A DNA stretch of 38,456 nucleotides, taken from NCBI GenBank assembly GCA_040387855.1, contig JAZKCY010000001.1, positions 592,337 through 630,792 of the forward strand, read 5' to 3'. Of this stretch, positions 1 to 38,456 are shown one piece after another. A program made the translations under genes and the position numbers. The notes beneath the pieces are model-generated. The model made no database searches. It had not been told where the DNA came from and worked only from the letters and a program-made list of their open reading frames with translations. The number at the start of each line of letters is the position of its first letter. Position 1 is the stretch's first letter. The stretch is from Patescibacteria group bacterium (lineage in GTDB: Bacteria > Patescibacteriota > Minisyncoccia > Phycocordibacterales > JAKAEA01).

Positions 1-11
1 ACTTAGATTGG

Positions 12-476
12 TTAGCCAATAATTACTACTGATACACCCTTCTCTTCCTTTTTTTTACTATCTGTAAAATCAGACCACTTTAAACGAGTGGGAGTAATTT
101 TATACATGACAACTCCCTTTTCCCAATCAAGCTTTGTTAAGGGTACTGGATAATGAGTATTTTCAGTTGCAATATCAATATATAAGGCAGCTAAAGCATT
201 TATGGTGTTCTCATCAGAAACTATTTCTGCTGAGCCTTCTATTTGAACAGTTTGGGGAGGTTTTGTTTTACCCACAGTAAATGCGACTTTAGATCCAGAT
301 GCAATATTTTGATGCTTCTTAGTATTTACAACTGTTGTAAAGTAAATATTGAAATACTCGTCACATATATAATATATAAATGCTGCATGTGGATTACCTT
401 CTGCCACTGTCGCAAGTACACCAACTTTCTCATTCATTAGAAAATCTAATGCATCTTTTTTTGCTTGGTCGTTCAT
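12..476 (-). CDS. pyridoxamine 5'-phosphate oxidase-like FMN-binding protein (general stress protein 26-like)
   Basis: 154-aa ORF. The pattern VGVLATV..G.PHA...FTT......K..NI resembles PNPOx-like split-barrel proteins. Backbone (low-GC) composition. Confidence 0.55.
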   Translation of the reverse strand: MNDQAKKDALDFLMNEKVGVLATVAEGNPHAAFIYYICDEYFNIYFTTVVNTKKHQNIASGSKVAFTVGKTKPPQTVQIEGSAEIVSDENTINALAALYIDIATENTHYPVPLTKLDWEKGVVMYKITPTRLKWSDFTDSKKKEEKGVSVVIIG

Positions 477-498
477 AACCCAAGTATACTCCTGATAC

Positions 499-894
499 TT
501 ATTTATTTAAATAGGTAATAGTAATTTGTAACACTGTGGCAAAGCTCACCCAGGCTAGATATGGGATGTTTATAAAACTCACCCATTTTACATAGGGATA
601 TATAGCAATAAGTGCCCAAATTAAAGTCCCCAATACTAAAACAATGTCTATAGATGCTAATAAGTTATTTCTTAAACCAAACTGGAGTGGAGTAAAAATG
701 AAATTAAAAATAAGATTCAAAATAAATGGCAGTACTACAATAAATGGAATTTTCTTTGTGAAATAAAGATAGCCAACATAGCCATATGAAATAGCTATTA
801 GTGTATACAGGACACTCCACACAGGACCAAAGAGCCACGATGGTGGCGCCCAACTAGGTTTTAATAATGCTTGATACCATTCGTAGGTTCGCAT
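499..894 (-). CDS. tspO: TspO/MBR family tryptophan-rich sensory protein
   Basis: 131-aa, 5-TM protein. It has PSWAPPSWLFGPVWSVLY and W-rich motifs typical of TspO. Confidence 0.75.
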   Translation of the reverse strand: MRTYEWYQALLKPSWAPPSWLFGPVWSVLYTLIAISYGYVGYLYFTKKIPFIVVLPFILNLIFNFIFTPLQFGLRNNLLASIDIVLVLGTLIWALIAIYPYVKWVSFINIPYLAWVSFATVLQITITYLNK

Positions 895-910
895 AGGGAT
901 TCAATAAATA

Positions 911-1504
911 TTACCGAGCTTTCAAACCTTGATTGTAAATTTTCTTTGCTATAGCATTTTTCTTTTCATCAGAAGCATGCTTGAGCCAGCCAACTTTTTC
1001 AATATGTACAGGATGAATTCCAGCAAATCCCAAAATAGCGCGACCAATTTCATTTGTTGAGTCACCAAACAAAATTCGTGAGGCCATAGGCCATGAATCC
1101 ATGGTAATAATTACTCTACCTGTGCGGCCTTTCAAAAGCTTGTCCCAGCCTAGATGCGGATGAAAATGAAACGCAAAACCAGGGATCCAAAAACGATCAA
1201 AGAGTCCCTTCAAAATAGCAGGCATTCCACTCCACCATGTTGGATATAAAACAACTATATGTTCCGCCCAACGAAAATCTTCTTGAAGTTTTTTTAGATC
1301 AGGTTCTAGTTCTTGAATTACTTTGTAGCCTTTATGTAGAAGTGGATCAAACTTCATATCGCCAATATTGGCTCGGCGTACTTCATGTCCTCCGGCTTCT
1401 GCTCCCTTCTGATATTCATCTGCTAACCGTGCACAAAAAGTACCATCTTTATCTTCCTGACCTAAGAACACCAAAACTTTCTTTTTCTTTGATGGGCCAA
1501 ACAT
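911..1504 (-). CDS. NAD(P)H dehydrogenase (quinone)-like flavodoxin-fold oxidoreductase
   Basis: 197 aa. The N-terminal KVLVFLG pattern and the YPTWWSGMPAILKG motif are typical of Flavodoxin_2/MdaB-KefF-like proteins. Confidence 0.7.
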   Translation of the reverse strand: MFGPSKKKKVLVFLGQEDKDGTFCARLADEYQKGAEAGGHEVRRANIGDMKFDPLLHKGYKVIQELEPDLKKLQEDFRWAEHIVVLYPTWWSGMPAILKGLFDRFWIPGFAFHFHPHLGWDKLLKGRTGRVIITMDSWPMASRILFGDSTNEIGRAILGFAGIHPVHIEKVGWLKHASDEKKNAIAKKIYNQGLKAR

Positions 1505-1505
1505 A

Positions 1506-1733
1506 TTAATTCATCAATTTTTGTAAATCTGACTGATATTTTTGCATTACTATTTGGGCAGCCGCCATTTGATCCATTCCACCCTTCATTTTTTCTTGCA
1601 TTTCTTCAGCGATTTTTTGAAATAGCGCAGGATCTTTTTCAATAGCAGTAAAGATCTTCTCCTGCTGATCCTCAGGAATATCCTTCATCTTTGACTTCAA
1701 CATTTTTCTCATCAAAAAGCTTTTCAGTGACAT
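1506..1733 (-). CDS. small hypothetical protein (helical, K/E/Q-rich)
   Basis: 75-aa ORF abutting the downstream gene (1-nt gap). Backbone composition. No recognisable domain. Confidence 0.4.
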   Translation of the reverse strand: MSLKSFLMRKMLKSKMKDIPEDQQEKIFTAIEKDPALFQKIAEEMQEKMKGGMDQMAAAQIVMQKYQSDLQKLMN

Positions 1734-1777
1734 GATTGTACGTTGCGTTAAATTTAATTTTCTTAAGTATACCTTAT

Positions 1778-2497
1778 TTATTTATCAAGAGAAATATCAG
1801 TCATTATTGTGACATTGTTTAATTCTCGAGCTATTCTACCGGGAGTCTCCGCTAATGTACCCTCCTCAGACACTACTTTCATCAGAGCATCTTTTTTATT
1901 ATCACCCGACATATAGGTTAGTACTTGATCAAACTTTCGCATTAACGTGAAAGTACTAGTCATTCGATATTTGTGAGGATTTTTATCTCCCACATCGTAC
2001 CCAACAATCAACTTACTACCATTAAACAAATGATCAAATGTTTCTGGATCTTCTGGAAATGGCAAAATTCCTGAGGTATGACCGTCTGGTCCAATTCCCA
2101 CAGTTGCACGAATTATTCCGTCAGGATACATCGTCATCCATTCTTTAATAAAATATTCGTATCGTTCTGCATATAATTCAAGTGTTTCAGGTTCATGTGG
2201 AGCAGAATCCAAGAATATACAACCCTTATCTAAGGCTCGAGCATAGAATCCACCAAGATTAAAGGCTTGTAGCTTTGAAAAACTATTTACTTCAGCATCA
2301 AATGAGTAACGATCATCAAGCATTCCAATTGTGATGCCTCCTTCCAATGACTCATCATGAATATATTCTAAAAGATCTAATGAAGACCCACCTGAAAGCA
2401 AAAGTAATAATGGTTTACCTGCCCGATCACTTATCATTGTATCTAAAGCCTCACCAGCTTTTTGCTTAAGATCTGTTTTTTCTGTAATAATTTTCAT
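1778..2497 (-). CDS. pgl: 6-phosphogluconolactonase (SugarP_isomerase fold)
   Basis: 239 aa. It has an LLLSGGSS motif and a GIGPDGHT motif. It lies immediately downstream of zwf on the same strand. Confidence 0.7.
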   Translation of the reverse strand: MKIITEKTDLKQKAGEALDTMISDRAGKPLLLLLSGGSSLDLLEYIHDESLEGGITIGMLDDRYSFDAEVNSFSKLQAFNLGGFYARALDKGCIFLDSAPHEPETLELYAERYEYFIKEWMTMYPDGIIRATVGIGPDGHTSGILPFPEDPETFDHLFNGSKLIVGYDVGDKNPHKYRMTSTFTLMRKFDQVLTYMSGDNKKDALMKVVSEEGTLAETPGRIARELNNVTIMTDISLDK

Positions 2498-2512
2498 ATA
2501 TATGTATGTATG

Positions 2513-3709
2513 TTAAATATTGTGAGGCATATCTCCTTTCTTGTAGGTTAGCAAAGGAACATTGCGCTTATGGGTAATAATTGGATCGATAAACTTCCAA
2601 GACGCACGAACTTCATCCATACTTACAAAATATGAAGCAACTCCATTCATTGCTTCTTTTATTAGTATCTCATATGCATCATTGTGTGATGGATGTTTTT
2701 TTTCCATATCAAACACTAGTTCAGAATCATCAGAAAAAGTAATTGTAATTTGAGATTCTTTAGTAGGCATAGCTTTACCAGCCTCAAGACTCACCTGAAC
2801 GTGTCGTAAGAAACCAGCAGTAATTGAAGTAGAAATCTTTGCATACGTTTCAGTATCAGAAGCTGGATCCACACCATCTTCAGATTGATACCCATTATAC
2901 TGTGCTCTAACAAATGAATACTTGAAATCTTCTCCTTGTGGAACAGTAAGAGAGCTAATTGCTGCTGCACGAGCTGCTTGAATATCATTTGTAGGTGATG
3001 TAAGCATTATGCAGGATGCAATCATAGCTAAAAGATGATTCTGAATTACATCTCTTATTACTCCAACTGAATCATAAAACTCACCACGCCCTTGAATATC
3101 AAGTTTTTCTAATACATGTGCATGAATTTTTCGGACAGGTTTTGCTGTAATATTTTGTGATTTCTCAGCAATCATTTCACGTAACCCAGACTTTGCTAAG
3201 TAATGGTCAATTCGAAATATATTTGATTCTGAAAAGTATTTCTCTATTGTTTTTTGCAAGCTTTCAGCTGATGCACCATCTATGCCAAATGGTTTTTCTA
3301 TAAGAAGTTTCCCCGTAAGACCAACTTTTCCAAGACCTTCTACAATGTTTTTATAAAACTCTGGTTGAACTGCAAAGTGAAATAGAACATCTGATTTCTT
3401 AGAATATGATTCAAGTTTTGATTTTAATGCTTTGTATGAATCAGCACTATCAAATGTACCTTGTACATATGAAATTTTGTTTAAGAATTGTTCAATTTGC
3501 TCATCTGTATATTTTCTAGAATCAAGTGACGGTTTAATAAATGCTCGGTATTCATCGTCATTCCATGGTCGCCGTGAATACGCAACTATAGATACATTTG
3601 AAATTGTTGAATCTGAATTAATGAGAGCCAGCAAGCTTGGAATGATCTTCCGCTGAGCTAAATCACCTGTGGCACCAAAGACTACGTATACTGCTGAATA
3701 TTGTGACAT
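2513..3709 (-). CDS. zwf: glucose-6-phosphate 1-dehydrogenase
   Basis: It has the VVFGATGDLAQRKIIPSL NADP site and an RIDHYLAK active-site motif. I place the start at the internal ATG (3709), not the track start 3745. That ATG lies 6 nt downstream of a perfect TATAAT (3716-3721). Confidence 0.9.
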   Translation of the reverse strand: MSQYSAVYVVFGATGDLAQRKIIPSLLALINSDSTISNVSIVAYSRRPWNDDEYRAFIKPSLDSRKYTDEQIEQFLNKISYVQGTFDSADSYKALKSKLESYSKKSDVLFHFAVQPEFYKNIVEGLGKVGLTGKLLIEKPFGIDGASAESLQKTIEKYFSESNIFRIDHYLAKSGLREMIAEKSQNITAKPVRKIHAHVLEKLDIQGRGEFYDSVGVIRDVIQNHLLAMIASCIMLTSPTNDIQAARAAAISSLTVPQGEDFKYSFVRAQYNGYQSEDGVDPASDTETYAKISTSITAGFLRHVQVSLEAGKAMPTKESQITITFSDDSELVFDMEKKHPSHNDAYEILIKEAMNGVASYFVSMDEVRASWKFIDPIITHKRNVPLLTYKKGDMPHNI

Positions 3710-3792
3710 GAAAGAATTATAGCTCAGCACACGTCTCTTATCCACAAGACCTTATATAAACTCGTAATATCTGATATATACTAATAGATGAG

Positions 3793-3815
3793 TTTGTTTA
3801 AGTATCTTAAACAAA
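3793..3815. promoter_or_regulatory. perfect 10-3-10 inverted repeat (candidate operator) in the zwf / DUF4383 divergent intergenic region
   Basis: TTTGTTTAAG-tat-CTTAAACAAA, read directly. It lies between the divergent starts at 3709 and 3859. Confidence 0.35.
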
Positions 3816-3858
3816 GGTCGATGGTTTTAATAGTAGTTTTGGTTAATTAACTAAAATT

Positions 3859-4269
3859 ATGGCAAAAAAATTAGCGGTAATCTTTGGAATAGTTTTTGTA
3901 CTTGTAGGAGTTCTTGGATTATTTGTACCTAATCCCATCGTAGGACGAGAAGCAATGGATGCTTCTATGAAAAGTCCAATCTTTGTTACAGATGCAATTC
4001 ACGATCTCGTACACCTTCTCGTTGGTGTTGTGCTCCTTCTTGCTTCTGGAAAAGGAAATAAAGCATCAGCAACGGCTCTCAAAGTTTTTGGAGTAGTATA
4101 TCTTATTCTCTTTGTAAACGGACTTATTAATCCAGATTTACTTCTTGGATTTGTTAAGCAAAACGCAGCTGATACATATCTTCACTTAGCACTTGGTATT
4201 GTTCTCTTGATCGCCGGAATGGCATCACGAGGATCAAATCCAATGGTTATGGATAAATCAACAATGTAG
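3859..4269 (+). CDS. DUF4383-like small membrane protein
   Basis: 136 aa, 4 TM segments. The DAIHDLVHLLVG motif is characteristic of the DUF4383 family as I remember it. Confidence 0.55.
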   Translation: MAKKLAVIFGIVFVLVGVLGLFVPNPIVGREAMDASMKSPIFVTDAIHDLVHLLVGVVLLLASGKGNKASATALKVFGVVYLILFVNGLINPDLLLGFVKQNAADTYLHLALGIVLLIAGMASRGSNPMVMDKSTM

Positions 4270-4288
4270 TTTGTACGTACGTATAAAT

Positions 4289-4323
4289 CAAAAAACTCCC
4301 AAGCTTTTCGCTGGGAGTTTTTT
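4289..4323. terminator. bidirectional intrinsic terminator between convergent genes
   Basis: AAAAAACTCCCA-agcttttcgc-TGGGAGTTTTTT. The stem is flanked by an A-run and a T-run. Confidence 0.75.
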
Positions 4324-4326
4324 GAT

Positions 4327-5067
4327 TTAAACTATTGTCGTTTCTACATTCTTAAGTTGTTCTGGAGTATTAATACCTAGAGATTCTTCAAAAGTTGGAA
4401 TTGCATATGCAGAAACTATTTTGCCTTGATTCTTAGCTAATTTAATCATATCAGTAAGATAGTATTCTTTAGCAGCATTAGCATTTGCGAGGGTTTCGAT
4501 ATTTTCCCATAACCACTTTGCATCAAAACAATAATAACTCAAGTTCACCTCAGCGCATGCTCGTTCTTCTTCACTAGCGTCTTTGTATTCAACAATGCGA
4601 TCTACTGTGCCATCAACATCACGAATTACTCGTCCATAATTCAAAAACAACGCATGCTCACCTTCAAAACTTGGAGCTATTGCTGTTGCAAGACTAACGG
4701 TAGCACCAGTTTTTTTATGTAATTCTAAAAGAGCATTAAGTGTTGTTGCGGTAACAAGTGGATGATCTCCCGGTAATACAACTATTTCTGTATGACCTGC
4801 ATTAACTAGATTTGGTTTTGCACACATGATTGCATGTCCTGTTCCTAGCTGTTCGGCCTGAAGTGCATAATCATATTTGTTTTCTGTAGCAGCCTTAACG
4901 TGCTCAGCCCCATAGCCCACGACAATAGTTGGTCGCGCGCAAAATGATTCTATATTTTCTAATAGATGATGGATTATTGGTATCCCATTAATAGGATGAA
5001 GGACCTTAGGTAAATCCGATTTCATTCGGGTACCCTTTCCTCCTGCAAGAATAATTACGTGTGCCAT
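4327..5067 (-). CDS. sugar-phosphate nucleotidyltransferase (GlmU N-terminal pyrophosphorylase domain only)
   Basis: VIILAGGKGTRMKSDLPKVLHP closely matches the GlmU N-terminus. At 246 aa there is no left-handed beta-helix acetyltransferase domain. Confidence 0.7.
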   Translation of the reverse strand: MAHVIILAGGKGTRMKSDLPKVLHPINGIPIIHHLLENIESFCARPTIVVGYGAEHVKAATENKYDYALQAEQLGTGHAIMCAKPNLVNAGHTEIVVLPGDHPLVTATTLNALLELHKKTGATVSLATAIAPSFEGEHALFLNYGRVIRDVDGTVDRIVEYKDASEEERACAEVNLSYYCFDAKWLWENIETLANANAAKEYYLTDMIKLAKNQGKIVSAYAIPTFEESLGINTPEQLKNVETTIV

Positions 5068-5144
5068 ATATTTTATTTTTAACGAGTTTTCTATACTATC
5101 AAATTAATCTGTAATGTATAACTTATTTATCAACAGAGTTGTTA

Positions 5145-5336
5145 CTACTTACCATCGAAATAACCCCATATGAAAGCGACACAGGTAAGAATTACTACAG
5201 GTTTAAACAATAGAAACCATATGTAGAAATAGACACCAATTGCAATAATTGTGAAAAATATTATTGAATATTTAACAATGTCGTCCCATAGCGTAACTGT
5301 CATAATAATGCAACTTACCATAAGAGACGGACTCAT
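5145..5336 (-). CDS. small 2-TM membrane protein, hypothetical
   Basis: 63-aa hydrophobic ORF with backbone composition. Confidence 0.35.
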   Translation of the reverse strand: MSPSLMVSCIIMTVTLWDDIVKYSIIFFTIIAIGVYFYIWFLLFKPVVILTCVAFIWGYFDGK

Positions 5337-5355
5337 GCACTATTTTTTACAGAAT

Positions 5356-5399
5356 AAAAAAAAGGCGTGTACCGGGAGGGGCACAGCCTTGTACCAAGG
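5356..5399 (-). terminator. intrinsic terminator of the PEP-CTERM gene
   Basis: On the minus strand: CCTTG-gta-CAAGG, then GGCTGT...ACACGCC (bulged stem), then T8. Confidence 0.5.
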
Positions 5400-5441
5400 A
5401 TCTGTCGAACAAAGTACTAACACTGACCACCATCAGGGTGG

Positions 5442-6182
5442 TTACTGCCGGCGACGTCGCCGGGCCAGGAGCCCGAGAGCTCCGATTCCGATGAGCGCTG
5501 CGCTCGTCGGCTCTGGGACATTGACGCCCCAGTTGTTGGCGTACGCTGTTCCCGGGGAACTGGCGCCACCGAACTCGATCTGGTTGGCGAATGCCGCCAG
5601 ATCCGCTGTGCGGGTGATGAGAGCACCCGTACCCATGTTGGTCACGTCGAGGCGGAATTGCCCGTCGGTGATCATCGTGAAGCGGATGCTGTACGGATTC
5701 CCGTCGAGTGCGGCTAGCGTTTGCTTGCCGCTTCCGCTCTGGAGCTTGAGGTTTGACCCTTCAGCCAAGACGCTCGCCGCTCCCGTACGGGTGGTGGAAC
5801 CTGCGCCCTCACTCAAGCCGACCCATGTCGTCTGAAGCGAGGTTTGCACCGGCGGAGCGAATAGCACGGTTAAGTGATCGCCTGCCCGGAGTTCGCGCTC
5901 GAGAGAACGAACGTACGCGGTGGAGCCGGTCATTGCGAATGACTGGCCGAGGACGGAGTTCTTGATGACTCCCGAGGTGGCAGACGTGCTGCCAACCCAG
6001 TTGCCCACGAACCCGACCCCGCCGGCCTTGCCCACGACCGTCTGGTCGAGAGTGTATGCCGGATCGGATCCCTTGAGCTCGGCGATGTAGCCGGCGCTCA
6101 CGGGACTGGAAAAGACACTGCTGAGGATGAAGGCGATCGTGCTGATCGCCATCATCTTCCCCACTTGGTGAGGAACCTTCAT
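5442..6182 (-). CDS. secreted PEP-CTERM sorting-domain protein (high-GC cassette)
   Basis: The C-terminus VPEPTSAALIGIGALGLLARRRRRQ has PEP, a TM segment and an Arg cluster. The N-terminal signal peptide is MKVPHQVGKMMAISTIAFILSSVFSSPVSA. The start at 6182 is preceded by GGAGG (5-nt spacer). The track start 6302 is a TTG inside the -10 box. Confidence 0.8.
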   Translation of the reverse strand: MKVPHQVGKMMAISTIAFILSSVFSSPVSAGYIAELKGSDPAYTLDQTVVGKAGGVGFVGNWVGSTSATSGVIKNSVLGQSFAMTGSTAYVRSLERELRAGDHLTVLFAPPVQTSLQTTWVGLSEGAGSTTRTGAASVLAEGSNLKLQSGSGKQTLAALDGNPYSIRFTMITDGQFRLDVTNMGTGALITRTADLAAFANQIEFGGASSPGTAYANNWGVNVPEPTSAALIGIGALGLLARRRRRQ

Positions 6183-6301
6183 GAGAACCTCCAACGGGCG
6201 AATGAAGTGCGAGATCAGCAGGAGCATCCAAGCGCCTGCGGGTCCCCATTGAAGCAACACGACGTACACACGCCGATTAATTGCTGAACTGACTGGACTC
6301 A

Positions 6302-6330
6302 AGTATACAACATATCAAAGAAAAAAGCAA
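6302..6330 (-). promoter_or_regulatory. sigma70-like promoter for the PEP-CTERM gene
   Basis: Minus strand TTGCTT-17 nt-TATACT. It implies a GC-rich leader of about 110 nt. Confidence 0.4.
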
Positions 6331-6461
6331 GTACCTCACATATTTGATTTTAGAGCCTAAAATAACGATTCGTACTGATGAGCTTATTTCTGTGGATAAA
6401 TCTACCCTACTAGTTAATATAAAATTAACGATACATACTTTTGCTCTTTTATAGACGACAT

Positions 6462-6489
6462 TTGCACAAATGCAATTTTCCTGTACAAT
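6462..6489 (+). promoter_or_regulatory. candidate tRNA-Ala promoter
   Basis: TTGCAC-16 nt-TACAAT, ending 18 nt upstream of the tRNA 5' end. Confidence 0.4.
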
Positions 6490-6507
6490 GATTTTGTTAG
6501 TTTTACT

Positions 6508-6580
6508 GGGCCCTTAGCTCATCTGGTAGAGCACCTCATTTGCAATGAGGGGGTGGCAGGTTCGAGTCCTGTAGGGTCCA
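6508..6580 (+). tRNA. tRNA-Ala (anticodon UGC)
   Basis: I folded the cloverleaf by hand. The acceptor GGGCCCT/AGGGTCC includes the diagnostic G3:U70 pair. D arm is GCTC/GAGC and the anticodon stem is CCTCA/TGAGG with loop TTTGCAA. T arm is GCAGG-TTCGAGT-CCTGT. Discriminator is A and CCA is not encoded. Confidence 0.9.
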
Positions 6581-6595
6581 CAAATAAAATCTAAA

Positions 6596-6616
6596 GCCGC
6601 AGAGATGCGGTTTTTT
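6596..6616 (+). terminator. intrinsic terminator after tRNA-Ala
   Basis: GCCGCA-gaga-TGCGG followed by TTTTTT. Confidence 0.6.
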
Positions 6617-6632
6617 GCTGGATGTATATAAC

Positions 6633-6661
6633 TTGACTTTATATCAATTTTATGATATTAT
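6633..6661 (+). promoter_or_regulatory. sigma70-like promoter with extended -10 for the zinc-ribbon gene
   Basis: TTGACT-17 nt-(TGa)TATTAT. Confidence 0.45.
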
Positions 6662-6716
6662 TCCAGTAGATCCCAAGCGAGATGCAAGGGACGACCTTAC
6701 CCAAGGAACTGGCGAG

Positions 6717-7412
6717 ATGCTGGTTCCCTTTGTGGCGAGATGCCACGGGAGTTTCGAGATGACTGCTACTGTAACTGGTCCGGCGACGTCGACCCCACAG
6801 TTAGATGCCTTCCTCAGGGAGTTCACCTTCCTCAGCAACCACTTCGATTTCAACTGGAAAAAACCGATTACCCACAGGGTGTCCCGGATCAACAGTTCGA
6901 TTTTGGATGTGTGCGCCATCGGTGAGTATCCCAAGGGACTTTACATCGGTCAACGCTATGTGACCGACCCCGACGAGACGATCGTGCTGTTCGATAAGAA
7001 TGGCTCGAGAATCGGCGATGTCGGTCGCGCAGTGATCACCAAGGAGATCGACGTAACGACAGGGTTCTGGTGGGACAGGAAAACCCACGTGAAGACCGTG
7101 AAGGAAACCACCTACTTCATGGAGTCGATCTGGGATTGCCTGAAGCGGCTGGGCGACGCAGTGAACGAGGTTCACTACATCGTCCGGACCAATTTCAGGA
7201 ACCAGTACTCTCACAAACCGACGATTGTCGTGTACAAGGCCCCTAAGGGCATGTCGATCATGGAGTTCATGGACTCCGAGATCAAGGAAGCGACCCTCGC
7301 GGTTGCAACCGAGATCATGGAGATCGACGGCAACAAGCCGTGCTGCAAGTGCCACTACGCACTACCGCAAGAAGCCAACTTCTGCTCCTCCTGCGGCCAC
7401 CCGCAAAAGTAA
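6717..7412 (+). CDS. hypothetical protein with C-terminal zinc-ribbon (high-GC cassette)
   Basis: 231 aa counted from the ATG at 6717 (AAGGA 9 nt upstream). The track start 6615 would translate the AT-rich promoter. The C-terminus CCKCHYALPQEANFCSSCGHP is a CxxC...CxxC ribbon. The N-terminal ~200 aa are unrecognised. Confidence 0.6.
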   Translation: MLVPFVARCHGSFEMTATVTGPATSTPQLDAFLREFTFLSNHFDFNWKKPITHRVSRINSSILDVCAIGEYPKGLYIGQRYVTDPDETIVLFDKNGSRIGDVGRAVITKEIDVTTGFWWDRKTHVKTVKETTYFMESIWDCLKRLGDAVNEVHYIVRTNFRNQYSHKPTIVVYKAPKGMSIMEFMDSEIKEATLAVATEIMEIDGNKPCCKCHYALPQEANFCSSCGHPQK

Positions 7413-7451
7413 GGAGCACAAAACCTTCCTCCAGGTATAATGGAGACAACC

Positions 7452-7479
7452 GAGCCCGGCGATTAACTTCGCCGGGCTC
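7452..7479 (+). terminator. perfect 10-bp hairpin downstream of the zinc-ribbon gene
   Basis: GAGCCCGGCG-attaactt-CGCCGGGCTC. The trailing U-tract is weak (AATCACATTTATTTT). Confidence 0.5.
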
Positions 7480-7495
7480 AATCACATTTATTTTA

Positions 7496-7642
7496 TTACT
7501 TACTCTTCTCTAGTTTCTCTATCTGCTTTTCCAAATCTTTAATCTTCTTTTTTTCTTCTGCCGATCCCTCACCCCATCCAGAAAGCATTGCTAATTCTTC
7601 ATTTAAGTCTTGTAGCTGTTCTTGTTTTGTTTTCTTTGCCAT
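7496..7642 (-). CDS. possible 48-aa charged coiled-coil peptide (below the ORF-track cutoff)
   Basis: Hand translation: MAKKTKQEQLQDLNEELAMLSGWGEGSAEEKKKIKDLEKQIEKLEKSK. It starts 6 nt after the antiporter stop. Backbone composition. No SD. Confidence 0.3.
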   Translation of the reverse strand: MAKKTKQEQLQDLNEELAMLSGWGEGSAEEKKKIKDLEKQIEKLEKSK

Positions 7643-7648
7643 AGAGAT

Positions 7649-9727
7649 TTATTTTAACAATTCATCCTTCAAATTAATATATACCTTCTGAGAAAGCATT
7701 TCTTTCTTGTACAAATCATTTAGTACAATCTCAGTAACTTTGTATGTGGCATTTAGAGTTAACCTGGTGTTGAGTTCACCTATCACGTTTGGGTTTGTTT
7801 TATGAATTTCTTCCATTCTCTTTTGAGCATGGACTCGTAGATCCCCGTATAATTTTATTGTACGATCTAAAGAATCCGCTTCAAAAATTCCAATTGGATA
7901 ATTAACTGTTACTTGCTCTAATTCTTTTATCACCTTACGCAAGATAATTGCTAACGCTCGATAATAGAGATATGCATCGTTGATTTCTTCTACTTGTTGA
8001 TCACGATTTCCTCGTAATACTTTCATTGTATAATCTGAGGTTCGTTCTATAAATCCTGAGGGGTCATGAGCATAGGGGTCAAAAGATAATGTGCCTTTTT
8101 CTAGTTGTTCTCTTTGTAGAGTTAGTTTTTTTAGTATTTTCTTAAATATATGTTCTGAAATTTCGTTATACAAGAACAATTCTTTTAGAAAGTGTTTCTC
8201 AATTCCTAAAGCATACATTCGTAATACACGTTCATGATGGGTTGTCTTTGTCCGGTGATGTTCCTGTCTGTGTGAGAGGAATTGTTCAAGTCCTTTTTCA
8301 TAATCTACTTTGATAATTTCATATGAATGTTTATCGATATACCCTTTTGTGTAGAAATCAGCCAATCTACCCAGCACTCGAGAGTTAATCATAGCCATAC
8401 TTTCTTCACGTTCGATTTTTTCTATATCAGTAAGATCACTAATCTTTAGCTTTTTTATGAACAATCCAATAGTTGTTGCTTTAAGGAAGATTGTGGCATA
8501 GATACACCCAATTGTTACAGCTAGAATAAACTCTTTAGGACTAAGGGCATGCGTCCAGCCAGGAATAGATAATGAATCTGGAATGAGTAAACCAACCATA
8601 ATTGCCAATGCACCTCTCAAACTCCCCCATGCCAATAAATGTTGCCATGACATTGGAATATGGGCTTCTTTCTTTCGCCAATTTACAAATCCAACAATTG
8701 GATATATAGAGAGTGCTCTCCCTACAGCTACAATTATTACACTTGCAATAATTGGCCAAATGAGATCTGTAAATGCAATTGGAACAGATATAAAAATAAG
8801 TCCCATCAAAATAAACACCAAAGAGTTGGCAATAAAGGCAAACTGTCCCCATACTTTTTCAACATATTCTTCGGCACGAATTGAGATTTTATATCGTCCG
8901 TAGTTTCCGAGGACCAATGCAGCAGCTGTAGTTGCAATAATTGGTGAGAGTTTTACTTCCTGACCAAAGAGTATTAAATGTTCAGAAATAAGTTCACTGA
9001 GAATAAATGTGAGGTGTGATACTACAAGAGTCAATGTAATACTTACAAATTCATTGTCACGAGTATATTGGATGAACTTCGAAAATACCCATCCCATAAA
9101 TGTTCCAAAGACCAACCCAAACGTTAGCATCATTATAAATATGAAGATGCCATGCACTACTGAAGCTGCTCCGTGAAATCCCGACTGGGCAATTTCAAGT
9201 ACAACAAGAAAAAGTGCTACAGCTGTAGCATCATTAAATATACTTTCTCCTTCAAATATAAGGGCAAGCCGCTTTGGCGCTCCATATTCTTTAAACAATG
9301 CGAGTACTGCTACAGGGTCAGTAGATGAAATAAGCGAAGCGAAAAGCAGTGCCACTATAAATGGTATTGGGAATCCAAAAAAGTTGAAGACAAGATACAT
9401 TGCTCCTGCAATGAAAAATGCTGAGAAAAGTAAGCTTATAAATGCCAATGCTGATATGGATCGTACATTCTCCATAATCTTTCGGAACTCCATATTATAA
9501 GCAGATTCAAAGAGAAGAATCGGCAAAAATACATAAAATAGAAGATTAGGTGTAAGTGTAAATTCCTTAATAAACGGGAAAAACTGTGCTAAAGGCACCA
9601 AGATCACTCCAATAGCTACCAATAATACGGTATATGGTAGTCGAACCTTTTTTGCCAAGAAAAAAGCACTACTAGCTATAGTGAGGAGGGTAAACAGGGC
9701 TAAGACGTATGATAATGTGATATCCAT
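7649..9727 (-). CDS. Na+/H+ antiporter, CPA1 (NhaP-type), with a ~260-aa cytoplasmic C-terminal extension
   Basis: 692 aa. The first ~430 aa are multi-TM with the ISSTDPVAV motif. The C-terminal helical region is of unknown function. Confidence 0.85.
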   Translation of the reverse strand: MDITLSYVLALFTLLTIASSAFFLAKKVRLPYTVLLVAIGVILVPLAQFFPFIKEFTLTPNLLFYVFLPILLFESAYNMEFRKIMENVRSISALAFISLLFSAFFIAGAMYLVFNFFGFPIPFIVALLFASLISSTDPVAVLALFKEYGAPKRLALIFEGESIFNDATAVALFLVVLEIAQSGFHGAASVVHGIFIFIMMLTFGLVFGTFMGWVFSKFIQYTRDNEFVSITLTLVVSHLTFILSELISEHLILFGQEVKLSPIIATTAAALVLGNYGRYKISIRAEEYVEKVWGQFAFIANSLVFILMGLIFISVPIAFTDLIWPIIASVIIVAVGRALSIYPIVGFVNWRKKEAHIPMSWQHLLAWGSLRGALAIMVGLLIPDSLSIPGWTHALSPKEFILAVTIGCIYATIFLKATTIGLFIKKLKISDLTDIEKIEREESMAMINSRVLGRLADFYTKGYIDKHSYEIIKVDYEKGLEQFLSHRQEHHRTKTTHHERVLRMYALGIEKHFLKELFLYNEISEHIFKKILKKLTLQREQLEKGTLSFDPYAHDPSGFIERTSDYTMKVLRGNRDQQVEEINDAYLYYRALAIILRKVIKELEQVTVNYPIGIFEADSLDRTIKLYGDLRVHAQKRMEEIHKTNPNVIGELNTRLTLNATYKVTEIVLNDLYKKEMLSQKVYINLKDELLK

Positions 9728-9803
9728 ATGTTTTTTAAATTGTGCTCTACTATTCTATGCTTGATGAGGATGATATTCAAGTTTTTTTTGCTATACTATA
9801 CGT

Positions 9804-11378
9804 ATGGGCAACAAACCTACTTATAAAAAGATAAGTGAGTTCCTTCTCTCCTTTCTTATTACATGTTATGAACTAACTGCTGGCTTCTTTTCAACTGTTG
9901 GCAGGGTTTTGCAGAATATTAGCAATTCTATTCCAAATTGGGAAATTCGAGAAAAAGCACATCCCGCATTATTGCGATTTGGAGTAGCTTTCATTTTGTG
10001 TTTAATCGCTATTGGTATTAAAAGTATTGCAGATCCGTACTTCGCATCGAGTCATCCTTTTCTGTTTTTCTATGGAGTCATCGTAATAAGTGCATGGTAT
10101 GGAGGAAGTCGACCAGGCATATTTGCAGCAATATTTGTATCTGTATTTGCCTATTATGCATATTTGAAACCGTTGAACCCAGATGCAACTGGACCAAACG
10201 TATTCGCATCATTTACATTTTTCATACAAGGACTACTTGTTGTAGGAATTAGCGCAACAATGCACAAGACTCAGCAAGAATTTGAAGAGAAAAAAAGATA
10301 TACCCAATATTATGCCAATATCGCCCGTCATATATCTGATGCTGTAATTTCTACAGATGAAGATCTCATAATTCAAAGTTGGAATGACGGAGCCGAACAA
10401 TTGTATGGATGGAAAGCAGATGAAGTACTTGGAAATAAACTTCACGATATTATCTCGTATTCTAGTGGATCAAATGCTAAAAGAAGTATTCTGGAAGTTC
10501 TAGATATTGATGAACACTGGAAAGGCGAAGTCGTCCATCATCGAAAAAATGGATCACGTATTCATATCCTTACGTCTGTATCAAAACTCTATGGCGAAGA
10601 TAATGAAATCCTAGGTGTAGTAATGGTTAATAAAGACATTACAGACCGCAAAAAGCTTGAACAAGGAAAAGATGACTTTATTGCTCTTGCCAGCCATGAA
10701 CTAAAAACTCCCCTTACCAGTGTAAAGCTTTATACCGGAATCTTAAAACAACTTTTCACTAAAAATGCTGATCCTAAGCCTTTAGAGTATTTATCTAAGG
10801 TTGATGGACAGATAGGCAAGCTTCTTGAGCTCGTAAATCATCTTTTAGATGTATCTAAGGTGCAGGCAGGTAAGATTCAATACCAGTTTGAGCCAGTGGA
10901 ATTAGACAAATTTGTAGTAGAAGTTGCACATGATATTCAACAAATTACTACGAGTCACACACTTACGATTACTGGTAAAACAGGTAAAATAGTGGCTATA
11001 GATAAGGATAGATTGCGGCAAGCAATTGTGAATATTTTAAATAATGCTATAAAGTACTCAGCTCAAGCACATACGGTGAATATTACGTTAACTAAAGAGC
11101 GAGATCAGGTTCGAGTTGCAATTCAAGACTTTGGTGTTGGTATTCCTAAAGAAAAGCAACACAAAATCTTTGATCGATTCTACCAAGTCAACGATTCTAA
11201 AGGGTATACTTATTCAGGTATGGGACTTGGCCTTTATATTACTCATGAGATAATAGAGAAACATAACGGTAAATTATGGGTCGAAAGTGAAGAAGACAAA
11301 GGTTCTACATTTATATTTACATTACCAACCTTAAGAAAAGGATATGAGCAAAAAAAAGACAATTCTCCTCGTAGATGA
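9804..11378 (+). CDS. sensor histidine kinase (TM/DUF4118-like + PAS + HisKA + HATPase_c)
   Basis: H-box SHELKTPL, N-box NILNNAIKYS, G-boxes DFGVGI and GMGLGLY. The PAS region is around aa 170-290. TATACT lies 6 nt upstream of the ATG. Confidence 0.85.
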   Translation: MGNKPTYKKISEFLLSFLITCYELTAGFFSTVGRVLQNISNSIPNWEIREKAHPALLRFGVAFILCLIAIGIKSIADPYFASSHPFLFFYGVIVISAWYGGSRPGIFAAIFVSVFAYYAYLKPLNPDATGPNVFASFTFFIQGLLVVGISATMHKTQQEFEEKKRYTQYYANIARHISDAVISTDEDLIIQSWNDGAEQLYGWKADEVLGNKLHDIISYSSGSNAKRSILEVLDIDEHWKGEVVHHRKNGSRIHILTSVSKLYGEDNEILGVVMVNKDITDRKKLEQGKDDFIALASHELKTPLTSVKLYTGILKQLFTKNADPKPLEYLSKVDGQIGKLLELVNHLLDVSKVQAGKIQYQFEPVELDKFVVEVAHDIQQITTSHTLTITGKTGKIVAIDKDRLRQAIVNILNNAIKYSAQAHTVNITLTKERDQVRVAIQDFGVGIPKEKQHKIFDRFYQVNDSKGYTYSGMGLGLYITHEIIEKHNGKLWVESEEDKGSTFIFTLPTLRKGYEQKKDNSPRR

Positions 11379-11721
11379 TACTCCTGATATTTTAGATGCG
11401 TTAGAACTAGTTCTTGGCATGGAAGGTTATGCTATTGAGCGAGCAACAACGCAATCACAAGTTGATGAAAGAATAAAAGATACTTCAGAACTTCCAAATC
11501 TGATTTTACTTGATGTACTTTTATCGGGACAAGATGGTCGAGTTATAGCAAAGTCACTTAAAGCAGCATCTAAAACAAAAAATATTCCTATCATTATGAT
11601 GTCTGCTCATCCAAATGTTTCTAAAACTATTACAGAAGCTGGTGCAGATGATTTCATTGCCAAGCCATTTGAAATGGAAGAGCTTCTCTCAAAAATTAAA
11701 AAGCATATATCTAAGAAATAG
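11344..11721 (+). CDS. single-domain response regulator (CheY-like receiver)
   Basis: 125 aa. It has the LLVDD acidic pocket, the LILLDVLL phospho-Asp and a KPF motif. It overlaps the kinase 3' end by 35 nt. Confidence 0.85.
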   Translation: MSKKKTILLVDDTPDILDALELVLGMEGYAIERATTQSQVDERIKDTSELPNLILLDVLLSGQDGRVIAKSLKAASKTKNIPIIMMSAHPNVSKTITEAGADDFIAKPFEMEELLSKIKKHISKK

Positions 11722-11745
11722 GTTTATTTAGCATAATGTATATAT

Positions 11746-11774
11746 TTGACACAGTGTATTATATATAGTATAAT
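11746..11774 (+). promoter_or_regulatory. perfect consensus sigma70 promoter
   Basis: TTGACA-17 nt-TATAAT exactly, 25 nt upstream of the ATG at 11800. GGAGG is at 11789-11793. Confidence 0.55.
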
Positions 11775-11799
11775 ACAGGTAGTTTAGTGGAGGCTAATC

Positions 11800-12192
11800 A
11801 TGGTGATAGCAGCATTTGCTGCTTGTACGGCTGTGAAAAGGTTGTGGGCGAAGTTCTTGCGCTTCATGCGTATCCTCGCCCTGATCTTAGCAGGAGTAAT
11901 CCTGGGATGGTACGCAAAAACGTACCACCACAAAATCTCCAAGACATGGCAGTATCAGATGGCTTTCGGCTGGCTAGCCGATGAACCAACTGAGAAAGTC
12001 AGAGTCACGGAGAAAGTCTCCGACGGGACTGTAACCGTCGCGAGAATCCCAGGCAAAGCGTGGCATGCATTCCGGGAGGAGTTCAACAAACCTTCCGAGG
12101 TGCCGCCAGCATCCCCTGCCACACAGCCAACAACCAAACCAGCACAACGCTGGTGGCCCTTCTACCTAAGGAGCAAACCCGGACCGGGATAA
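11800..12192 (+). CDS. membrane-anchored hypothetical protein with Pro/Thr-rich C-terminus (high-GC cassette)
   Basis: 130 aa. It has one N-terminal TM segment (ILALILAGVILGWY) and the tail PPASPATQPTTKPAQ. GGAGG lies 6 nt upstream and a strong terminator follows. Confidence 0.55.
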   Translation: MVIAAFAACTAVKRLWAKFLRFMRILALILAGVILGWYAKTYHHKISKTWQYQMAFGWLADEPTEKVRVTEKVSDGTVTVARIPGKAWHAFREEFNKPSEVPPASPATQPTTKPAQRWWPFYLRSKPGPG

Positions 12193-12212
12193 TTATTTCC
12201 CCACGTCCAACG

Positions 12213-12250
12213 CCCTGCATCGCATTTCACTATGCGATGCAGGGTTTTCG
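12213..12250 (+). terminator. strong intrinsic terminator
   Basis: Perfect 13-bp stem CCCTGCATCGCAT-ttcact-ATGCGATGCAGGG followed by TTTTCGTTT. It abuts the ddl stop codon. Confidence 0.75.
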
Positions 12251-12251
12251 T

Positions 12252-13223
12252 TTATCTACGATGTGTATGAGCAAGAGTGATTAGATGCTCAAGAAAATCA
12301 GGAAAAGAAACTCCAATAGATTCCAAAGACTGTGGCAATAATGACTGTGGTGTAAGTCCAGGCAACGTATTTACTTCAAGAATGTACACACCTCTTCGGG
12401 GAGTTACAATAAAATCTGAGCGAGAGTAATGTCGCAAGCCTAAAGATTCATGTGCTAGTTTTGCTAGTCTTTGAATTTCTGCTTTTTCTAGTGCTGTAAA
12501 ATTGCCTGGGTATATTTCCTGAGTCTTACCGTTATATTTTGATTCATAATCAAAATGATCTGTATGTGAAGGATGAATTATTTCAACAGGTGGTAATATG
12601 TAGTGCGTTTCCCCACGTAATCCGTCGATAACTCCACAAGTAGCTTCCTTTCCTCGAATGTATTCTTCCATAAGTACCGTATCAGAATATTGAAATGCAT
12701 TATGAAAGGCTTCTTCTAAATGATTGAAATTTTTAACAATACTTACTCCCATTGATGATCCTGATGTTGCAGGTTTTACTACTATTGGCAAAAAGAAATG
12801 ATGAAACGCATAACTCACTTTCTCTTTTAGATTGTCTGTATGTCGTATAACTGTATGATATGGAGTTTTTAATCCATGATGAGTAAAAGCATTTTTTGAA
12901 AGTATCTTATTCATACCTACAGCTGATGCCATAGAACCAGAGCCAGTATATGGAAGTGCTAGCGCATCAAGAATTTGTTGCACCTTACCATCTTCGCCAT
13001 ATTCACCGTGTAGCGCATTAAAAACAACATCAACATGAGCTAATGCACGCTCTGGAGATTTTTCCATACCATCTCGATGCCAAGTACCATCTTTTGAAAT
13101 AAAAATATCGTGGCCGTGATATTTTTCTGGGAGATGTTTCAAAACAGCACCTCCACTTTTTAGAGAAACATCATATTCACTTGATGGACCGCCACGCAAT
13201 ACTGCCACTCGTAGTTTTGTCAT
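12252..13223 (-). CDS. ddl: D-alanine--D-alanine ligase
   Basis: 323 aa, ATP-grasp fold. It has the VAVLRGGPSSEYDVSL N-terminus, a HGEYGEDG motif and a LEVNTLPGLT C-terminal motif. TATACT lies 7 nt upstream of the ATG. Confidence 0.9.
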   Translation of the reverse strand: MTKLRVAVLRGGPSSEYDVSLKSGGAVLKHLPEKYHGHDIFISKDGTWHRDGMEKSPERALAHVDVVFNALHGEYGEDGKVQQILDALALPYTGSGSMASAVGMNKILSKNAFTHHGLKTPYHTVIRHTDNLKEKVSYAFHHFFLPIVVKPATSGSSMGVSIVKNFNHLEEAFHNAFQYSDTVLMEEYIRGKEATCGVIDGLRGETHYILPPVEIIHPSHTDHFDYESKYNGKTQEIYPGNFTALEKAEIQRLAKLAHESLGLRHYSRSDFIVTPRRGVYILEVNTLPGLTPQSLLPQSLESIGVSFPDFLEHLITLAHTHRR

Positions 13224-13283
13224 TACATCTAGTATAACAAATGATGAGGCACTTTTGTTTCGCGTGTGTGTATAAAAATTGAA

Positions 13284-14534
13284 TTAACCAATTTTGTCTC
13301 GTTTTTTTCTATGATAAGCCAAAGCAAATCTGTGAGCTTCGCTATTTACGAGCAAAATAGATTTACCATGATTTATTACAGTCTGCTGATCCCCTAGTAT
13401 TTCTTTTGGTTTATGTCGTTCATCTTTTATCACAGCAGCAAGCTCAATTGTGAGCCCTCGTTCTTTAAGCACAGCTTGTGCAGCATTCATCTGAGCAGTA
13501 CTACCATCAACAACAATCAGATTCGGCATAGGCCATTCTAAGTGCCCCAAACGTCGTCTTAAGATCTCTTTAAGTGCTCCTGTGTCATTAACTCCTGGAT
13601 TTATTTTAATTTTAAATTTTCTATACTGCGATTTATTTATTTCACCATCTTCTACAACTACCATTACACCAACAACAGACGTTCCAGAACTATGCGCCAC
13701 ATCATATGCTTCTATTCTAAATACATCATCAGATCCAGATACAGCTCCACCTGCAGAATCATAAATTTTATTAGTACTCTTGAGAAGTGCTACATCATGA
13801 ATGTGATTGAGGGCAAAAATAGTATTTCGTGCTCGTGATGCGAGTTCAAATTCCTGAACCTTTGCATAAGCATCCATCTGCTTCTCAAGATTTTTAATAA
13901 GTGCTTTCTTTTTACCTTCAAAAAACATTCTTAGATTTTGGATATGGTCACTATATGCTTCTTGAGTAATCTCGCCAGTACATACTCCTGGACACAAGCC
14001 GATCTGCCTATTGAAACAAGGTTTACCAGACTGAGGTGTACACTTATTGTCAGAATAAGGAAAAATCTTCCTAATTATTTTCATTGCCACTTTAAGCTGG
14101 CCTCCATGAGGAAACGGCCCAAAAATATATTTATATTTTTTATTATCCTGCTCTGTTAAGACAGTTCTCCCTCGAACTGTTAAAATCTTTGGAAAATTCT
14201 CGTTAGTAAAGACAACATAGTTGTAGCTTTTATTATCTTTTTCTTTTGTATTAAATCGTGGTTGATGAGTTTTTATGAGATTTGCTTCAAGCAATAGAGC
14301 CTCAAGTACAGAATCAGTTTGTGTAACATCTATGTCATGAGCAAGAGCGACCATATCCACCAAAAGTCTTCCACGAGTTTGAATAAGATCAGCACCAAAA
14401 TAACTTCGCACGCGATCGCGAAGTGATGTGGCTTTGCCAATATATAAAATATCTCCTTGGGAATCTTTAAAGAAATACACACCCGGTGTATCAGGTAATT
14501 TTTCAGATATGATTTTAAATTCTTGACCTGTCAT
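13284..14534 (-). CDS. uvrC: excinuclease ABC subunit C, short form lacking the C-terminal (HhH)2 domain
   Basis: GIY-YIG (PGVYFFKD..ILYIGKA), a Cys-rich segment, a UVR domain, and the RNase H-like endonuclease region (FRIEAYDVAH). It is 416 aa, against about 610 in E. coli. Confidence 0.85.
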   Translation of the reverse strand: MTGQEFKIISEKLPDTPGVYFFKDSQGDILYIGKATSLRDRVRSYFGADLIQTRGRLLVDMVALAHDIDVTQTDSVLEALLLEANLIKTHQPRFNTKEKDNKSYNYVVFTNENFPKILTVRGRTVLTEQDNKKYKYIFGPFPHGGQLKVAMKIIRKIFPYSDNKCTPQSGKPCFNRQIGLCPGVCTGEITQEAYSDHIQNLRMFFEGKKKALIKNLEKQMDAYAKVQEFELASRARNTIFALNHIHDVALLKSTNKIYDSAGGAVSGSDDVFRIEAYDVAHSSGTSVVGVMVVVEDGEINKSQYRKFKIKINPGVNDTGALKEILRRRLGHLEWPMPNLIVVDGSTAQMNAAQAVLKERGLTIELAAVIKDERHKPKEILGDQQTVINHGKSILLVNSEAHRFALAYHRKKRDKIG

Positions 14535-14593
14535 GATTTAAATAGTACGTTAGTTAAGGGCGACGGGCAAATTCACATTTTAGCGAGGTGTCT

Positions 14594-14764
14594 ATGAATT
14601 CTCTCAGAGGGCATCTCCAGTCTGATGAGGAGATGCTCAACCAATGTACGATGTTGCAGTGGCCAGTTGTGAAAACCTGGCTGTTTGTCTGCAATCATCT
14701 TCCCGCTCTCGTAGTCTGCACCATTGTTGCCGGCTGCGCGATCGTCTGGATGTGCAAGAATTAG
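14594..14764 (+). CDS. possible 56-aa Cys-rich hydrophobic peptide (below the ORF-track cutoff; high-GC cassette)
   Basis: Hand translation: MNSLRGHLQSDEEMLNQCTMLQWPVVKTWLFVCNHLPALVVCTIVAGCAIVWMCKN. GAGG lies 5 nt upstream, and a hairpin+T7 follows directly. It competes with the antisense 123-aa track ORF. Confidence 0.4.
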   Translation: MNSLRGHLQSDEEMLNQCTMLQWPVVKTWLFVCNHLPALVVCTIVAGCAIVWMCKN

Positions 14765-14768
14765 GGTT

Positions 14769-14792
14769 CGTCTTCCGAGGCGAGCTTTTTTT
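14769..14792 (+). terminator. intrinsic terminator after the 56-aa ORF
   Basis: CGTCT-tccg-AGGCG, then agc and TTTTTTT. Confidence 0.45.
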
Positions 14793-14801
14793 ATGTACCA
14801 T

Positions 14802-14830
14802 TTGACAAACTCATCTATTAGGCGTATCGT
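14802..14830 (+). promoter_or_regulatory. sigma70-like promoter
   Basis: TTGACA-17 nt-TATCGT, upstream of the ATG at 14871. Confidence 0.35.
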
Positions 14831-14870
14831 TTTAGTAGCACTCTTGCCCTTAGGGCAGAAAGGTTCCTCT

Positions 14871-15167
14871 ATGACCGCGTTGGAACGACAAGACTGGCTG
14901 AAGAAGCACTCGAGCAACCACATGACCATCATCATGCTCAGCATGTTCGGTGGCGGTGGGATCGCGGCACTCCTCAGCGTGATCTGGAAAGAGTCGTACT
15001 ACCTCATCGGCCTGATCCTGCTGGCCCTGGTGGTCGACATCGCCTACGTGTGGGTCATCGACATCCTGGCCACCAAGGAGCTGAAGGTTCGCGCTGCTCG
15101 AGCCGCACCGCCGGCGTCGACATCGACCCCCATACGCAGTGCGCCATCAGACCTACAGGCAGCCTAA
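14871..15167 (+). CDS. 2-TM membrane protein, hypothetical (high-GC cassette)
   Basis: 98 aa counted from the internal ATG (AAAGG 7 nt upstream). It has two hydrophobic helices and an Ala/Pro/Ser-rich tail. The track start 14724 would read through the terminator and promoter. Confidence 0.5.
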   Translation: MTALERQDWLKKHSSNHMTIIMLSMFGGGGIAALLSVIWKESYYLIGLILLALVVDIAYVWVIDILATKELKVRAARAAPPASTSTPIRSAPSDLQAA

Positions 15168-15168
15168 G

Positions 15169-15197
15169 ACCATTCGGCCCCCCGTTTGGCCTTTTTT
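15169..15197 (+). terminator. imperfect hairpin + T-run
   Basis: CCATTCGG-cccc-CCGTTTGG (two mismatches), then CCTTTTTTA. The T-run touches the uvrA stop. Confidence 0.35.
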
Positions 15198-17853
15198 ATT
15201 TCAAAATTTTCTTCAAATACTTTCCTGTGTGAGACTTAGGATTGTTTGCAACATCTTCAGGAGTTCCCTTTGCCACAATCTTTCCTCCTCCTACTCCTCC
15301 TTCAGGTCCAATATCTATAATATAATCTGAGCACTTAATGAGATCCATATTGTGTTCGATAACCATTACCGTATTTCCTTTATCTACAAGCTTCTGAAGA
15401 ATTTCAATAAGTTTATTTACATCTTCATAATGAAGACCAATTGTTGGTTCGTCCAAAAGATAAATAGTCTTCTGTACATGAGGCTTGTATAATTCTGAAG
15501 AAATTTTAACTCGCTGTGCTTCTCCACCAGAAAGTGTTGTTGCAGATTGACCCAATTTTAAGTATCCCAAACCTACTTCGTTGAGAGTTTTAAGTCTGTC
15601 TGAAATTGCCGGAATATCTTCAAAAAATGTAGTTGCCTCTTCTACTGTCATTTCAAGCACATCATAAATACTTTTCTTTTTGTACTTTACTTCAAGGGTT
15701 TCTTTCATAAAGCGCTTACCGTCACAAATATCACAGGGCACATACACTGTGGGCAAGAAACTCATTTCAACAGCAATTTCACCATTTCCCTGACATGCTT
15801 CACATCGTCCACCTTTTACGTTGAATGAAAATCGATTTGCCTTCCATCCTCGAGCTCGCGCTTCAGAACTTGTAGCAAACAAGTCTCGTATAAACGTGAA
15901 TGCACCAGTATATGTGGCAGGATTTGAGCGTGGTGTACGTCCAATAGCTGATTGATCTATAAGTACTGCTCTTCCTACATATTCAGTTCCATGAAAACTT
16001 GAGCAATTAAATATGTCATTAGTTCTATAGCGCTTTTCAAATCGTCCCTGCAAATTCTTATGGACAATCTCATACATGAATGTAGATTTTCCAGATCCAG
16101 AAACTCCCGTTACAGTAATCAATCTTCCAAGAGGAATATCAATATCCATATTTTTGATATTAAAGATATTTCCACCCCGCACCATAATTTTACCTTTATC
16201 CTGATCTCGACGTTCGCTAGGTACTTCAACTACTTTTTCACCACGAAGATATGAAAGCGTTACCGATCCAGAATCATTCTTTTTTGCTGTTAGCAATTTG
16301 TCTAAATATCCAGATACCACAATTTCACCACCATGAACTCCTGCTCCTGGTCCGATATCAATAATATAGTCAGAGGCAAAAATAGTATCTTCATCGTGTT
16401 CTACAACGATAATAGTATTCCCCATATCTCGTAGATTAAGAAGCGTTTTAATGAGTCTGTCATTATCTCGCTGGTGAAGACCAATAGTTGGTTCATCGAG
16501 TACGTAGAGCGCTCCTACAAGGCCCGATCCAAGCTGTGAAGCCAAACGAATTCGCTGAGCTTCTCCGCCAGACAATGTGTTGGCACGTCGATTGAGAGTA
16601 AGGTACTCGATACCCACATCTATCATAAAGATCAAACGCGCCTCTATTTCTTTAACCACAACCTTTGAAATACTTTTTTCTTTTGGAGTTAACTTAAGAT
16701 TTGAAAAGAAATCAAATGTTTCTTGAATAGAAAGCCCAACAAGATCAGAAATATTTAGCCCTGCAGGCTTTGTATAACCTGAGTTACTTTTTGCTTTTGT
16801 TTTATCTTTAGGATTTTCATCTGTTCCTAAGAATACATGCAATGCTTCTTCTCGTAGTCTAGTTCCATTACAAGTAGGACACAAATCTTCACCCATAAAA
16901 TACTTAGTACCCAAGCCGTTACACGTTGGACATGCTCCATAGGGTGAGTTGAATGAAAACAAACGAGGTTCGATTTCTGGATATGAGAATCCATCATATG
17001 GACACATAAACTTTGAAGAAATTAGTTTTTCTTCTTCAGGTGTGCATACTCTTAATAAACCTTTTGATTCTTCCAAGGCTTTTTCTACAGCTTCAGATAA
17101 ACGTTCTTTAGCTCCTGTTTCTGTCTTTGCATGAAATTCACTCACATACATTTCATCTACAAGCACATCTATGTTGTGCTTCTTATTTTTATCCAAAATT
17201 ATTTGCTCTCGAAGTTTTTTGACTTCTCCATCTATTTTTACCTGCTCATATCCTTTACCTAGTAAATCATAAAGCATTTGATAGTACTCACCTTTGCGAC
17301 CGACTACTATAGGCGACCAAATTTGAACTTTTAGTTTGTCATATTCAACTCCCATTACTTCGTGCTTTTTGCCTTTTGTATCAACAGCATTAATAGTCTC
17401 AAGAATCGTACTCATGATTTCTTCTTGAGTGAGCTTTTTTATTTCACGTCCACATTCCAAACAGTGAGGTCGGCCAATACGAGCATACAAAAGTCTTAGG
17501 TAATCATAAATCTCAGTTATAGTAGCTACGTTTGAGCGTGGATTATTTGATCGAGATTTTTGATCAATAGAAATAGCTGGAGAAAGACCAATGATTTCAT
17601 CAACATCAGGTTTTTGCATTTGTCGCAAAAACTGTCTGGCATATGAAGAAAGAGATTCTATATATCGTCGTTGACCTTCAGCAAAAATAGTATCAAATGC
17701 CAAAGACGACTTTCCTGATCCAGAAAGCCCTGTAAATACAACCATTTTATTGCGAGGCATTTCAACGGTCACATTCTTAAGATTGTGAGTTCGTGCTCCT
17801 TTTACAATGATTTTGTCTTTATTATCACCGCCGATGTCTGTTTTTGTGGCCAT
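15196..17853 (-). CDS. uvrA: excinuclease ABC subunit A
   Basis: 885 aa. It has two ABC ATPase modules ([10 protein letters not shown] and GVSGSGKST Walker A; LSGGEAQR signatures twice) and zinc-finger CxxC pairs. Confidence 0.95.
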
Positions 17854-17965
17854 ACTAGTTATATAAAAATGATGCGTTAAATCCCTATGGCGCTGGCCGT
17901 AGGGGTTGTATATCTCTTTGAATAGACAGATTCTAGCATACTTTCTGACAAATTGAACTTACAAA

Positions 17966-18002
17966 TAAAAAAACACGTAGTGAGCCGAAGCAAACTGCGT
18001 GT
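17966..18002 (-). terminator. intrinsic terminator of the csrA-HTH gene
   Basis: On the minus strand ACACG/CGTGT plus an inner helix around a CTTCGG-type loop, followed by T7. Confidence 0.55.
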
Positions 18003-18010
18003 GTATGGTA

Positions 18011-18421
18011 CTACTTTTCCACCTTGATCTTAAGCATCTCCATCTTCCGATCGAGGTCTCCACGGGTGATGTTGAGTGATGCTGCTGCGGCAGAAATGTC
18101 GCCCTTATGACGCAGCAACACCTGCCCGATCAGACGCTTCTCAGCATTGTCCTCATCAATTTGCTTGATGTCAGCAGCCGCTTTCTGAGGCGTTGAGGAC
18201 CCTGCAAGCCGACCAATTCCTGTGAGGTCCTCGGGCCGCACTTGCGCAGCCGCGCGGTTCTCGCGGCGGATGGCATCGTACACCTCTTTGCGGTGAACGC
18301 TGATCTCCCGAGGTGCGGTGATCCCGAGACGAACTTTGTCGCCTCGGATGTCGACGACGGTGACCTCAATATCGTCGCCTATCATCACTGTCTCATCGCG
18401 TTGGCGTGACAGTACTAACAT
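18011..18421 (-). CDS. csrA: CsrA RNA-binding domain fused to a C-terminal Fis/NtrC-type HTH (high-GC cassette)
   Basis: The N-terminus [48 protein letters not shown] aligns residue for residue with CsrA. The C-terminus [39 protein letters not shown] matches the Fis-family HTH pattern. AGGAGG lies 8 nt upstream. Confidence 0.85.
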
Positions 18422-18496
18422 GTGGCGGTCCTCCTAAACGTGCTTCGCACGCGTGGGGTGCGAAGTGAAACTCCGTTTCAAAGGTTGTCCCGCCAC
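18422..18496 (-). promoter_or_regulatory. structured 5' leader with a GGA-loop hairpin (candidate CsrA autoregulatory site)
   Basis: Minus strand reads GTGGCGG...[GAAAC-GGA-GTTTC]-a-[CTTCGCAC-cccacgc-GTGCGAAG]...AGGAGG-a-CCGCCAC-ATG. The outer 7-bp helix pairs 18490-18496 with 18422-18428, between the SD and the ATG. Confidence 0.45.
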
Positions 18497-18521
18497 GTTG
18501 GCAAGAACAAAACCTAGTTTG

Positions 18522-18549
18522 AAAATAACACTTATATATGAAAAGTCAA
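18522..18549 (-). promoter_or_regulatory. sigma70-like promoter for csrA-HTH
   Basis: Minus strand TTGACT-16 nt-TATTTT. Confidence 0.4.
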
Positions 18550-18575
18550 GAGCTGTCTGTTTTAAAACAAATTAT

Positions 18576-18613
18576 AAAAAAACTGTGAGCATCCCCGGAG
18601 GGACACACACAGT
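18576..18613 (-). terminator. intrinsic terminator of the 140-aa gene
   Basis: Minus strand ACTGTG...CACAGT with an inner TCCC/GGGA helix, followed by T7. Confidence 0.6.
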
Positions 18614-18617
18614 TGTG

Positions 18618-19040
18618 CTACGCCTTTTCAGGCTCGAGCGGGCCGAAGACGAGGGTGTGACCCAGGTCGGGCGACACCAAGAAGAACACGTCTTGCCGTG
18701 AAGCGGGACCCAGGACTTCTCGTCCTGTCAGGATCACCGTGGCGATCAGGTTGACCTTGCAGATCTCCGCTGCCCGCTTGGCGGCAGCGCTGGGATCCTC
18801 CACCTCGAAGCCGATCACGTTGGCCGGGTTGTTGAGCGTGGCGCTCACATCGGCGTTGGTCCGCTCGATGAACACCGGCCGGACCGTGGCCATCTCGAAT
18901 GGCCGGTAGGTGGCCCCGGGGGTCACGTTGGGATTGCCTTCCTCCACGATTTCCCCGATCTCGTTCACGATCCGGCAAACGGCCGCGAGGGCGTTGGGGT
19001 TCACGAAGGTCGGACAAAAACGAACGATTGGCTTTCGCAT
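18618..19040 (-). CDS. hypothetical 140-aa protein (high-GC cassette), upstream neighbour of csrA-HTH
   Basis: AGGAGG lies 7 nt upstream. It has its own promoter and terminator. I recognise no domain. The overlapping R/G-rich frame 18628-19017 is rejected. Confidence 0.55.
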   Translation of the reverse strand: MRKPIVRFCPTFVNPNALAAVCRIVNEIGEIVEEGNPNVTPGATYRPFEMATVRPVFIERTNADVSATLNNPANVIGFEVEDPSAAAKRAAEICKVNLIATVILTGREVLGPASRQDVFFLVSPDLGHTLVFGPLEPEKA

Positions 19041-19087
19041 AGCTACGCCTCCTGGCGTACGGGTTAAGAACTCAAAACACGGTCTAT

Positions 19088-19116
19088 ACTATACCATAAT
19101 ATGTGTATCTAGTCTA
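19088..19116 (-). promoter_or_regulatory. sigma70-like promoter with extended -10
   Basis: Minus strand TAGACT-17 nt-(TGg)TATAGT, 5 nt from the uvrB stop. Confidence 0.4.
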
Positions 19117-19120
19117 CATA

Positions 19121-21163
19121 TTACTTCTTACCCTTCTTTTTACTTCCCTGCTTTTCCAATCTCTCAATAAGCTCTTTTATTTCATCACGTAAAATTGCTG
19201 CAGTTTCAAAATCGAGTTGCTTCACTGCATCATTCATGTGCTTTTCTTTTTCAGCAATTAATTTCTTTGGTTCTTTTTCAAATCGCTTTTCATCTATTTT
19301 GAGCAAATCAAATACTGTCTTTTGATGTTCACTTTTTATATGCTCAGAAATATCATTAATATTTTTAATAATAGTCTTTGGAGTAATATTATGCTTTGTA
19401 TTATATGCAACCTGAATTTCTCGTCGGCGATTTGTCTCACCAATTGCTCGTTCCATTGATCCGGTCATAACATCCGCATAGAGAATTACTCGTCCCAATA
19501 CATTTCGAGCGGCTCGTCCAATTGTCTGAATAAGCGAAGTTTCTGATCGCAAAAAGCCTTCTTTATCTGCATCCAAAATTCCAATAAGCTGCACCTCAGG
19601 CATATCCAAACCTTCTCGAAGTAAGTTGACCCCCACAATTACATCGAACTTTCCTTTTCGGAAATCAGAAATAATTTGGATTCGCTCCATTGTTTTTATT
19701 CCCGAGTGAAGATATTCAGCTTTGATTTTCTTTTCTTTCAGATATTCACTCAAATCTTCAGCCATCTTTTTAGTAAGTGTAGTAGCAATAACTCGCCCAC
19801 CATTCTTAATAGTCTTTTCTGTTTCTTCAATAAAATCAAAAATTTGTCCCTTATAGCTACCCTTTTCTACAACTGGTCGCACAGTAAGCTCAGGATCAAT
19901 TAGTCCTGTAGGTCGAATCACTTGTTCAACAAACACTTCACTCTTTTCCTTTTCGTATTTACCTGGAGTTGCCGATACATACATAGTCTGGCCCACTCGA
20001 GCTTCAAATTCATTAAACTTCATTGGTCTATTATCACGAGCCGAAGGAAGTCTAAAACCATGTTCAATAAGTGTATCTTTTCGAGACTTATCTCCAGCAT
20101 ACATACCATTGAGCTGCGGGACAGTCACATGAGATTCGTCAATCACAGTTAAAAAGTCGGGAGTTCCATCTGCCTTATGAGGAAAATATGCGAGAAGTGA
20201 ATCGGGAGCCTCACCTGATGGTTTACCAGAAAAATGTCGGGAGTAATTTTCAATACCGTTGCAATAACCAATCTCCTGAATCATAGCCAAGTCATAACTC
20301 GTGCGGCGTTTGAGTCGTTCTGCTTCGAGAATCTTTCCCATGGAATTTAGTTCTTCCAAGCGCTCTTTGAGTTCTTTCTTAATAGAAACCACTGCACGTT
20401 CTAATTGTGGTTTGTCGGTAATAAAATGTTTAGCTGGAAATAAGAAAAATGTTTTTACTTCTTCAATAATAGATCGTGTGATTGCATCTATCTTTGTAAT
20501 GCTTTCTATAGTATTTGCAGAAAGTTGGATTTTATAAATAACGTTTTCACTCACTGGCATAATTTCCACAGAGTTTCCAAGTGCTCGAAATACTCCAGGA
20601 TTGAGATCGGCTCCTGTTCGTTCGTAATGAATATCAATAAGCTTTCGAATAAATTCTGCACGTGAAATAGTCATACCTACATCGATACGCATATTTACTT
20701 TTTGATATTCAACTGGACTTCCCAAGCCGTAAATACAAGAAACTGTTGCAACGATCAATACATCTTTGCGTGTTAAAAGAGCCTGTGTTGAGGCATGTCT
20801 CAATCTGTCTATTTCCTCATTGATTTGAGCTTCTTTTTCAATAAAAGTATCAGTAACTGGAAGATACGCTTCAGGCTGATAGTAGTCGTAATATGATACG
20901 AAATAGTGGACTGCATTATCTGGGAAGAATTCTTTAAACTCCTGAGCAAGCTGTGCCGCAAGAGTTTTGTTGTGAGCAATAACAAGGGTCGGTTTTTGAA
21001 TTGCTTGTACTACATTTGCTGCAGTAAAAGTTTTTCCTGATCCAGTTACACCCAAAAGGGTGAGATGCTTCATATCCTTCTTCAATCCATCAACAAGCTT
21101 TTCAATAGCTTTTGGTTGATCTCCGGCGGGTTTATATTCAGATTTAATATTGAATCCTGACAT
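19121..21163 (-). CDS. uvrB: excinuclease ABC subunit B
   Basis: 680 aa. It has helicase motifs (GVTGSGKT, DESH), a beta-hairpin region and a C-terminal UVR domain (LDFETAAILRDEI). TATAGT lies 6 nt upstream of the ATG. Confidence 0.95.
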   Translation of the reverse strand: MSGFNIKSEYKPAGDQPKAIEKLVDGLKKDMKHLTLLGVTGSGKTFTAANVVQAIQKPTLVIAHNKTLAAQLAQEFKEFFPDNAVHYFVSYYDYYQPEAYLPVTDTFIEKEAQINEEIDRLRHASTQALLTRKDVLIVATVSCIYGLGSPVEYQKVNMRIDVGMTISRAEFIRKLIDIHYERTGADLNPGVFRALGNSVEIMPVSENVIYKIQLSANTIESITKIDAITRSIIEEVKTFFLFPAKHFITDKPQLERAVVSIKKELKERLEELNSMGKILEAERLKRRTSYDLAMIQEIGYCNGIENYSRHFSGKPSGEAPDSLLAYFPHKADGTPDFLTVIDESHVTVPQLNGMYAGDKSRKDTLIEHGFRLPSARDNRPMKFNEFEARVGQTMYVSATPGKYEKEKSEVFVEQVIRPTGLIDPELTVRPVVEKGSYKGQIFDFIEETEKTIKNGGRVIATTLTKKMAEDLSEYLKEKKIKAEYLHSGIKTMERIQIISDFRKGKFDVIVGVNLLREGLDMPEVQLIGILDADKEGFLRSETSLIQTIGRAARNVLGRVILYADVMTGSMERAIGETNRRREIQVAYNTKHNITPKTIIKNINDISEHIKSEHQKTVFDLLKIDEKRFEKEPKKLIAEKEKHMNDAVKQLDFETAAILRDEIKELIERLEKQGSKKKGKK

Positions 21164-21216
21164 GTCGATACTATACAGTTAAATAGACGTTTAATAAAGA
21201 AAAAATAACAGGACAA

Positions 21217-21247
21217 TAAAAAACCGCGACAACTAGGCCGGCGGGTT
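21217..21247 (-). terminator. candidate terminator overlapping the stop of the 118-aa gene
   Basis: Minus strand AACCCGC...GCGGTT (one bulge) followed by TTTTTT. Confidence 0.4.
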
Positions 21248-21589
21248 TGGATCTTTCGGGGGTGCCTCATGGTAGAAGATAATTTGGTCAGTGCCATCTA
21301 CGGCAATGGCACAATTCTCATTCCATGAAATCACCCTCACAATTCGAGCTTCGTTCAGGCGAGAAAAAACTCCGTTGATGGATACAACAGCACCCTTGAA
21401 GAGCGAAACGTTCTCTTCAACAACGGTAACGGTGATCCGATTACTTGGTTGAAAGAACAGAACAAACGCATCCTCGGGGCTATTGATGTCGTAGTACTTT
21501 CCCTCCTTGAGCTTGGTTGAGGACGTGACAGGAATAGTACGCTTTTTCGGCACGAATCGTTTTACAAACTTGTTTACTCTAGCAGGCAT
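21233..21589 (-). CDS. hypothetical 118-aa protein (GC-elevated cassette)
   Basis: The start at 21589 (MPARVNKF...) is preceded by GGAAGGGAGG. The track start 21619 lies in the promoter/leader. No domain recognised. Confidence 0.5.
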   Translation of the reverse strand: MPARVNKFVKRFVPKKRTIPVTSSTKLKEGKYYDINSPEDAFVLFFQPSNRITVTVVEENVSLFKGAVVSINGVFSRLNEARIVRVISWNENCAIAVDGTDQIIFYHEAPPKDPNPPA

Positions 21590-21608
21590 AGGCCTCCCTT
21601 CCTCGAGC

Positions 21609-21638
21609 AATATAACCACAAGTTTAGAACTTTATCAA
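21609..21638 (-). promoter_or_regulatory. sigma70-like promoter
   Basis: Minus strand TTGATA-17/18 nt-TTATAT/TATATT. Confidence 0.35.
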
Positions 21639-21653
21639 ATAAAAAATCGTAAC

Positions 21654-21926
21654 CTAGTGGAGCTTTCCCCACGCAGCTACGATTATGTCATCTCGACTTA
21701 CTTGTCCAAGATCAACGACCTTTCCATCCAACGCAACTTCAAGACCTATTGTCCCACTACAAAGGACTTCTTCAATAGGATACTTAACTTTGAGTTGGTG
21801 CTCTGGAGTCACCACGTATGTCACTGTTTGCCCAAGGCACGTTACATTGACTTCGCGATAACGCCTGAGTCTGATCTGCGGCATCAAACCTATCAATGCC
21901 ACACCCTCCTTTACATATGGTTGCAT
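21654..21926 (-). CDS. hypothetical 90-aa protein (GC-elevated cassette)
   Basis: AGGAGG lies 4 nt upstream of the ATG. The sequence looks beta-rich. No domain recognised. Confidence 0.5.
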   Translation of the reverse strand: MQPYVKEGVALIGLMPQIRLRRYREVNVTCLGQTVTYVVTPEHQLKVKYPIEEVLCSGTIGLEVALDGKVVDLGQVSRDDIIVAAWGKLH

Positions 21927-21945
21927 ACAACCTCCTGCTGATGTA

Positions 21946-21974
21946 GTTATACTCCTTTAAAACGACAAGTCAAA
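21946..21974 (-). promoter_or_regulatory. sigma70-like promoter
   Basis: Minus strand TTGACT-16 nt-TATAAC. Confidence 0.4.
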
Positions 21975-22013
21975 ATATAAATGTGTATAAAAAAAGACCG
22001 CCTTGCGACGAGT

Positions 22014-22598
22014 CTAGTATGGAGGCTTTTCTCCGCGCTTCCACCAGTCTGCAGGATCTGGAGGTTTGGTCTGAGGAGGAGGTGGTGCCTCTTCATTTGG
22101 CCTTTTGGTTTCCTCGCTCGCACGGTCTTGAGCGCCCGCAAGTGCACTCATAAAGATTGACTCTGATTGAACGAGGAGATGTTTGTCACTACCCGTAAAC
22201 GTCCCACCTTGTCGTTTGTGGCGAAACACCAAAAGGACTCCACTGACACTTCCCAACGATGTGAGCCTCATTGCGATCACATCGTTGTCTGCCAAGGCGC
22301 GTAGATGTGAAAATCTCCGCCGACTAGCCGAGAGCGTCACGAGCCCTTCATGAATAGCTCGTGACACCACCACATGCTCCAAAGCGGAGAGTACATCCTT
22401 CGTCTTTGGCACAGTGTGTTTGAAGTATGCCACATTCTCAAAGTGACCCTTTTCCTGCTTGAGCCACAAAGCAATGTTGAGCCCCCTCAAATTCCGAATT
22501 ATCCAATCCATGTAGATTGCAACAACTCGTTGAGGATTGGGATTGGAGGAAGCCAACAGCATGTTAACAAGCTGAACGATACGCTCTGCGTCGCTCAT
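22014..22598 (-). CDS. GAF-like domain protein with Pro-rich C-terminal tail (GC-elevated cassette)
   Basis: 194 aa. The segment ...GVLLVFRHKRQGGTFTGSDKHLLVQSESIFMSAL resembles the C-terminal half of GAF domains. The tail is EEAPPPPQTKPPDPADWW. GGAG lies 7 nt upstream. Confidence 0.55.
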   Translation of the reverse strand: MSDAERIVQLVNMLLASSNPNPQRVVAIYMDWIIRNLRGLNIALWLKQEKGHFENVAYFKHTVPKTKDVLSALEHVVVSRAIHEGLVTLSASRRRFSHLRALADNDVIAMRLTSLGSVSGVLLVFRHKRQGGTFTGSDKHLLVQSESIFMSALAGAQDRASEETKRPNEEAPPPPQTKPPDPADWWKRGEKPPY

Positions 22599-22631
22599 GA
22601 AAAAACTCCGGTTAGAACTACTGCTGGCTAA

Positions 22632-22660
22632 ATTAAACCATACCTATATCTCTATAGCAA
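22632..22660 (-). promoter_or_regulatory. sigma70-like promoter with extended -10
   Basis: Minus strand TTGCTA-17 nt-(TGg)TTTAAT. Confidence 0.35.
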
Positions 22661-22675
22661 ATAAAAAATATTTAT

Positions 22676-23902
22676 TTATGTTTTATACTCTTTCAAAAAG
22701 TTAGTCTTATATTCCTCAAAATCTCCATCAATAATAGCTTGTCGCATGCCTTTTACGAGCTTCACTAAGAAATGCAAATTGTGCACAGATGCCAATGTTC
22801 CAGCGAGCATTTCTTTTGCCTTAAATAAATGAGCTATATACGCTTTAGTATAATTTTTACAGGCATAACACGCGCAGTCGTCTTCAATTGGAGTAAAGTC
22901 TGTTGTGTATTCTGCATTGCTAATATGTATCTTCCCTGCTTTTGTGTAAATAGTTCCGTTGCGACCTAAACGAGTTGGTGTCACGCAATCAAAAAGATCA
23001 CAGCCATTCTCAACTGCTCCAAATAAATCTAAGGGCTCACCAATACCAAGAAGATGACGTGGCTTTTCTTCAGGCAAAATTCCATTCACCCACTCTACAA
23101 CTGTATTCATATCTTCTTTTGCAAATGATCCTCCAATACCAAAGCCATCAAATTTTTTGCCATCCACTTCCATATCTGCAAGTACGCGTGCACTTTCTTT
23201 TCGTAAAGATTCCTCTCGTCCTCCCTGTACAATTCCAAAAAGTGCTTGACCAGTATTTGCCTTCACATGATATTCCAAACTTTTCTTTGCCCAGCGATGA
23301 GTTCTATCTAAGGCCTTTGCTTGATAATGAATAGACTCTTCTGGCGATGTACATTCATCAAATGCAAAAATCATATCTGCACCAAGATTGTGCTGAATCT
23401 GCATGGATTTTTCAGGAGTAAAATAGTGAGCGTCACCATTTAAATGAGATCGAAACATCACGCCGTCGTGATCGATTTCTACTAATCTAGGTTTCTTCTC
23501 TTCTTCATCCTGATCATTCCCAGCTTCTGGCAATAATAATTCTTTGCTCTTTTTTGTATTAGAAATCTTTCCTAAGTTATTTCCATATGCAGCACCCAGA
23601 GAGAAAACTTGAAATCCTCCTGAATCAGTCATGGTAGGTCCATGCCAGTTCATAAATTTTCCAAAGCCTCCTGCAGCTTTTACAATCTCATCTCCAGGCT
23701 GCAAGAAAAGATGATAGGTATTTGCAAGAACAACTTCAGCACCAACAGAAGCAACCATCTCTGGAGTTAATGCTTTAACTGTAGCTTTTGTGCCTACTGT
23801 TACAAATGCTGGAGTATTAATGACGCCATTTGGAGTTTCAATAGTACCTACGCGGCCCATTTTGCCTTCAAGTTTCTTTAAAATAGTGAATTGTATACCC
23901 AT
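22676..23902 (-). CDS. tgt: tRNA-guanine transglycosylase (queuine tRNA-ribosyltransferase)
   Basis: 408 aa. Motifs TPAFVTVGT, TDSGGFQVFSL and GLGIGEP-like (LLGIGEP), plus the zinc site CxCxxC...H (CACYACKNYTKAYIAHL). It has an acidic insertion around aa 105-145. Confidence 0.9.
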   Translation of the reverse strand: MGIQFTILKKLEGKMGRVGTIETPNGVINTPAFVTVGTKATVKALTPEMVASVGAEVVLANTYHLFLQPGDEIVKAAGGFGKFMNWHGPTMTDSGGFQVFSLGAAYGNNLGKISNTKKSKELLLPEAGNDQDEEEKKPRLVEIDHDGVMFRSHLNGDAHYFTPEKSMQIQHNLGADMIFAFDECTSPEESIHYQAKALDRTHRWAKKSLEYHVKANTGQALFGIVQGGREESLRKESARVLADMEVDGKKFDGFGIGGSFAKEDMNTVVEWVNGILPEEKPRHLLGIGEPLDLFGAVENGCDLFDCVTPTRLGRNGTIYTKAGKIHISNAEYTTDFTPIEDDCACYACKNYTKAYIAHLFKAKEMLAGTLASVHNLHFLVKLVKGMRQAIIDGDFEEYKTNFLKEYKT

Positions 23903-23997
23903 AGGTACACACTATAAGAATATGTTGGGTTATGCAAGGTAAACGGGCTCATCAATATCTTAATAGAAAATTCATGATGGATTTTGTATAAATACTC

Positions 23998-24025
23998 TTG
24001 ACCTCGTCGATAAGAGGTATATACT
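23998..24025 (+). promoter_or_regulatory. sigma70-like promoter
   Basis: TTGACC-16 nt-TATACT. Confidence 0.45.
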
Positions 24026-24031
24026 TTTTGA

Positions 24032-24118
24032 TAGCAGTTCCCCGGCACTATGGACAGTGTCGGACGCCCAAGCACCAGGCGTTGTAAACCAAGAGGTGCA
24101 TCTCGAGGAGTGTTTTAC
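24032..24118 (+). promoter_or_regulatory. structured GC-rich 5' leader (three consecutive hairpins)
   Basis: CCGGCACT/AGTGTCGG (24042-24063), ACGCC/GGCGT (24064-24082) and TGTAAA/TTTACA (24083-24119). The last helix encloses the GAGGAG SD and reaches the start codon. Confidence 0.35.
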
Positions 24119-24289
24119 ATGCGTCCCACCACCGCCCACGACGTGATTCGTTCCCGCATCGAGCCCGCTGTCACCCAGCCGGCACCGTCGGTCATCGTTC
24201 ACCCGGACACCGTGGAGACCTACCCCAAGGACCACGTGCCGGGTCGGGAGAGCACCATGCCCTCCCACACCAAGTACTCCGGCGACTGA
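24119..24289 (+). CDS. 56-aa hypothetical peptide (high-GC cassette; below the ORF-track cutoff if started here)
   Basis: MRPTTAHDVIRSRIEPAVTQPAPSVIVHPDTVETYPKDHVPGRESTMPSHTKYSGD. GAGGAG lies 8 nt upstream. The alternative SD-less start at 24050 gives 79 aa. Confidence 0.45.
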   Translation: MRPTTAHDVIRSRIEPAVTQPAPSVIVHPDTVETYPKDHVPGRESTMPSHTKYSGD

Positions 24290-24346
24290 TCGCCCGCAAG
24301 CCGGCGCGTCAGCCAGTTCACAGCGAGCCTAGCTCGCACAAACAAA

Positions 24347-24386
24347 GAGGACCCCGCAACACGTTGCGAAGGCCCTCATTTTTTTT
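24347..24386 (+). terminator. intrinsic terminator
   Basis: GAGGACCCCGCAAC-ac-GTTGCGAAGGCCCTC followed by ATTTTTTTT. Confidence 0.7.
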
Positions 24387-24403
24387 GCTATTTTTTATAT
24401 CAC

Positions 24404-24631
24404 TTAGGCTACCTTTTCTGCAGGACCAGCTTCTTCGTCTGATTCTTCATTTTCAATCTTCCATGGGTTGTTTCCTACTGGAGCATTGATATCATCTACT
24501 GTTCCAATATCATCAGAAGGTGCGAGATCAATTTTTCCTATAACGTCTTTACCCTCTGCTTCTGAAATTTTTCGTTCAGCATCGTTATCAATTTCTGCTG
24601 CACCTCCCATATTCTTCATTTCTTCTGACAT
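24404..24631 (-). CDS. small acidic hypothetical protein
   Basis: 75 aa, D/E-rich. It lies downstream of the FKBP gene on the same strand. Backbone composition. Confidence 0.4.
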   Translation of the reverse strand: MSEEMKNMGGAAEIDNDAERKISEAEGKDVIGKIDLAPSDDIGTVDDINAPVGNNPWKIENEESDEEAGPAEKVA

Positions 24632-24657
24632 ATATTTTTATATTATTTTAGTAACTA

Positions 24658-25035
24658 TTATTTAACGTCCATCAACTCAACTTCAAATAGAAGTGTTGAA
24701 TTTGCTGGAATTGGACCAACGGCTTGAGCTCCGTATCCTTTTTCTGGTGGAATTACGAGATTCTTCTTTTCTCCAACTTTCATACCAAGAATTCCCTCTT
24801 CCCATCCCTTAATAACCATACCTGCACCAAGAACAAATTCAATAGGTTCACCACGGTCTCGAGAACTATCAAATTTTGTACCGTCCTGAAGCGTACCAAC
24901 ATAGTGCACGCTCACTGTTTTTCCATTTTCTGCAATCTTAGGCATACTGCGTGAGTAAATTATTGGGACGACAATGGCTAGGACTACTAATAATCCAAAA
25001 CCTAAGGTAATCCACTCTATTTTTGATAATTTCAT
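24658..25035 (-). CDS. membrane-anchored FKBP-type peptidyl-prolyl cis-trans isomerase
   Basis: N-terminal TM segment followed by VSVHYVGTLQDGTKFDSSRDRGEPIEFVLGAGMVIKGWEEG...LLFEVELMDV. Confidence 0.85.
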   Translation of the reverse strand: MKLSKIEWITLGFGLLVVLAIVVPIIYSRSMPKIAENGKTVSVHYVGTLQDGTKFDSSRDRGEPIEFVLGAGMVIKGWEEGILGMKVGEKKNLVIPPEKGYGAQAVGPIPANSTLLFEVELMDVK

Positions 25036-25074
25036 ACCTGGCTATTGTATCACATATGCTATACTAATTTCACT

Positions 25075-25827
25075 ATGAATGAAGAAACCCAGAAGACGAC
25101 AGTAAATCTTCCTCCAAAGGAGCTCAACATTGAACCAATTACGCTTCATGAGGTTGATGAAGAAATAACCAAGCGTATTTCTCGTATTGAACAAGAATTT
25201 AAGCGAGGCTTTGATTTTATTAAAACTCAACCAAAAACTGTAACCTTTTTCGGATCAGCACGATTTCCTGAAGATAATGAACACTATCAGCGTGCACGCC
25301 GAATTGCCTATAAATTGGCAAAAGAAGGATACTCAATAGTGACTGGTGGAGGTCCTGGAATTATGGAAGCTGCTAATCGAGGGGCATTTGAAGCAGAAGG
25401 ACCATCACTTGGACTTACTATCAAGCTTCCCAATGAACAAGTTCGCAATCCTTATCTTACTGATACTGTAGAGTTTTACTATTTCTTCACTCGAAAAGTA
25501 GCTATGACATTTTCTGCAGAGGCTTATCTTATGTTCCCTGGCGGATTTGGAACTTTTGATGAAACTTTCGAAATCCTAACACTGGTTCAAACAAATAAGA
25601 TCGAAAAACTTCCTATTATTTTAGTTGGAGAGAGTTTTTGGAATCCAGTAATAAATGCAATGAAACAAGTTATGCTTGATGAAAATCAGGCCATAGATCA
25701 AGCAGATCTAAGTCTCTTTACTATTACTGATGATGAAGATCGAATAGTTGAAATTGTAAAAGCTGCTCCAATTCGAACGGGAGTACGAGCTAAACCTTTA
25801 GATGCTGATGGAAGAGCTCAGACATAA
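25075..25827 (+). CDS. LOG family protein (TIGR00730-type nucleotide 5'-monophosphate nucleosidase)
   Basis: It has the GGGPGIMEAANRGA and PGGFGTFDE motifs. I prefer the start at the second ATG (25075). The track start 25045 is only 9 nt from the divergent FKBP start. Confidence 0.85.
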   Translation: MNEETQKTTVNLPPKELNIEPITLHEVDEEITKRISRIEQEFKRGFDFIKTQPKTVTFFGSARFPEDNEHYQRARRIAYKLAKEGYSIVTGGGPGIMEAANRGAFEAEGPSLGLTIKLPNEQVRNPYLTDTVEFYYFFTRKVAMTFSAEAYLMFPGGFGTFDETFEILTLVQTNKIEKLPIILVGESFWNPVINAMKQVMLDENQAIDQADLSLFTITDDEDRIVEIVKAAPIRTGVRAKPLDADGRAQT

Positions 25828-26161
25828 AAAATGTGTACCTTGTGAAAAAGGAGGGAAAGCACTGGAACCAGATGCTATTCACGAGCTACATCATAGAGTA
25901 AAAGGTTGGGATGTTGTAGATCATAAAGAAATAAAGAAAACCTTAAGCTTTATTGATTTTAAACATGCTATTAGTTTTGTGCAGGAAGTTGCTGATCTCG
26001 CTGAATATGAAGGACACCATCCTGATTTAAATATTTTTGGTTGGAATAAACTTACTATTACTTTGAGTACTCATTCAGTAAAAGGCCTTACTGAGAATGA
26101 TTTTATAATGGCTGCAAAAATTGATCAGCTTCTCGCTGAATCTGAGGAAATTGAGCAATAA
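25802..26161 (+). CDS. pterin-4-alpha-carbinolamine dehydratase (PCD/DCoH)
   Basis: 119 aa with the motifs W........L.R.F.F..F and EGHHPDL. Confidence 0.8.
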   Translation: MLMEELRHKKCVPCEKGGKALEPDAIHELHHRVKGWDVVDHKEIKKTLSFIDFKHAISFVQEVADLAEYEGHHPDLNIFGWNKLTITLSTHSVKGLTENDFIMAAKIDQLLAESEEIEQ

Positions 26162-26191
26162 AAAAAGCATCTCCCTTCCAGGATGATGCTT
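26160..26191 (-). terminator. intrinsic terminator of the kinase-like gene
   Basis: Minus strand AAGCATC-atcctggaaggga-GATGCTT followed by TTTTTT. Confidence 0.5.
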
Positions 26192-26213
26192 GTTATGTAC
26201 GTGAACAGAAGCT

Positions 26214-26822
26214 TTATGCTGCCACCACTTTCAGCTGCTTGAGCCACTCGTAGATCTCCTTAAAGATCGTATCGAGTGGCCGTTCACCGCCTATGGTGAT
26301 GAAGTTGAGCTCATGAGCATCATGTGCTCTTTCAAGCTCTGCACGGAGCGGCGGGAAGTCCCGCTCAAATTCCTCGATCCGCCGATCGATTACATCTATG
26401 GTCTCGCCCTTACGCCGACGGCTCTCCATTCGAGCCTTAGCAGCGCTAGCCGAAACCTCGATGTTGAAGACGATGATGTTTCCATCGTTACGCTCATCAG
26501 TCCAGCGCCTCAGGTGCTGATACTGATTGATGTTACGCGGAACTCCATCGTCAACACGGTTCCCCGGAGGGATCCTATCGAGTGCAGGTCGGTAGATCCT
26601 TGGCAGCAGGATCTGATCTGGAACGAGAAGACCCTGCGACGAGTATCCGTGCACGAGCTGCCCAAGTTCAGTGCTTGGTGAGATGTTGCGACACTCATCC
26701 CCCACATTGATCGAGGGCCAGTCCAACGCTTCCAAGATCTTCGAACCCTGGGTACCTTTGCCACAGCCCGGATAACCTACAAGTAGGATAACCGTGCCAT
26801 TAGCCGATTCAGCATTTCTCAA
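26214..26822 (-). CDS. adenylate kinase-family P-loop nucleoside-monophosphate kinase (high-GC cassette), TTG start
   Basis: It has the GYPGCGKGTQ Walker A, GLLVPD and DDGVPRN (compare DGFPR). The start codon is TTG with GGAGG 6 nt upstream. There is no in-frame ATG before the P-loop. Confidence 0.7.
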   Translation of the reverse strand: MRNAESANGTVILLVGYPGCGKGTQGSKILEALDWPSINVGDECRNISPSTELGQLVHGYSSQGLLVPDQILLPRIYRPALDRIPPGNRVDDGVPRNINQYQHLRRWTDERNDGNIIVFNIEVSASAAKARMESRRRKGETIDVIDRRIEEFERDFPPLRAELERAHDAHELNFITIGGERPLDTIFKEIYEWLKQLKVVAA

Positions 26823-26866
26823 AAGTCACCTCCACGAGTTAATTCAGGTGTACGACGCCAGACGAA

Positions 26867-26895
26867 ATACTACTGATTTATTAAAAATGTGTCAA
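26867..26895 (-). promoter_or_regulatory. sigma70-like promoter
   Basis: Minus strand TTGACA-17 nt-TAGTAT, ending 7 nt from the CapA stop. Confidence 0.45.
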
Positions 26896-26901
26896 CAATG
26901 C

Positions 26902-27945
26902 CTATTTTAGCAACCCTGACACTATTTGGTCTTTAAGAGATGCTGACGACCGCTTAGCAAGTGCTTCTAAGAAGGGCTTTTTATTAGTGTCATCCATTAC
27001 TCCCTGCACACTGCGTTTGCTCTGAAGCGGGATTAAATCAAAACTGAGATTTGGTGTAGTGCCCGGAGTTACATTCATTTTTACAGCCAAACCTTGCTCA
27101 ACATCTTTTGAAAAATACTGATCAAATATAAAATTACCTAGAGAATAAAAGATAAGCTTGCCTTTATAACTTTCTATTTCTTGCACAACATGAGGATGAT
27201 GGGCAATAACACTAGTAACACCAGCATCTATAAGACTTCTATAAAAATTTTGTTGTGAAGTATTGGAGACAAGTTTATATTCTTCGCCACCATGAATCAT
27301 AGCAACAACTATATCTTGAGGATTTTTTGAAAAGTTTTGAGTAAATGCGGTAGCTTGAGCGTAATCAAAACTTGGATTTGTCATATTAAAGCCAATGAAT
27401 ACAAATGGCTGATTTTTTATTTTTGTACGAACGACATAATTTTCACTAATAGTTCGTGGATGGCCTACAGAAATAATTCCTGCTTTTTCCAAATAACTTC
27501 GAGTTTCATTATATCCTTCAATACCTTGATCATAGGTATGATTATTGGCAAGAGATACGATACTAATATTATGTTTTGCCAAAAGTGCTGGCATTCTTTT
27601 TTCAAACGTAAATCCAAAACCATTTGATGGAGTGCGTACATGATTTGTAACAACGGGTCCCTCAAGATTTGCCACTACAGTATCTACACTTTGCAATAAT
27701 CCTGAAATATTTGTAAATGGATACTCATCTCCATTTGTATCCATCAAAAGTTCTACATGTCGACCAACCATTACATCTCCTACAAAGAGTACAGAAAATG
27801 ACTGAGGTGTAGTACTACTTGCTATAGGTGCAGAAGTACCTGATTCCAAACTAGCAACAAATGTACTAGGTGTACGATACATATATGCCAAAAAACATAT
27901 CCACAACGTGGCTATACCAAAAAGTATTGAAAATAATAGTTTCAT
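26902..27945 (-). CDS. CapA/PGA_cap family metallophosphatase-like protein
   Basis: It has the GDVMVGRHV, ANLEGPV and SLANNHTYDQG motifs and an N-terminal TM segment. I prefer the start at MKLLFS (27945), which avoids overlap with the ArsR gene. Confidence 0.8.
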   Translation of the reverse strand: MKLLFSILFGIATLWICFLAYMYRTPSTFVASLESGTSAPIASSTTPQSFSVLFVGDVMVGRHVELLMDTNGDEYPFTNISGLLQSVDTVVANLEGPVVTNHVRTPSNGFGFTFEKRMPALLAKHNISIVSLANNHTYDQGIEGYNETRSYLEKAGIISVGHPRTISENYVVRTKIKNQPFVFIGFNMTNPSFDYAQATAFTQNFSKNPQDIVVAMIHGGEEYKLVSNTSQQNFYRSLIDAGVTSVIAHHPHVVQEIESYKGKLIFYSLGNFIFDQYFSKDVEQGLAVKMNVTPGTTPNLSFDLIPLQSKRSVQGVMDDTNKKPFLEALAKRSSASLKDQIVSGLLK

Positions 27946-27959
27946 CTCAATTCTTGATT

Positions 27960-28250
27960 TTAGGCATTTTTGCACTTCTGCACGTCGTCAGTAAGCACTT
28001 TGAGCACGGTGAGCATTTGTCTTGTATCGAGAGTGTAATACACTTCCTGACCCTTTTTTGAGCTTTCCACGAGGCCGCAGGTGCGAAGTGTAGCAAGATG
28101 CTGTGATACAGCTGGCTGAGTGAGTTTAATATTTATCACAAGCTCACTTACCGTCTTTGGTCCTGTCATAAGAAGCTCCAAAATTCTATATCGTGATGGG
28201 CTAGAAATTCCCTTTCCGAGCTTTTGAATTTTTTTGCAGAAATCCGTCAT
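27960..28250 (-). CDS. ArsR/SmtB family transcriptional regulator
   Basis: 96 aa, winged HTH: SSPSRYRILELLMTGPKTVSELVINIKLTQPAVSQHLATLRTCGLV. TAATAT lies 6 nt upstream of the ATG. Confidence 0.85.
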   Translation of the reverse strand: MTDFCKKIQKLGKGISSPSRYRILELLMTGPKTVSELVINIKLTQPAVSQHLATLRTCGLVESSKKGQEVYYTLDTRQMLTVLKVLTDDVQKCKNA

Positions 28251-28285
28251 AGCTCAATATTAGCATGTACTTATATAATATCAAT

Positions 28286-28313
28286 AAACCCCGTACCTTT
28301 CGGTACAGGGTTT
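28286..28313 (-). terminator. intrinsic terminator
   Basis: AAACCCCGTACC-tttc-GGTACAGGGTTT (one bulge), followed by a T-rich tail on the minus strand. Confidence 0.6.
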
Positions 28314-28319
28314 ATATGA

Positions 28320-28562
28320 TTACTTAACGATACATTCTTTACAAAAACCGCACTCACACCCACATCCACCTTCACTCCATGTATCTTCACATTTTGCACA
28401 ACCTCGTCCATTGCATCGGCATGTCTTTCGGAGAACAATTGAAATACCTAAAAGCAAAACGATAATTGGCCACAAAATACTCCACTGAGTCATGTCGATA
28501 ATCCCCAGATTTTTTAGGAGAAACATCGCACCGATAAGAATTACAATAAGACCTGCTCGCAT
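28320..28562 (-). CDS. 2-TM membrane protein with a Cys-rich C-terminal tail
   Basis: 80 aa. The tail CRCNGRGCAKCEDTWSEGGCGCECGFCKEC carries 10 Cys in 30 residues. It sits directly upstream of the ArsR gene on the same strand. Confidence 0.6.
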   Translation of the reverse strand: MRAGLIVILIGAMFLLKNLGIIDMTQWSILWPIIVLLLGISIVLRKTCRCNGRGCAKCEDTWSEGGCGCECGFCKECIVK

Positions 28563-28642
28563 TGAATTAAGATGCTATTAATAATATATACATATAGTAT
28601 AACGTATATACATTATTATTGCTGTGCCCCCTGTGGAGAACT

Positions 28643-28840
28643 TTATGAAAGCCTAGGACCAACAAGCATCAACATCTTTCGGATCGATTCATCCATAACA
28701 TCTAAAATTTCTTTTTGCTTTCTATTGAGAGGTCCAATTTTTTCTTGTTCCAATAATTCCAAGCCAAGTTTAAAGGCCGCTAAAGGTGAGCGGATTTCCT
28801 GTAAGAAATCATCTGGAATTTCTGGATACTTAAACATCAT
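28643..28840 (-). CDS. HisKA (DHp)-like remnant without catalytic domain and without the phospho-acceptor His
   Basis: 65 aa. It reads FLQEIRSPLAAFKLGLELL where a kinase H-box would read SHELRTPL, so His is replaced by Gln. No HATPase_c follows. Its start overlaps the stop of the upstream OmpR gene in an ATGA overlap. Confidence 0.5.
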   Translation of the reverse strand: MMFKYPEIPDDFLQEIRSPLAAFKLGLELLEQEKIGPLNRKQKEILDVMDESIRKMLMLVGPRLS

Positions 28841-29514
28841 TATTGTGAAAATTTATAACCAATACCTCTGACGGTTTCAATGCAGTTTTCTTTTTTGCCC
28901 TTATTAAGTTTCTTTCTAAGGTTATTGATGTGTACGTCCATAATATTGCTGAGTGAGCTAAAATTATAGTCCCACACATGATCAAGCACTTCATCTCGTG
29001 TAACTACTTGATTTGGATGTCGCAAAAAATATTCCAAAATATTAAACTCTTTAAGTGTAAGAGGGATTTCTTTTCCTTCGCGAAATACCTTTCGAGTTGA
29101 AGGATTCATAGTAATATCTCCATATGCAATTTCTGTAGGTAGAGATTCTTTTGGGCGACGTAGTAGGGCTCGTACACGAGCTAATAGTTCTTCTAATGAA
29201 AATGGTTTTGTAAGGTAATCATCCGCTCCAGAATCCAGTGCATTTACTTTATCACTGGTTTCATCCCGTCCTGTAAGCATCAATATTGGAGTAGTAATTT
29301 TGTGTTCTCGTACACTTACACAGATTTCCACACCCGATTTACCAGGTAGCATCCAGTCCAATATCAAGAGATCATAGTCCATAGAATTTAAGAGTACATG
29401 CTTCTCTCCCGCATTTCCTTCAGAGAAAGCAGTTACAGCATATCCAGACGCCCCCAAACTCGCTTTAAGCGAGGTATTAAGCGAAATATCATCTTCTATA
29501 AGTAAAATCTTCAT
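28840..29514 (-). CDS. OmpR-family response regulator (receiver + winged-helix)
   Basis: 224 aa. It has KILLIEDD, LLILDWMLPG and KPF, plus the C-terminal LT.KEF.ILEYF....V.TR..L motif. Confidence 0.9.
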   Translation of the reverse strand: MKILLIEDDISLNTSLKASLGASGYAVTAFSEGNAGEKHVLLNSMDYDLLILDWMLPGKSGVEICVSVREHKITTPILMLTGRDETSDKVNALDSGADDYLTKPFSLEELLARVRALLRRPKESLPTEIAYGDITMNPSTRKVFREGKEIPLTLKEFNILEYFLRHPNQVVTRDEVLDHVWDYNFSSLSNIMDVHINNLRKKLNKGKKENCIETVRGIGYKFSQ

Positions 29515-29599
29515 ATTTGTTATGTATTGACGAGCTTATATGCCTTTCCTTACGAGATTGCTCTTACTAGTGTATCTGAATCCCCTAATGAAAGTAAAG

Positions 29600-29854
29600 C
29601 TAAAGCTTATTCTGGATTCTGAGAAAATACTTGAGACCAAATAAAATAATAAAAGAATAGACTTGAGAGAATACATAAAACACTAGTAGGGCGACCAAAA
29701 AAGAAAGCCCAAGATTAGTTTGCTGCTCAGCTAGCTTAAAGAAAGTAATTACTGCGACTATACACGAAATAGCCATAGAGCTTAAGCCAATGACGAATGC
29801 AAAGCTTGAAGATAGATCGAGCTTTTTGAGCTTTTTGCTAAACTTACTTTCCAT
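29600..29854 (-). CDS. small membrane protein, hypothetical
   Basis: 84 aa, 2 TM segments. It overlaps the upstream SdpI-like gene by 11 nt. Confidence 0.4.
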   Translation of the reverse strand: MESKFSKKLKKLDLSSSFAFVIGLSSMAISCIVAVITFFKLAEQQTNLGLSFLVALLVFYVFSQVYSFIILFGLKYFLRIQNKL

Positions 29855-30479
29855 AAATTATATATGAATAGATATTTGGGATAATAATTATTCCAGCGAT
29901 AATTGCAATAAAAAGTGGGGTTATATACTGGTTTGGAATAAAGGCCATACCAATGAATAAGACCCCAGCAATTACAAAAAGCTTACCCGAAAATGCATGG
30001 GTTTTGTCCCAAACTTTAGCATGAGAGAGTGTCCAAGGATTGCGCACTCCCACAAACCAATTATTTTTAATTTTTCCAAAATAACTTCCTAATGTTATAA
30101 ACAATGCCCCTACCATGATTGGGACAACGATATGTATTGGGATAGTGTAACCTAAACCATAAAAGCCTACTAAAAGATGCATGATTGTAAGGAAAACAAT
30201 CACTGATACAACTATAAGATTGTATGTCTCTTTAAAAGCTGCGTACATATCTTTTCGTGGATCAATTTTTGGAAGGAGTTTAAAAACCACATACAACATC
30301 AAGCTCAATATTGGCAAAAAATATGCAGCAGCAAACGGCGTACTATATCCATCTGCTTCCCCAACCAAATTCCAATGTGTAACTACTTGTTCTGGAAACC
30401 GTGGATAGAAATACGAACCCGCTATAAATGATAGTACTAAAAGTGCAAATGTAATACTTCGAGATAATGATGTTTTCAT
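29844..30479 (-). CDS. SdpI/YhfL-like membrane protein (DUF1648 + SdpI)
   Basis: 211 aa, multi-TM. PEQVVTHWNLVGEADGY matches the DUF1648 motif. Confidence 0.6.
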   Translation of the reverse strand: MKTSLSRSITFALLVLSFIAGSYFYPRFPEQVVTHWNLVGEADGYSTPFAAAYFLPILSLMLYVVFKLLPKIDPRKDMYAAFKETYNLIVVSVIVFLTIMHLLVGFYGLGYTIPIHIVVPIMVGALFITLGSYFGKIKNNWFVGVRNPWTLSHAKVWDKTHAFSGKLFVIAGVLFIGMAFIPNQYITPLFIAIIAGIIIIPNIYSYIIYGK

Positions 30480-30483
30480 ATAT

Positions 30484-30509
30484 AAAGAGATCCCTTTTAG
30501 GATCTCTTT
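30484..30509 (-). terminator. intrinsic terminator
   Basis: Perfect 10-bp stem AAAGAGATCC-ctttta-GGATCTCTTT. Confidence 0.55.
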
Positions 30510-30518
30510 ATTATACTC

Positions 30519-31100
30519 TTACAATTTTAGATTTGAAAGAATAGTTTCAAAATCTTTTTTAATAGTATCTTCAGGAGTTAGATACGTTACCGATGCCATT
30601 ATAATATTTGTAGCATGAGCAAACACATAACTGTCGCCTTGATACAATCCATCCCATGTATATGTGATAGCTTCTTTTCCGGCTACTGTTGTTGAAGCAT
30701 ATTTTCCTTCTACAACTGACTGCTTAAAATTTGATTCACTATAATTTTTTACCCATGAAGCAATAGTTTGTTTATCAAGATTGTTTTGATAAATATCAAA
30801 ATTAATAGATGTAGGTCCCTCAGAATTTTCTCGAACAGTTGTATCGCTCACCAGCGTAATGCGAAGATGCTTACGTTCTGCATTCCCCAATTCTTTTTGA
30901 GTAAGGGTATATGTACTTGGATAAACAAATCCAATACTATGCTCAATGTTTTGATATGACTTTAGAGTTTGTGGTGTACTTGTAGAAGTTTGCACTATTG
31001 GTGGCACGACTACTTCATCCCGTGTATCTGGCCATGCAAAAATAATAACTGCAGAAATAAGAATAATACTACTTACTATATAAGCTGTTTTTTTATCCAT
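30519..31100 (-). CDS. signal-anchored extracytoplasmic hypothetical protein
   Basis: 193 aa with an N-terminal TM segment. No recognised domain. Confidence 0.5.
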   Translation of the reverse strand: MDKKTAYIVSSIILISAVIIFAWPDTRDEVVVPPIVQTSTSTPQTLKSYQNIEHSIGFVYPSTYTLTQKELGNAERKHLRITLVSDTTVRENSEGPTSINFDIYQNNLDKQTIASWVKNYSESNFKQSVVEGKYASTTVAGKEAITYTWDGLYQGDSYVFAHATNIIMASVTYLTPEDTIKKDFETILSNLKL

Positions 31101-31124
31101 AGTATCTATACTACGACAAAATTC

Positions 31125-32078
31125 TTATTTTGTAACAGCTGAGGTAGCGGCCTCTGCCATATGATCTTCCCTTTCACTTTCAGGCGGCTTTTTGGCTTTA
31201 GTTTTTTTTAATCGCAACCTTGGAATTTTCAGACTGAAATGTGACGGTATATGTCTAATCTCTGGTTTAAATTCAAAGCCAGCTTTTTTATCATAAATAT
31301 CAAGCACAGACTGAAATAATCTAAAGTTATTGTCAGATATTTCTTCATTCCATACTTTCATTTCAAATCCTGATTTGTGTTTTGTACCCAATCGCACTAT
31401 CCCTGTCCACAATGACCCGAATTCAGGAACTGGCTGGTTCTTAAAAATTGTTTCAAGCGCAGCCTCTCGATATGCGGCTACCTGCAATTCGTAATCATCC
31501 CATATGCCACCCGATGTTTTCCAATCTAATAAGACTAGAATTCTCTTGCCCCAACTTGATTTACCAAAGCATTTATCATTTTCCGGAACTAAGATTGATC
31601 CAATGAAGTCTACTGTACCGGCATACAAATGTGTGGGTGACCATACAGCATGTTCTGATATGAGTACCTGAGGTTGGTATACCGCACACCATTTTGCAAA
31701 AGCTTCAAGATTGTCCCATTCATCTGGAGATAAAGGTTCATAACGGGATGTAAGCTCATGATAAAATCTCGTTTTAACATCTACAAGCTTACCTTCAAGT
31801 AAATTTCTAATTGCTTCATGCGTACGAGAACCTTCTTCCCCCGCTGATCTTAATTTACGCTCTGCGGCATCAGGTTGAGTGCTCAGCAAATACGAATAGA
31901 AGCGTTCTCCTTTTGGATAGCCAGTTTTAATAATATGATTTACTGCCGGCACAAACATCTTCTTAGATTTTATCCAATAGTGTGTCCAATCCCCTTCGCG
32001 GTCCACAAAACGCATGATATTTCTATCTGTTGTGGGTTGATAGGTATGACTTGGAATTGTCGTAAGACGTTTTGGCAT
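31125..32078 (-). CDS. PD-(D/E)XK (RecB-like) nuclease family protein
   Basis: Motifs GTVDFIG (D), LLDWKTS (D-x-K) and QVAAYREA (QxxxY) occur in the canonical order. No Cas4-type Cys cluster. Confidence 0.6.
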   Translation of the reverse strand: MPKRLTTIPSHTYQPTTDRNIMRFVDREGDWTHYWIKSKKMFVPAVNHIIKTGYPKGERFYSYLLSTQPDAAERKLRSAGEEGSRTHEAIRNLLEGKLVDVKTRFYHELTSRYEPLSPDEWDNLEAFAKWCAVYQPQVLISEHAVWSPTHLYAGTVDFIGSILVPENDKCFGKSSWGKRILVLLDWKTSGGIWDDYELQVAAYREAALETIFKNQPVPEFGSLWTGIVRLGTKHKSGFEMKVWNEEISDNNFRLFQSVLDIYDKKAGFEFKPEIRHIPSHFSLKIPRLRLKKTKAKKPPESEREDHMAEAATSAVTK

Positions 32079-32083
32079 AGGTA

Positions 32084-32629
32084 TTAAGCAAACTTTGCTC
32101 TCCTTGCTTTATATGAGTTATCAAGAATTTTTTTTGCTTCACCTTGAGGTTCGGTTAGATTATTTAGTTCTGCTTGATCTTGTATTTTTTGTAGGAAAAA
32201 TTCTGGATGTTCGTGATAATAATTTCCTGCAAATATATATGAGACTTTTGATCTGAGTTCAGTTGGCAATGCATCTAGAATATAGTTCTTCATATGATCA
32301 GGCGTAAACAGATACAGTGTATCAATATTTTTCTTATGCATGTGCATATACATCTTAAGATGATGTTTAAGCGCAGTAATAAAATCACGAATAACTACTC
32401 TATCTAAGTCGGTAAGTGAACTTCCTGATTGAATCATTCCGTTTCTACTTGTTGAAGCATAACTTCCTTCTCTATCAGAATACTTTGGATGCGGAATAGA
32501 AATATCATCGACTAATTCTATAGTCGCATCATATACATGGTAAAATTTTGCATCCTGCTTACCCGTAACCAGAAATAGAGCTTCTTCAGATGTAAACTGT
32601 GGGTAGTCTTGAGATATAGTTGTTCGCAT
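32084..32629 (-). CDS. hypothetical protein (possibly host-attachment / baeRF-like; unverified)
   Basis: 181 aa. There is only a weak pattern resemblance, so the call needs an HMM search. Confidence 0.35.
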   Translation of the reverse strand: MRTTISQDYPQFTSEEALFLVTGKQDAKFYHVYDATIELVDDISIPHPKYSDREGSYASTSRNGMIQSGSSLTDLDRVVIRDFITALKHHLKMYMHMHKKNIDTLYLFTPDHMKNYILDALPTELRSKVSYIFAGNYYHEHPEFFLQKIQDQAELNNLTEPQGEAKKILDNSYKARRAKFA

Positions 32630-32691
32630 ATACGTAAATATATTAGCTACTACCTATCTAGTGACGCACCAGCATCTAAAAACTAACACTA

Positions 32692-33246
32692 TTAAAATTT
32701 TCTACTATCGTATGCCCAATGCAAGAGTGCTTGGCGTTGTTTTGTATTACAAAATACATCTCCCGGACGACATTTATTCTTAATTTGTGCTATATGTCGC
32801 TTCATTGCTTTCCATCTGCGTATTTGTCGAGCATCTTCTTTGTCCAATCTACGTCCGACATAGTAACGGCAATACCATTGAAACCAGCCTCGAGGATCAT
32901 CCACATAAATCCAGCCTTTCTTTTGCCATTCTTTCAGACTCTGACTTGCATCAACTTGAAAATAATTAATGCTGGGATTCTTTTGGCCGTACGAAAGCTT
33001 TGCATGAGCAAACCATGACTCAGGAAACTCATCTTTACAATCAGTAAGATATTTTCCACCAAATACACCAAGCTCAAGCATCTCTTTTGGAGTAAGATCA
33101 GGCTTAAATTCGGGATCAAAGTTTTTACCTACAGGTTCGGTACATTCATATGTATAGTCGAGTTGCATACTGTCGTGCACGTACACAAGTCTTTTTTTCA
33201 TGCTCAAAGCATACCATATGGCCATTCTTATGCTATAATCGCGCAC
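32692..33246 (-). CDS. conserved hypothetical protein (RGWFQWYCRYYVGRR / IRRWKA motif family)
   Basis: 184-aa ORF. The start may be the internal MKKRL at 33201, because 33246 lies 2 nt from the rsmG ATG. I recognise the motif family as a conserved DUF but cannot name it confidently. Confidence 0.5.
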   Translation of the reverse strand: MRDYSIRMAIWYALSMKKRLVYVHDSMQLDYTYECTEPVGKNFDPEFKPDLTPKEMLELGVFGGKYLTDCKDEFPESWFAHAKLSYGQKNPSINYFQVDASQSLKEWQKKGWIYVDDPRGWFQWYCRYYVGRRLDKEDARQIRRWKAMKRHIAQIKNKCRPGDVFCNTKQRQALLHWAYDSRKF

Positions 33247-33248
33247 AT

Positions 33249-33968
33249 ATGGAAAATACTATGGAACCCTTAATTTCAGGCGCTGAAAAACTTGGAATTC
33301 GTATAAAAGCAGATCAATTAGAGAAGTTTACTATACTTTTGAATACTCTTTTGGAATGGAATAAGACTATGAATCTTACGGGAATAACTGATCCTAAAGA
33401 AGTGATTATCAAGCATTTCCTAGATTCACTCACCGTGCTTCCTCATATTCCAAACAATGCTCGTACATATATTGATGTGGGAACTGGTGCAGGTTTCCCA
33501 GGACTTGTGGTGGCAATCATGAAGCCAAAACTAAACATTACTCTTTTAGAAGCAGCTGCAAAAAAGGTATCTTACCTGGAAGCATGTATTACTGCTTTAG
33601 AATTGGATCCTGAAAACGTGCAGTCAATTCACGGCAGAGCTGAAGATCTTGCAAAGATGCCAGAATTTCGAGAATCATTTGATATTGGAACTGCACGAGC
33701 TGTAGCACTCCTTCCAACACTTTCTGAATATGTACTTCCACTTATTAAAAAAGATGGTATTTTTATTGCTCAGAAAAAAGCAGGGACTGATGAGGTTGAT
33801 CAAGCTTCTAATGCTATTAAACTTTTGGGAGCTGAAGTAGAGTCTTCACAAGCACTTAATCTCGAAGAATTACCTGAACGACAAATTATAATCATCAAAA
33901 AGATTTCAAAAACTCCCGACATGTATCCACGCCGATCAGGAATGCCACTTAAGAAGCCACTGGTATAA
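33249..33968 (+). CDS. rsmG: 16S rRNA (guanine527-N7)-methyltransferase
   Basis: It has NLTGITDPKEVIIKHFLDSL and the DVGTGAGFPGLVVAI SAM motif. The start at 33249 lies 9 nt downstream of TGcTATAAT (33231-33239). Confidence 0.85.
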   Translation: MENTMEPLISGAEKLGIRIKADQLEKFTILLNTLLEWNKTMNLTGITDPKEVIIKHFLDSLTVLPHIPNNARTYIDVGTGAGFPGLVVAIMKPKLNITLLEAAAKKVSYLEACITALELDPENVQSIHGRAEDLAKMPEFRESFDIGTARAVALLPTLSEYVLPLIKKDGIFIAQKKAGTDEVDQASNAIKLLGAEVESSQALNLEELPERQIIIIKKISKTPDMYPRRSGMPLKKPLV

Positions 33969-33970
33969 AT

Positions 33971-33995
33971 AAAAAAAACCGCAGTGTTAGTGCGG
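33971..33995 (-). terminator. intrinsic terminator overlapping the stop of the 76-aa gene
   Basis: Minus strand CCGCA-ctaacac-TGCGG followed by T8. Confidence 0.5.
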
Positions 33996-34217
33996 CCCTT
34001 GTTTCAAAGCTAATCGGATTTTATCCTGAAAGAAATACGCAAGTATCGATCCCACAAAACAGAATGCTCCTACTAAAGCTAGGAACAGCCCAATTGTGTA
34101 GACATACTTGTATTCTATTTCGGCATACGTGATTCCATCCCTCATCTGACTAAATCCCATTATACAGCCAATGGCCATCAAGATCAGACTCGAGTAGAAA
34201 AGAATTTTCACAAGCAT
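33987..34217 (-). CDS. 76-aa 2-TM membrane protein, hypothetical
   Basis: GGAGG lies 4 nt upstream, and it has its own promoter-like and terminator elements. The compositional contrast with flanking genes is weak. Confidence 0.5.
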   Translation of the reverse strand: MLVKILFYSSLILMAIGCIMGFSQMRDGITYAEIEYKYVYTIGLFLALVGAFCFVGSILAYFFQDKIRLALKQGPH

Positions 34218-34255
34218 CAGACCTCCGTGATTCCCCCTGGTACATTCCTTAAAAC

Positions 34256-34284
34256 AGACTACGGGAAACGCAGAGCTACGTCAA
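34256..34284 (-). promoter_or_regulatory. sigma70-like promoter
   Basis: Minus strand TTGACG-17 nt-TAGTCT, abutting the ABC permease stop. Confidence 0.35.
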
Positions 34285-34285
34285 T

Positions 34286-35074
34286 TTAAACAGAAGAATA
34301 TCGTCGGAAAAGATATCCAGAAAGTGGAATTGCAATTGCAGTAACGGCTACACACCAGATGATTGCCATGGTTGCGTGATTGCCCACAGGAGTTCCTACC
34401 ATATATCCTCGAATCGCTTCGATCACATGTGTCACCGGCTGATTTTCTGCAAAGATTTTCAAAACCTTTGGCATGCCTTCTGTAGGTACGAATGCACTAC
34501 TTGCGAATGTTAAAGGAAATACGGCAACAAATCCCATCCACTGCACAGCTTCAACAGATTTAGCTAAGAGGCCCAACACAGCTGAGAGCCAAGAGATTGC
34601 AAAAGTAAATAAAAGAACTAATGCGAGGATCATGAGCCATTCTGTAAATGTGGCTGTTGGTCGAAAGCCTATAAGGAATGCAACAAGAATAAGCACTGCA
34701 GATGAGATTACGTTTCGTACGAGATCAGCAACAACGTGCCCCACAAGAACAGTTGAACTTGCCATAGGAAGTGATCGGAAACGATCGATGATACCTCGCT
34801 TAAGATCTGTAGCCACACTAATTGATGTGGTCATTGCTCCGAATGCCGCCATTTGAATAAGAATTCCAGCAACAAGAAAGTTTACATAACTTGTTCCTCC
34901 AGTATTAATCGCACCGCCGAAAACATAGCGGAATAGCAACATAAACATCACAGGCTGAATTGCCAACGACATAAGCTGGTCGAGATTCTTGAAGATGTGC
35001 TTAATACTTCTATTTATGAGTACCCAGCAATCACTCATGACCCAATATAAACGTGAATGTGTTGTTTTTTGCAT
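34286..35074 (-). CDS. ABC-2 type exporter permease (DrrB-like)
   Basis: 262 aa, 6 TM segments. It is paired with the upstream ATPase. Confidence 0.85.
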   Translation of the reverse strand: MQKTTHSRLYWVMSDCWVLINRSIKHIFKNLDQLMSLAIQPVMFMLLFRYVFGGAINTGGTSYVNFLVAGILIQMAAFGAMTTSISVATDLKRGIIDRFRSLPMASSTVLVGHVVADLVRNVISSAVLILVAFLIGFRPTATFTEWLMILALVLLFTFAISWLSAVLGLLAKSVEAVQWMGFVAVFPLTFASSAFVPTEGMPKVLKIFAENQPVTHVIEAIRGYMVGTPVGNHATMAIIWCVAVTAIAIPLSGYLFRRYSSV

Positions 35075-35079
35075 GATAT

Positions 35080-36018
35080 TTATTGAGTTTGTTTACCAGT
35101 AAGTTTTAGAAATACATCATCAAGGGTTGGCTTGTGTAATGAAAGACTTTCGATCTGGATTCCCTCTTTCTCAAACATATCAAGCATTCGTTTTACATCG
35201 GCCACACTATTGTTTACAGGCACGGTAATTGCTCGATCTTCTTTATCAAGTACAGCATCAGCATGATTTACAATACTTACAGCCTTTTCAAAGTTGCTAT
35301 TTTTGGCAAGAACTAATTCAAGTCGCTCTTTACCTACCATCGCTTTAAGTTCATCAGAAGTTCCTTCAGCAATTACTTTGCCATGGTTGATCACAGCAAT
35401 TCGATCTGCCAATTTATCTGCTTCTTCCAAATACTGAGTGGTAAGCAAAATAGTTGTTCCATCTTTCTTAAGCTTTTCGATAACTTCCCACATGGCAATT
35501 CTACTTCGTGGATCGAGACCTGTAGTAGGTTCATCAAGAAAAACGATAGGAGGTACAGCAATCAAGCTTGCAGCAAGATCCAATCGTCGTCGCATACCAC
35601 CAGAGTATGTCTTTGCAGCTCTTCCCGCAGCATCTAAAAGATCGAATTGCTCAAGCAATTCTCCTGCTCGTTTCTTACTTTGCTCTTTTGAAAGATGATA
35701 CAAACGCCCCATCATTTCTAAGTTCTCCCATCCGGTGAGAACTTCATCAACAGCAGCATACTGACCAGTGAGACCAATAGACTTTCGTACTTCGTAAGCA
35801 TCGTCAACGACATTAAAGCCATTAACAACAACTTCGCCGCCATCGGGTTTAATAAGCGTACTTAAAATTTTAACCGTAGTTGTTTTACCTGCTCCGTTTG
35901 GTCCAAGTAAAGCCAACATTGTGCCTTTAGGAACATTAATATTAATACCTTCCAATACTTTTAGTTTACCGTATGACTTGGTAAGATTTTTAATTGTAAT
36001 TGCTGAGTTTTCTTGCAT
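35080..36018 (-). CDS. ABC transporter ATP-binding protein (DrrA/daunorubicin-resistance-type)
   Basis: It has Walker A GPNGAGKTT, signature YSGGMRRR and Walker B IVFLDEPT, plus a C-terminal DrrA-like extension. Confidence 0.9.
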   Translation of the reverse strand: MQENSAITIKNLTKSYGKLKVLEGININVPKGTMLALLGPNGAGKTTTVKILSTLIKPDGGEVVVNGFNVVDDAYEVRKSIGLTGQYAAVDEVLTGWENLEMMGRLYHLSKEQSKKRAGELLEQFDLLDAAGRAAKTYSGGMRRRLDLAASLIAVPPIVFLDEPTTGLDPRSRIAMWEVIEKLKKDGTTILLTTQYLEEADKLADRIAVINHGKVIAEGTSDELKAMVGKERLELVLAKNSNFEKAVSIVNHADAVLDKEDRAITVPVNNSVADVKRMLDMFEKEGIQIESLSLHKPTLDDVFLKLTGKQTQ

Positions 36019-36027
36019 TGGACTATA

Positions 36028-36483
36028 CTACTCTTTTTTTGATGGATCGTAAACAGCTACAGTAATAGTAATATCAGCATCCATATGATCATGGAAATAA
36101 TAGGTACCTGTGCGAGCAAAAAACACTTTGAATCCTTCGTCAGCTCCAAATGGTCCAGATTCTATTTGGTCTCCTGACATTTTAGAACTTGTTGCTGTAT
36201 GTTCATGAGTATTACCATAATCATTACCTTTTCCAGAACTTATGTTATGTGTTTTTCCATCTTTACTATCAAACTGCACATATTCACCAATTTTAATCAG
36301 AAGCTCTGCTGGTACTGCTTTATCATCAGTTAGATCAACATAATGGGTTGTTGGAATCTTAATTTCTGATGTACCTAATACAGCATCCTCTTGCCATGAA
36401 TTTTTATTCATAGCATATGCTGTTGCTCCTGCTGTTACTATGACTAAAGCGAGTATACCTAAAGTTATATATTTTTTATTCAT
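36028..36483 (-). CDS. signal-anchored cupredoxin-like protein lacking the Cys ligand
   Basis: 151 aa. The C-terminal GTYYFHDHMDADITITV occupies the place of the type-1 Cu loop C-x-P-H-x-x-M, with His instead of Cys. Confidence 0.45.
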   Translation of the reverse strand: MNKKYITLGILALVIVTAGATAYAMNKNSWQEDAVLGTSEIKIPTTHYVDLTDDKAVPAELLIKIGEYVQFDSKDGKTHNISSGKGNDYGNTHEHTATSSKMSGDQIESGPFGADEGFKVFFARTGTYYFHDHMDADITITVAVYDPSKKE

Positions 36484-36501
36484 GTTTTTATTATTATTTT
36501 A

Positions 36502-37053
36502 TTACTGAGTTACAACTACTGTAGCTTTCATATATGGATGTGGCTCACAGAAATATTCAAATGTTCCAGTCTCATTAAAAGTATATGAGTATGTCTCACC
36601 CTTTCCAAAGAATGCACTTGCGGGGCCTCCATTTGACCCAGTAACTGTGTGCTTTGCAATATCTTCATTTGTCCATGTTACCATTGTGCCTTTCTTTACA
36701 CTGAGTGTTTTAGGCCAATAGTCATAGCCTTTAATACTCACGGCAACAGAATTTGAAGTAGATTTTACAATTGGTGTTGTTGGTTTTGTGGTTGAAGGAG
36801 TTGGCTTAGGAGTAGTAGCTTTAACTGAGGTTGTTGCTTGCACTGAACTTGTAGCAGCATTCATATCATCCATATTTTCCATATCATCATGCATCATTGT
36901 TGTAGATGCATTTGAAGTTGTCATTGGAGTGCTTGTGCTATTCATATTTGTTATAGGAACATCAAGTTCTCGAGACTGCATATTTACAACTGCTACTATA
37001 CCTACAAAAACTAGGGCACTTATGATTGCTATAATTATTATTCTAGAGTTCAT
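36502..37053 (-). CDS. membrane-anchored blue (type 1) copper protein, plastocyanin/amicyanin-like
   Basis: N-terminal TM segment, a T/S/P-rich linker, then a cupredoxin domain with ligands H (AKHTV) and C-x-P-H-x-x-M (FCEPHPYM). Confidence 0.75.
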   Translation of the reverse strand: MNSRIIIIAIISALVFVGIVAVVNMQSRELDVPITNMNSTSTPMTTSNASTTMMHDDMENMDDMNAATSSVQATTSVKATTPKPTPSTTKPTTPIVKSTSNSVAVSIKGYDYWPKTLSVKKGTMVTWTNEDIAKHTVTGSNGGPASAFFGKGETYSYTFNETGTFEYFCEPHPYMKATVVVTQ

Positions 37054-37168
37054 ATATTATTTAGATTAATTTTATTATTATCCTGTAATACTTTACCGAT
37101 ACTCAAGAAGAGCATACTATATCTCCTCTTGAGTCGCAGTCTAATATTCTGCAATCAAATACTTTTAA

Positions 37169-38053
37169 TTAGAACTTTGATGGGTTCTGCTTTACGATAG
37201 CTCCTGAAAGCGCATCTGCAATAGATCCGATCTGAACGAAAGCATCATGCTGATTCTTGTATGATCCAGCAAAATCTCCTGCTCCGTATGTATCTACTGC
37301 GGCTTTAAGGTGTCCAACATGGGCACTTACAAGCTGATGAACTGCTTCTCGTGGGAGGTTTGGATTTGCCTGTGAGAAGAAATCGGAAATAGCATCAACA
37401 TATCCTCCAAGGTTTGCTACAGCTTTATCCATTCCAGCTTTATCTCCTGCCTTTGCTGCTACTGTGTAATCAACAAAGAATCCAATATGGCTTCTCCAGA
37501 TCTGAAGGAACTTTGCTTCTGCATCTGCTCCGTAGATTGATCCAACAGCCTTTGAAAGATCAACTGAGTTCTTATCAAGCTGTCCTGCAGCTGCTTCGAA
37601 ACTCTTATGACCATCAAATCCAGCTCGAACTGCTGCAGATGCGAGATCAACGTGTTCATGCTCTAAAGCATTAAGTAGAACTCGTAGATCTGCCGCTTTT
37701 GTCATAGTGTTTGGCATTCCTGCTGACATAGACGCTGAAGATGATGGAGTAGTTACGGCACCACCAGAAAGCTTTGCTCGGGTTGCAGCATCAAACTTTC
37801 CTGTAACTGGAAGTTTTTGTGTCTCTTGGTATTGCATCACACCAGCCTTAGTAAGTGCTCCAAAATATCCTTTTACTGTTGGTGACATGTATTCATGTTC
37901 CATGAGATATGTCTGGAGTGTTACAACATCTGCACCCCGTGATCCAACCATAAGATCACTATTGATTGTTGTTGCATGTGCTGAAACCATTTGTGCTCCA
38001 GTAAAACTGAAAACAAGAGCTACAACTAATGAACTAACTAATAATTTTTTCAT
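37169..38053 (-). CDS. secreted protein with a PG_binding_1 domain and a C-terminal helical domain of unknown function
   Basis: Signal peptide. GADVVTLQTYL...GYFGALTKAGVMQYQ matches the peptidoglycan-binding repeat. The ~180-aa Ala/His-rich helical C-terminus is unassigned. Confidence 0.6.
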   Translation of the reverse strand: MKKLLVSSLVVALVFSFTGAQMVSAHATTINSDLMVGSRGADVVTLQTYLMEHEYMSPTVKGYFGALTKAGVMQYQETQKLPVTGKFDAATRAKLSGGAVTTPSSSASMSAGMPNTMTKAADLRVLLNALEHEHVDLASAAVRAGFDGHKSFEAAAGQLDKNSVDLSKAVGSIYGADAEAKFLQIWRSHIGFFVDYTVAAKAGDKAGMDKAVANLGGYVDAISDFFSQANPNLPREAVHQLVSAHVGHLKAAVDTYGAGDFAGSYKNQHDAFVQIGSIADALSGAIVKQNPSKF

Positions 38054-38096
38054 GTAATTTATTTAATTAACTTAAGTATTTAGATAAAATTTTTAC

Positions 38097-38453
38097 CTAT
38101 TCTTTACCTTCATAGTTATCAATAATAGTCTGAAGCACCGTGAGATACGCTGCCAAATCTGTTAGTGATGCACCATGAAACAACCGGCGTGTTTTTTCTC
38201 TGAGAATTTTTTCAGTTGAATCTACAAACTCAATTCCCTTTTGAGTTAGACACATGATCTTTGCTCTACTATCCTCAGGATCAGTGACAACCTCAAAAAA
38301 GCCTTTAGGTTTTAATCGATTTACCATTTGAGTTACAAAAGGAGCTTCTACACCAAGTTCATTGGCTAAGATACTCAATCGCAAACCTTTTGGATTTTCT
38401 CTCAGGAGTCCTAAGAACCCCCATTCAACTGTAGAAATATTGGAATCATCCAA
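38097..38453 (-). CDS. MarR family transcriptional regulator (5' end probably beyond the window edge)
   Basis: Winged HTH: LSILANELGVEAPFVTQMVNRLKPKGFFEVVTDPEDSRAKIMCLTQKG. The ORF runs to within 3 nt of the window end, and the first codon in the track is TTG. Confidence 0.7.
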   Translation of the reverse strand: MDDSNISTVEWGFLGLLRENPKGLRLSILANELGVEAPFVTQMVNRLKPKGFFEVVTDPEDSRAKIMCLTQKGIEFVDSTEKILREKTRRLFHGASLTDLAAYLTVLQTIIDNYEGKE

Positions 38454-38456
38454 TAC

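Follow-up and report, generated by a model that had tools for sequence, protein, structure and literature searches.

We consider it likely that the window, i.e. the whole stretch of 38,456 nt analysed here, is a real part of a low-GC Paceibacteria chromosome and carries 12-13 foreign high-GC genes in its spacers, derived in part from Phycisphaerae donors. The mosaic is the result of real horizontal gene transfer and moron-like in look. We observed foreignness and contiguity of these genes, empty sites in relatives, two different sets of expression signals and recurrence across the lineage.

The first-pass annotation had described nine GC-rich segments with 8-9 cassette genes. Computed GC, GC3, tetranucleotide usage and a two-state HMM on GC confirmed the discontinuity and the foreign character of the segments (Table 1). 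Eight of them have a GC content of 47-59 % compared to 36.7 % in the backbone, while the ninth is marginal. The HMM called nine islands, but neither segment 33971-34285 nor the region at 21.2-22.0 kb, and both are therefore classified as marginal or intermediate. Island edges are sharp change points with GC steps of 10-22 points. GC3 ranges from 0.43 to 0.82 in the cassettes and from 0.16 to 0.44 (mostly 0.2-0.3) in backbone genes, and the codon-position GC of the cassettes follows the pattern typical for genes of high-GC genomes. The number of small genes had to be corrected to 12-13, as the segment at 21.2-22.66 kb consists of three units and the one at 14.56-15.2 kb of two. The marginal tenth unit may be an older, ameliorated cassette.

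Table 1. Segments, cassettes and backbone features of the window. SD: motif and distance to the start codon (nt).
Feature	Position	Strand	Content	Promoter	SD	Terminator	GC
Segment	5345-6330		HMM island 5364-6275				59.1 %
Segment	6633-7480		HMM island 6672-7479				53.4 %
Segment	11746-12250		HMM island 11818-12244				51.3 %
Segment	14556-15197		HMM island 14558-15191				54.2 %
Segment	17966-19116		HMM islands 18047-18502, 18583-19063				55.3 %
Segment	21205-22660		HMM island 21996-22488				46.6 %
Segment	23998-24386		HMM island 24034-24377				59.4 %
Segment	26160-26895		HMM island 26218-26771				51.2 %
Segment	33971-34285						42.2 %
Window outside nine segments							36.7 %
Cassette 1	5345-6330	-	CDS 5442-6182, 246 aa	TTGCTT-17-TATACT, 6330-6302 (weak)	GGAGGT, 4	hairpin ~5363-5390; T-run (A-run on + strand) ~5353-5362	gene 63 %, GC3 0.76
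Cassette 2	6633-7480	+	CDS 6759-7412, 217 aa; alternative start 6717	TTGACT-17-(TG)TATTAT, 6633-6661		hairpin 7453-7480 (-25.7 kcal/mol), no T-run directly 3'	53 %, GC3 0.77
Cassette 3	11746-12251	+	CDS 11800-12192, 130 aa	TTGACA-17-TATAAT, 11746-11774 (perfect, 12/12)	GGAGG, 6	12212-12245 (-24.5 kcal/mol), T-run	
Cassette 4a	14558-14795	+	ORF 14594-14764, 56 aa, C-terminal TM segment		GAGGTG, 3	hairpin 14763-14788, T-run	GC3 0.65
Cassette 4b	14802-15199	+	CDS 14871-15167, 98 aa	TTGACA-17-TATCGT, 14802-14830		short hairpin, T-run	60 %, GC3 0.80
Cassette 5	17966-18549	-	CDS 18011-18421, 136 aa, CsrA + Fis-type HTH_8 fusion	TTGACT-16-TATTTT, 18549-18522	AGGAGG, 8	with T-run ~17968-18005	
Cassette 6	18578-19116	-	CDS 18618-19040, 140 aa	TAGACT-17-(TG)TATAGT, 19116-19088	AGGAGG, 7	-21.7 kcal/mol, T-run	GC3 0.82
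Cassette 7a	21205-21638	-	CDS 21233-21589, 118 aa	TTGATA-18-TATATT, 21638-21609	GGAGG, 3	hairpin + T-run ~21207-21232	47 % (intermediate)
Cassette 7b	21654-21973	-	CDS 21654-21926, 90 aa	TTGACT-16-TATAAC, 21973-21946	AGGAGGT, 3	none clear in terminator scan	47 %
Cassette 7c	21990-22660	-	CDS 22014-22598, 194 aa		GGAG	21998-22011, T-run	
Cassette 8	23998-24388	+	ORF 24050-24289, 79 aa; alternative SD-led start 24119 (56 aa)	TTGACC-16-TATACT, 23998-24025		hairpin ~24347-24378, T8 run	63 %
Cassette 9	26160-26895	-	CDS 26214-26822, 202 aa, TTG start	TTGACA-17-TAGTAT, 26895-26867	GGAGGTG, 4	with T-run 26163-26200	
Marginal tenth unit	33971-34285	-	ORF 33987-34217, 76 aa, membrane protein		GGAGGT, 3		40-42 %
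tRNA-Ala(TGC)	6508-6581	+	backbone, between cassettes 1 and 2 (ARAGORN + Rfam)				
Backbone stretch with inserted cassettes 4-8	12252-25035	-	Pfam, synteny				
ddl	12252-13223	-	backbone (Pfam)				
uvrC	13284-14534	-	backbone (Pfam)				
uvrA	15196-17853	-	backbone (Pfam)				
uvrB	19121-21163	-	backbone (Pfam)				
tgt	22676-23902	-	backbone (Pfam)				
FKBP	24658-25035	-	backbone (Pfam)				

The backbone belongs to a Paceibacteria (Patescibacteria/CPR) chromosome of ~0.98 Mb, and the proteins of the window were located on a 981,549-bp NCBI contig as well as in the Logan assembly. Compared with 160 Paceibacteria/Parcubacteria loci, the uvrA product showed 68-77 % identity, and no strain exceeding 77 % amino-acid identity in uvrA was found. 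The gene order FKBP-tgt-uvrB-uvrA-uvrC-ddl is conserved in dozens of Paceibacteria MAGs, with gaps from 4-60 nt up to several kb. The comparison of intergenic sites proposed in the first-pass annotation revealed tight, empty gaps at the corresponding positions in five of these MAGs (L005, L009, L012, L016, L056). In agreement with the annotation, none of the window ORFs of the backbone is interrupted by a segment, and segments do end close to a neighbour's stop codon: the T-run of cassette 3 (12245-12251) abuts the ddl stop (12252-12254), and that of cassette 4b (15192-15199) overlaps the uvrA stop (15196-15198). In many cases the high-GC stretch begins 0-25 nt past the -10 box and extends as far as the terminator.

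Two expression regimes coexist in the window. Native promoters are of the extended -10 type (TGnTATAAT) without a -35 box, and their -10 boxes peak 6-7 nt upstream of the ATG (20 % of genes, background ~1.5 % per position). For ddl, uvrC, uvrA, uvrB, tgt and FKBP (36-39 % GC, no SD) this distance is 6-8 nt. With no SD and so short a distance (6-8 nt) between -10 box and start codon, native genes are apparently leaderless. Cassettes, in contrast, combine -35/-10 promoters with a GGAGG-containing 5'UTR and terminators. A -35 score of at least 5/6 was reached by 8/10 cassette promoters, but only by 4.3 % of native promoters (control positions: 2.4 %). Using a match of at least 5 nt located 3-8 nt from the start as criterion, an SD was found for 8/12 cassette genes and 1/36 backbone genes (Fisher p = 1e-5). 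The earlier statement that backbone genes mostly lack SD and -35 box is supported. At least 10 of the 12 cassette units end in a hairpin with T-run (dG -5 to -26 kcal/mol). The four promoters quoted earlier (cassettes 2, 3, 7b and 9) are all present. Promoter-like matches in total were not in excess (53 versus 46.8 +/- 6.5 by chance), but of the six best matches, scoring at least 10/12, five are located no more than 120 nt 5' of a cassette ORF (binomial p = 2e-7).

Sequence similarity places at least some of the donors in the Planctomycetota, class Phycisphaerae (Tepidisphaerales/Phycisphaerales). The cassette 5 protein (CsrA 87.6 bits, HTH_8 33.4 bits; NCBIfam CsrA equivalog) shares 80-89 % identity with its best relatives among Phycisphaerae/Tepidisphaeraceae, and the csrA CDS, but not its surroundings, 77-81 % at the DNA level. 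The 80 nearest csrA loci belong almost exclusively to Planctomycetota, mostly Phycisphaerae/Tepidisphaeraceae; the fusion itself also occurs in planctomycete loci L102, L121 and L134, and viral CsrA reaches at most 77 %. Of 20 csrA loci inspected (19 of them planctomycete), 19 carry the sequence GGAAGGAG ahead of the gene, which indicates that the SD came along with it. The 5'UTR of cassette 5 is ~95 nt long and contains a GC-rich hairpin. For the cassette 7c protein, the sole relative among GTDB species representatives is from a Phycisphaerales MAG (L305; 31 % over 179 aa, E 9e-23). The match covers the C-terminal output domain of a response-regulator-like protein, and the two proteins end in the same motif, DWWKRGEKPP[YF]; searches of viral and plasmid sequences gave no match. 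Pooled-cassette tetranucleotide usage correlated best with Planctomycetota loci (r = 0.68), followed by high-GC Paceibacteria (0.49), these being the only two high-GC reference sets, and the own backbone (0.40).

A donor lineage could be identified for 2 of ~13 cassette genes only, and the donor search suggested earlier returned few or no homologues for the other proteins tested. Four further proteins are orphans or nearly so, and the foreign origin of their genes is indicated by composition alone. The earlier conclusion that differing GC implies several donors is not warranted: Phycisphaerae are indicated for a cassette of 56 % GC as well as for one of 51 %, and amelioration over differing residence times explains the spread equally well.

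The cassette 1 protein combines an N-terminal signal-like segment with a C-terminal PEP-CTERM sorting motif (Pfam 27.4 bits, cut-off 20.7; TIGR02595) and had no homologue besides itself among 5.8e9 proteins. For cassette 2, with a C-terminal zinc ribbon (sub-threshold Pfam matches only), the search likewise returned only itself and no phage match. The cassette 3 protein (N-terminal TM segment, Pro-rich tail) is a singleton cluster at 90 % identity, and cassette 4b encodes a membrane protein with a Pro/Ala-rich tail. For the cassette 6 protein, a search of 1.84e9 representatives returned a single real homologue (38 % identity), and none was found in reference genomes. Cassette 8 matched no Rfam family at gathering score.

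The first-pass annotation had considered an assembly chimera or an engineered or in silico composite, which is not supported. Two contigs from the Logan assembly of SRR26324620 are 100 % identical to window positions 779-6536 (L304, including cassette 1) and 6552-22192 (L081, including cassette 3) and span all junctions of segments one to seven; both contig ends, 6536 and 6552, lie inside the tRNA-Ala(TGC). This assembly was probably made from the reads that also underlie the deposited genome and is thus independent as assembler, not as sample. Furthermore, units of the same build are present in unrelated Paceibacteria MAGs. In 32/67 loci of low-GC relatives, one or more ORFs exceed the GC of the locus background by at least 8 points, and an SD precedes 33 % of strongly GC-deviant ORFs versus 3.6 % of native ORFs (p = 9e-7). 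GC-rich, SD-led units hence recur in other low-GC Paceibacteria, and the promoter/SD/terminator build of the window cassettes was found in L030, L039, L212, L045 and L064.

An undescribed acquisition mode, as suggested earlier, is possible but not required. Phage morons are by definition single promoter-equipped genes (PMC4378225), and single-gene transfer into Patescibacteria has been reported, with competence proposed as route (PMC12455944); contrary to the first-pass annotation, both a known class and a precedent thus exist. The moron, as an insulated single-gene unit, is the closest analogue, although the cassettes sit on a cellular chromosome. In agreement with the annotation, we found no integrase, transposase, attC or flanking repeats in the window, nor a shared junction motif. 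Evidence against the favoured reading comes from the cassette promoters, which fit neither the donor nor the native type: these segments have 11-33 % GC and a strong -35 box, whereas a 45-mer of at most 30 % GC is present in only 0.4 % of 494 Planctomycete upstream regions and a promoter match of at least 10/12 in only 1/494. In addition, insertion of random fragments would not be expected to give such precise GC-rich boundaries, from -10 box to terminator, unless trimming is very effective.

For the favoured horizontal transfer, we propose that foreign genes were fixed singly, or in twos and threes, in spacers of conserved housekeeping genes, each as an insulated, monocistronic, moron-like unit. 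DNA may have been taken up from the environment or a host, a plausible route since Patescibacteria are reported to have competence and pilus genes, and then integrated through illegitimate recombination. In the compact genome, selection and deletion bias would have eliminated all insertions except those that disrupt nothing and had been cut down to a single functional unit. Transcription would begin at the AT-rich -35/-10 sigma-70 promoter, possibly formed or recruited within low-GC DNA once the gene had arrived, and yield a GC-rich transcript whose 5'UTR carries a strong Shine-Dalgarno sequence imported together with the gene. The GC-rich hairpin and T-run would halt transcription ahead of the neighbouring essential gene. 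Structured GC-rich mRNA presumably requires an SD for translation, whereas the native AT-rich mRNAs would not.

The small ORF of cassette 4a was absent from the earlier list. Cassette 9 encodes a putative divergent adenylate-kinase-like P-loop protein (Pfam ADK 63.5 bits, yet below all NCBIfam adenylate kinase cut-offs) with one relative at 74 % and all others at or below 40 %; GC-rich ADK-like genes also occur in islands of L043, L045, L064 and L036.

The GC content along the window, determined as a 300-nt sliding profile, revealed a backbone that stays flat at 31-46 % GC and is interrupted by blocks of 47-63 % GC. The first eight segments have 46.6-59.4 % GC in comparison to 36.7 % in the remainder of the window, and the ninth reaches 42.2 % only. 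A two-state HMM returned nine islands, which agree within a few tens of bases with the segments drawn in the first-pass annotation. The mosaic of GC-rich segments in a low-GC backbone described there is thus confirmed, and so is the statement that backbone genes are uninterrupted, as zero backbone ORFs are cut. The same annotation had counted eight to nine cassettes, a figure that holds for the segments and is too low for the genes: the segment at 21.2-22.66 kb consists of three units and the one at 14.56-15.2 kb of two, and a 56-aa ORF had been overlooked. Altogether, there are 12 clear units and one marginal unit, and the cassettes are grouped within 21.5 kb with both orientations represented (see table). 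Codon positions tell the same story. The gene of the PEP-CTERM protein has GC1/2/3 values of 0.59/0.52/0.74, a profile typical of high-GC genomes; GC3 rises up to 0.82 in cassettes and is mostly 0.2-0.3 in backbone genes, and GC1 and GC2, and hence the amino-acid composition, are elevated together with GC3. A 123-aa ORF that overlaps cassettes 4a and 4b has neither start signals nor a Pfam match and is probably spurious, of a kind common in GC-rich DNA.

Positions in the window of the features discussed in the text
Feature	Position (nt)	Length	Remark
PEP-CTERM protein gene	5442-6182		cassette gene
Zinc-ribbon protein gene	6759-7412		cassette gene
3' arm of cassette-2 terminator hairpin	7465-7483	19 nt	
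PAS histidine kinase gene	9804-11378		backbone
Response-regulator ORF	11344-11721		backbone, from first possible start
Kinase/regulator overlap	11344-11378	35 nt	
Cassette promoter	11746-11774		12/12 match
uvrC	13284-14534	416 aa	backbone
ORF across cassettes 4a and 4b	14573-14944	123 aa	minus strand
Overlooked cassette ORF	14594-14764	56 aa	
uvrA	15196-17853	885 aa	backbone
CsrA+HTH_8 gene	18011-18421		cassette gene
140-aa protein gene	18618-19040	140 aa	cassette gene
Promoter region of cassette 7a	21609-21647	39 nt	
Output-domain protein gene	22014-22598		cassette gene
Promoter region of cassette 7c	22631-22669	39 nt	
ADK-like protein gene	26214-26822		cassette gene
Ninth segment	33971-34285		marginal
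uvrA-uvrC gap		661 nt	
uvrB-uvrA gap		1267 nt	
tgt-uvrB gap		1512 nt	

The backbone encodes G6PD, an NDP-sugar transferase, a Na/H exchanger, a PAS histidine kinase together with its response regulator, Ddl, UvrC, UvrA, UvrB, Tgt, FKBP, a LOG-family protein, a pterin dehydratase, a PGA_cap protein, GidB and an ABC transporter. UvrA shares 68-77 % identity with its counterparts at 160 MAG and metagenome loci, and the named loci among these relatives are labelled as Paceibacteria, Parcubacteria, Taylorbacteria, Nomurabacteria or Zambryskibacteria; no strain closer than 77 % uvrA identity, which could define the insertion boundaries, was found in the genome and metagenome scans. The order LOG-FKBP-tgt-uvrB-uvrA-uvrC-ddl is kept across the related genomes. 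The first-pass annotation had asked whether the same intergenic sites are empty in relatives, and in some of them this is the case: in the related loci L005, L009, L012, L016 and L056 the spacers (tgt-uvrB, uvrA-uvrC and FKBP-tgt gaps) are mostly 4-60 nt long, therefore the sites occupied in the window are empty there. The spacers of other relatives hold 0.4-6 kb of unrelated material, and the uvrB-uvrA gap always measures at least 100 nt in relatives. The GC content of such inserts follows that of the host in most relatives (r = 0.81); in the window and in some of the relatives they lie 10-25 GC points higher.

A unit starts with a promoter in an AT-rich stretch (11-33 % GC), followed by a leader of 25-110 nt with GGAGG or AGGAGG 3-8 nt ahead of the start, a GC-rich CDS, a GC-rich hairpin and a T-run. 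Promoter matches of at least 9/12 were present in 10 of the 12 units and a hairpin plus T-run in at least 10 of the 12. Scanning the 20 kb from 5 to 25 kb for the best promoter matches (at least 10/12) placed five out of six upstream of a cassette ORF (p = 2e-7), and a Shine-Dalgarno (SD) sequence of at least 5 nt precedes 8/12 cassette genes in comparison to 1/36 backbone genes (p = 1e-5). The GC content changes 0-25 nt past the -10 box and again where the hairpin or T-run lies, therefore the GC-rich DNA closely matches the predicted transcript. The putative terminators would shield the neighbouring genes. Two of the T-runs reach up to or into the stop codon of a backbone gene that is transcribed towards them (ddl, uvrA), and these terminators may therefore serve both genes. 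Neither blastn-short nor a repeat search detected a junction motif, repeat or expression platform shared between cassettes. The sole hint of likeness between the non-coding parts of two cassettes is a 39-nt stretch with 72 % identity that cassettes 7a and 7c share in their promoter regions (AAT.TAAACCA...CAAATAAAAAAT).

The most informative gene with respect to the donor encodes a CsrA domain fused to a Fis-type HTH_8. By curated thresholds the product is a predicted member of the CsrA/RsmA family (PF02599: 87.6 bits, cut-off 27; NF002469: 94.7 bits, cut-off 73). The best 80 csrA loci from 185,579 species representatives are nearly all planctomycete (Planctomycetota, mainly Phycisphaerae/Tepidisphaeraceae), with 80-89 % identity across the CsrA domain for the best matches, and viral CsrA is more distant. 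The fusion itself also occurs among these loci, in L102, L121 and L134 (45-51 % over the full length). At the DNA level the csrA identity is 77-81 % and ends about 10 nt upstream of the ATG. The sequence GGAAGGAG is located upstream of csrA in 19/20 loci checked, 19 of the 20 being planctomycete, and the window has AGGAGG; as this upstream SD is kept across the planctomycete loci, csrA of the window retains a donor-type SD. The output-domain protein has one relative only among the reference genomes, encoded by a Phycisphaerales MAG and matching at 31 % across 179 aa (E = 9e-23); in that MAG the related domain stands after a receiver domain. Both proteins share the C-terminal end DWWKRGEKPP[YF]. 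The tetranucleotide usage of the pooled islands correlated with Planctomycetota loci at r = 0.68, with high-GC Paceibacteria at 0.49 and with their own backbone at 0.40, a weak test that involves two high-GC reference sets only. Nearest relatives in another phylum were thus found for two genes, CsrA+HTH_8 and the output-domain gene. We conclude that Phycisphaerae form at least part of the donor pool, and, on the basis of composition, that the remaining cassettes are probably foreign as well.

Three further observations concern these genes and their surroundings. A second product of 76 aa (P0003) corresponds to the HTH_8 half of the CsrA fusion and begins at an internal Met, hence one annotation pipeline has split or truncated the fusion. 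L142, a 52 % GC contig of a MAG deposited as Saccharibacteria (Patescibacteria), encodes at 2850-3101 an 83-aa CsrA with 74 % identity to that of the window, with the linker RANRAAAGVKPEDV and without an SD; this may represent a binning error or a second case of a planctomycete-type CsrA in Patescibacteria. In cassette 2, the 3' arm of the terminator hairpin (aacttcgccgggctcaatc) is identical at 19/19 nt to Phycisphaerae coding DNA (blastn-short E = 2e-4, 0.8 Mb database), about 0.6-0.8 kb downstream of csrA (L135 6781-6799, L104 6824-6840). We take the matched DNA to be a putative flagellin gene, as read from the motif NFAGLN, and the match may represent a leftover of the donor DNA or a coincidence.

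The other cassette proteins tested are orphans or close to it. The PEP-CTERM and the zinc-ribbon protein each had no match but themselves among 5.8e9 proteins. The 140-aa protein has no relative in the reference genomes and one 38 % homologue among 1.84e9 representatives, and its single-sequence AlphaFold model reached a pLDDT of 46 and was disregarded. For the ADK-like protein no close relative exists in the reference genomes; one 74 % relative is encoded on a 1.2 kb JGI contig and all others show at most 40 % identity. With 63.5 bits for Pfam ADK and scores below the cut-off for every NCBIfam adk model (best 81 vs 262), it is classified as a putative ADK-like P-loop kinase and not as a confirmed adenylate kinase. 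The PEP-CTERM protein scores 27.4 bits for PF07589 (cut-off 20.7) and 29 bits for TIGR02595 (cut-off 16) and ends with VPEPTSAALIGIGALGLLARRRRRQ; its C-terminal PEP motif, TM helix and basic tail mark it as a predicted PEP-CTERM substrate. No exosortase is encoded within the 38-kb window. PDB sequence searches with the orphan proteins returned nothing below E = 0.07, a PADLOC scan gave no meaningful match to a defence system, and only tRNA was found in the Rfam scan at gathering scores, hence none of the islands is a known RNA gene. As far as the sequences tell, the products would comprise a secreted PEP-CTERM protein, four small membrane proteins, a P-loop kinase and two regulator-like proteins, namely the CsrA-HTH fusion and a receiver-less output domain.

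The expression signals of the native genes were surveyed in the window pooled with 67 low-GC related loci (from L001-L080 and L162-L241). At 6-7 nt before the native ATG, -10-like hexamers were found in 12.8 % and 7.5 % of the ORFs in comparison to a background of about 1.5 % per position, a peak that is missing in the GC-rich ORFs. The native promoter consensus is TGnTATAAT. A -35 match of at least 5/6 was present in 4.3 % of the native promoters vs 2.4 % at control positions (n = 184) and in 8/10 cassette promoters, and the native SD frequency is 3.6 % vs 2.4 % at internal control sites. These signals suggest a native regime of extended -10 promoters with apparently leaderless, SD-independent messages, which would imply that leaderless mRNAs are widespread in the Paceibacteria lineage. 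The portions of the literature covered by our search contain no description of such a regime in Patescibacteria/CPR.

A donor origin of the cassette promoters was considered and rejected, as Planctomycete upstream regions are neither AT-rich nor consensus-like: among 494 of them, a 45-mer of at most 30 % GC occurs in 0.4 % and a promoter match of at least 10/12 in 1/494. Altogether, a unit looks composite, with a transcribed part that is imported including its SD and a promoter that is recipient-like in composition and non-native in architecture. The promoters may have arisen or been recruited in AT-rich spacer DNA after insertion, and a GC-rich, structured mRNA probably requires an SD, and perhaps a stronger promoter, for expression in the recipient cell.

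GC-rich units recur in related genomes. At least one ORF with 8 or more GC points above background was found in 32 of the 67 low-GC related loci, and 15 of the 67 contain one with 12 or more. The density of GC-rich ORFs in the window is 2.3 per 10 kb vs 0.26 on average, which is about nine times higher, with comparable values in L039, L046 and L014. In relatives these ORFs occupy the same variable gaps, between uvrA and uvrC (L014, L039) or uvrC and ddl (L043, L045, L064), and 33 % of them have an SD vs 3.6 % of the native genes (p = 9e-7). L030 carries a unit with TTGACA-17-TATAAT, AAGGAG and a terminator, L039 one with TTGACT-17-TATAAT, and units in L212, L045 and L064 are similarly built. 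A Pfam domain is lacking in 9/10 of such proteins. The cassette proteins of the window other than the ADK-like one are absent from the 160 related loci. GC-rich islands with ADK-like genes are found in L043 (12136-12837), L045 (14219-14806), L064 (6313-7005) and L036 (about 9034-9645), usually between uvrC and ddl; these copies are 21-31 % identical to the one in the window, which is located at a different site. In L039 (16102-16925), two adjacent GC-rich, SD-led units have nearly identical terminator modules (ccccgcaca..gcgcttc..agtgtcgcggggttttctca), suggesting a tandem duplication or the reuse of a module in that genome.

A single NCBI contig, 981,549 bp long, encodes backbone as well as cassette proteins, which were also recovered from Logan assemblies by exact look-up. 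Two Logan contigs of run SRR26324620, L304 and L081, are 100 % identical to window positions 779-6536 and 6552-22192, respectively, the latter as part of a contig of 32,367 bp. Together they cover every junction of the first seven segments with a sole break inside the tRNA-Ala; Logan represents a different assembler and probably the same reads as the deposited genome. Among the ORFs of the 38 kb, no integrase, transposase or phage gene was found, and at the cassettes neither flanking or shared repeats nor a common non-coding module. CsrA was the sole match in a PHROG search and likewise in IMG/VR scans and tblastn searches against INPHARED phages and PLSDB plasmids, where it was weaker than in Planctomycetota.

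These data allow several explanations to be weighed. The first-pass annotation had left room for a chimera or an in silico composite, and the very clean consensus signals (such as the perfect promoter), the orphan status of most cassette proteins tested and the absence of mobility genes from the window would fit an assembly chimera, a binning artefact or an engineered or in silico composite in which the GC-rich pieces are not naturally part of the chromosome. However, the Logan assembler reproduces the junctions in 779-22192 at 100 % identity, the roughly 18 junctions are all located in intergenic spacers with signals predicted to work, and similarly built units are present in numerous Paceibacteria MAGs and metagenome contigs that were assembled independently. 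The csrA coding sequence has at most 77-81 % identity to any known csrA and was therefore not pasted from a database. The second assembly and the recurrence in relatives rule out an in silico or engineered composite and make a chimera very unlikely, and we give artefacts as a whole next to no credence. Equally little can be said for a reading in which a single large element (prophage, ICE, integron array or tRNA-linked island) once integrated here and left a remnant, the housekeeping genes being a backbone in appearance only: the clustering within 21.5 kb and the tRNA-Ala between cassettes 1 and 2 point in this direction, but the intervening genes (uvrABC, ddl, tgt etc.) stand in a class-wide conserved order, integrase, transposase and phage genes as well as attC-like and flanking repeats are absent, and the units have their own promoters in both directions. 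It is very improbable that the genes are native and that GC-biased conversion, transcription-coupled repair or selection on highly expressed leadered genes raised their GC content. This would account for GC-rich stretches that run from just past the -10 box to the terminator, for their recurrence across low-GC relatives, including several GC-rich ADK-like genes, and for the lack of outside homologues of most cassette proteins. It is at odds with the DNA and protein identity (77-81 % and 80-89 %) of csrA to Phycisphaerae and its donor-type SD, with the only reference-genome relative of the output-domain protein being from Phycisphaerales, with the rise of GC1 and GC2 as well as GC3, and with sites that are empty or filled with unrelated genes in relatives; furthermore, we know of no process that lifts single bacterial genes by 20 GC points.

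The best-supported account is that DNA was taken up and then inserted illegitimately, and that non-disruptive, expressible and trimmed units would subsequently have been retained. In agreement with this, single-gene transfer into Patescibacteria has been reported, with competence and pili proposed as the route (PMC12455944). Alternatively, the immediate source could be a mobile pool (phages, plasmids or higher-GC Patescibacteria) whose genes normally have -35/-10 promoters, SDs and terminators, with spread among Paceibacteria by homologous recombination via the conserved flanks. The moron-like anatomy (PMC4378225), promoters unlike those of donor and recipient, the 74 % identical CsrA in the Patescibacteria MAG L142, the Paceibacteria GC range of 31-61 % and the finding that reported transfers into Patescibacteria have until now mostly had other Patescibacteria as their source (PMC12455944) speak for such a pool. 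We nevertheless consider it unlikely: PHROG matches are limited to CsrA, the tested proteins are otherwise unmatched in phage, plasmid and IMG/VR collections and viral CsrA is farther away than planctomycete CsrA, no non-coding module is common to the cassettes or to relatives, all cassette proteins except the ADK-like one are missing from the 160 related loci, and tetranucleotide usage is nearer to Planctomycetota than to high-GC Paceibacteria. Because the GC-rich DNA nearly coincides with the transcript, a cDNA-type capture stays conceivable, with low probability. An extended version, which we regard as quite improbable, is a lineage-wide, dedicated domestication of Phycisphaerae-host genes in low-GC Paceibacteria, in which pieces of exactly transcript length (5'UTR with SD, CDS and terminator), conceivably from reverse-transcribed host mRNA, are installed behind locally made AT-rich -35/-10 promoters. 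If true, the native leaderless expression would be complemented by a second, SD-dependent tier, and the host of the Paceibacterium could be read from the cassette content.

In contrast to the statement of the first-pass annotation that no described class of element behaves in this way, phage morons come close. As quoted in PMC4378225, a moron is usually a single coding region that brings along a promoter and a terminator and is inserted where related genomes have two genes side by side; its composition is unlike that of its neighbours, no recombinase target is recognisable, and its acquisition mechanism is called mysterious. The concept goes back to Juhala/Hendrix and was reviewed in 'The moron comes of age' (Cumby et al. 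2012, cited in PMC4378225). The units likewise have a promoter and terminator of their own, sit between genes adjacent in related genomes, deviate in composition (47-63 % GC vs 36.7 %) and show no recognisable recombinase target. In contrast to morons, their carrier is not a phage or prophage but a cellular chromosome segment with DNA-repair and cell-wall genes and a two-component system (PHROG match: CsrA only), and SD-led units among apparently leaderless carrier genes form a contrast outside the moron concept. Thus, the units share three of four moron features and are moron-like in working, not members of the class. The single-gene, partly cross-phylum transfers into Patescibacteria via a competence/pili route described by Gios et al. 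2025 (mSystems, PMC12455944) are similar, but the donors are Omnitrophota, Bacteroidota and others, 'Planctomycet' is absent from the main text, and autonomous promoter/SD/terminator units, the dichotomy of native-leaderless and foreign-SD-led genes and a dense array between conserved genes are not described there.

Integron cassettes resemble the units as small single-gene elements of varied origin and composition in a close array. They are, however, promoterless and co-oriented, each ends in attC, and they depend on IntI/attI/Pc, whereas each unit of the window has its own promoter and orientations are mixed; no integrase was found among the window ORFs, and the cassettes have neither imperfect inverted repeats nor a 3' module of the attC kind in common. 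Integrase-mediated islands differ by their recombinase and flanking repeats, both missing from the window, and only cassettes 1 and 2 adjoin the tRNA-Ala, which is intact. Gene transfer from host to episymbiont is used for inferring hosts, e.g. for Saccharibacteria with Actinobacteria hosts. Here, too, an ultra-small bacterium with a reduced genome has genes nearest to one other lineage, but the Phycisphaerae signal comes from two genes only and is sequence-based. The titles and abstracts of the literature searched mention no episymbiont association between Paceibacteria and Planctomycetota. Flexible genomic islets, or single-gene indels between core genes, are known from streamlined free-living bacteria and as a general pangenome concept. 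They share with the window the conserved core synteny and the variable small inserts at the same inter-gene positions across genomes; in contrast, the inserts of the window and some relatives are 10-25 GC points higher and have another set of expression signals.

The locus shows a CPR chromosome that has received genes horizontally. Events of this kind are known and already documented for Patescibacteria, and the locus does not overturn known biology. Its points of interest are the dense array of autonomous moron-like units, by which the moron concept is carried beyond phages to a cellular chromosome, the Phycisphaerae signal, and the coexistence of two expression grammars, which is seen in relatives as well. 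For most Paceibacteria/Parcubacteria neither host nor lifestyle is known, and a dense set of Phycisphaerae-type genes offers a concrete hypothesis on a partner or DNA source. One small genome appears to combine a native, apparently leaderless grammar without SD and -35 box with a foreign one of -35/-10 promoter, SD and intrinsic terminator. The recurrence in relatives therefore provides a simple sequence rule for recognising recent acquisitions in these genomes, and the locus lends itself as a natural system to the question of what the expression of a GC-rich foreign gene requires in an AT-rich cell with leaderless mRNAs.

Two minor observations concern the backbone. UvrC and UvrA are shorter than in model bacteria, where they have roughly 600 and 940 aa, respectively; UvrC contains GIY-YIG, UVR and RNase H-like domains and no match to a C-terminal HhH domain. 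The histidine kinase gene and the response-regulator ORF overlap when the first possible start is used, which reflects either a tightly coupled native operon or a true regulator start further downstream.

Follow-up and report, generated by a model that had tools for sequence, protein, structure and literature searches.

A CsrA protein with a Fis/NtrC-type C-terminal domain, encoded behind a putative autoregulatory leader in a Paceibacteria bacterium

A stretch of 38,456 nucleotides from a Paceibacteria (CPR) bacterium, here called the window, carries between uvrB and uvrA a 136-amino-acid reading frame on the reverse strand (18011..18421) that runs from an ATG to a TAG without interruption. 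The encoded protein consists of an N-terminal CsrA RNA-binding domain, a linker and a C-terminal HTH_8 domain; an earlier note, made from the letters of the window alone, had already described it as one polypeptide combining CsrA with HTH_8, and the reading frame and both Pfam matches agree. The gene appears to be a single-gene unit with its own predicted promoter and terminator. The promoter (18522..18549, reverse strand) is predicted to be sigma-70-like, TTGACT-16-TATTTT with a TG, and is AT-rich like the host genome; TTGACA-like -35 boxes lie at the same relative place in all of the orthologous csrA genes. At the other end of the gene, a UUCG-loop hairpin followed by U7 (17966..18002, reverse strand; -10.6 kcal/mol, z = -3.0) has the form of an intrinsic terminator. 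Upstream of the fusion gene on the same strand, an orphan gene of 140 codons (18618..19040; GC3 0.82) forms a separate transcription unit, with a predicted promoter at 19116..19088 and a terminator at 18576..18614 (z = -5.3). An automated terminator scanner reported no terminators at either gene; direct folding revealed both.

The integrity of the frame is supported from several sides. Positions 15011..21421 of the window contain the Logan assembly of SRR26324620 as an exact substring, and an ortholog (P0008, on MJUJ01014287.1 / SRR5896284) is also a single continuous reading frame of the same architecture, so that a frameshift or assembly error, which the earlier note had named as a ground for refutation, is excluded. 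A continuous frame with this architecture occurs in two other samples. The ortholog shares 63% identity and the CsrA-plus-tail layout with the window protein; over the tail part alone the identity is 38%.

CsrA is among the best-studied bacterial post-transcriptional regulators. The canonical protein has a single domain of 60-75 residues, folds as an interleaved beta-sandwich homodimer, and has its activity set by decoy sRNAs or FliW. Residues 1-52 of the window protein (18266..18421, reverse strand) match the Pfam CsrA model PF02599 with 87.6 bits (E 5.4e-25, cut-off 27), slightly extending the span of residues 1-50 first assigned to this fold; the NCBIfam CsrA equivalog NF002469 (94.7 bits, cut-off 73) and TIGR00202 (86.9 bits, cut-off 70.1) were matched as well. 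In E. coli CsrA, mutagenesis has identified L2, L4, R6, R7, V40, V42, R44 and I47 as RNA-binding residues, R44 being essential. Five of these (L2, L4, R6, V42 and R44) are identical in the window protein and three are changed (R7Q, V40I and I47V). The likeness to E. coli CsrA, Pseudomonas RsmA/RsmE and Bacillus CsrA, key RNA-binding residues included, extends over the N-terminal 55-60 residues, and identity to CsrA of Planctomycetota and to metagenome proteins reaches ~85-97%. Between window protein and ortholog, pN in the CsrA core is 0.05 and pS 0.92, which places dN/dS far under 1, as under purifying selection, with synonymous sites saturated. The AF2 monomer model builds this part from beta strands and a C-terminal helix, at a pLDDT of merely 51-66. 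The enrichment of GGA-loop hairpins in orthologous leaders is indirect evidence that the window protein would bind GGA motifs in RNA and regulate translation. It differs from canonical CsrA in its length of 136 residues, its folded second domain, its CPR host and the lack of a Csr-type sRNA or FliW nearby.

The second domain is joined by a flexible linker, residues 61-87 (18161..18241, reverse strand), of ~27 disordered residues, identified by an AF2 pLDDT below 50 and by alignment with stand-alone CsrAs. Its first part matches the tail typical for this CsrA subfamily, and it includes an acidic segment, DEDNAE. The same proline/glycine-rich linker leads into the second domain of tandem CsrA-CsrA proteins of this subfamily found in metagenomes (P0001-P0006 and P0009-P0011); in those proteins the second domain is another CsrA, whereas in the window protein it is an HTH. 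Residues 82-129 (18035..18178, reverse strand) are predicted to form a three-helix Fis/NtrC-type domain. The Pfam HTH_8 model PF02954 was matched over residues 93-128 with 33.4 bits (E 3.7e-8), above the gathering score of 22, so the earlier identification of the last ~45 residues as HTH_8 holds, and hhalign returned HTH_8 at 97.8%. Both domain matches, CsrA and HTH_8, clearly exceed chance expectation. AF2 places helices at residues 82-104, 109-115 and 120-129 with pLDDT 79-91, though two sequences alone cover the tail. The top Foldseek matches in the PDB were Fis, the NtrC4 DNA-binding domain, NtrX and ZraR (rmsd 0.6-1.4 A over 47-50 residues), with a probability of 1.00 and E-values of just 0.07-0.3 for this short domain; nearly all of the best 40 PDB matches were Fis and NtrC-family DNA-binding domains. 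Weak matches to NtrC-family proteins were confined to the C-termini of PrsR, DhaR and NorR (E 0.002-0.01). The ortholog tail gave no Pfam match at E <= 0.1; hhalign aligned it to HTH_8 at 92.5%, and dN/dS between the two tails is ~0.2. BLASTP produced no alignment of the tail with E. coli Fis, and the kinship is visible at the level of profile and fold only. Taken as a model, a Fis/NtrC fold of the tail is well supported.

The resemblance to Fis and to the C-termini of NtrC-family proteins (NtrC4, NtrX, ZraR and the PEP-CTERM-box regulator PrsR) lies in a long helix followed by the HTH, in a G-[ND]-x3-AA-x-L-x-I-x-R pattern and in a superposition at ~1 A on Fis and NtrC4. Unlike NtrC-family proteins, the window protein has no AAA+ domain for sigma-54 activation and no receiver domain; unlike Fis, it lacks the N-terminal beta-hairpin arm and helix A of the four-helix dimer core, the alignment covering Fis from ~56 to 98. 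It further differs from both in having the domain joined to an RNA-binding one, and in the replacement of several DNA-contact residues, three of them by Asp. Crystal structures of Fis-DNA complexes define N73, T75, R76, N84, R85, T87, R89 and K90 as contact residues. At these positions the window tail has D, S, A, T, R, D, D and R, and the ortholog tail D, E, T, T, V, Q, K and E. The acidic residues D108, D122 and D124 of the window tail thus sit at the equivalents of N73, T87 and R89, and the R76 equivalent is not Arg, whereas R120, R125 and K126 correspond to R85, K90 and K91. In the ortholog, V-P-Q replaces R85-G-T and E-A replaces K90-K91, with loss of the key Arg85 equivalent. The positions common to both tails belong mostly to the hydrophobic core, and the net charge of the tail is +3 in the window protein and 0 in the ortholog. 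No operator-like motif common to the two HTH_8 loci was found; they share one 11-mer with a mismatch, as chance predicts. The "DNA-binding HTH" of the earlier note is therefore upheld as to its HTH_8 fold, but DNA binding is inferred from the fold only, and since the contact residues are partly acidic in the window protein and mostly lost in the ortholog, it is the weakest step of the interpretation.

The predicted promoter implies a csrA leader of ~94 nt, its start being a predicted one. The leader contains four GGA motifs, of which a hairpin loop presents one and the Shine-Dalgarno sequence contributes two. The hairpin, UGAAAC-GGA-GUUUCA (18466..18480, reverse strand), presents GGA as a triloop and is a candidate high-affinity CsrA site; it lies where it had been noticed before, but its stem has 6 bp rather than 5, and counting both strands, only three other GGA-loop hairpins of the window have stems of 6 bp or longer. 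The Shine-Dalgarno sequence AGGAGG (18430..18435, reverse strand), 8 nt upstream of the ATG, holds the further GGA that had been pointed out at this place, in fact two overlapping ones when the following A is included, and is a candidate low-affinity site. Between the two sites, a second predicted hairpin, CUUCGCAC-CCCACGC-GUGCGAAG (18443..18465, reverse strand), has an 8-bp stem and no GGA. Both hairpins and the Shine-Dalgarno sequence are enclosed by a long-range helix of a 5' strand GUGGCGG (18490..18496, reverse strand) and a 3' strand CCGCCAC (18422..18428, reverse strand), the latter filling the spacer between Shine-Dalgarno sequence and ATG. The second hairpin and the long-range helix appear in both the MFE and the centroid folds. 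The long-range helix had been put forward as a 7-bp clamp on that spacer; it is indeed predicted, but against shuffled sequences it falls within chance (P = 0.27), and the fold of the window leader as a whole is unexceptional (z = -0.9 to -1.65). In the leaders of orthologs L008 and L009, start-codon clamps are significant, much longer, and sequester the start codon.

By comparison across orthologs, the GGA hairpin is more than a chance feature. Counting as GGA-loop hairpins those with a GGA inside a loop of 3-5 nt and 5 bp or more in the stem, we found 6 in six orthologous csrA leaders (600 nt in all) against 27 in 209,542 nt of background, a ~75-fold enrichment. Such a hairpin is present in 4 of the 6 leaders, compared with a mean of 0.06 in shuffles; those of L009 and L010 have imperfect GGA hairpins only. 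The z-scores of all six leader folds are negative (-0.9 to -2.3). A GGA-loop hairpin together with a GGA-bearing Shine-Dalgarno sequence thus recurs across leaders that are otherwise unlike in sequence, which lends comparative support to the autoregulation suggested earlier. With one GGA in a hairpin loop and a further one in the Shine-Dalgarno sequence, the window leader shows the arrangement by which E. coli CsrA acts as a repressor of glgC and of its own mRNA (PMC7652899). Because GGA-loop hairpins are enriched across the orthologous leaders, there is a fairly strong case that the csrA leader would mediate translational autorepression of this type.

A CsrA gene occupies the same uvrB-uvrA spacer in 8 of the 11 relatives examined. 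In this slot the CsrA tail may be lacking or rich in proline, or else consist of HTH_8, of a membrane helix or of unfamiliar helical domains. The syntenic long CsrAs (L007, L008, L009, L010 and L014) agree with the window protein in locus and CsrA core, and their genes likewise have a strong promoter and a structured leader with GGA; they differ from it in their tails: L010 carries a membrane helix, L014 a proline-rich tail only, and L007-L009 helical domains of 55 or ~100 residues that match no identified family. A clpS-like neighbour found in relatives is missing at the window locus, and no partner gene is conserved beside the fusion gene. Within the window, no FliW gene was detected, and a search for a CsrB-like decoy RNA gave neither an Rfam match nor a GGA-dense stretch, so that CsrA activity is expected to be controlled in another way. 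In Bacillus and Campylobacter, where CsrA is also extended, the C-terminal extension serves as a regulatory handle for FliW; it comprises ~15 unstructured or helical residues with FliW encoded next door, whereas the extension of the window protein is a folded domain of 50 residues and FliW is lacking.

The combination with HTH_8 is far rarer than the slot itself. A profile of the tail run against 1.84 billion representative proteins retrieved below 1e-10 only itself, the weak matches being generic HTH_8 domains, and a word-index search with the tail piece P0007 also returned only itself. With the tail alignment as query, just one other CsrA + HTH_8 locus came up in genome, metagenome and viral contigs. 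The matches in genome contigs were two irrelevant Bacteroidales NtrC-type tails, that in metagenomes was the already known L001 contig, and viral contigs gave none; tblastn against plasmids found only ordinary CsrA, at a coverage of at most 63%. No description of a CsrA + HTH_8 fusion was found in the literature. The architecture, with this tail in just two sequences from exhaustive searches, amply earns the word "unusual" that it had been given: the fusion is real and extremely rare. Its composition also stands apart, GC3 being 0.61-0.67 in both halves of the gene against 0.19-0.27 in core genes (0.64 for the whole gene against ~0.25). The near-identity of the CsrA core to that of Planctomycetota may point to an exchange of genes with neighbours or hosts of high GC. 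As the sole account of the GC-rich islet, recent horizontal transfer is weakened, because CsrA fills the slot clade-wide and relatives carry syntenic homologs of other GC3-rich accessory genes.

Taken as a whole, the explanation that we favour, at somewhat less than even likelihood, is that of a functional CsrA translational regulator with an extra C-terminal module, combining autorepression with possible tethering to DNA. A CsrA dimer would bind the GGA of the leader hairpin (18466-18480) and the Shine-Dalgarno GGA ~40 nt downstream, and once bound would block ribosome access and so repress its own translation, by analogy with glgC and csrA of E. coli. In the obligate CsrA dimer, each linker has sufficient length for one tail to reach the other. 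Such contact could allow the HTH_8 domains to associate in the manner of a Fis or NtrC DNA-binding dimer and to tether the regulator to DNA, with a specificity that is probably low. RNAs might in consequence be captured close to the nucleoid or to transcripts still being made, or the transcription of targets might become coupled to their translation.

A reading to which we give appreciable but lesser weight keeps the CsrA core and the autoregulation and holds that the tail, though of HTH_8 fold, has lost DNA binding and is one among several interchangeable modules that control CsrA in this clade: a dimerisation or oligomerisation unit, a partner dock like that of Bacillus CsrA for FliW, or an acidic cis lid on the RNA face. 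The differing DNA contacts over a conserved hydrophobic core, the difference in net charge between the two tails, the three Asp residues with the acidic linker segment, the unrelated tails of the sister lineages (L007-L010 and L014) and the expectation of another control of CsrA all point this way, as does the binding of FliW to the C-terminal extension of CsrA (PMC7652899). In favour of DNA binding, an Arg stands at the position of Arg85 in the window protein, whose recognition helix also retains the R-K pair, and a partner dock would be at odds with the lack of a conserved adjoining partner gene, the relatives' clpS-like neighbour included. Moreover, all HTH_8 domains characterised to our knowledge are DNA-binding domains. 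We consider it improbable that the tail is a functionless remnant, derived from part of a foreign gene into which translation ran on when a stop codon was lost, and that the protein acts as a plain CsrA. The low identity between the ortholog tails, the rapid turnover of tails across the clade and the foreign-looking GC3 of the gene would suit such an origin, but frame and three-helix fold are kept in two lineages with synonymous sites saturated and dN/dS at ~0.2, the AF2 fold is confident, and hhalign still sees the ortholog tail as HTH_8. Finally, although the public NCBI gene calls for the locus include the 76-aa C-terminal piece P0007, it is very hard to credit that the fusion is an artefact of two wrongly joined genes, or that the real gene is the HTH part read from a GTG at 18241, given the identical Logan assembly from the same run, the continuous frames in two other samples, a strong Shine-Dalgarno sequence before the ATG at 18421 and none before the internal GTG, and a 136-aa call with both Pfam domains on record.

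Under the favoured explanation of a CsrA regulator with an added module, a natural CsrA bearing a folded Fis/NtrC-type domain would illustrate another way of controlling or localising CsrA, and the sister proteins encoded at this locus, whose tails are a membrane anchor or other domains, would do likewise. If the tail does bind DNA, the protein would be a compact natural case of one polypeptide reading signals in both DNA and mRNA. CPR bacteria have tiny genomes with few recognisable regulators, and here the fusion gene is strongly promoted (by prediction), conserved in position and foreign in composition. A bolder reading, which we think rather unlikely, is that this clade employs CsrA as a modular chassis, in which a single core, fixed in its locus, receives swappable C-terminal address modules: a membrane anchor in L010, other domains elsewhere, and in this case a Fis-type module that would add DNA binding to the binding of GGA-containing mRNA. 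A small protein would then link the nucleoid, or transcription, physically to the repression of translation, in a bacterium that has very few regulators and for which neither a Csr sRNA nor a FliW antagonist is known.

The 140-aa gene upstream is a candidate target of the same regulator. Its product had no family or structure match in Pfam, NCBIfam or a PDB sequence search, and no homolog among the relatives examined; a role as a FliW-like or ClpS-like partner was unsupported by those searches and by BLAST against the clpS-like genes of relatives. Its Shine-Dalgarno sequence is held in a predicted hairpin, UACGCC-AGGA-GGCGUA (19044..19059, reverse strand), which ends 3 nt before the ATG, and with its Shine-Dalgarno sequence in such an AGGA-loop hairpin the gene would probably be repressed by CsrA too.

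The minus strand from 18421 to 18011 holds a single open reading frame of 136 codons, running from an ATG start to a TAG stop. The CsrA fold that the earlier note had read in residues 1-50 is recovered by Pfam (PF02599) on residues 1-52 with 87.6 bits (E 5.4e-25); the protein also passes the NCBIfam CsrA equivalogs (94.7 bits, cut-off 73) and keeps the RNA-binding residues of E. coli CsrA, L2, L4, R6, V42 and R44. The proposed C-terminal HTH_8 was likewise found (PF02954, residues 93-128, 33.4 bits against a gathering score of 22, E 3.7e-8), and in NCBIfam this tail faintly matches the C-terminal ends of the NtrC-family proteins PrsR, DhaR and NorR. The protein is best filed in the CsrA family, its CsrA core being extended at the C-terminus by a module of Fis/NtrC fold. 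In alignment, the first 17 residues of its linker correspond to the tail of stand-alone CsrAs of the same subfamily, and the HTH was joined on beyond this pre-existing proline/glycine-rich CsrA tail. The gene forms a unit complete in itself, with an AT-rich sigma-70-like promoter predicted from sequence (TTGACT-16-TATTTT, 18549..18522, minus strand), a leader predicted at about 94 nt, an AGGAGG Shine-Dalgarno (SD) sequence 8 nt 5′ of the ATG and a terminator of a hairpin followed by U7 (18002..17966, minus strand; fold z = -3.0).

The fusion is genuine. In a Logan assembly of run SRR26324620, uvrB, the small ORF, the fusion and uvrA follow in the same order, and the sequence matches window positions 15011..21421 exactly, so that the single polypeptide claimed earlier stands, free of frameshift or assembly error. 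The 136-aa product is already on record with both Pfam domains, and one NCBI annotation of the locus calls just the last 76 aa, starting at an internal GTG with no SD before it. A 125-aa ortholog (P0008, locus L001; 63% identity over 99% of the query), found in two other samples (MJUJ01014287.1 and SRR5896284), is again one continuous ORF between uvrB and uvrA. A comparison of the two orthologs shows saturation at synonymous sites (pS 0.74-0.92), a nearly unchanged CsrA core (pN 0.05) and a dN/dS of about 0.2 in the tail; these values indicate purifying selection on both parts, weaker on the tail.

The architecture had been called unusual, and the searches agree. In a search of the tail profile through 1.84 billion representative proteins that used no word index, its own cluster alone fell below 1e-10; the remaining 14 matches (E 5e-8 to 6e-4) were each an HTH_8 repeat of the ordinary kind or a tail of the NtrC type. 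Among 185,579 species genomes, JGI metagenome contigs and IMG/VR, the L001 contig was the only one recovered. No plasmid carried a full-length match, and we found no description of a CsrA-HTH fusion in the literature. In ultra-small groundwater prokaryotes, csrA is reported as one of the highly expressed genes (PMC9938205). Rarity was judged here by tail sequence and profile rather than by domain architecture, and separate CsrA fusions to more canonical HTH_8 domains may occur elsewhere. The architecture is real and almost without parallel in present databases; it is undescribed and lends itself to direct tests.

AlphaFold2 predicted three helices for the tail alone (pLDDT 87-91; input of the two orthologs and weak HTH_8 matches). 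The full-length model, in which just the two orthologs covered the tail, again placed helices at 82-104, 109-115 and 120-129 (pLDDT 79-89) and left linker residues 61-87 below a pLDDT of 50. The best Foldseek PDB matches of the tail were Fis, the NtrC4 DNA-binding domain, NtrX, ZraR and NtrC1, with rmsd 0.6-1.4 Å over 47-50 residues and probability 1.00; the E-values, just 0.07-0.3, are in keeping with the shortness of the domain. With hhalign, the window tail reached 97.8% and the ortholog tail 92.5% against a small HTH_8 set that was partly picked for likeness to both tails and has Fis as its only fully independent member. Together, these models make the assignment of a Fis/NtrC-type fold solid.

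Whether this fold binds DNA is the weak step in interpreting the fusion. The tail was aligned to Fis, whose contact positions are known from Fis-DNA structures (N73, T75, R76, N84, R85, T87, R89 and K90); the window protein has D108, S110, A111, T119, R120, D122, D124 and R125 there, and the L001 ortholog D, E, T, T, V, Q, K and E. Over the last 46 residues the net charge is +3 for the window protein, 0 for the ortholog and, counted from the known Fis sequence, about +7 for the matching stretch of Fis. The ortholog tail reached no score with Pfam HTH_8, what the two tails share is mainly the hydrophobic core with a few surface residues (E-K, Q, G-D, L-K-I-x-V), and no operator-like motif common to the window and L001 loci stood out. 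A role of the tail other than DNA binding is almost as likely as tethering to DNA. Since, to our knowledge, every characterised HTH_8 domain binds DNA, and a CsrA dimer would provide the dimeric geometry such domains require, we tentatively rank tethering to DNA first among the readings, at somewhat less than even probability. The earlier observation holds in every particular, and its interpretation is right on fusion, rarity and probable autoregulation; its DNA-binding HTH stands as a fold, but the binding was assumed, and the residue pattern leaves it undecided.

The minimum free energy fold of the leader contains the GGA hairpin described before (UGAAAC-GGA-GUUUCA, 18480..18466, minus strand), a second 8-bp hairpin, the SD and the GUGGCGG/CCGCCAC helix. 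Alone it is unexceptional (z -0.9 to -1.65), and the 7-bp clamp on the start region was overstated, as 27% of shuffles have a long-range helix of at least 7 bp there. The comparison of six orthologous csrA leaders makes autoregulation probable. They have little sequence in common, yet four of the six carry perfect GGA-loop hairpins (stem at least 5 bp), further examples being CAGCC-GGA-GGCUG on the SD in L001, GACUC-GGA-GAGUC in L007 and UGGCA-CGGA-UGCCA in L008. Six such hairpins occur in 600 nt of leaders against a background of 27 in 209,542 nt, and none of 2000 shuffles had hits in as many as four leaders. All six leaders are more stable than their own shuffles (z -0.9 to -2.3), and in L008 and L009 helices of 13 and 12 bp join the 5′ leader to the region of the start codon (P ≤ 0.003).

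Hairpins with GGA in the loop and a stem of 6 bp or more number just four on both window strands together, and two lie in the leaders of the fusion gene and its upstream neighbour, a 140-aa gene whose SD sits in the hairpin UACGCC-AGGA-GGCGUA, 3 nt 5′ of its ATG. CsrA represses glgC through a hairpin-loop site and the SD and also represses its own mRNA, and RsmA stabilises an SD-containing hairpin in psl (PMC7652899). The GGA hairpin-loop and GGA-bearing SD found here form the former arrangement, and they also resemble the latter. From this analogy we infer, on good grounds, that the fusion protein would bind the GGA hairpin and SD of its leader to repress its own translation, and that it would also repress the 140-aa gene. 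The frame of that gene differs between callers: NCBI gives 140 aa (18618-19040, minus strand), with a strong SD, balanced composition and no homolog in the databases searched; Logan gives 129 aa (18628-19017, minus strand), an Arg-rich, off-frame-looking product. Neither a Csr-type decoy RNA nor FliW was seen in the 38 kb. In L008 (642-1043), four hairpins with GGA in the loop cluster around the start of a 118-aa hypothetical gene, which may be a further CsrA target; the stem of one of them is 9 bp long (UUUCCUCCA-GAGGA-UGGAGGAAA). The uvrA mRNA leader opens with a hairpin of the type CCCCUA...UAGGGG directly after the -10 box (window ~17890-17925, minus strand), present in all eight loci compared (window, L001, L007-L012). 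Its inner stem and loop vary with pairing kept (CCCCTAGAGC/GCTCTAGGGG in L007, CGCCCTCA/TGAGGGCG in L011). As it also occurs at loci without CsrA it is independent of the fusion, and it could be a 5′ stabiliser or an operator.

The closest named UvrB relatives (74-82% identity) are Candidatus Parcubacteria, Paceibacter and Paceibacterota, which identifies the host as a CPR/Patescibacteria bacterium; its contig is about 0.98 Mb long. We compared the uvrB-uvrA slot in the window and ten relatives, and 8 of these 11 loci (the window and seven relatives) have a CsrA gene there. The tail is HTH_8 in the window (136 aa) and L001 (125 aa), helical without a known family in L007 (110 aa), a domain without a known family in L008 (163 aa) and L009 (158 aa), a C-terminal hydrophobic helix in L010 (115 aa) and just proline-rich in L014 (89 aa); the P0144 contig encodes 140 aa. 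Tails other than HTH_8 matched no Pfam family. The slot lacks CsrA in L011 and L012, and the L013 contig stops short of the position. This CPR clade has one CsrA core with interchangeable tails. The L010 protein (6190-6537) ends in GGGGTIFAWWWLIFILVLI, a hydrophobic helix after a proline-rich linker, which suggests membrane anchoring. Several relatives have a clpS-like small gene directly upstream of the syntenic csrA position (L007 7164-7481, L013 4305-4637, L014 5106-5459), mutually homologous and with a weak Pfam ClpS match in L014; the window has the unrelated 140-aa orphan there. Metagenomes also hold tandem CsrA-CsrA single chains of 133-229 aa (P0001-P0006, P0009-P0011, P0098, P0112), which belong to the same subfamily as the fusion by a 10-residue signature and have a short glycine- or proline-rich linker between domains.

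Both halves of the fusion look foreign in composition (GC3 0.67 and 0.61 against 0.19-0.27 in core genes), and the core is 85-97% identical to CsrA proteins named Planctomycetota, Phycisphaerae and Tepidisphaeraceae. Both features speak for exchange with bacteria of high GC; the csrA gene is nonetheless long resident in the clade. Housekeeping genes near the locus (uvrB, uvrA, uvrC, ddl, tgt) have 36-39% GC, and about nine GC-rich islets (50-62% GC, GC3 0.5-0.82) lie among core genes of 36-39% GC and GC3 0.19-0.27, at 5322-6350, 6645-7540, 11893-12309, 14595-15281, 17976-19137, 21978-22527, 23991-24460 and 26205-26886 among others, each looking like a small gene flanked by an AT-rich promoter and a terminator. 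For at least one islet gene, orf194 (22014-22598), relatives carry syntenic homologs with a likewise high GC3, so the two-composition pattern is a feature of the lineage and not just of recent transfer. The segment 24050-24289 (plus strand), in islet 23991-24460, is GC-rich, has no Rfam match and holds only short ORFs, one of 56 aa with a GAGGAG SD. The 286-aa product of 5442-6302 (minus strand; GC3 0.74) begins with a signal or TM segment and ends in a PEP-CTERM sorting motif, which scores 27.1 bits in Pfam against 20.7. Because PEP-CTERM proteins usually accompany exosortase systems of Gram-negative bacteria, one would not expect such a protein in the CPR. Inside another islet, an adenylate-kinase-like ORF of 202 aa (26214-26822, minus strand; Pfam ADK 63.5 bits, GC3 0.59) may be a second, foreign adk.
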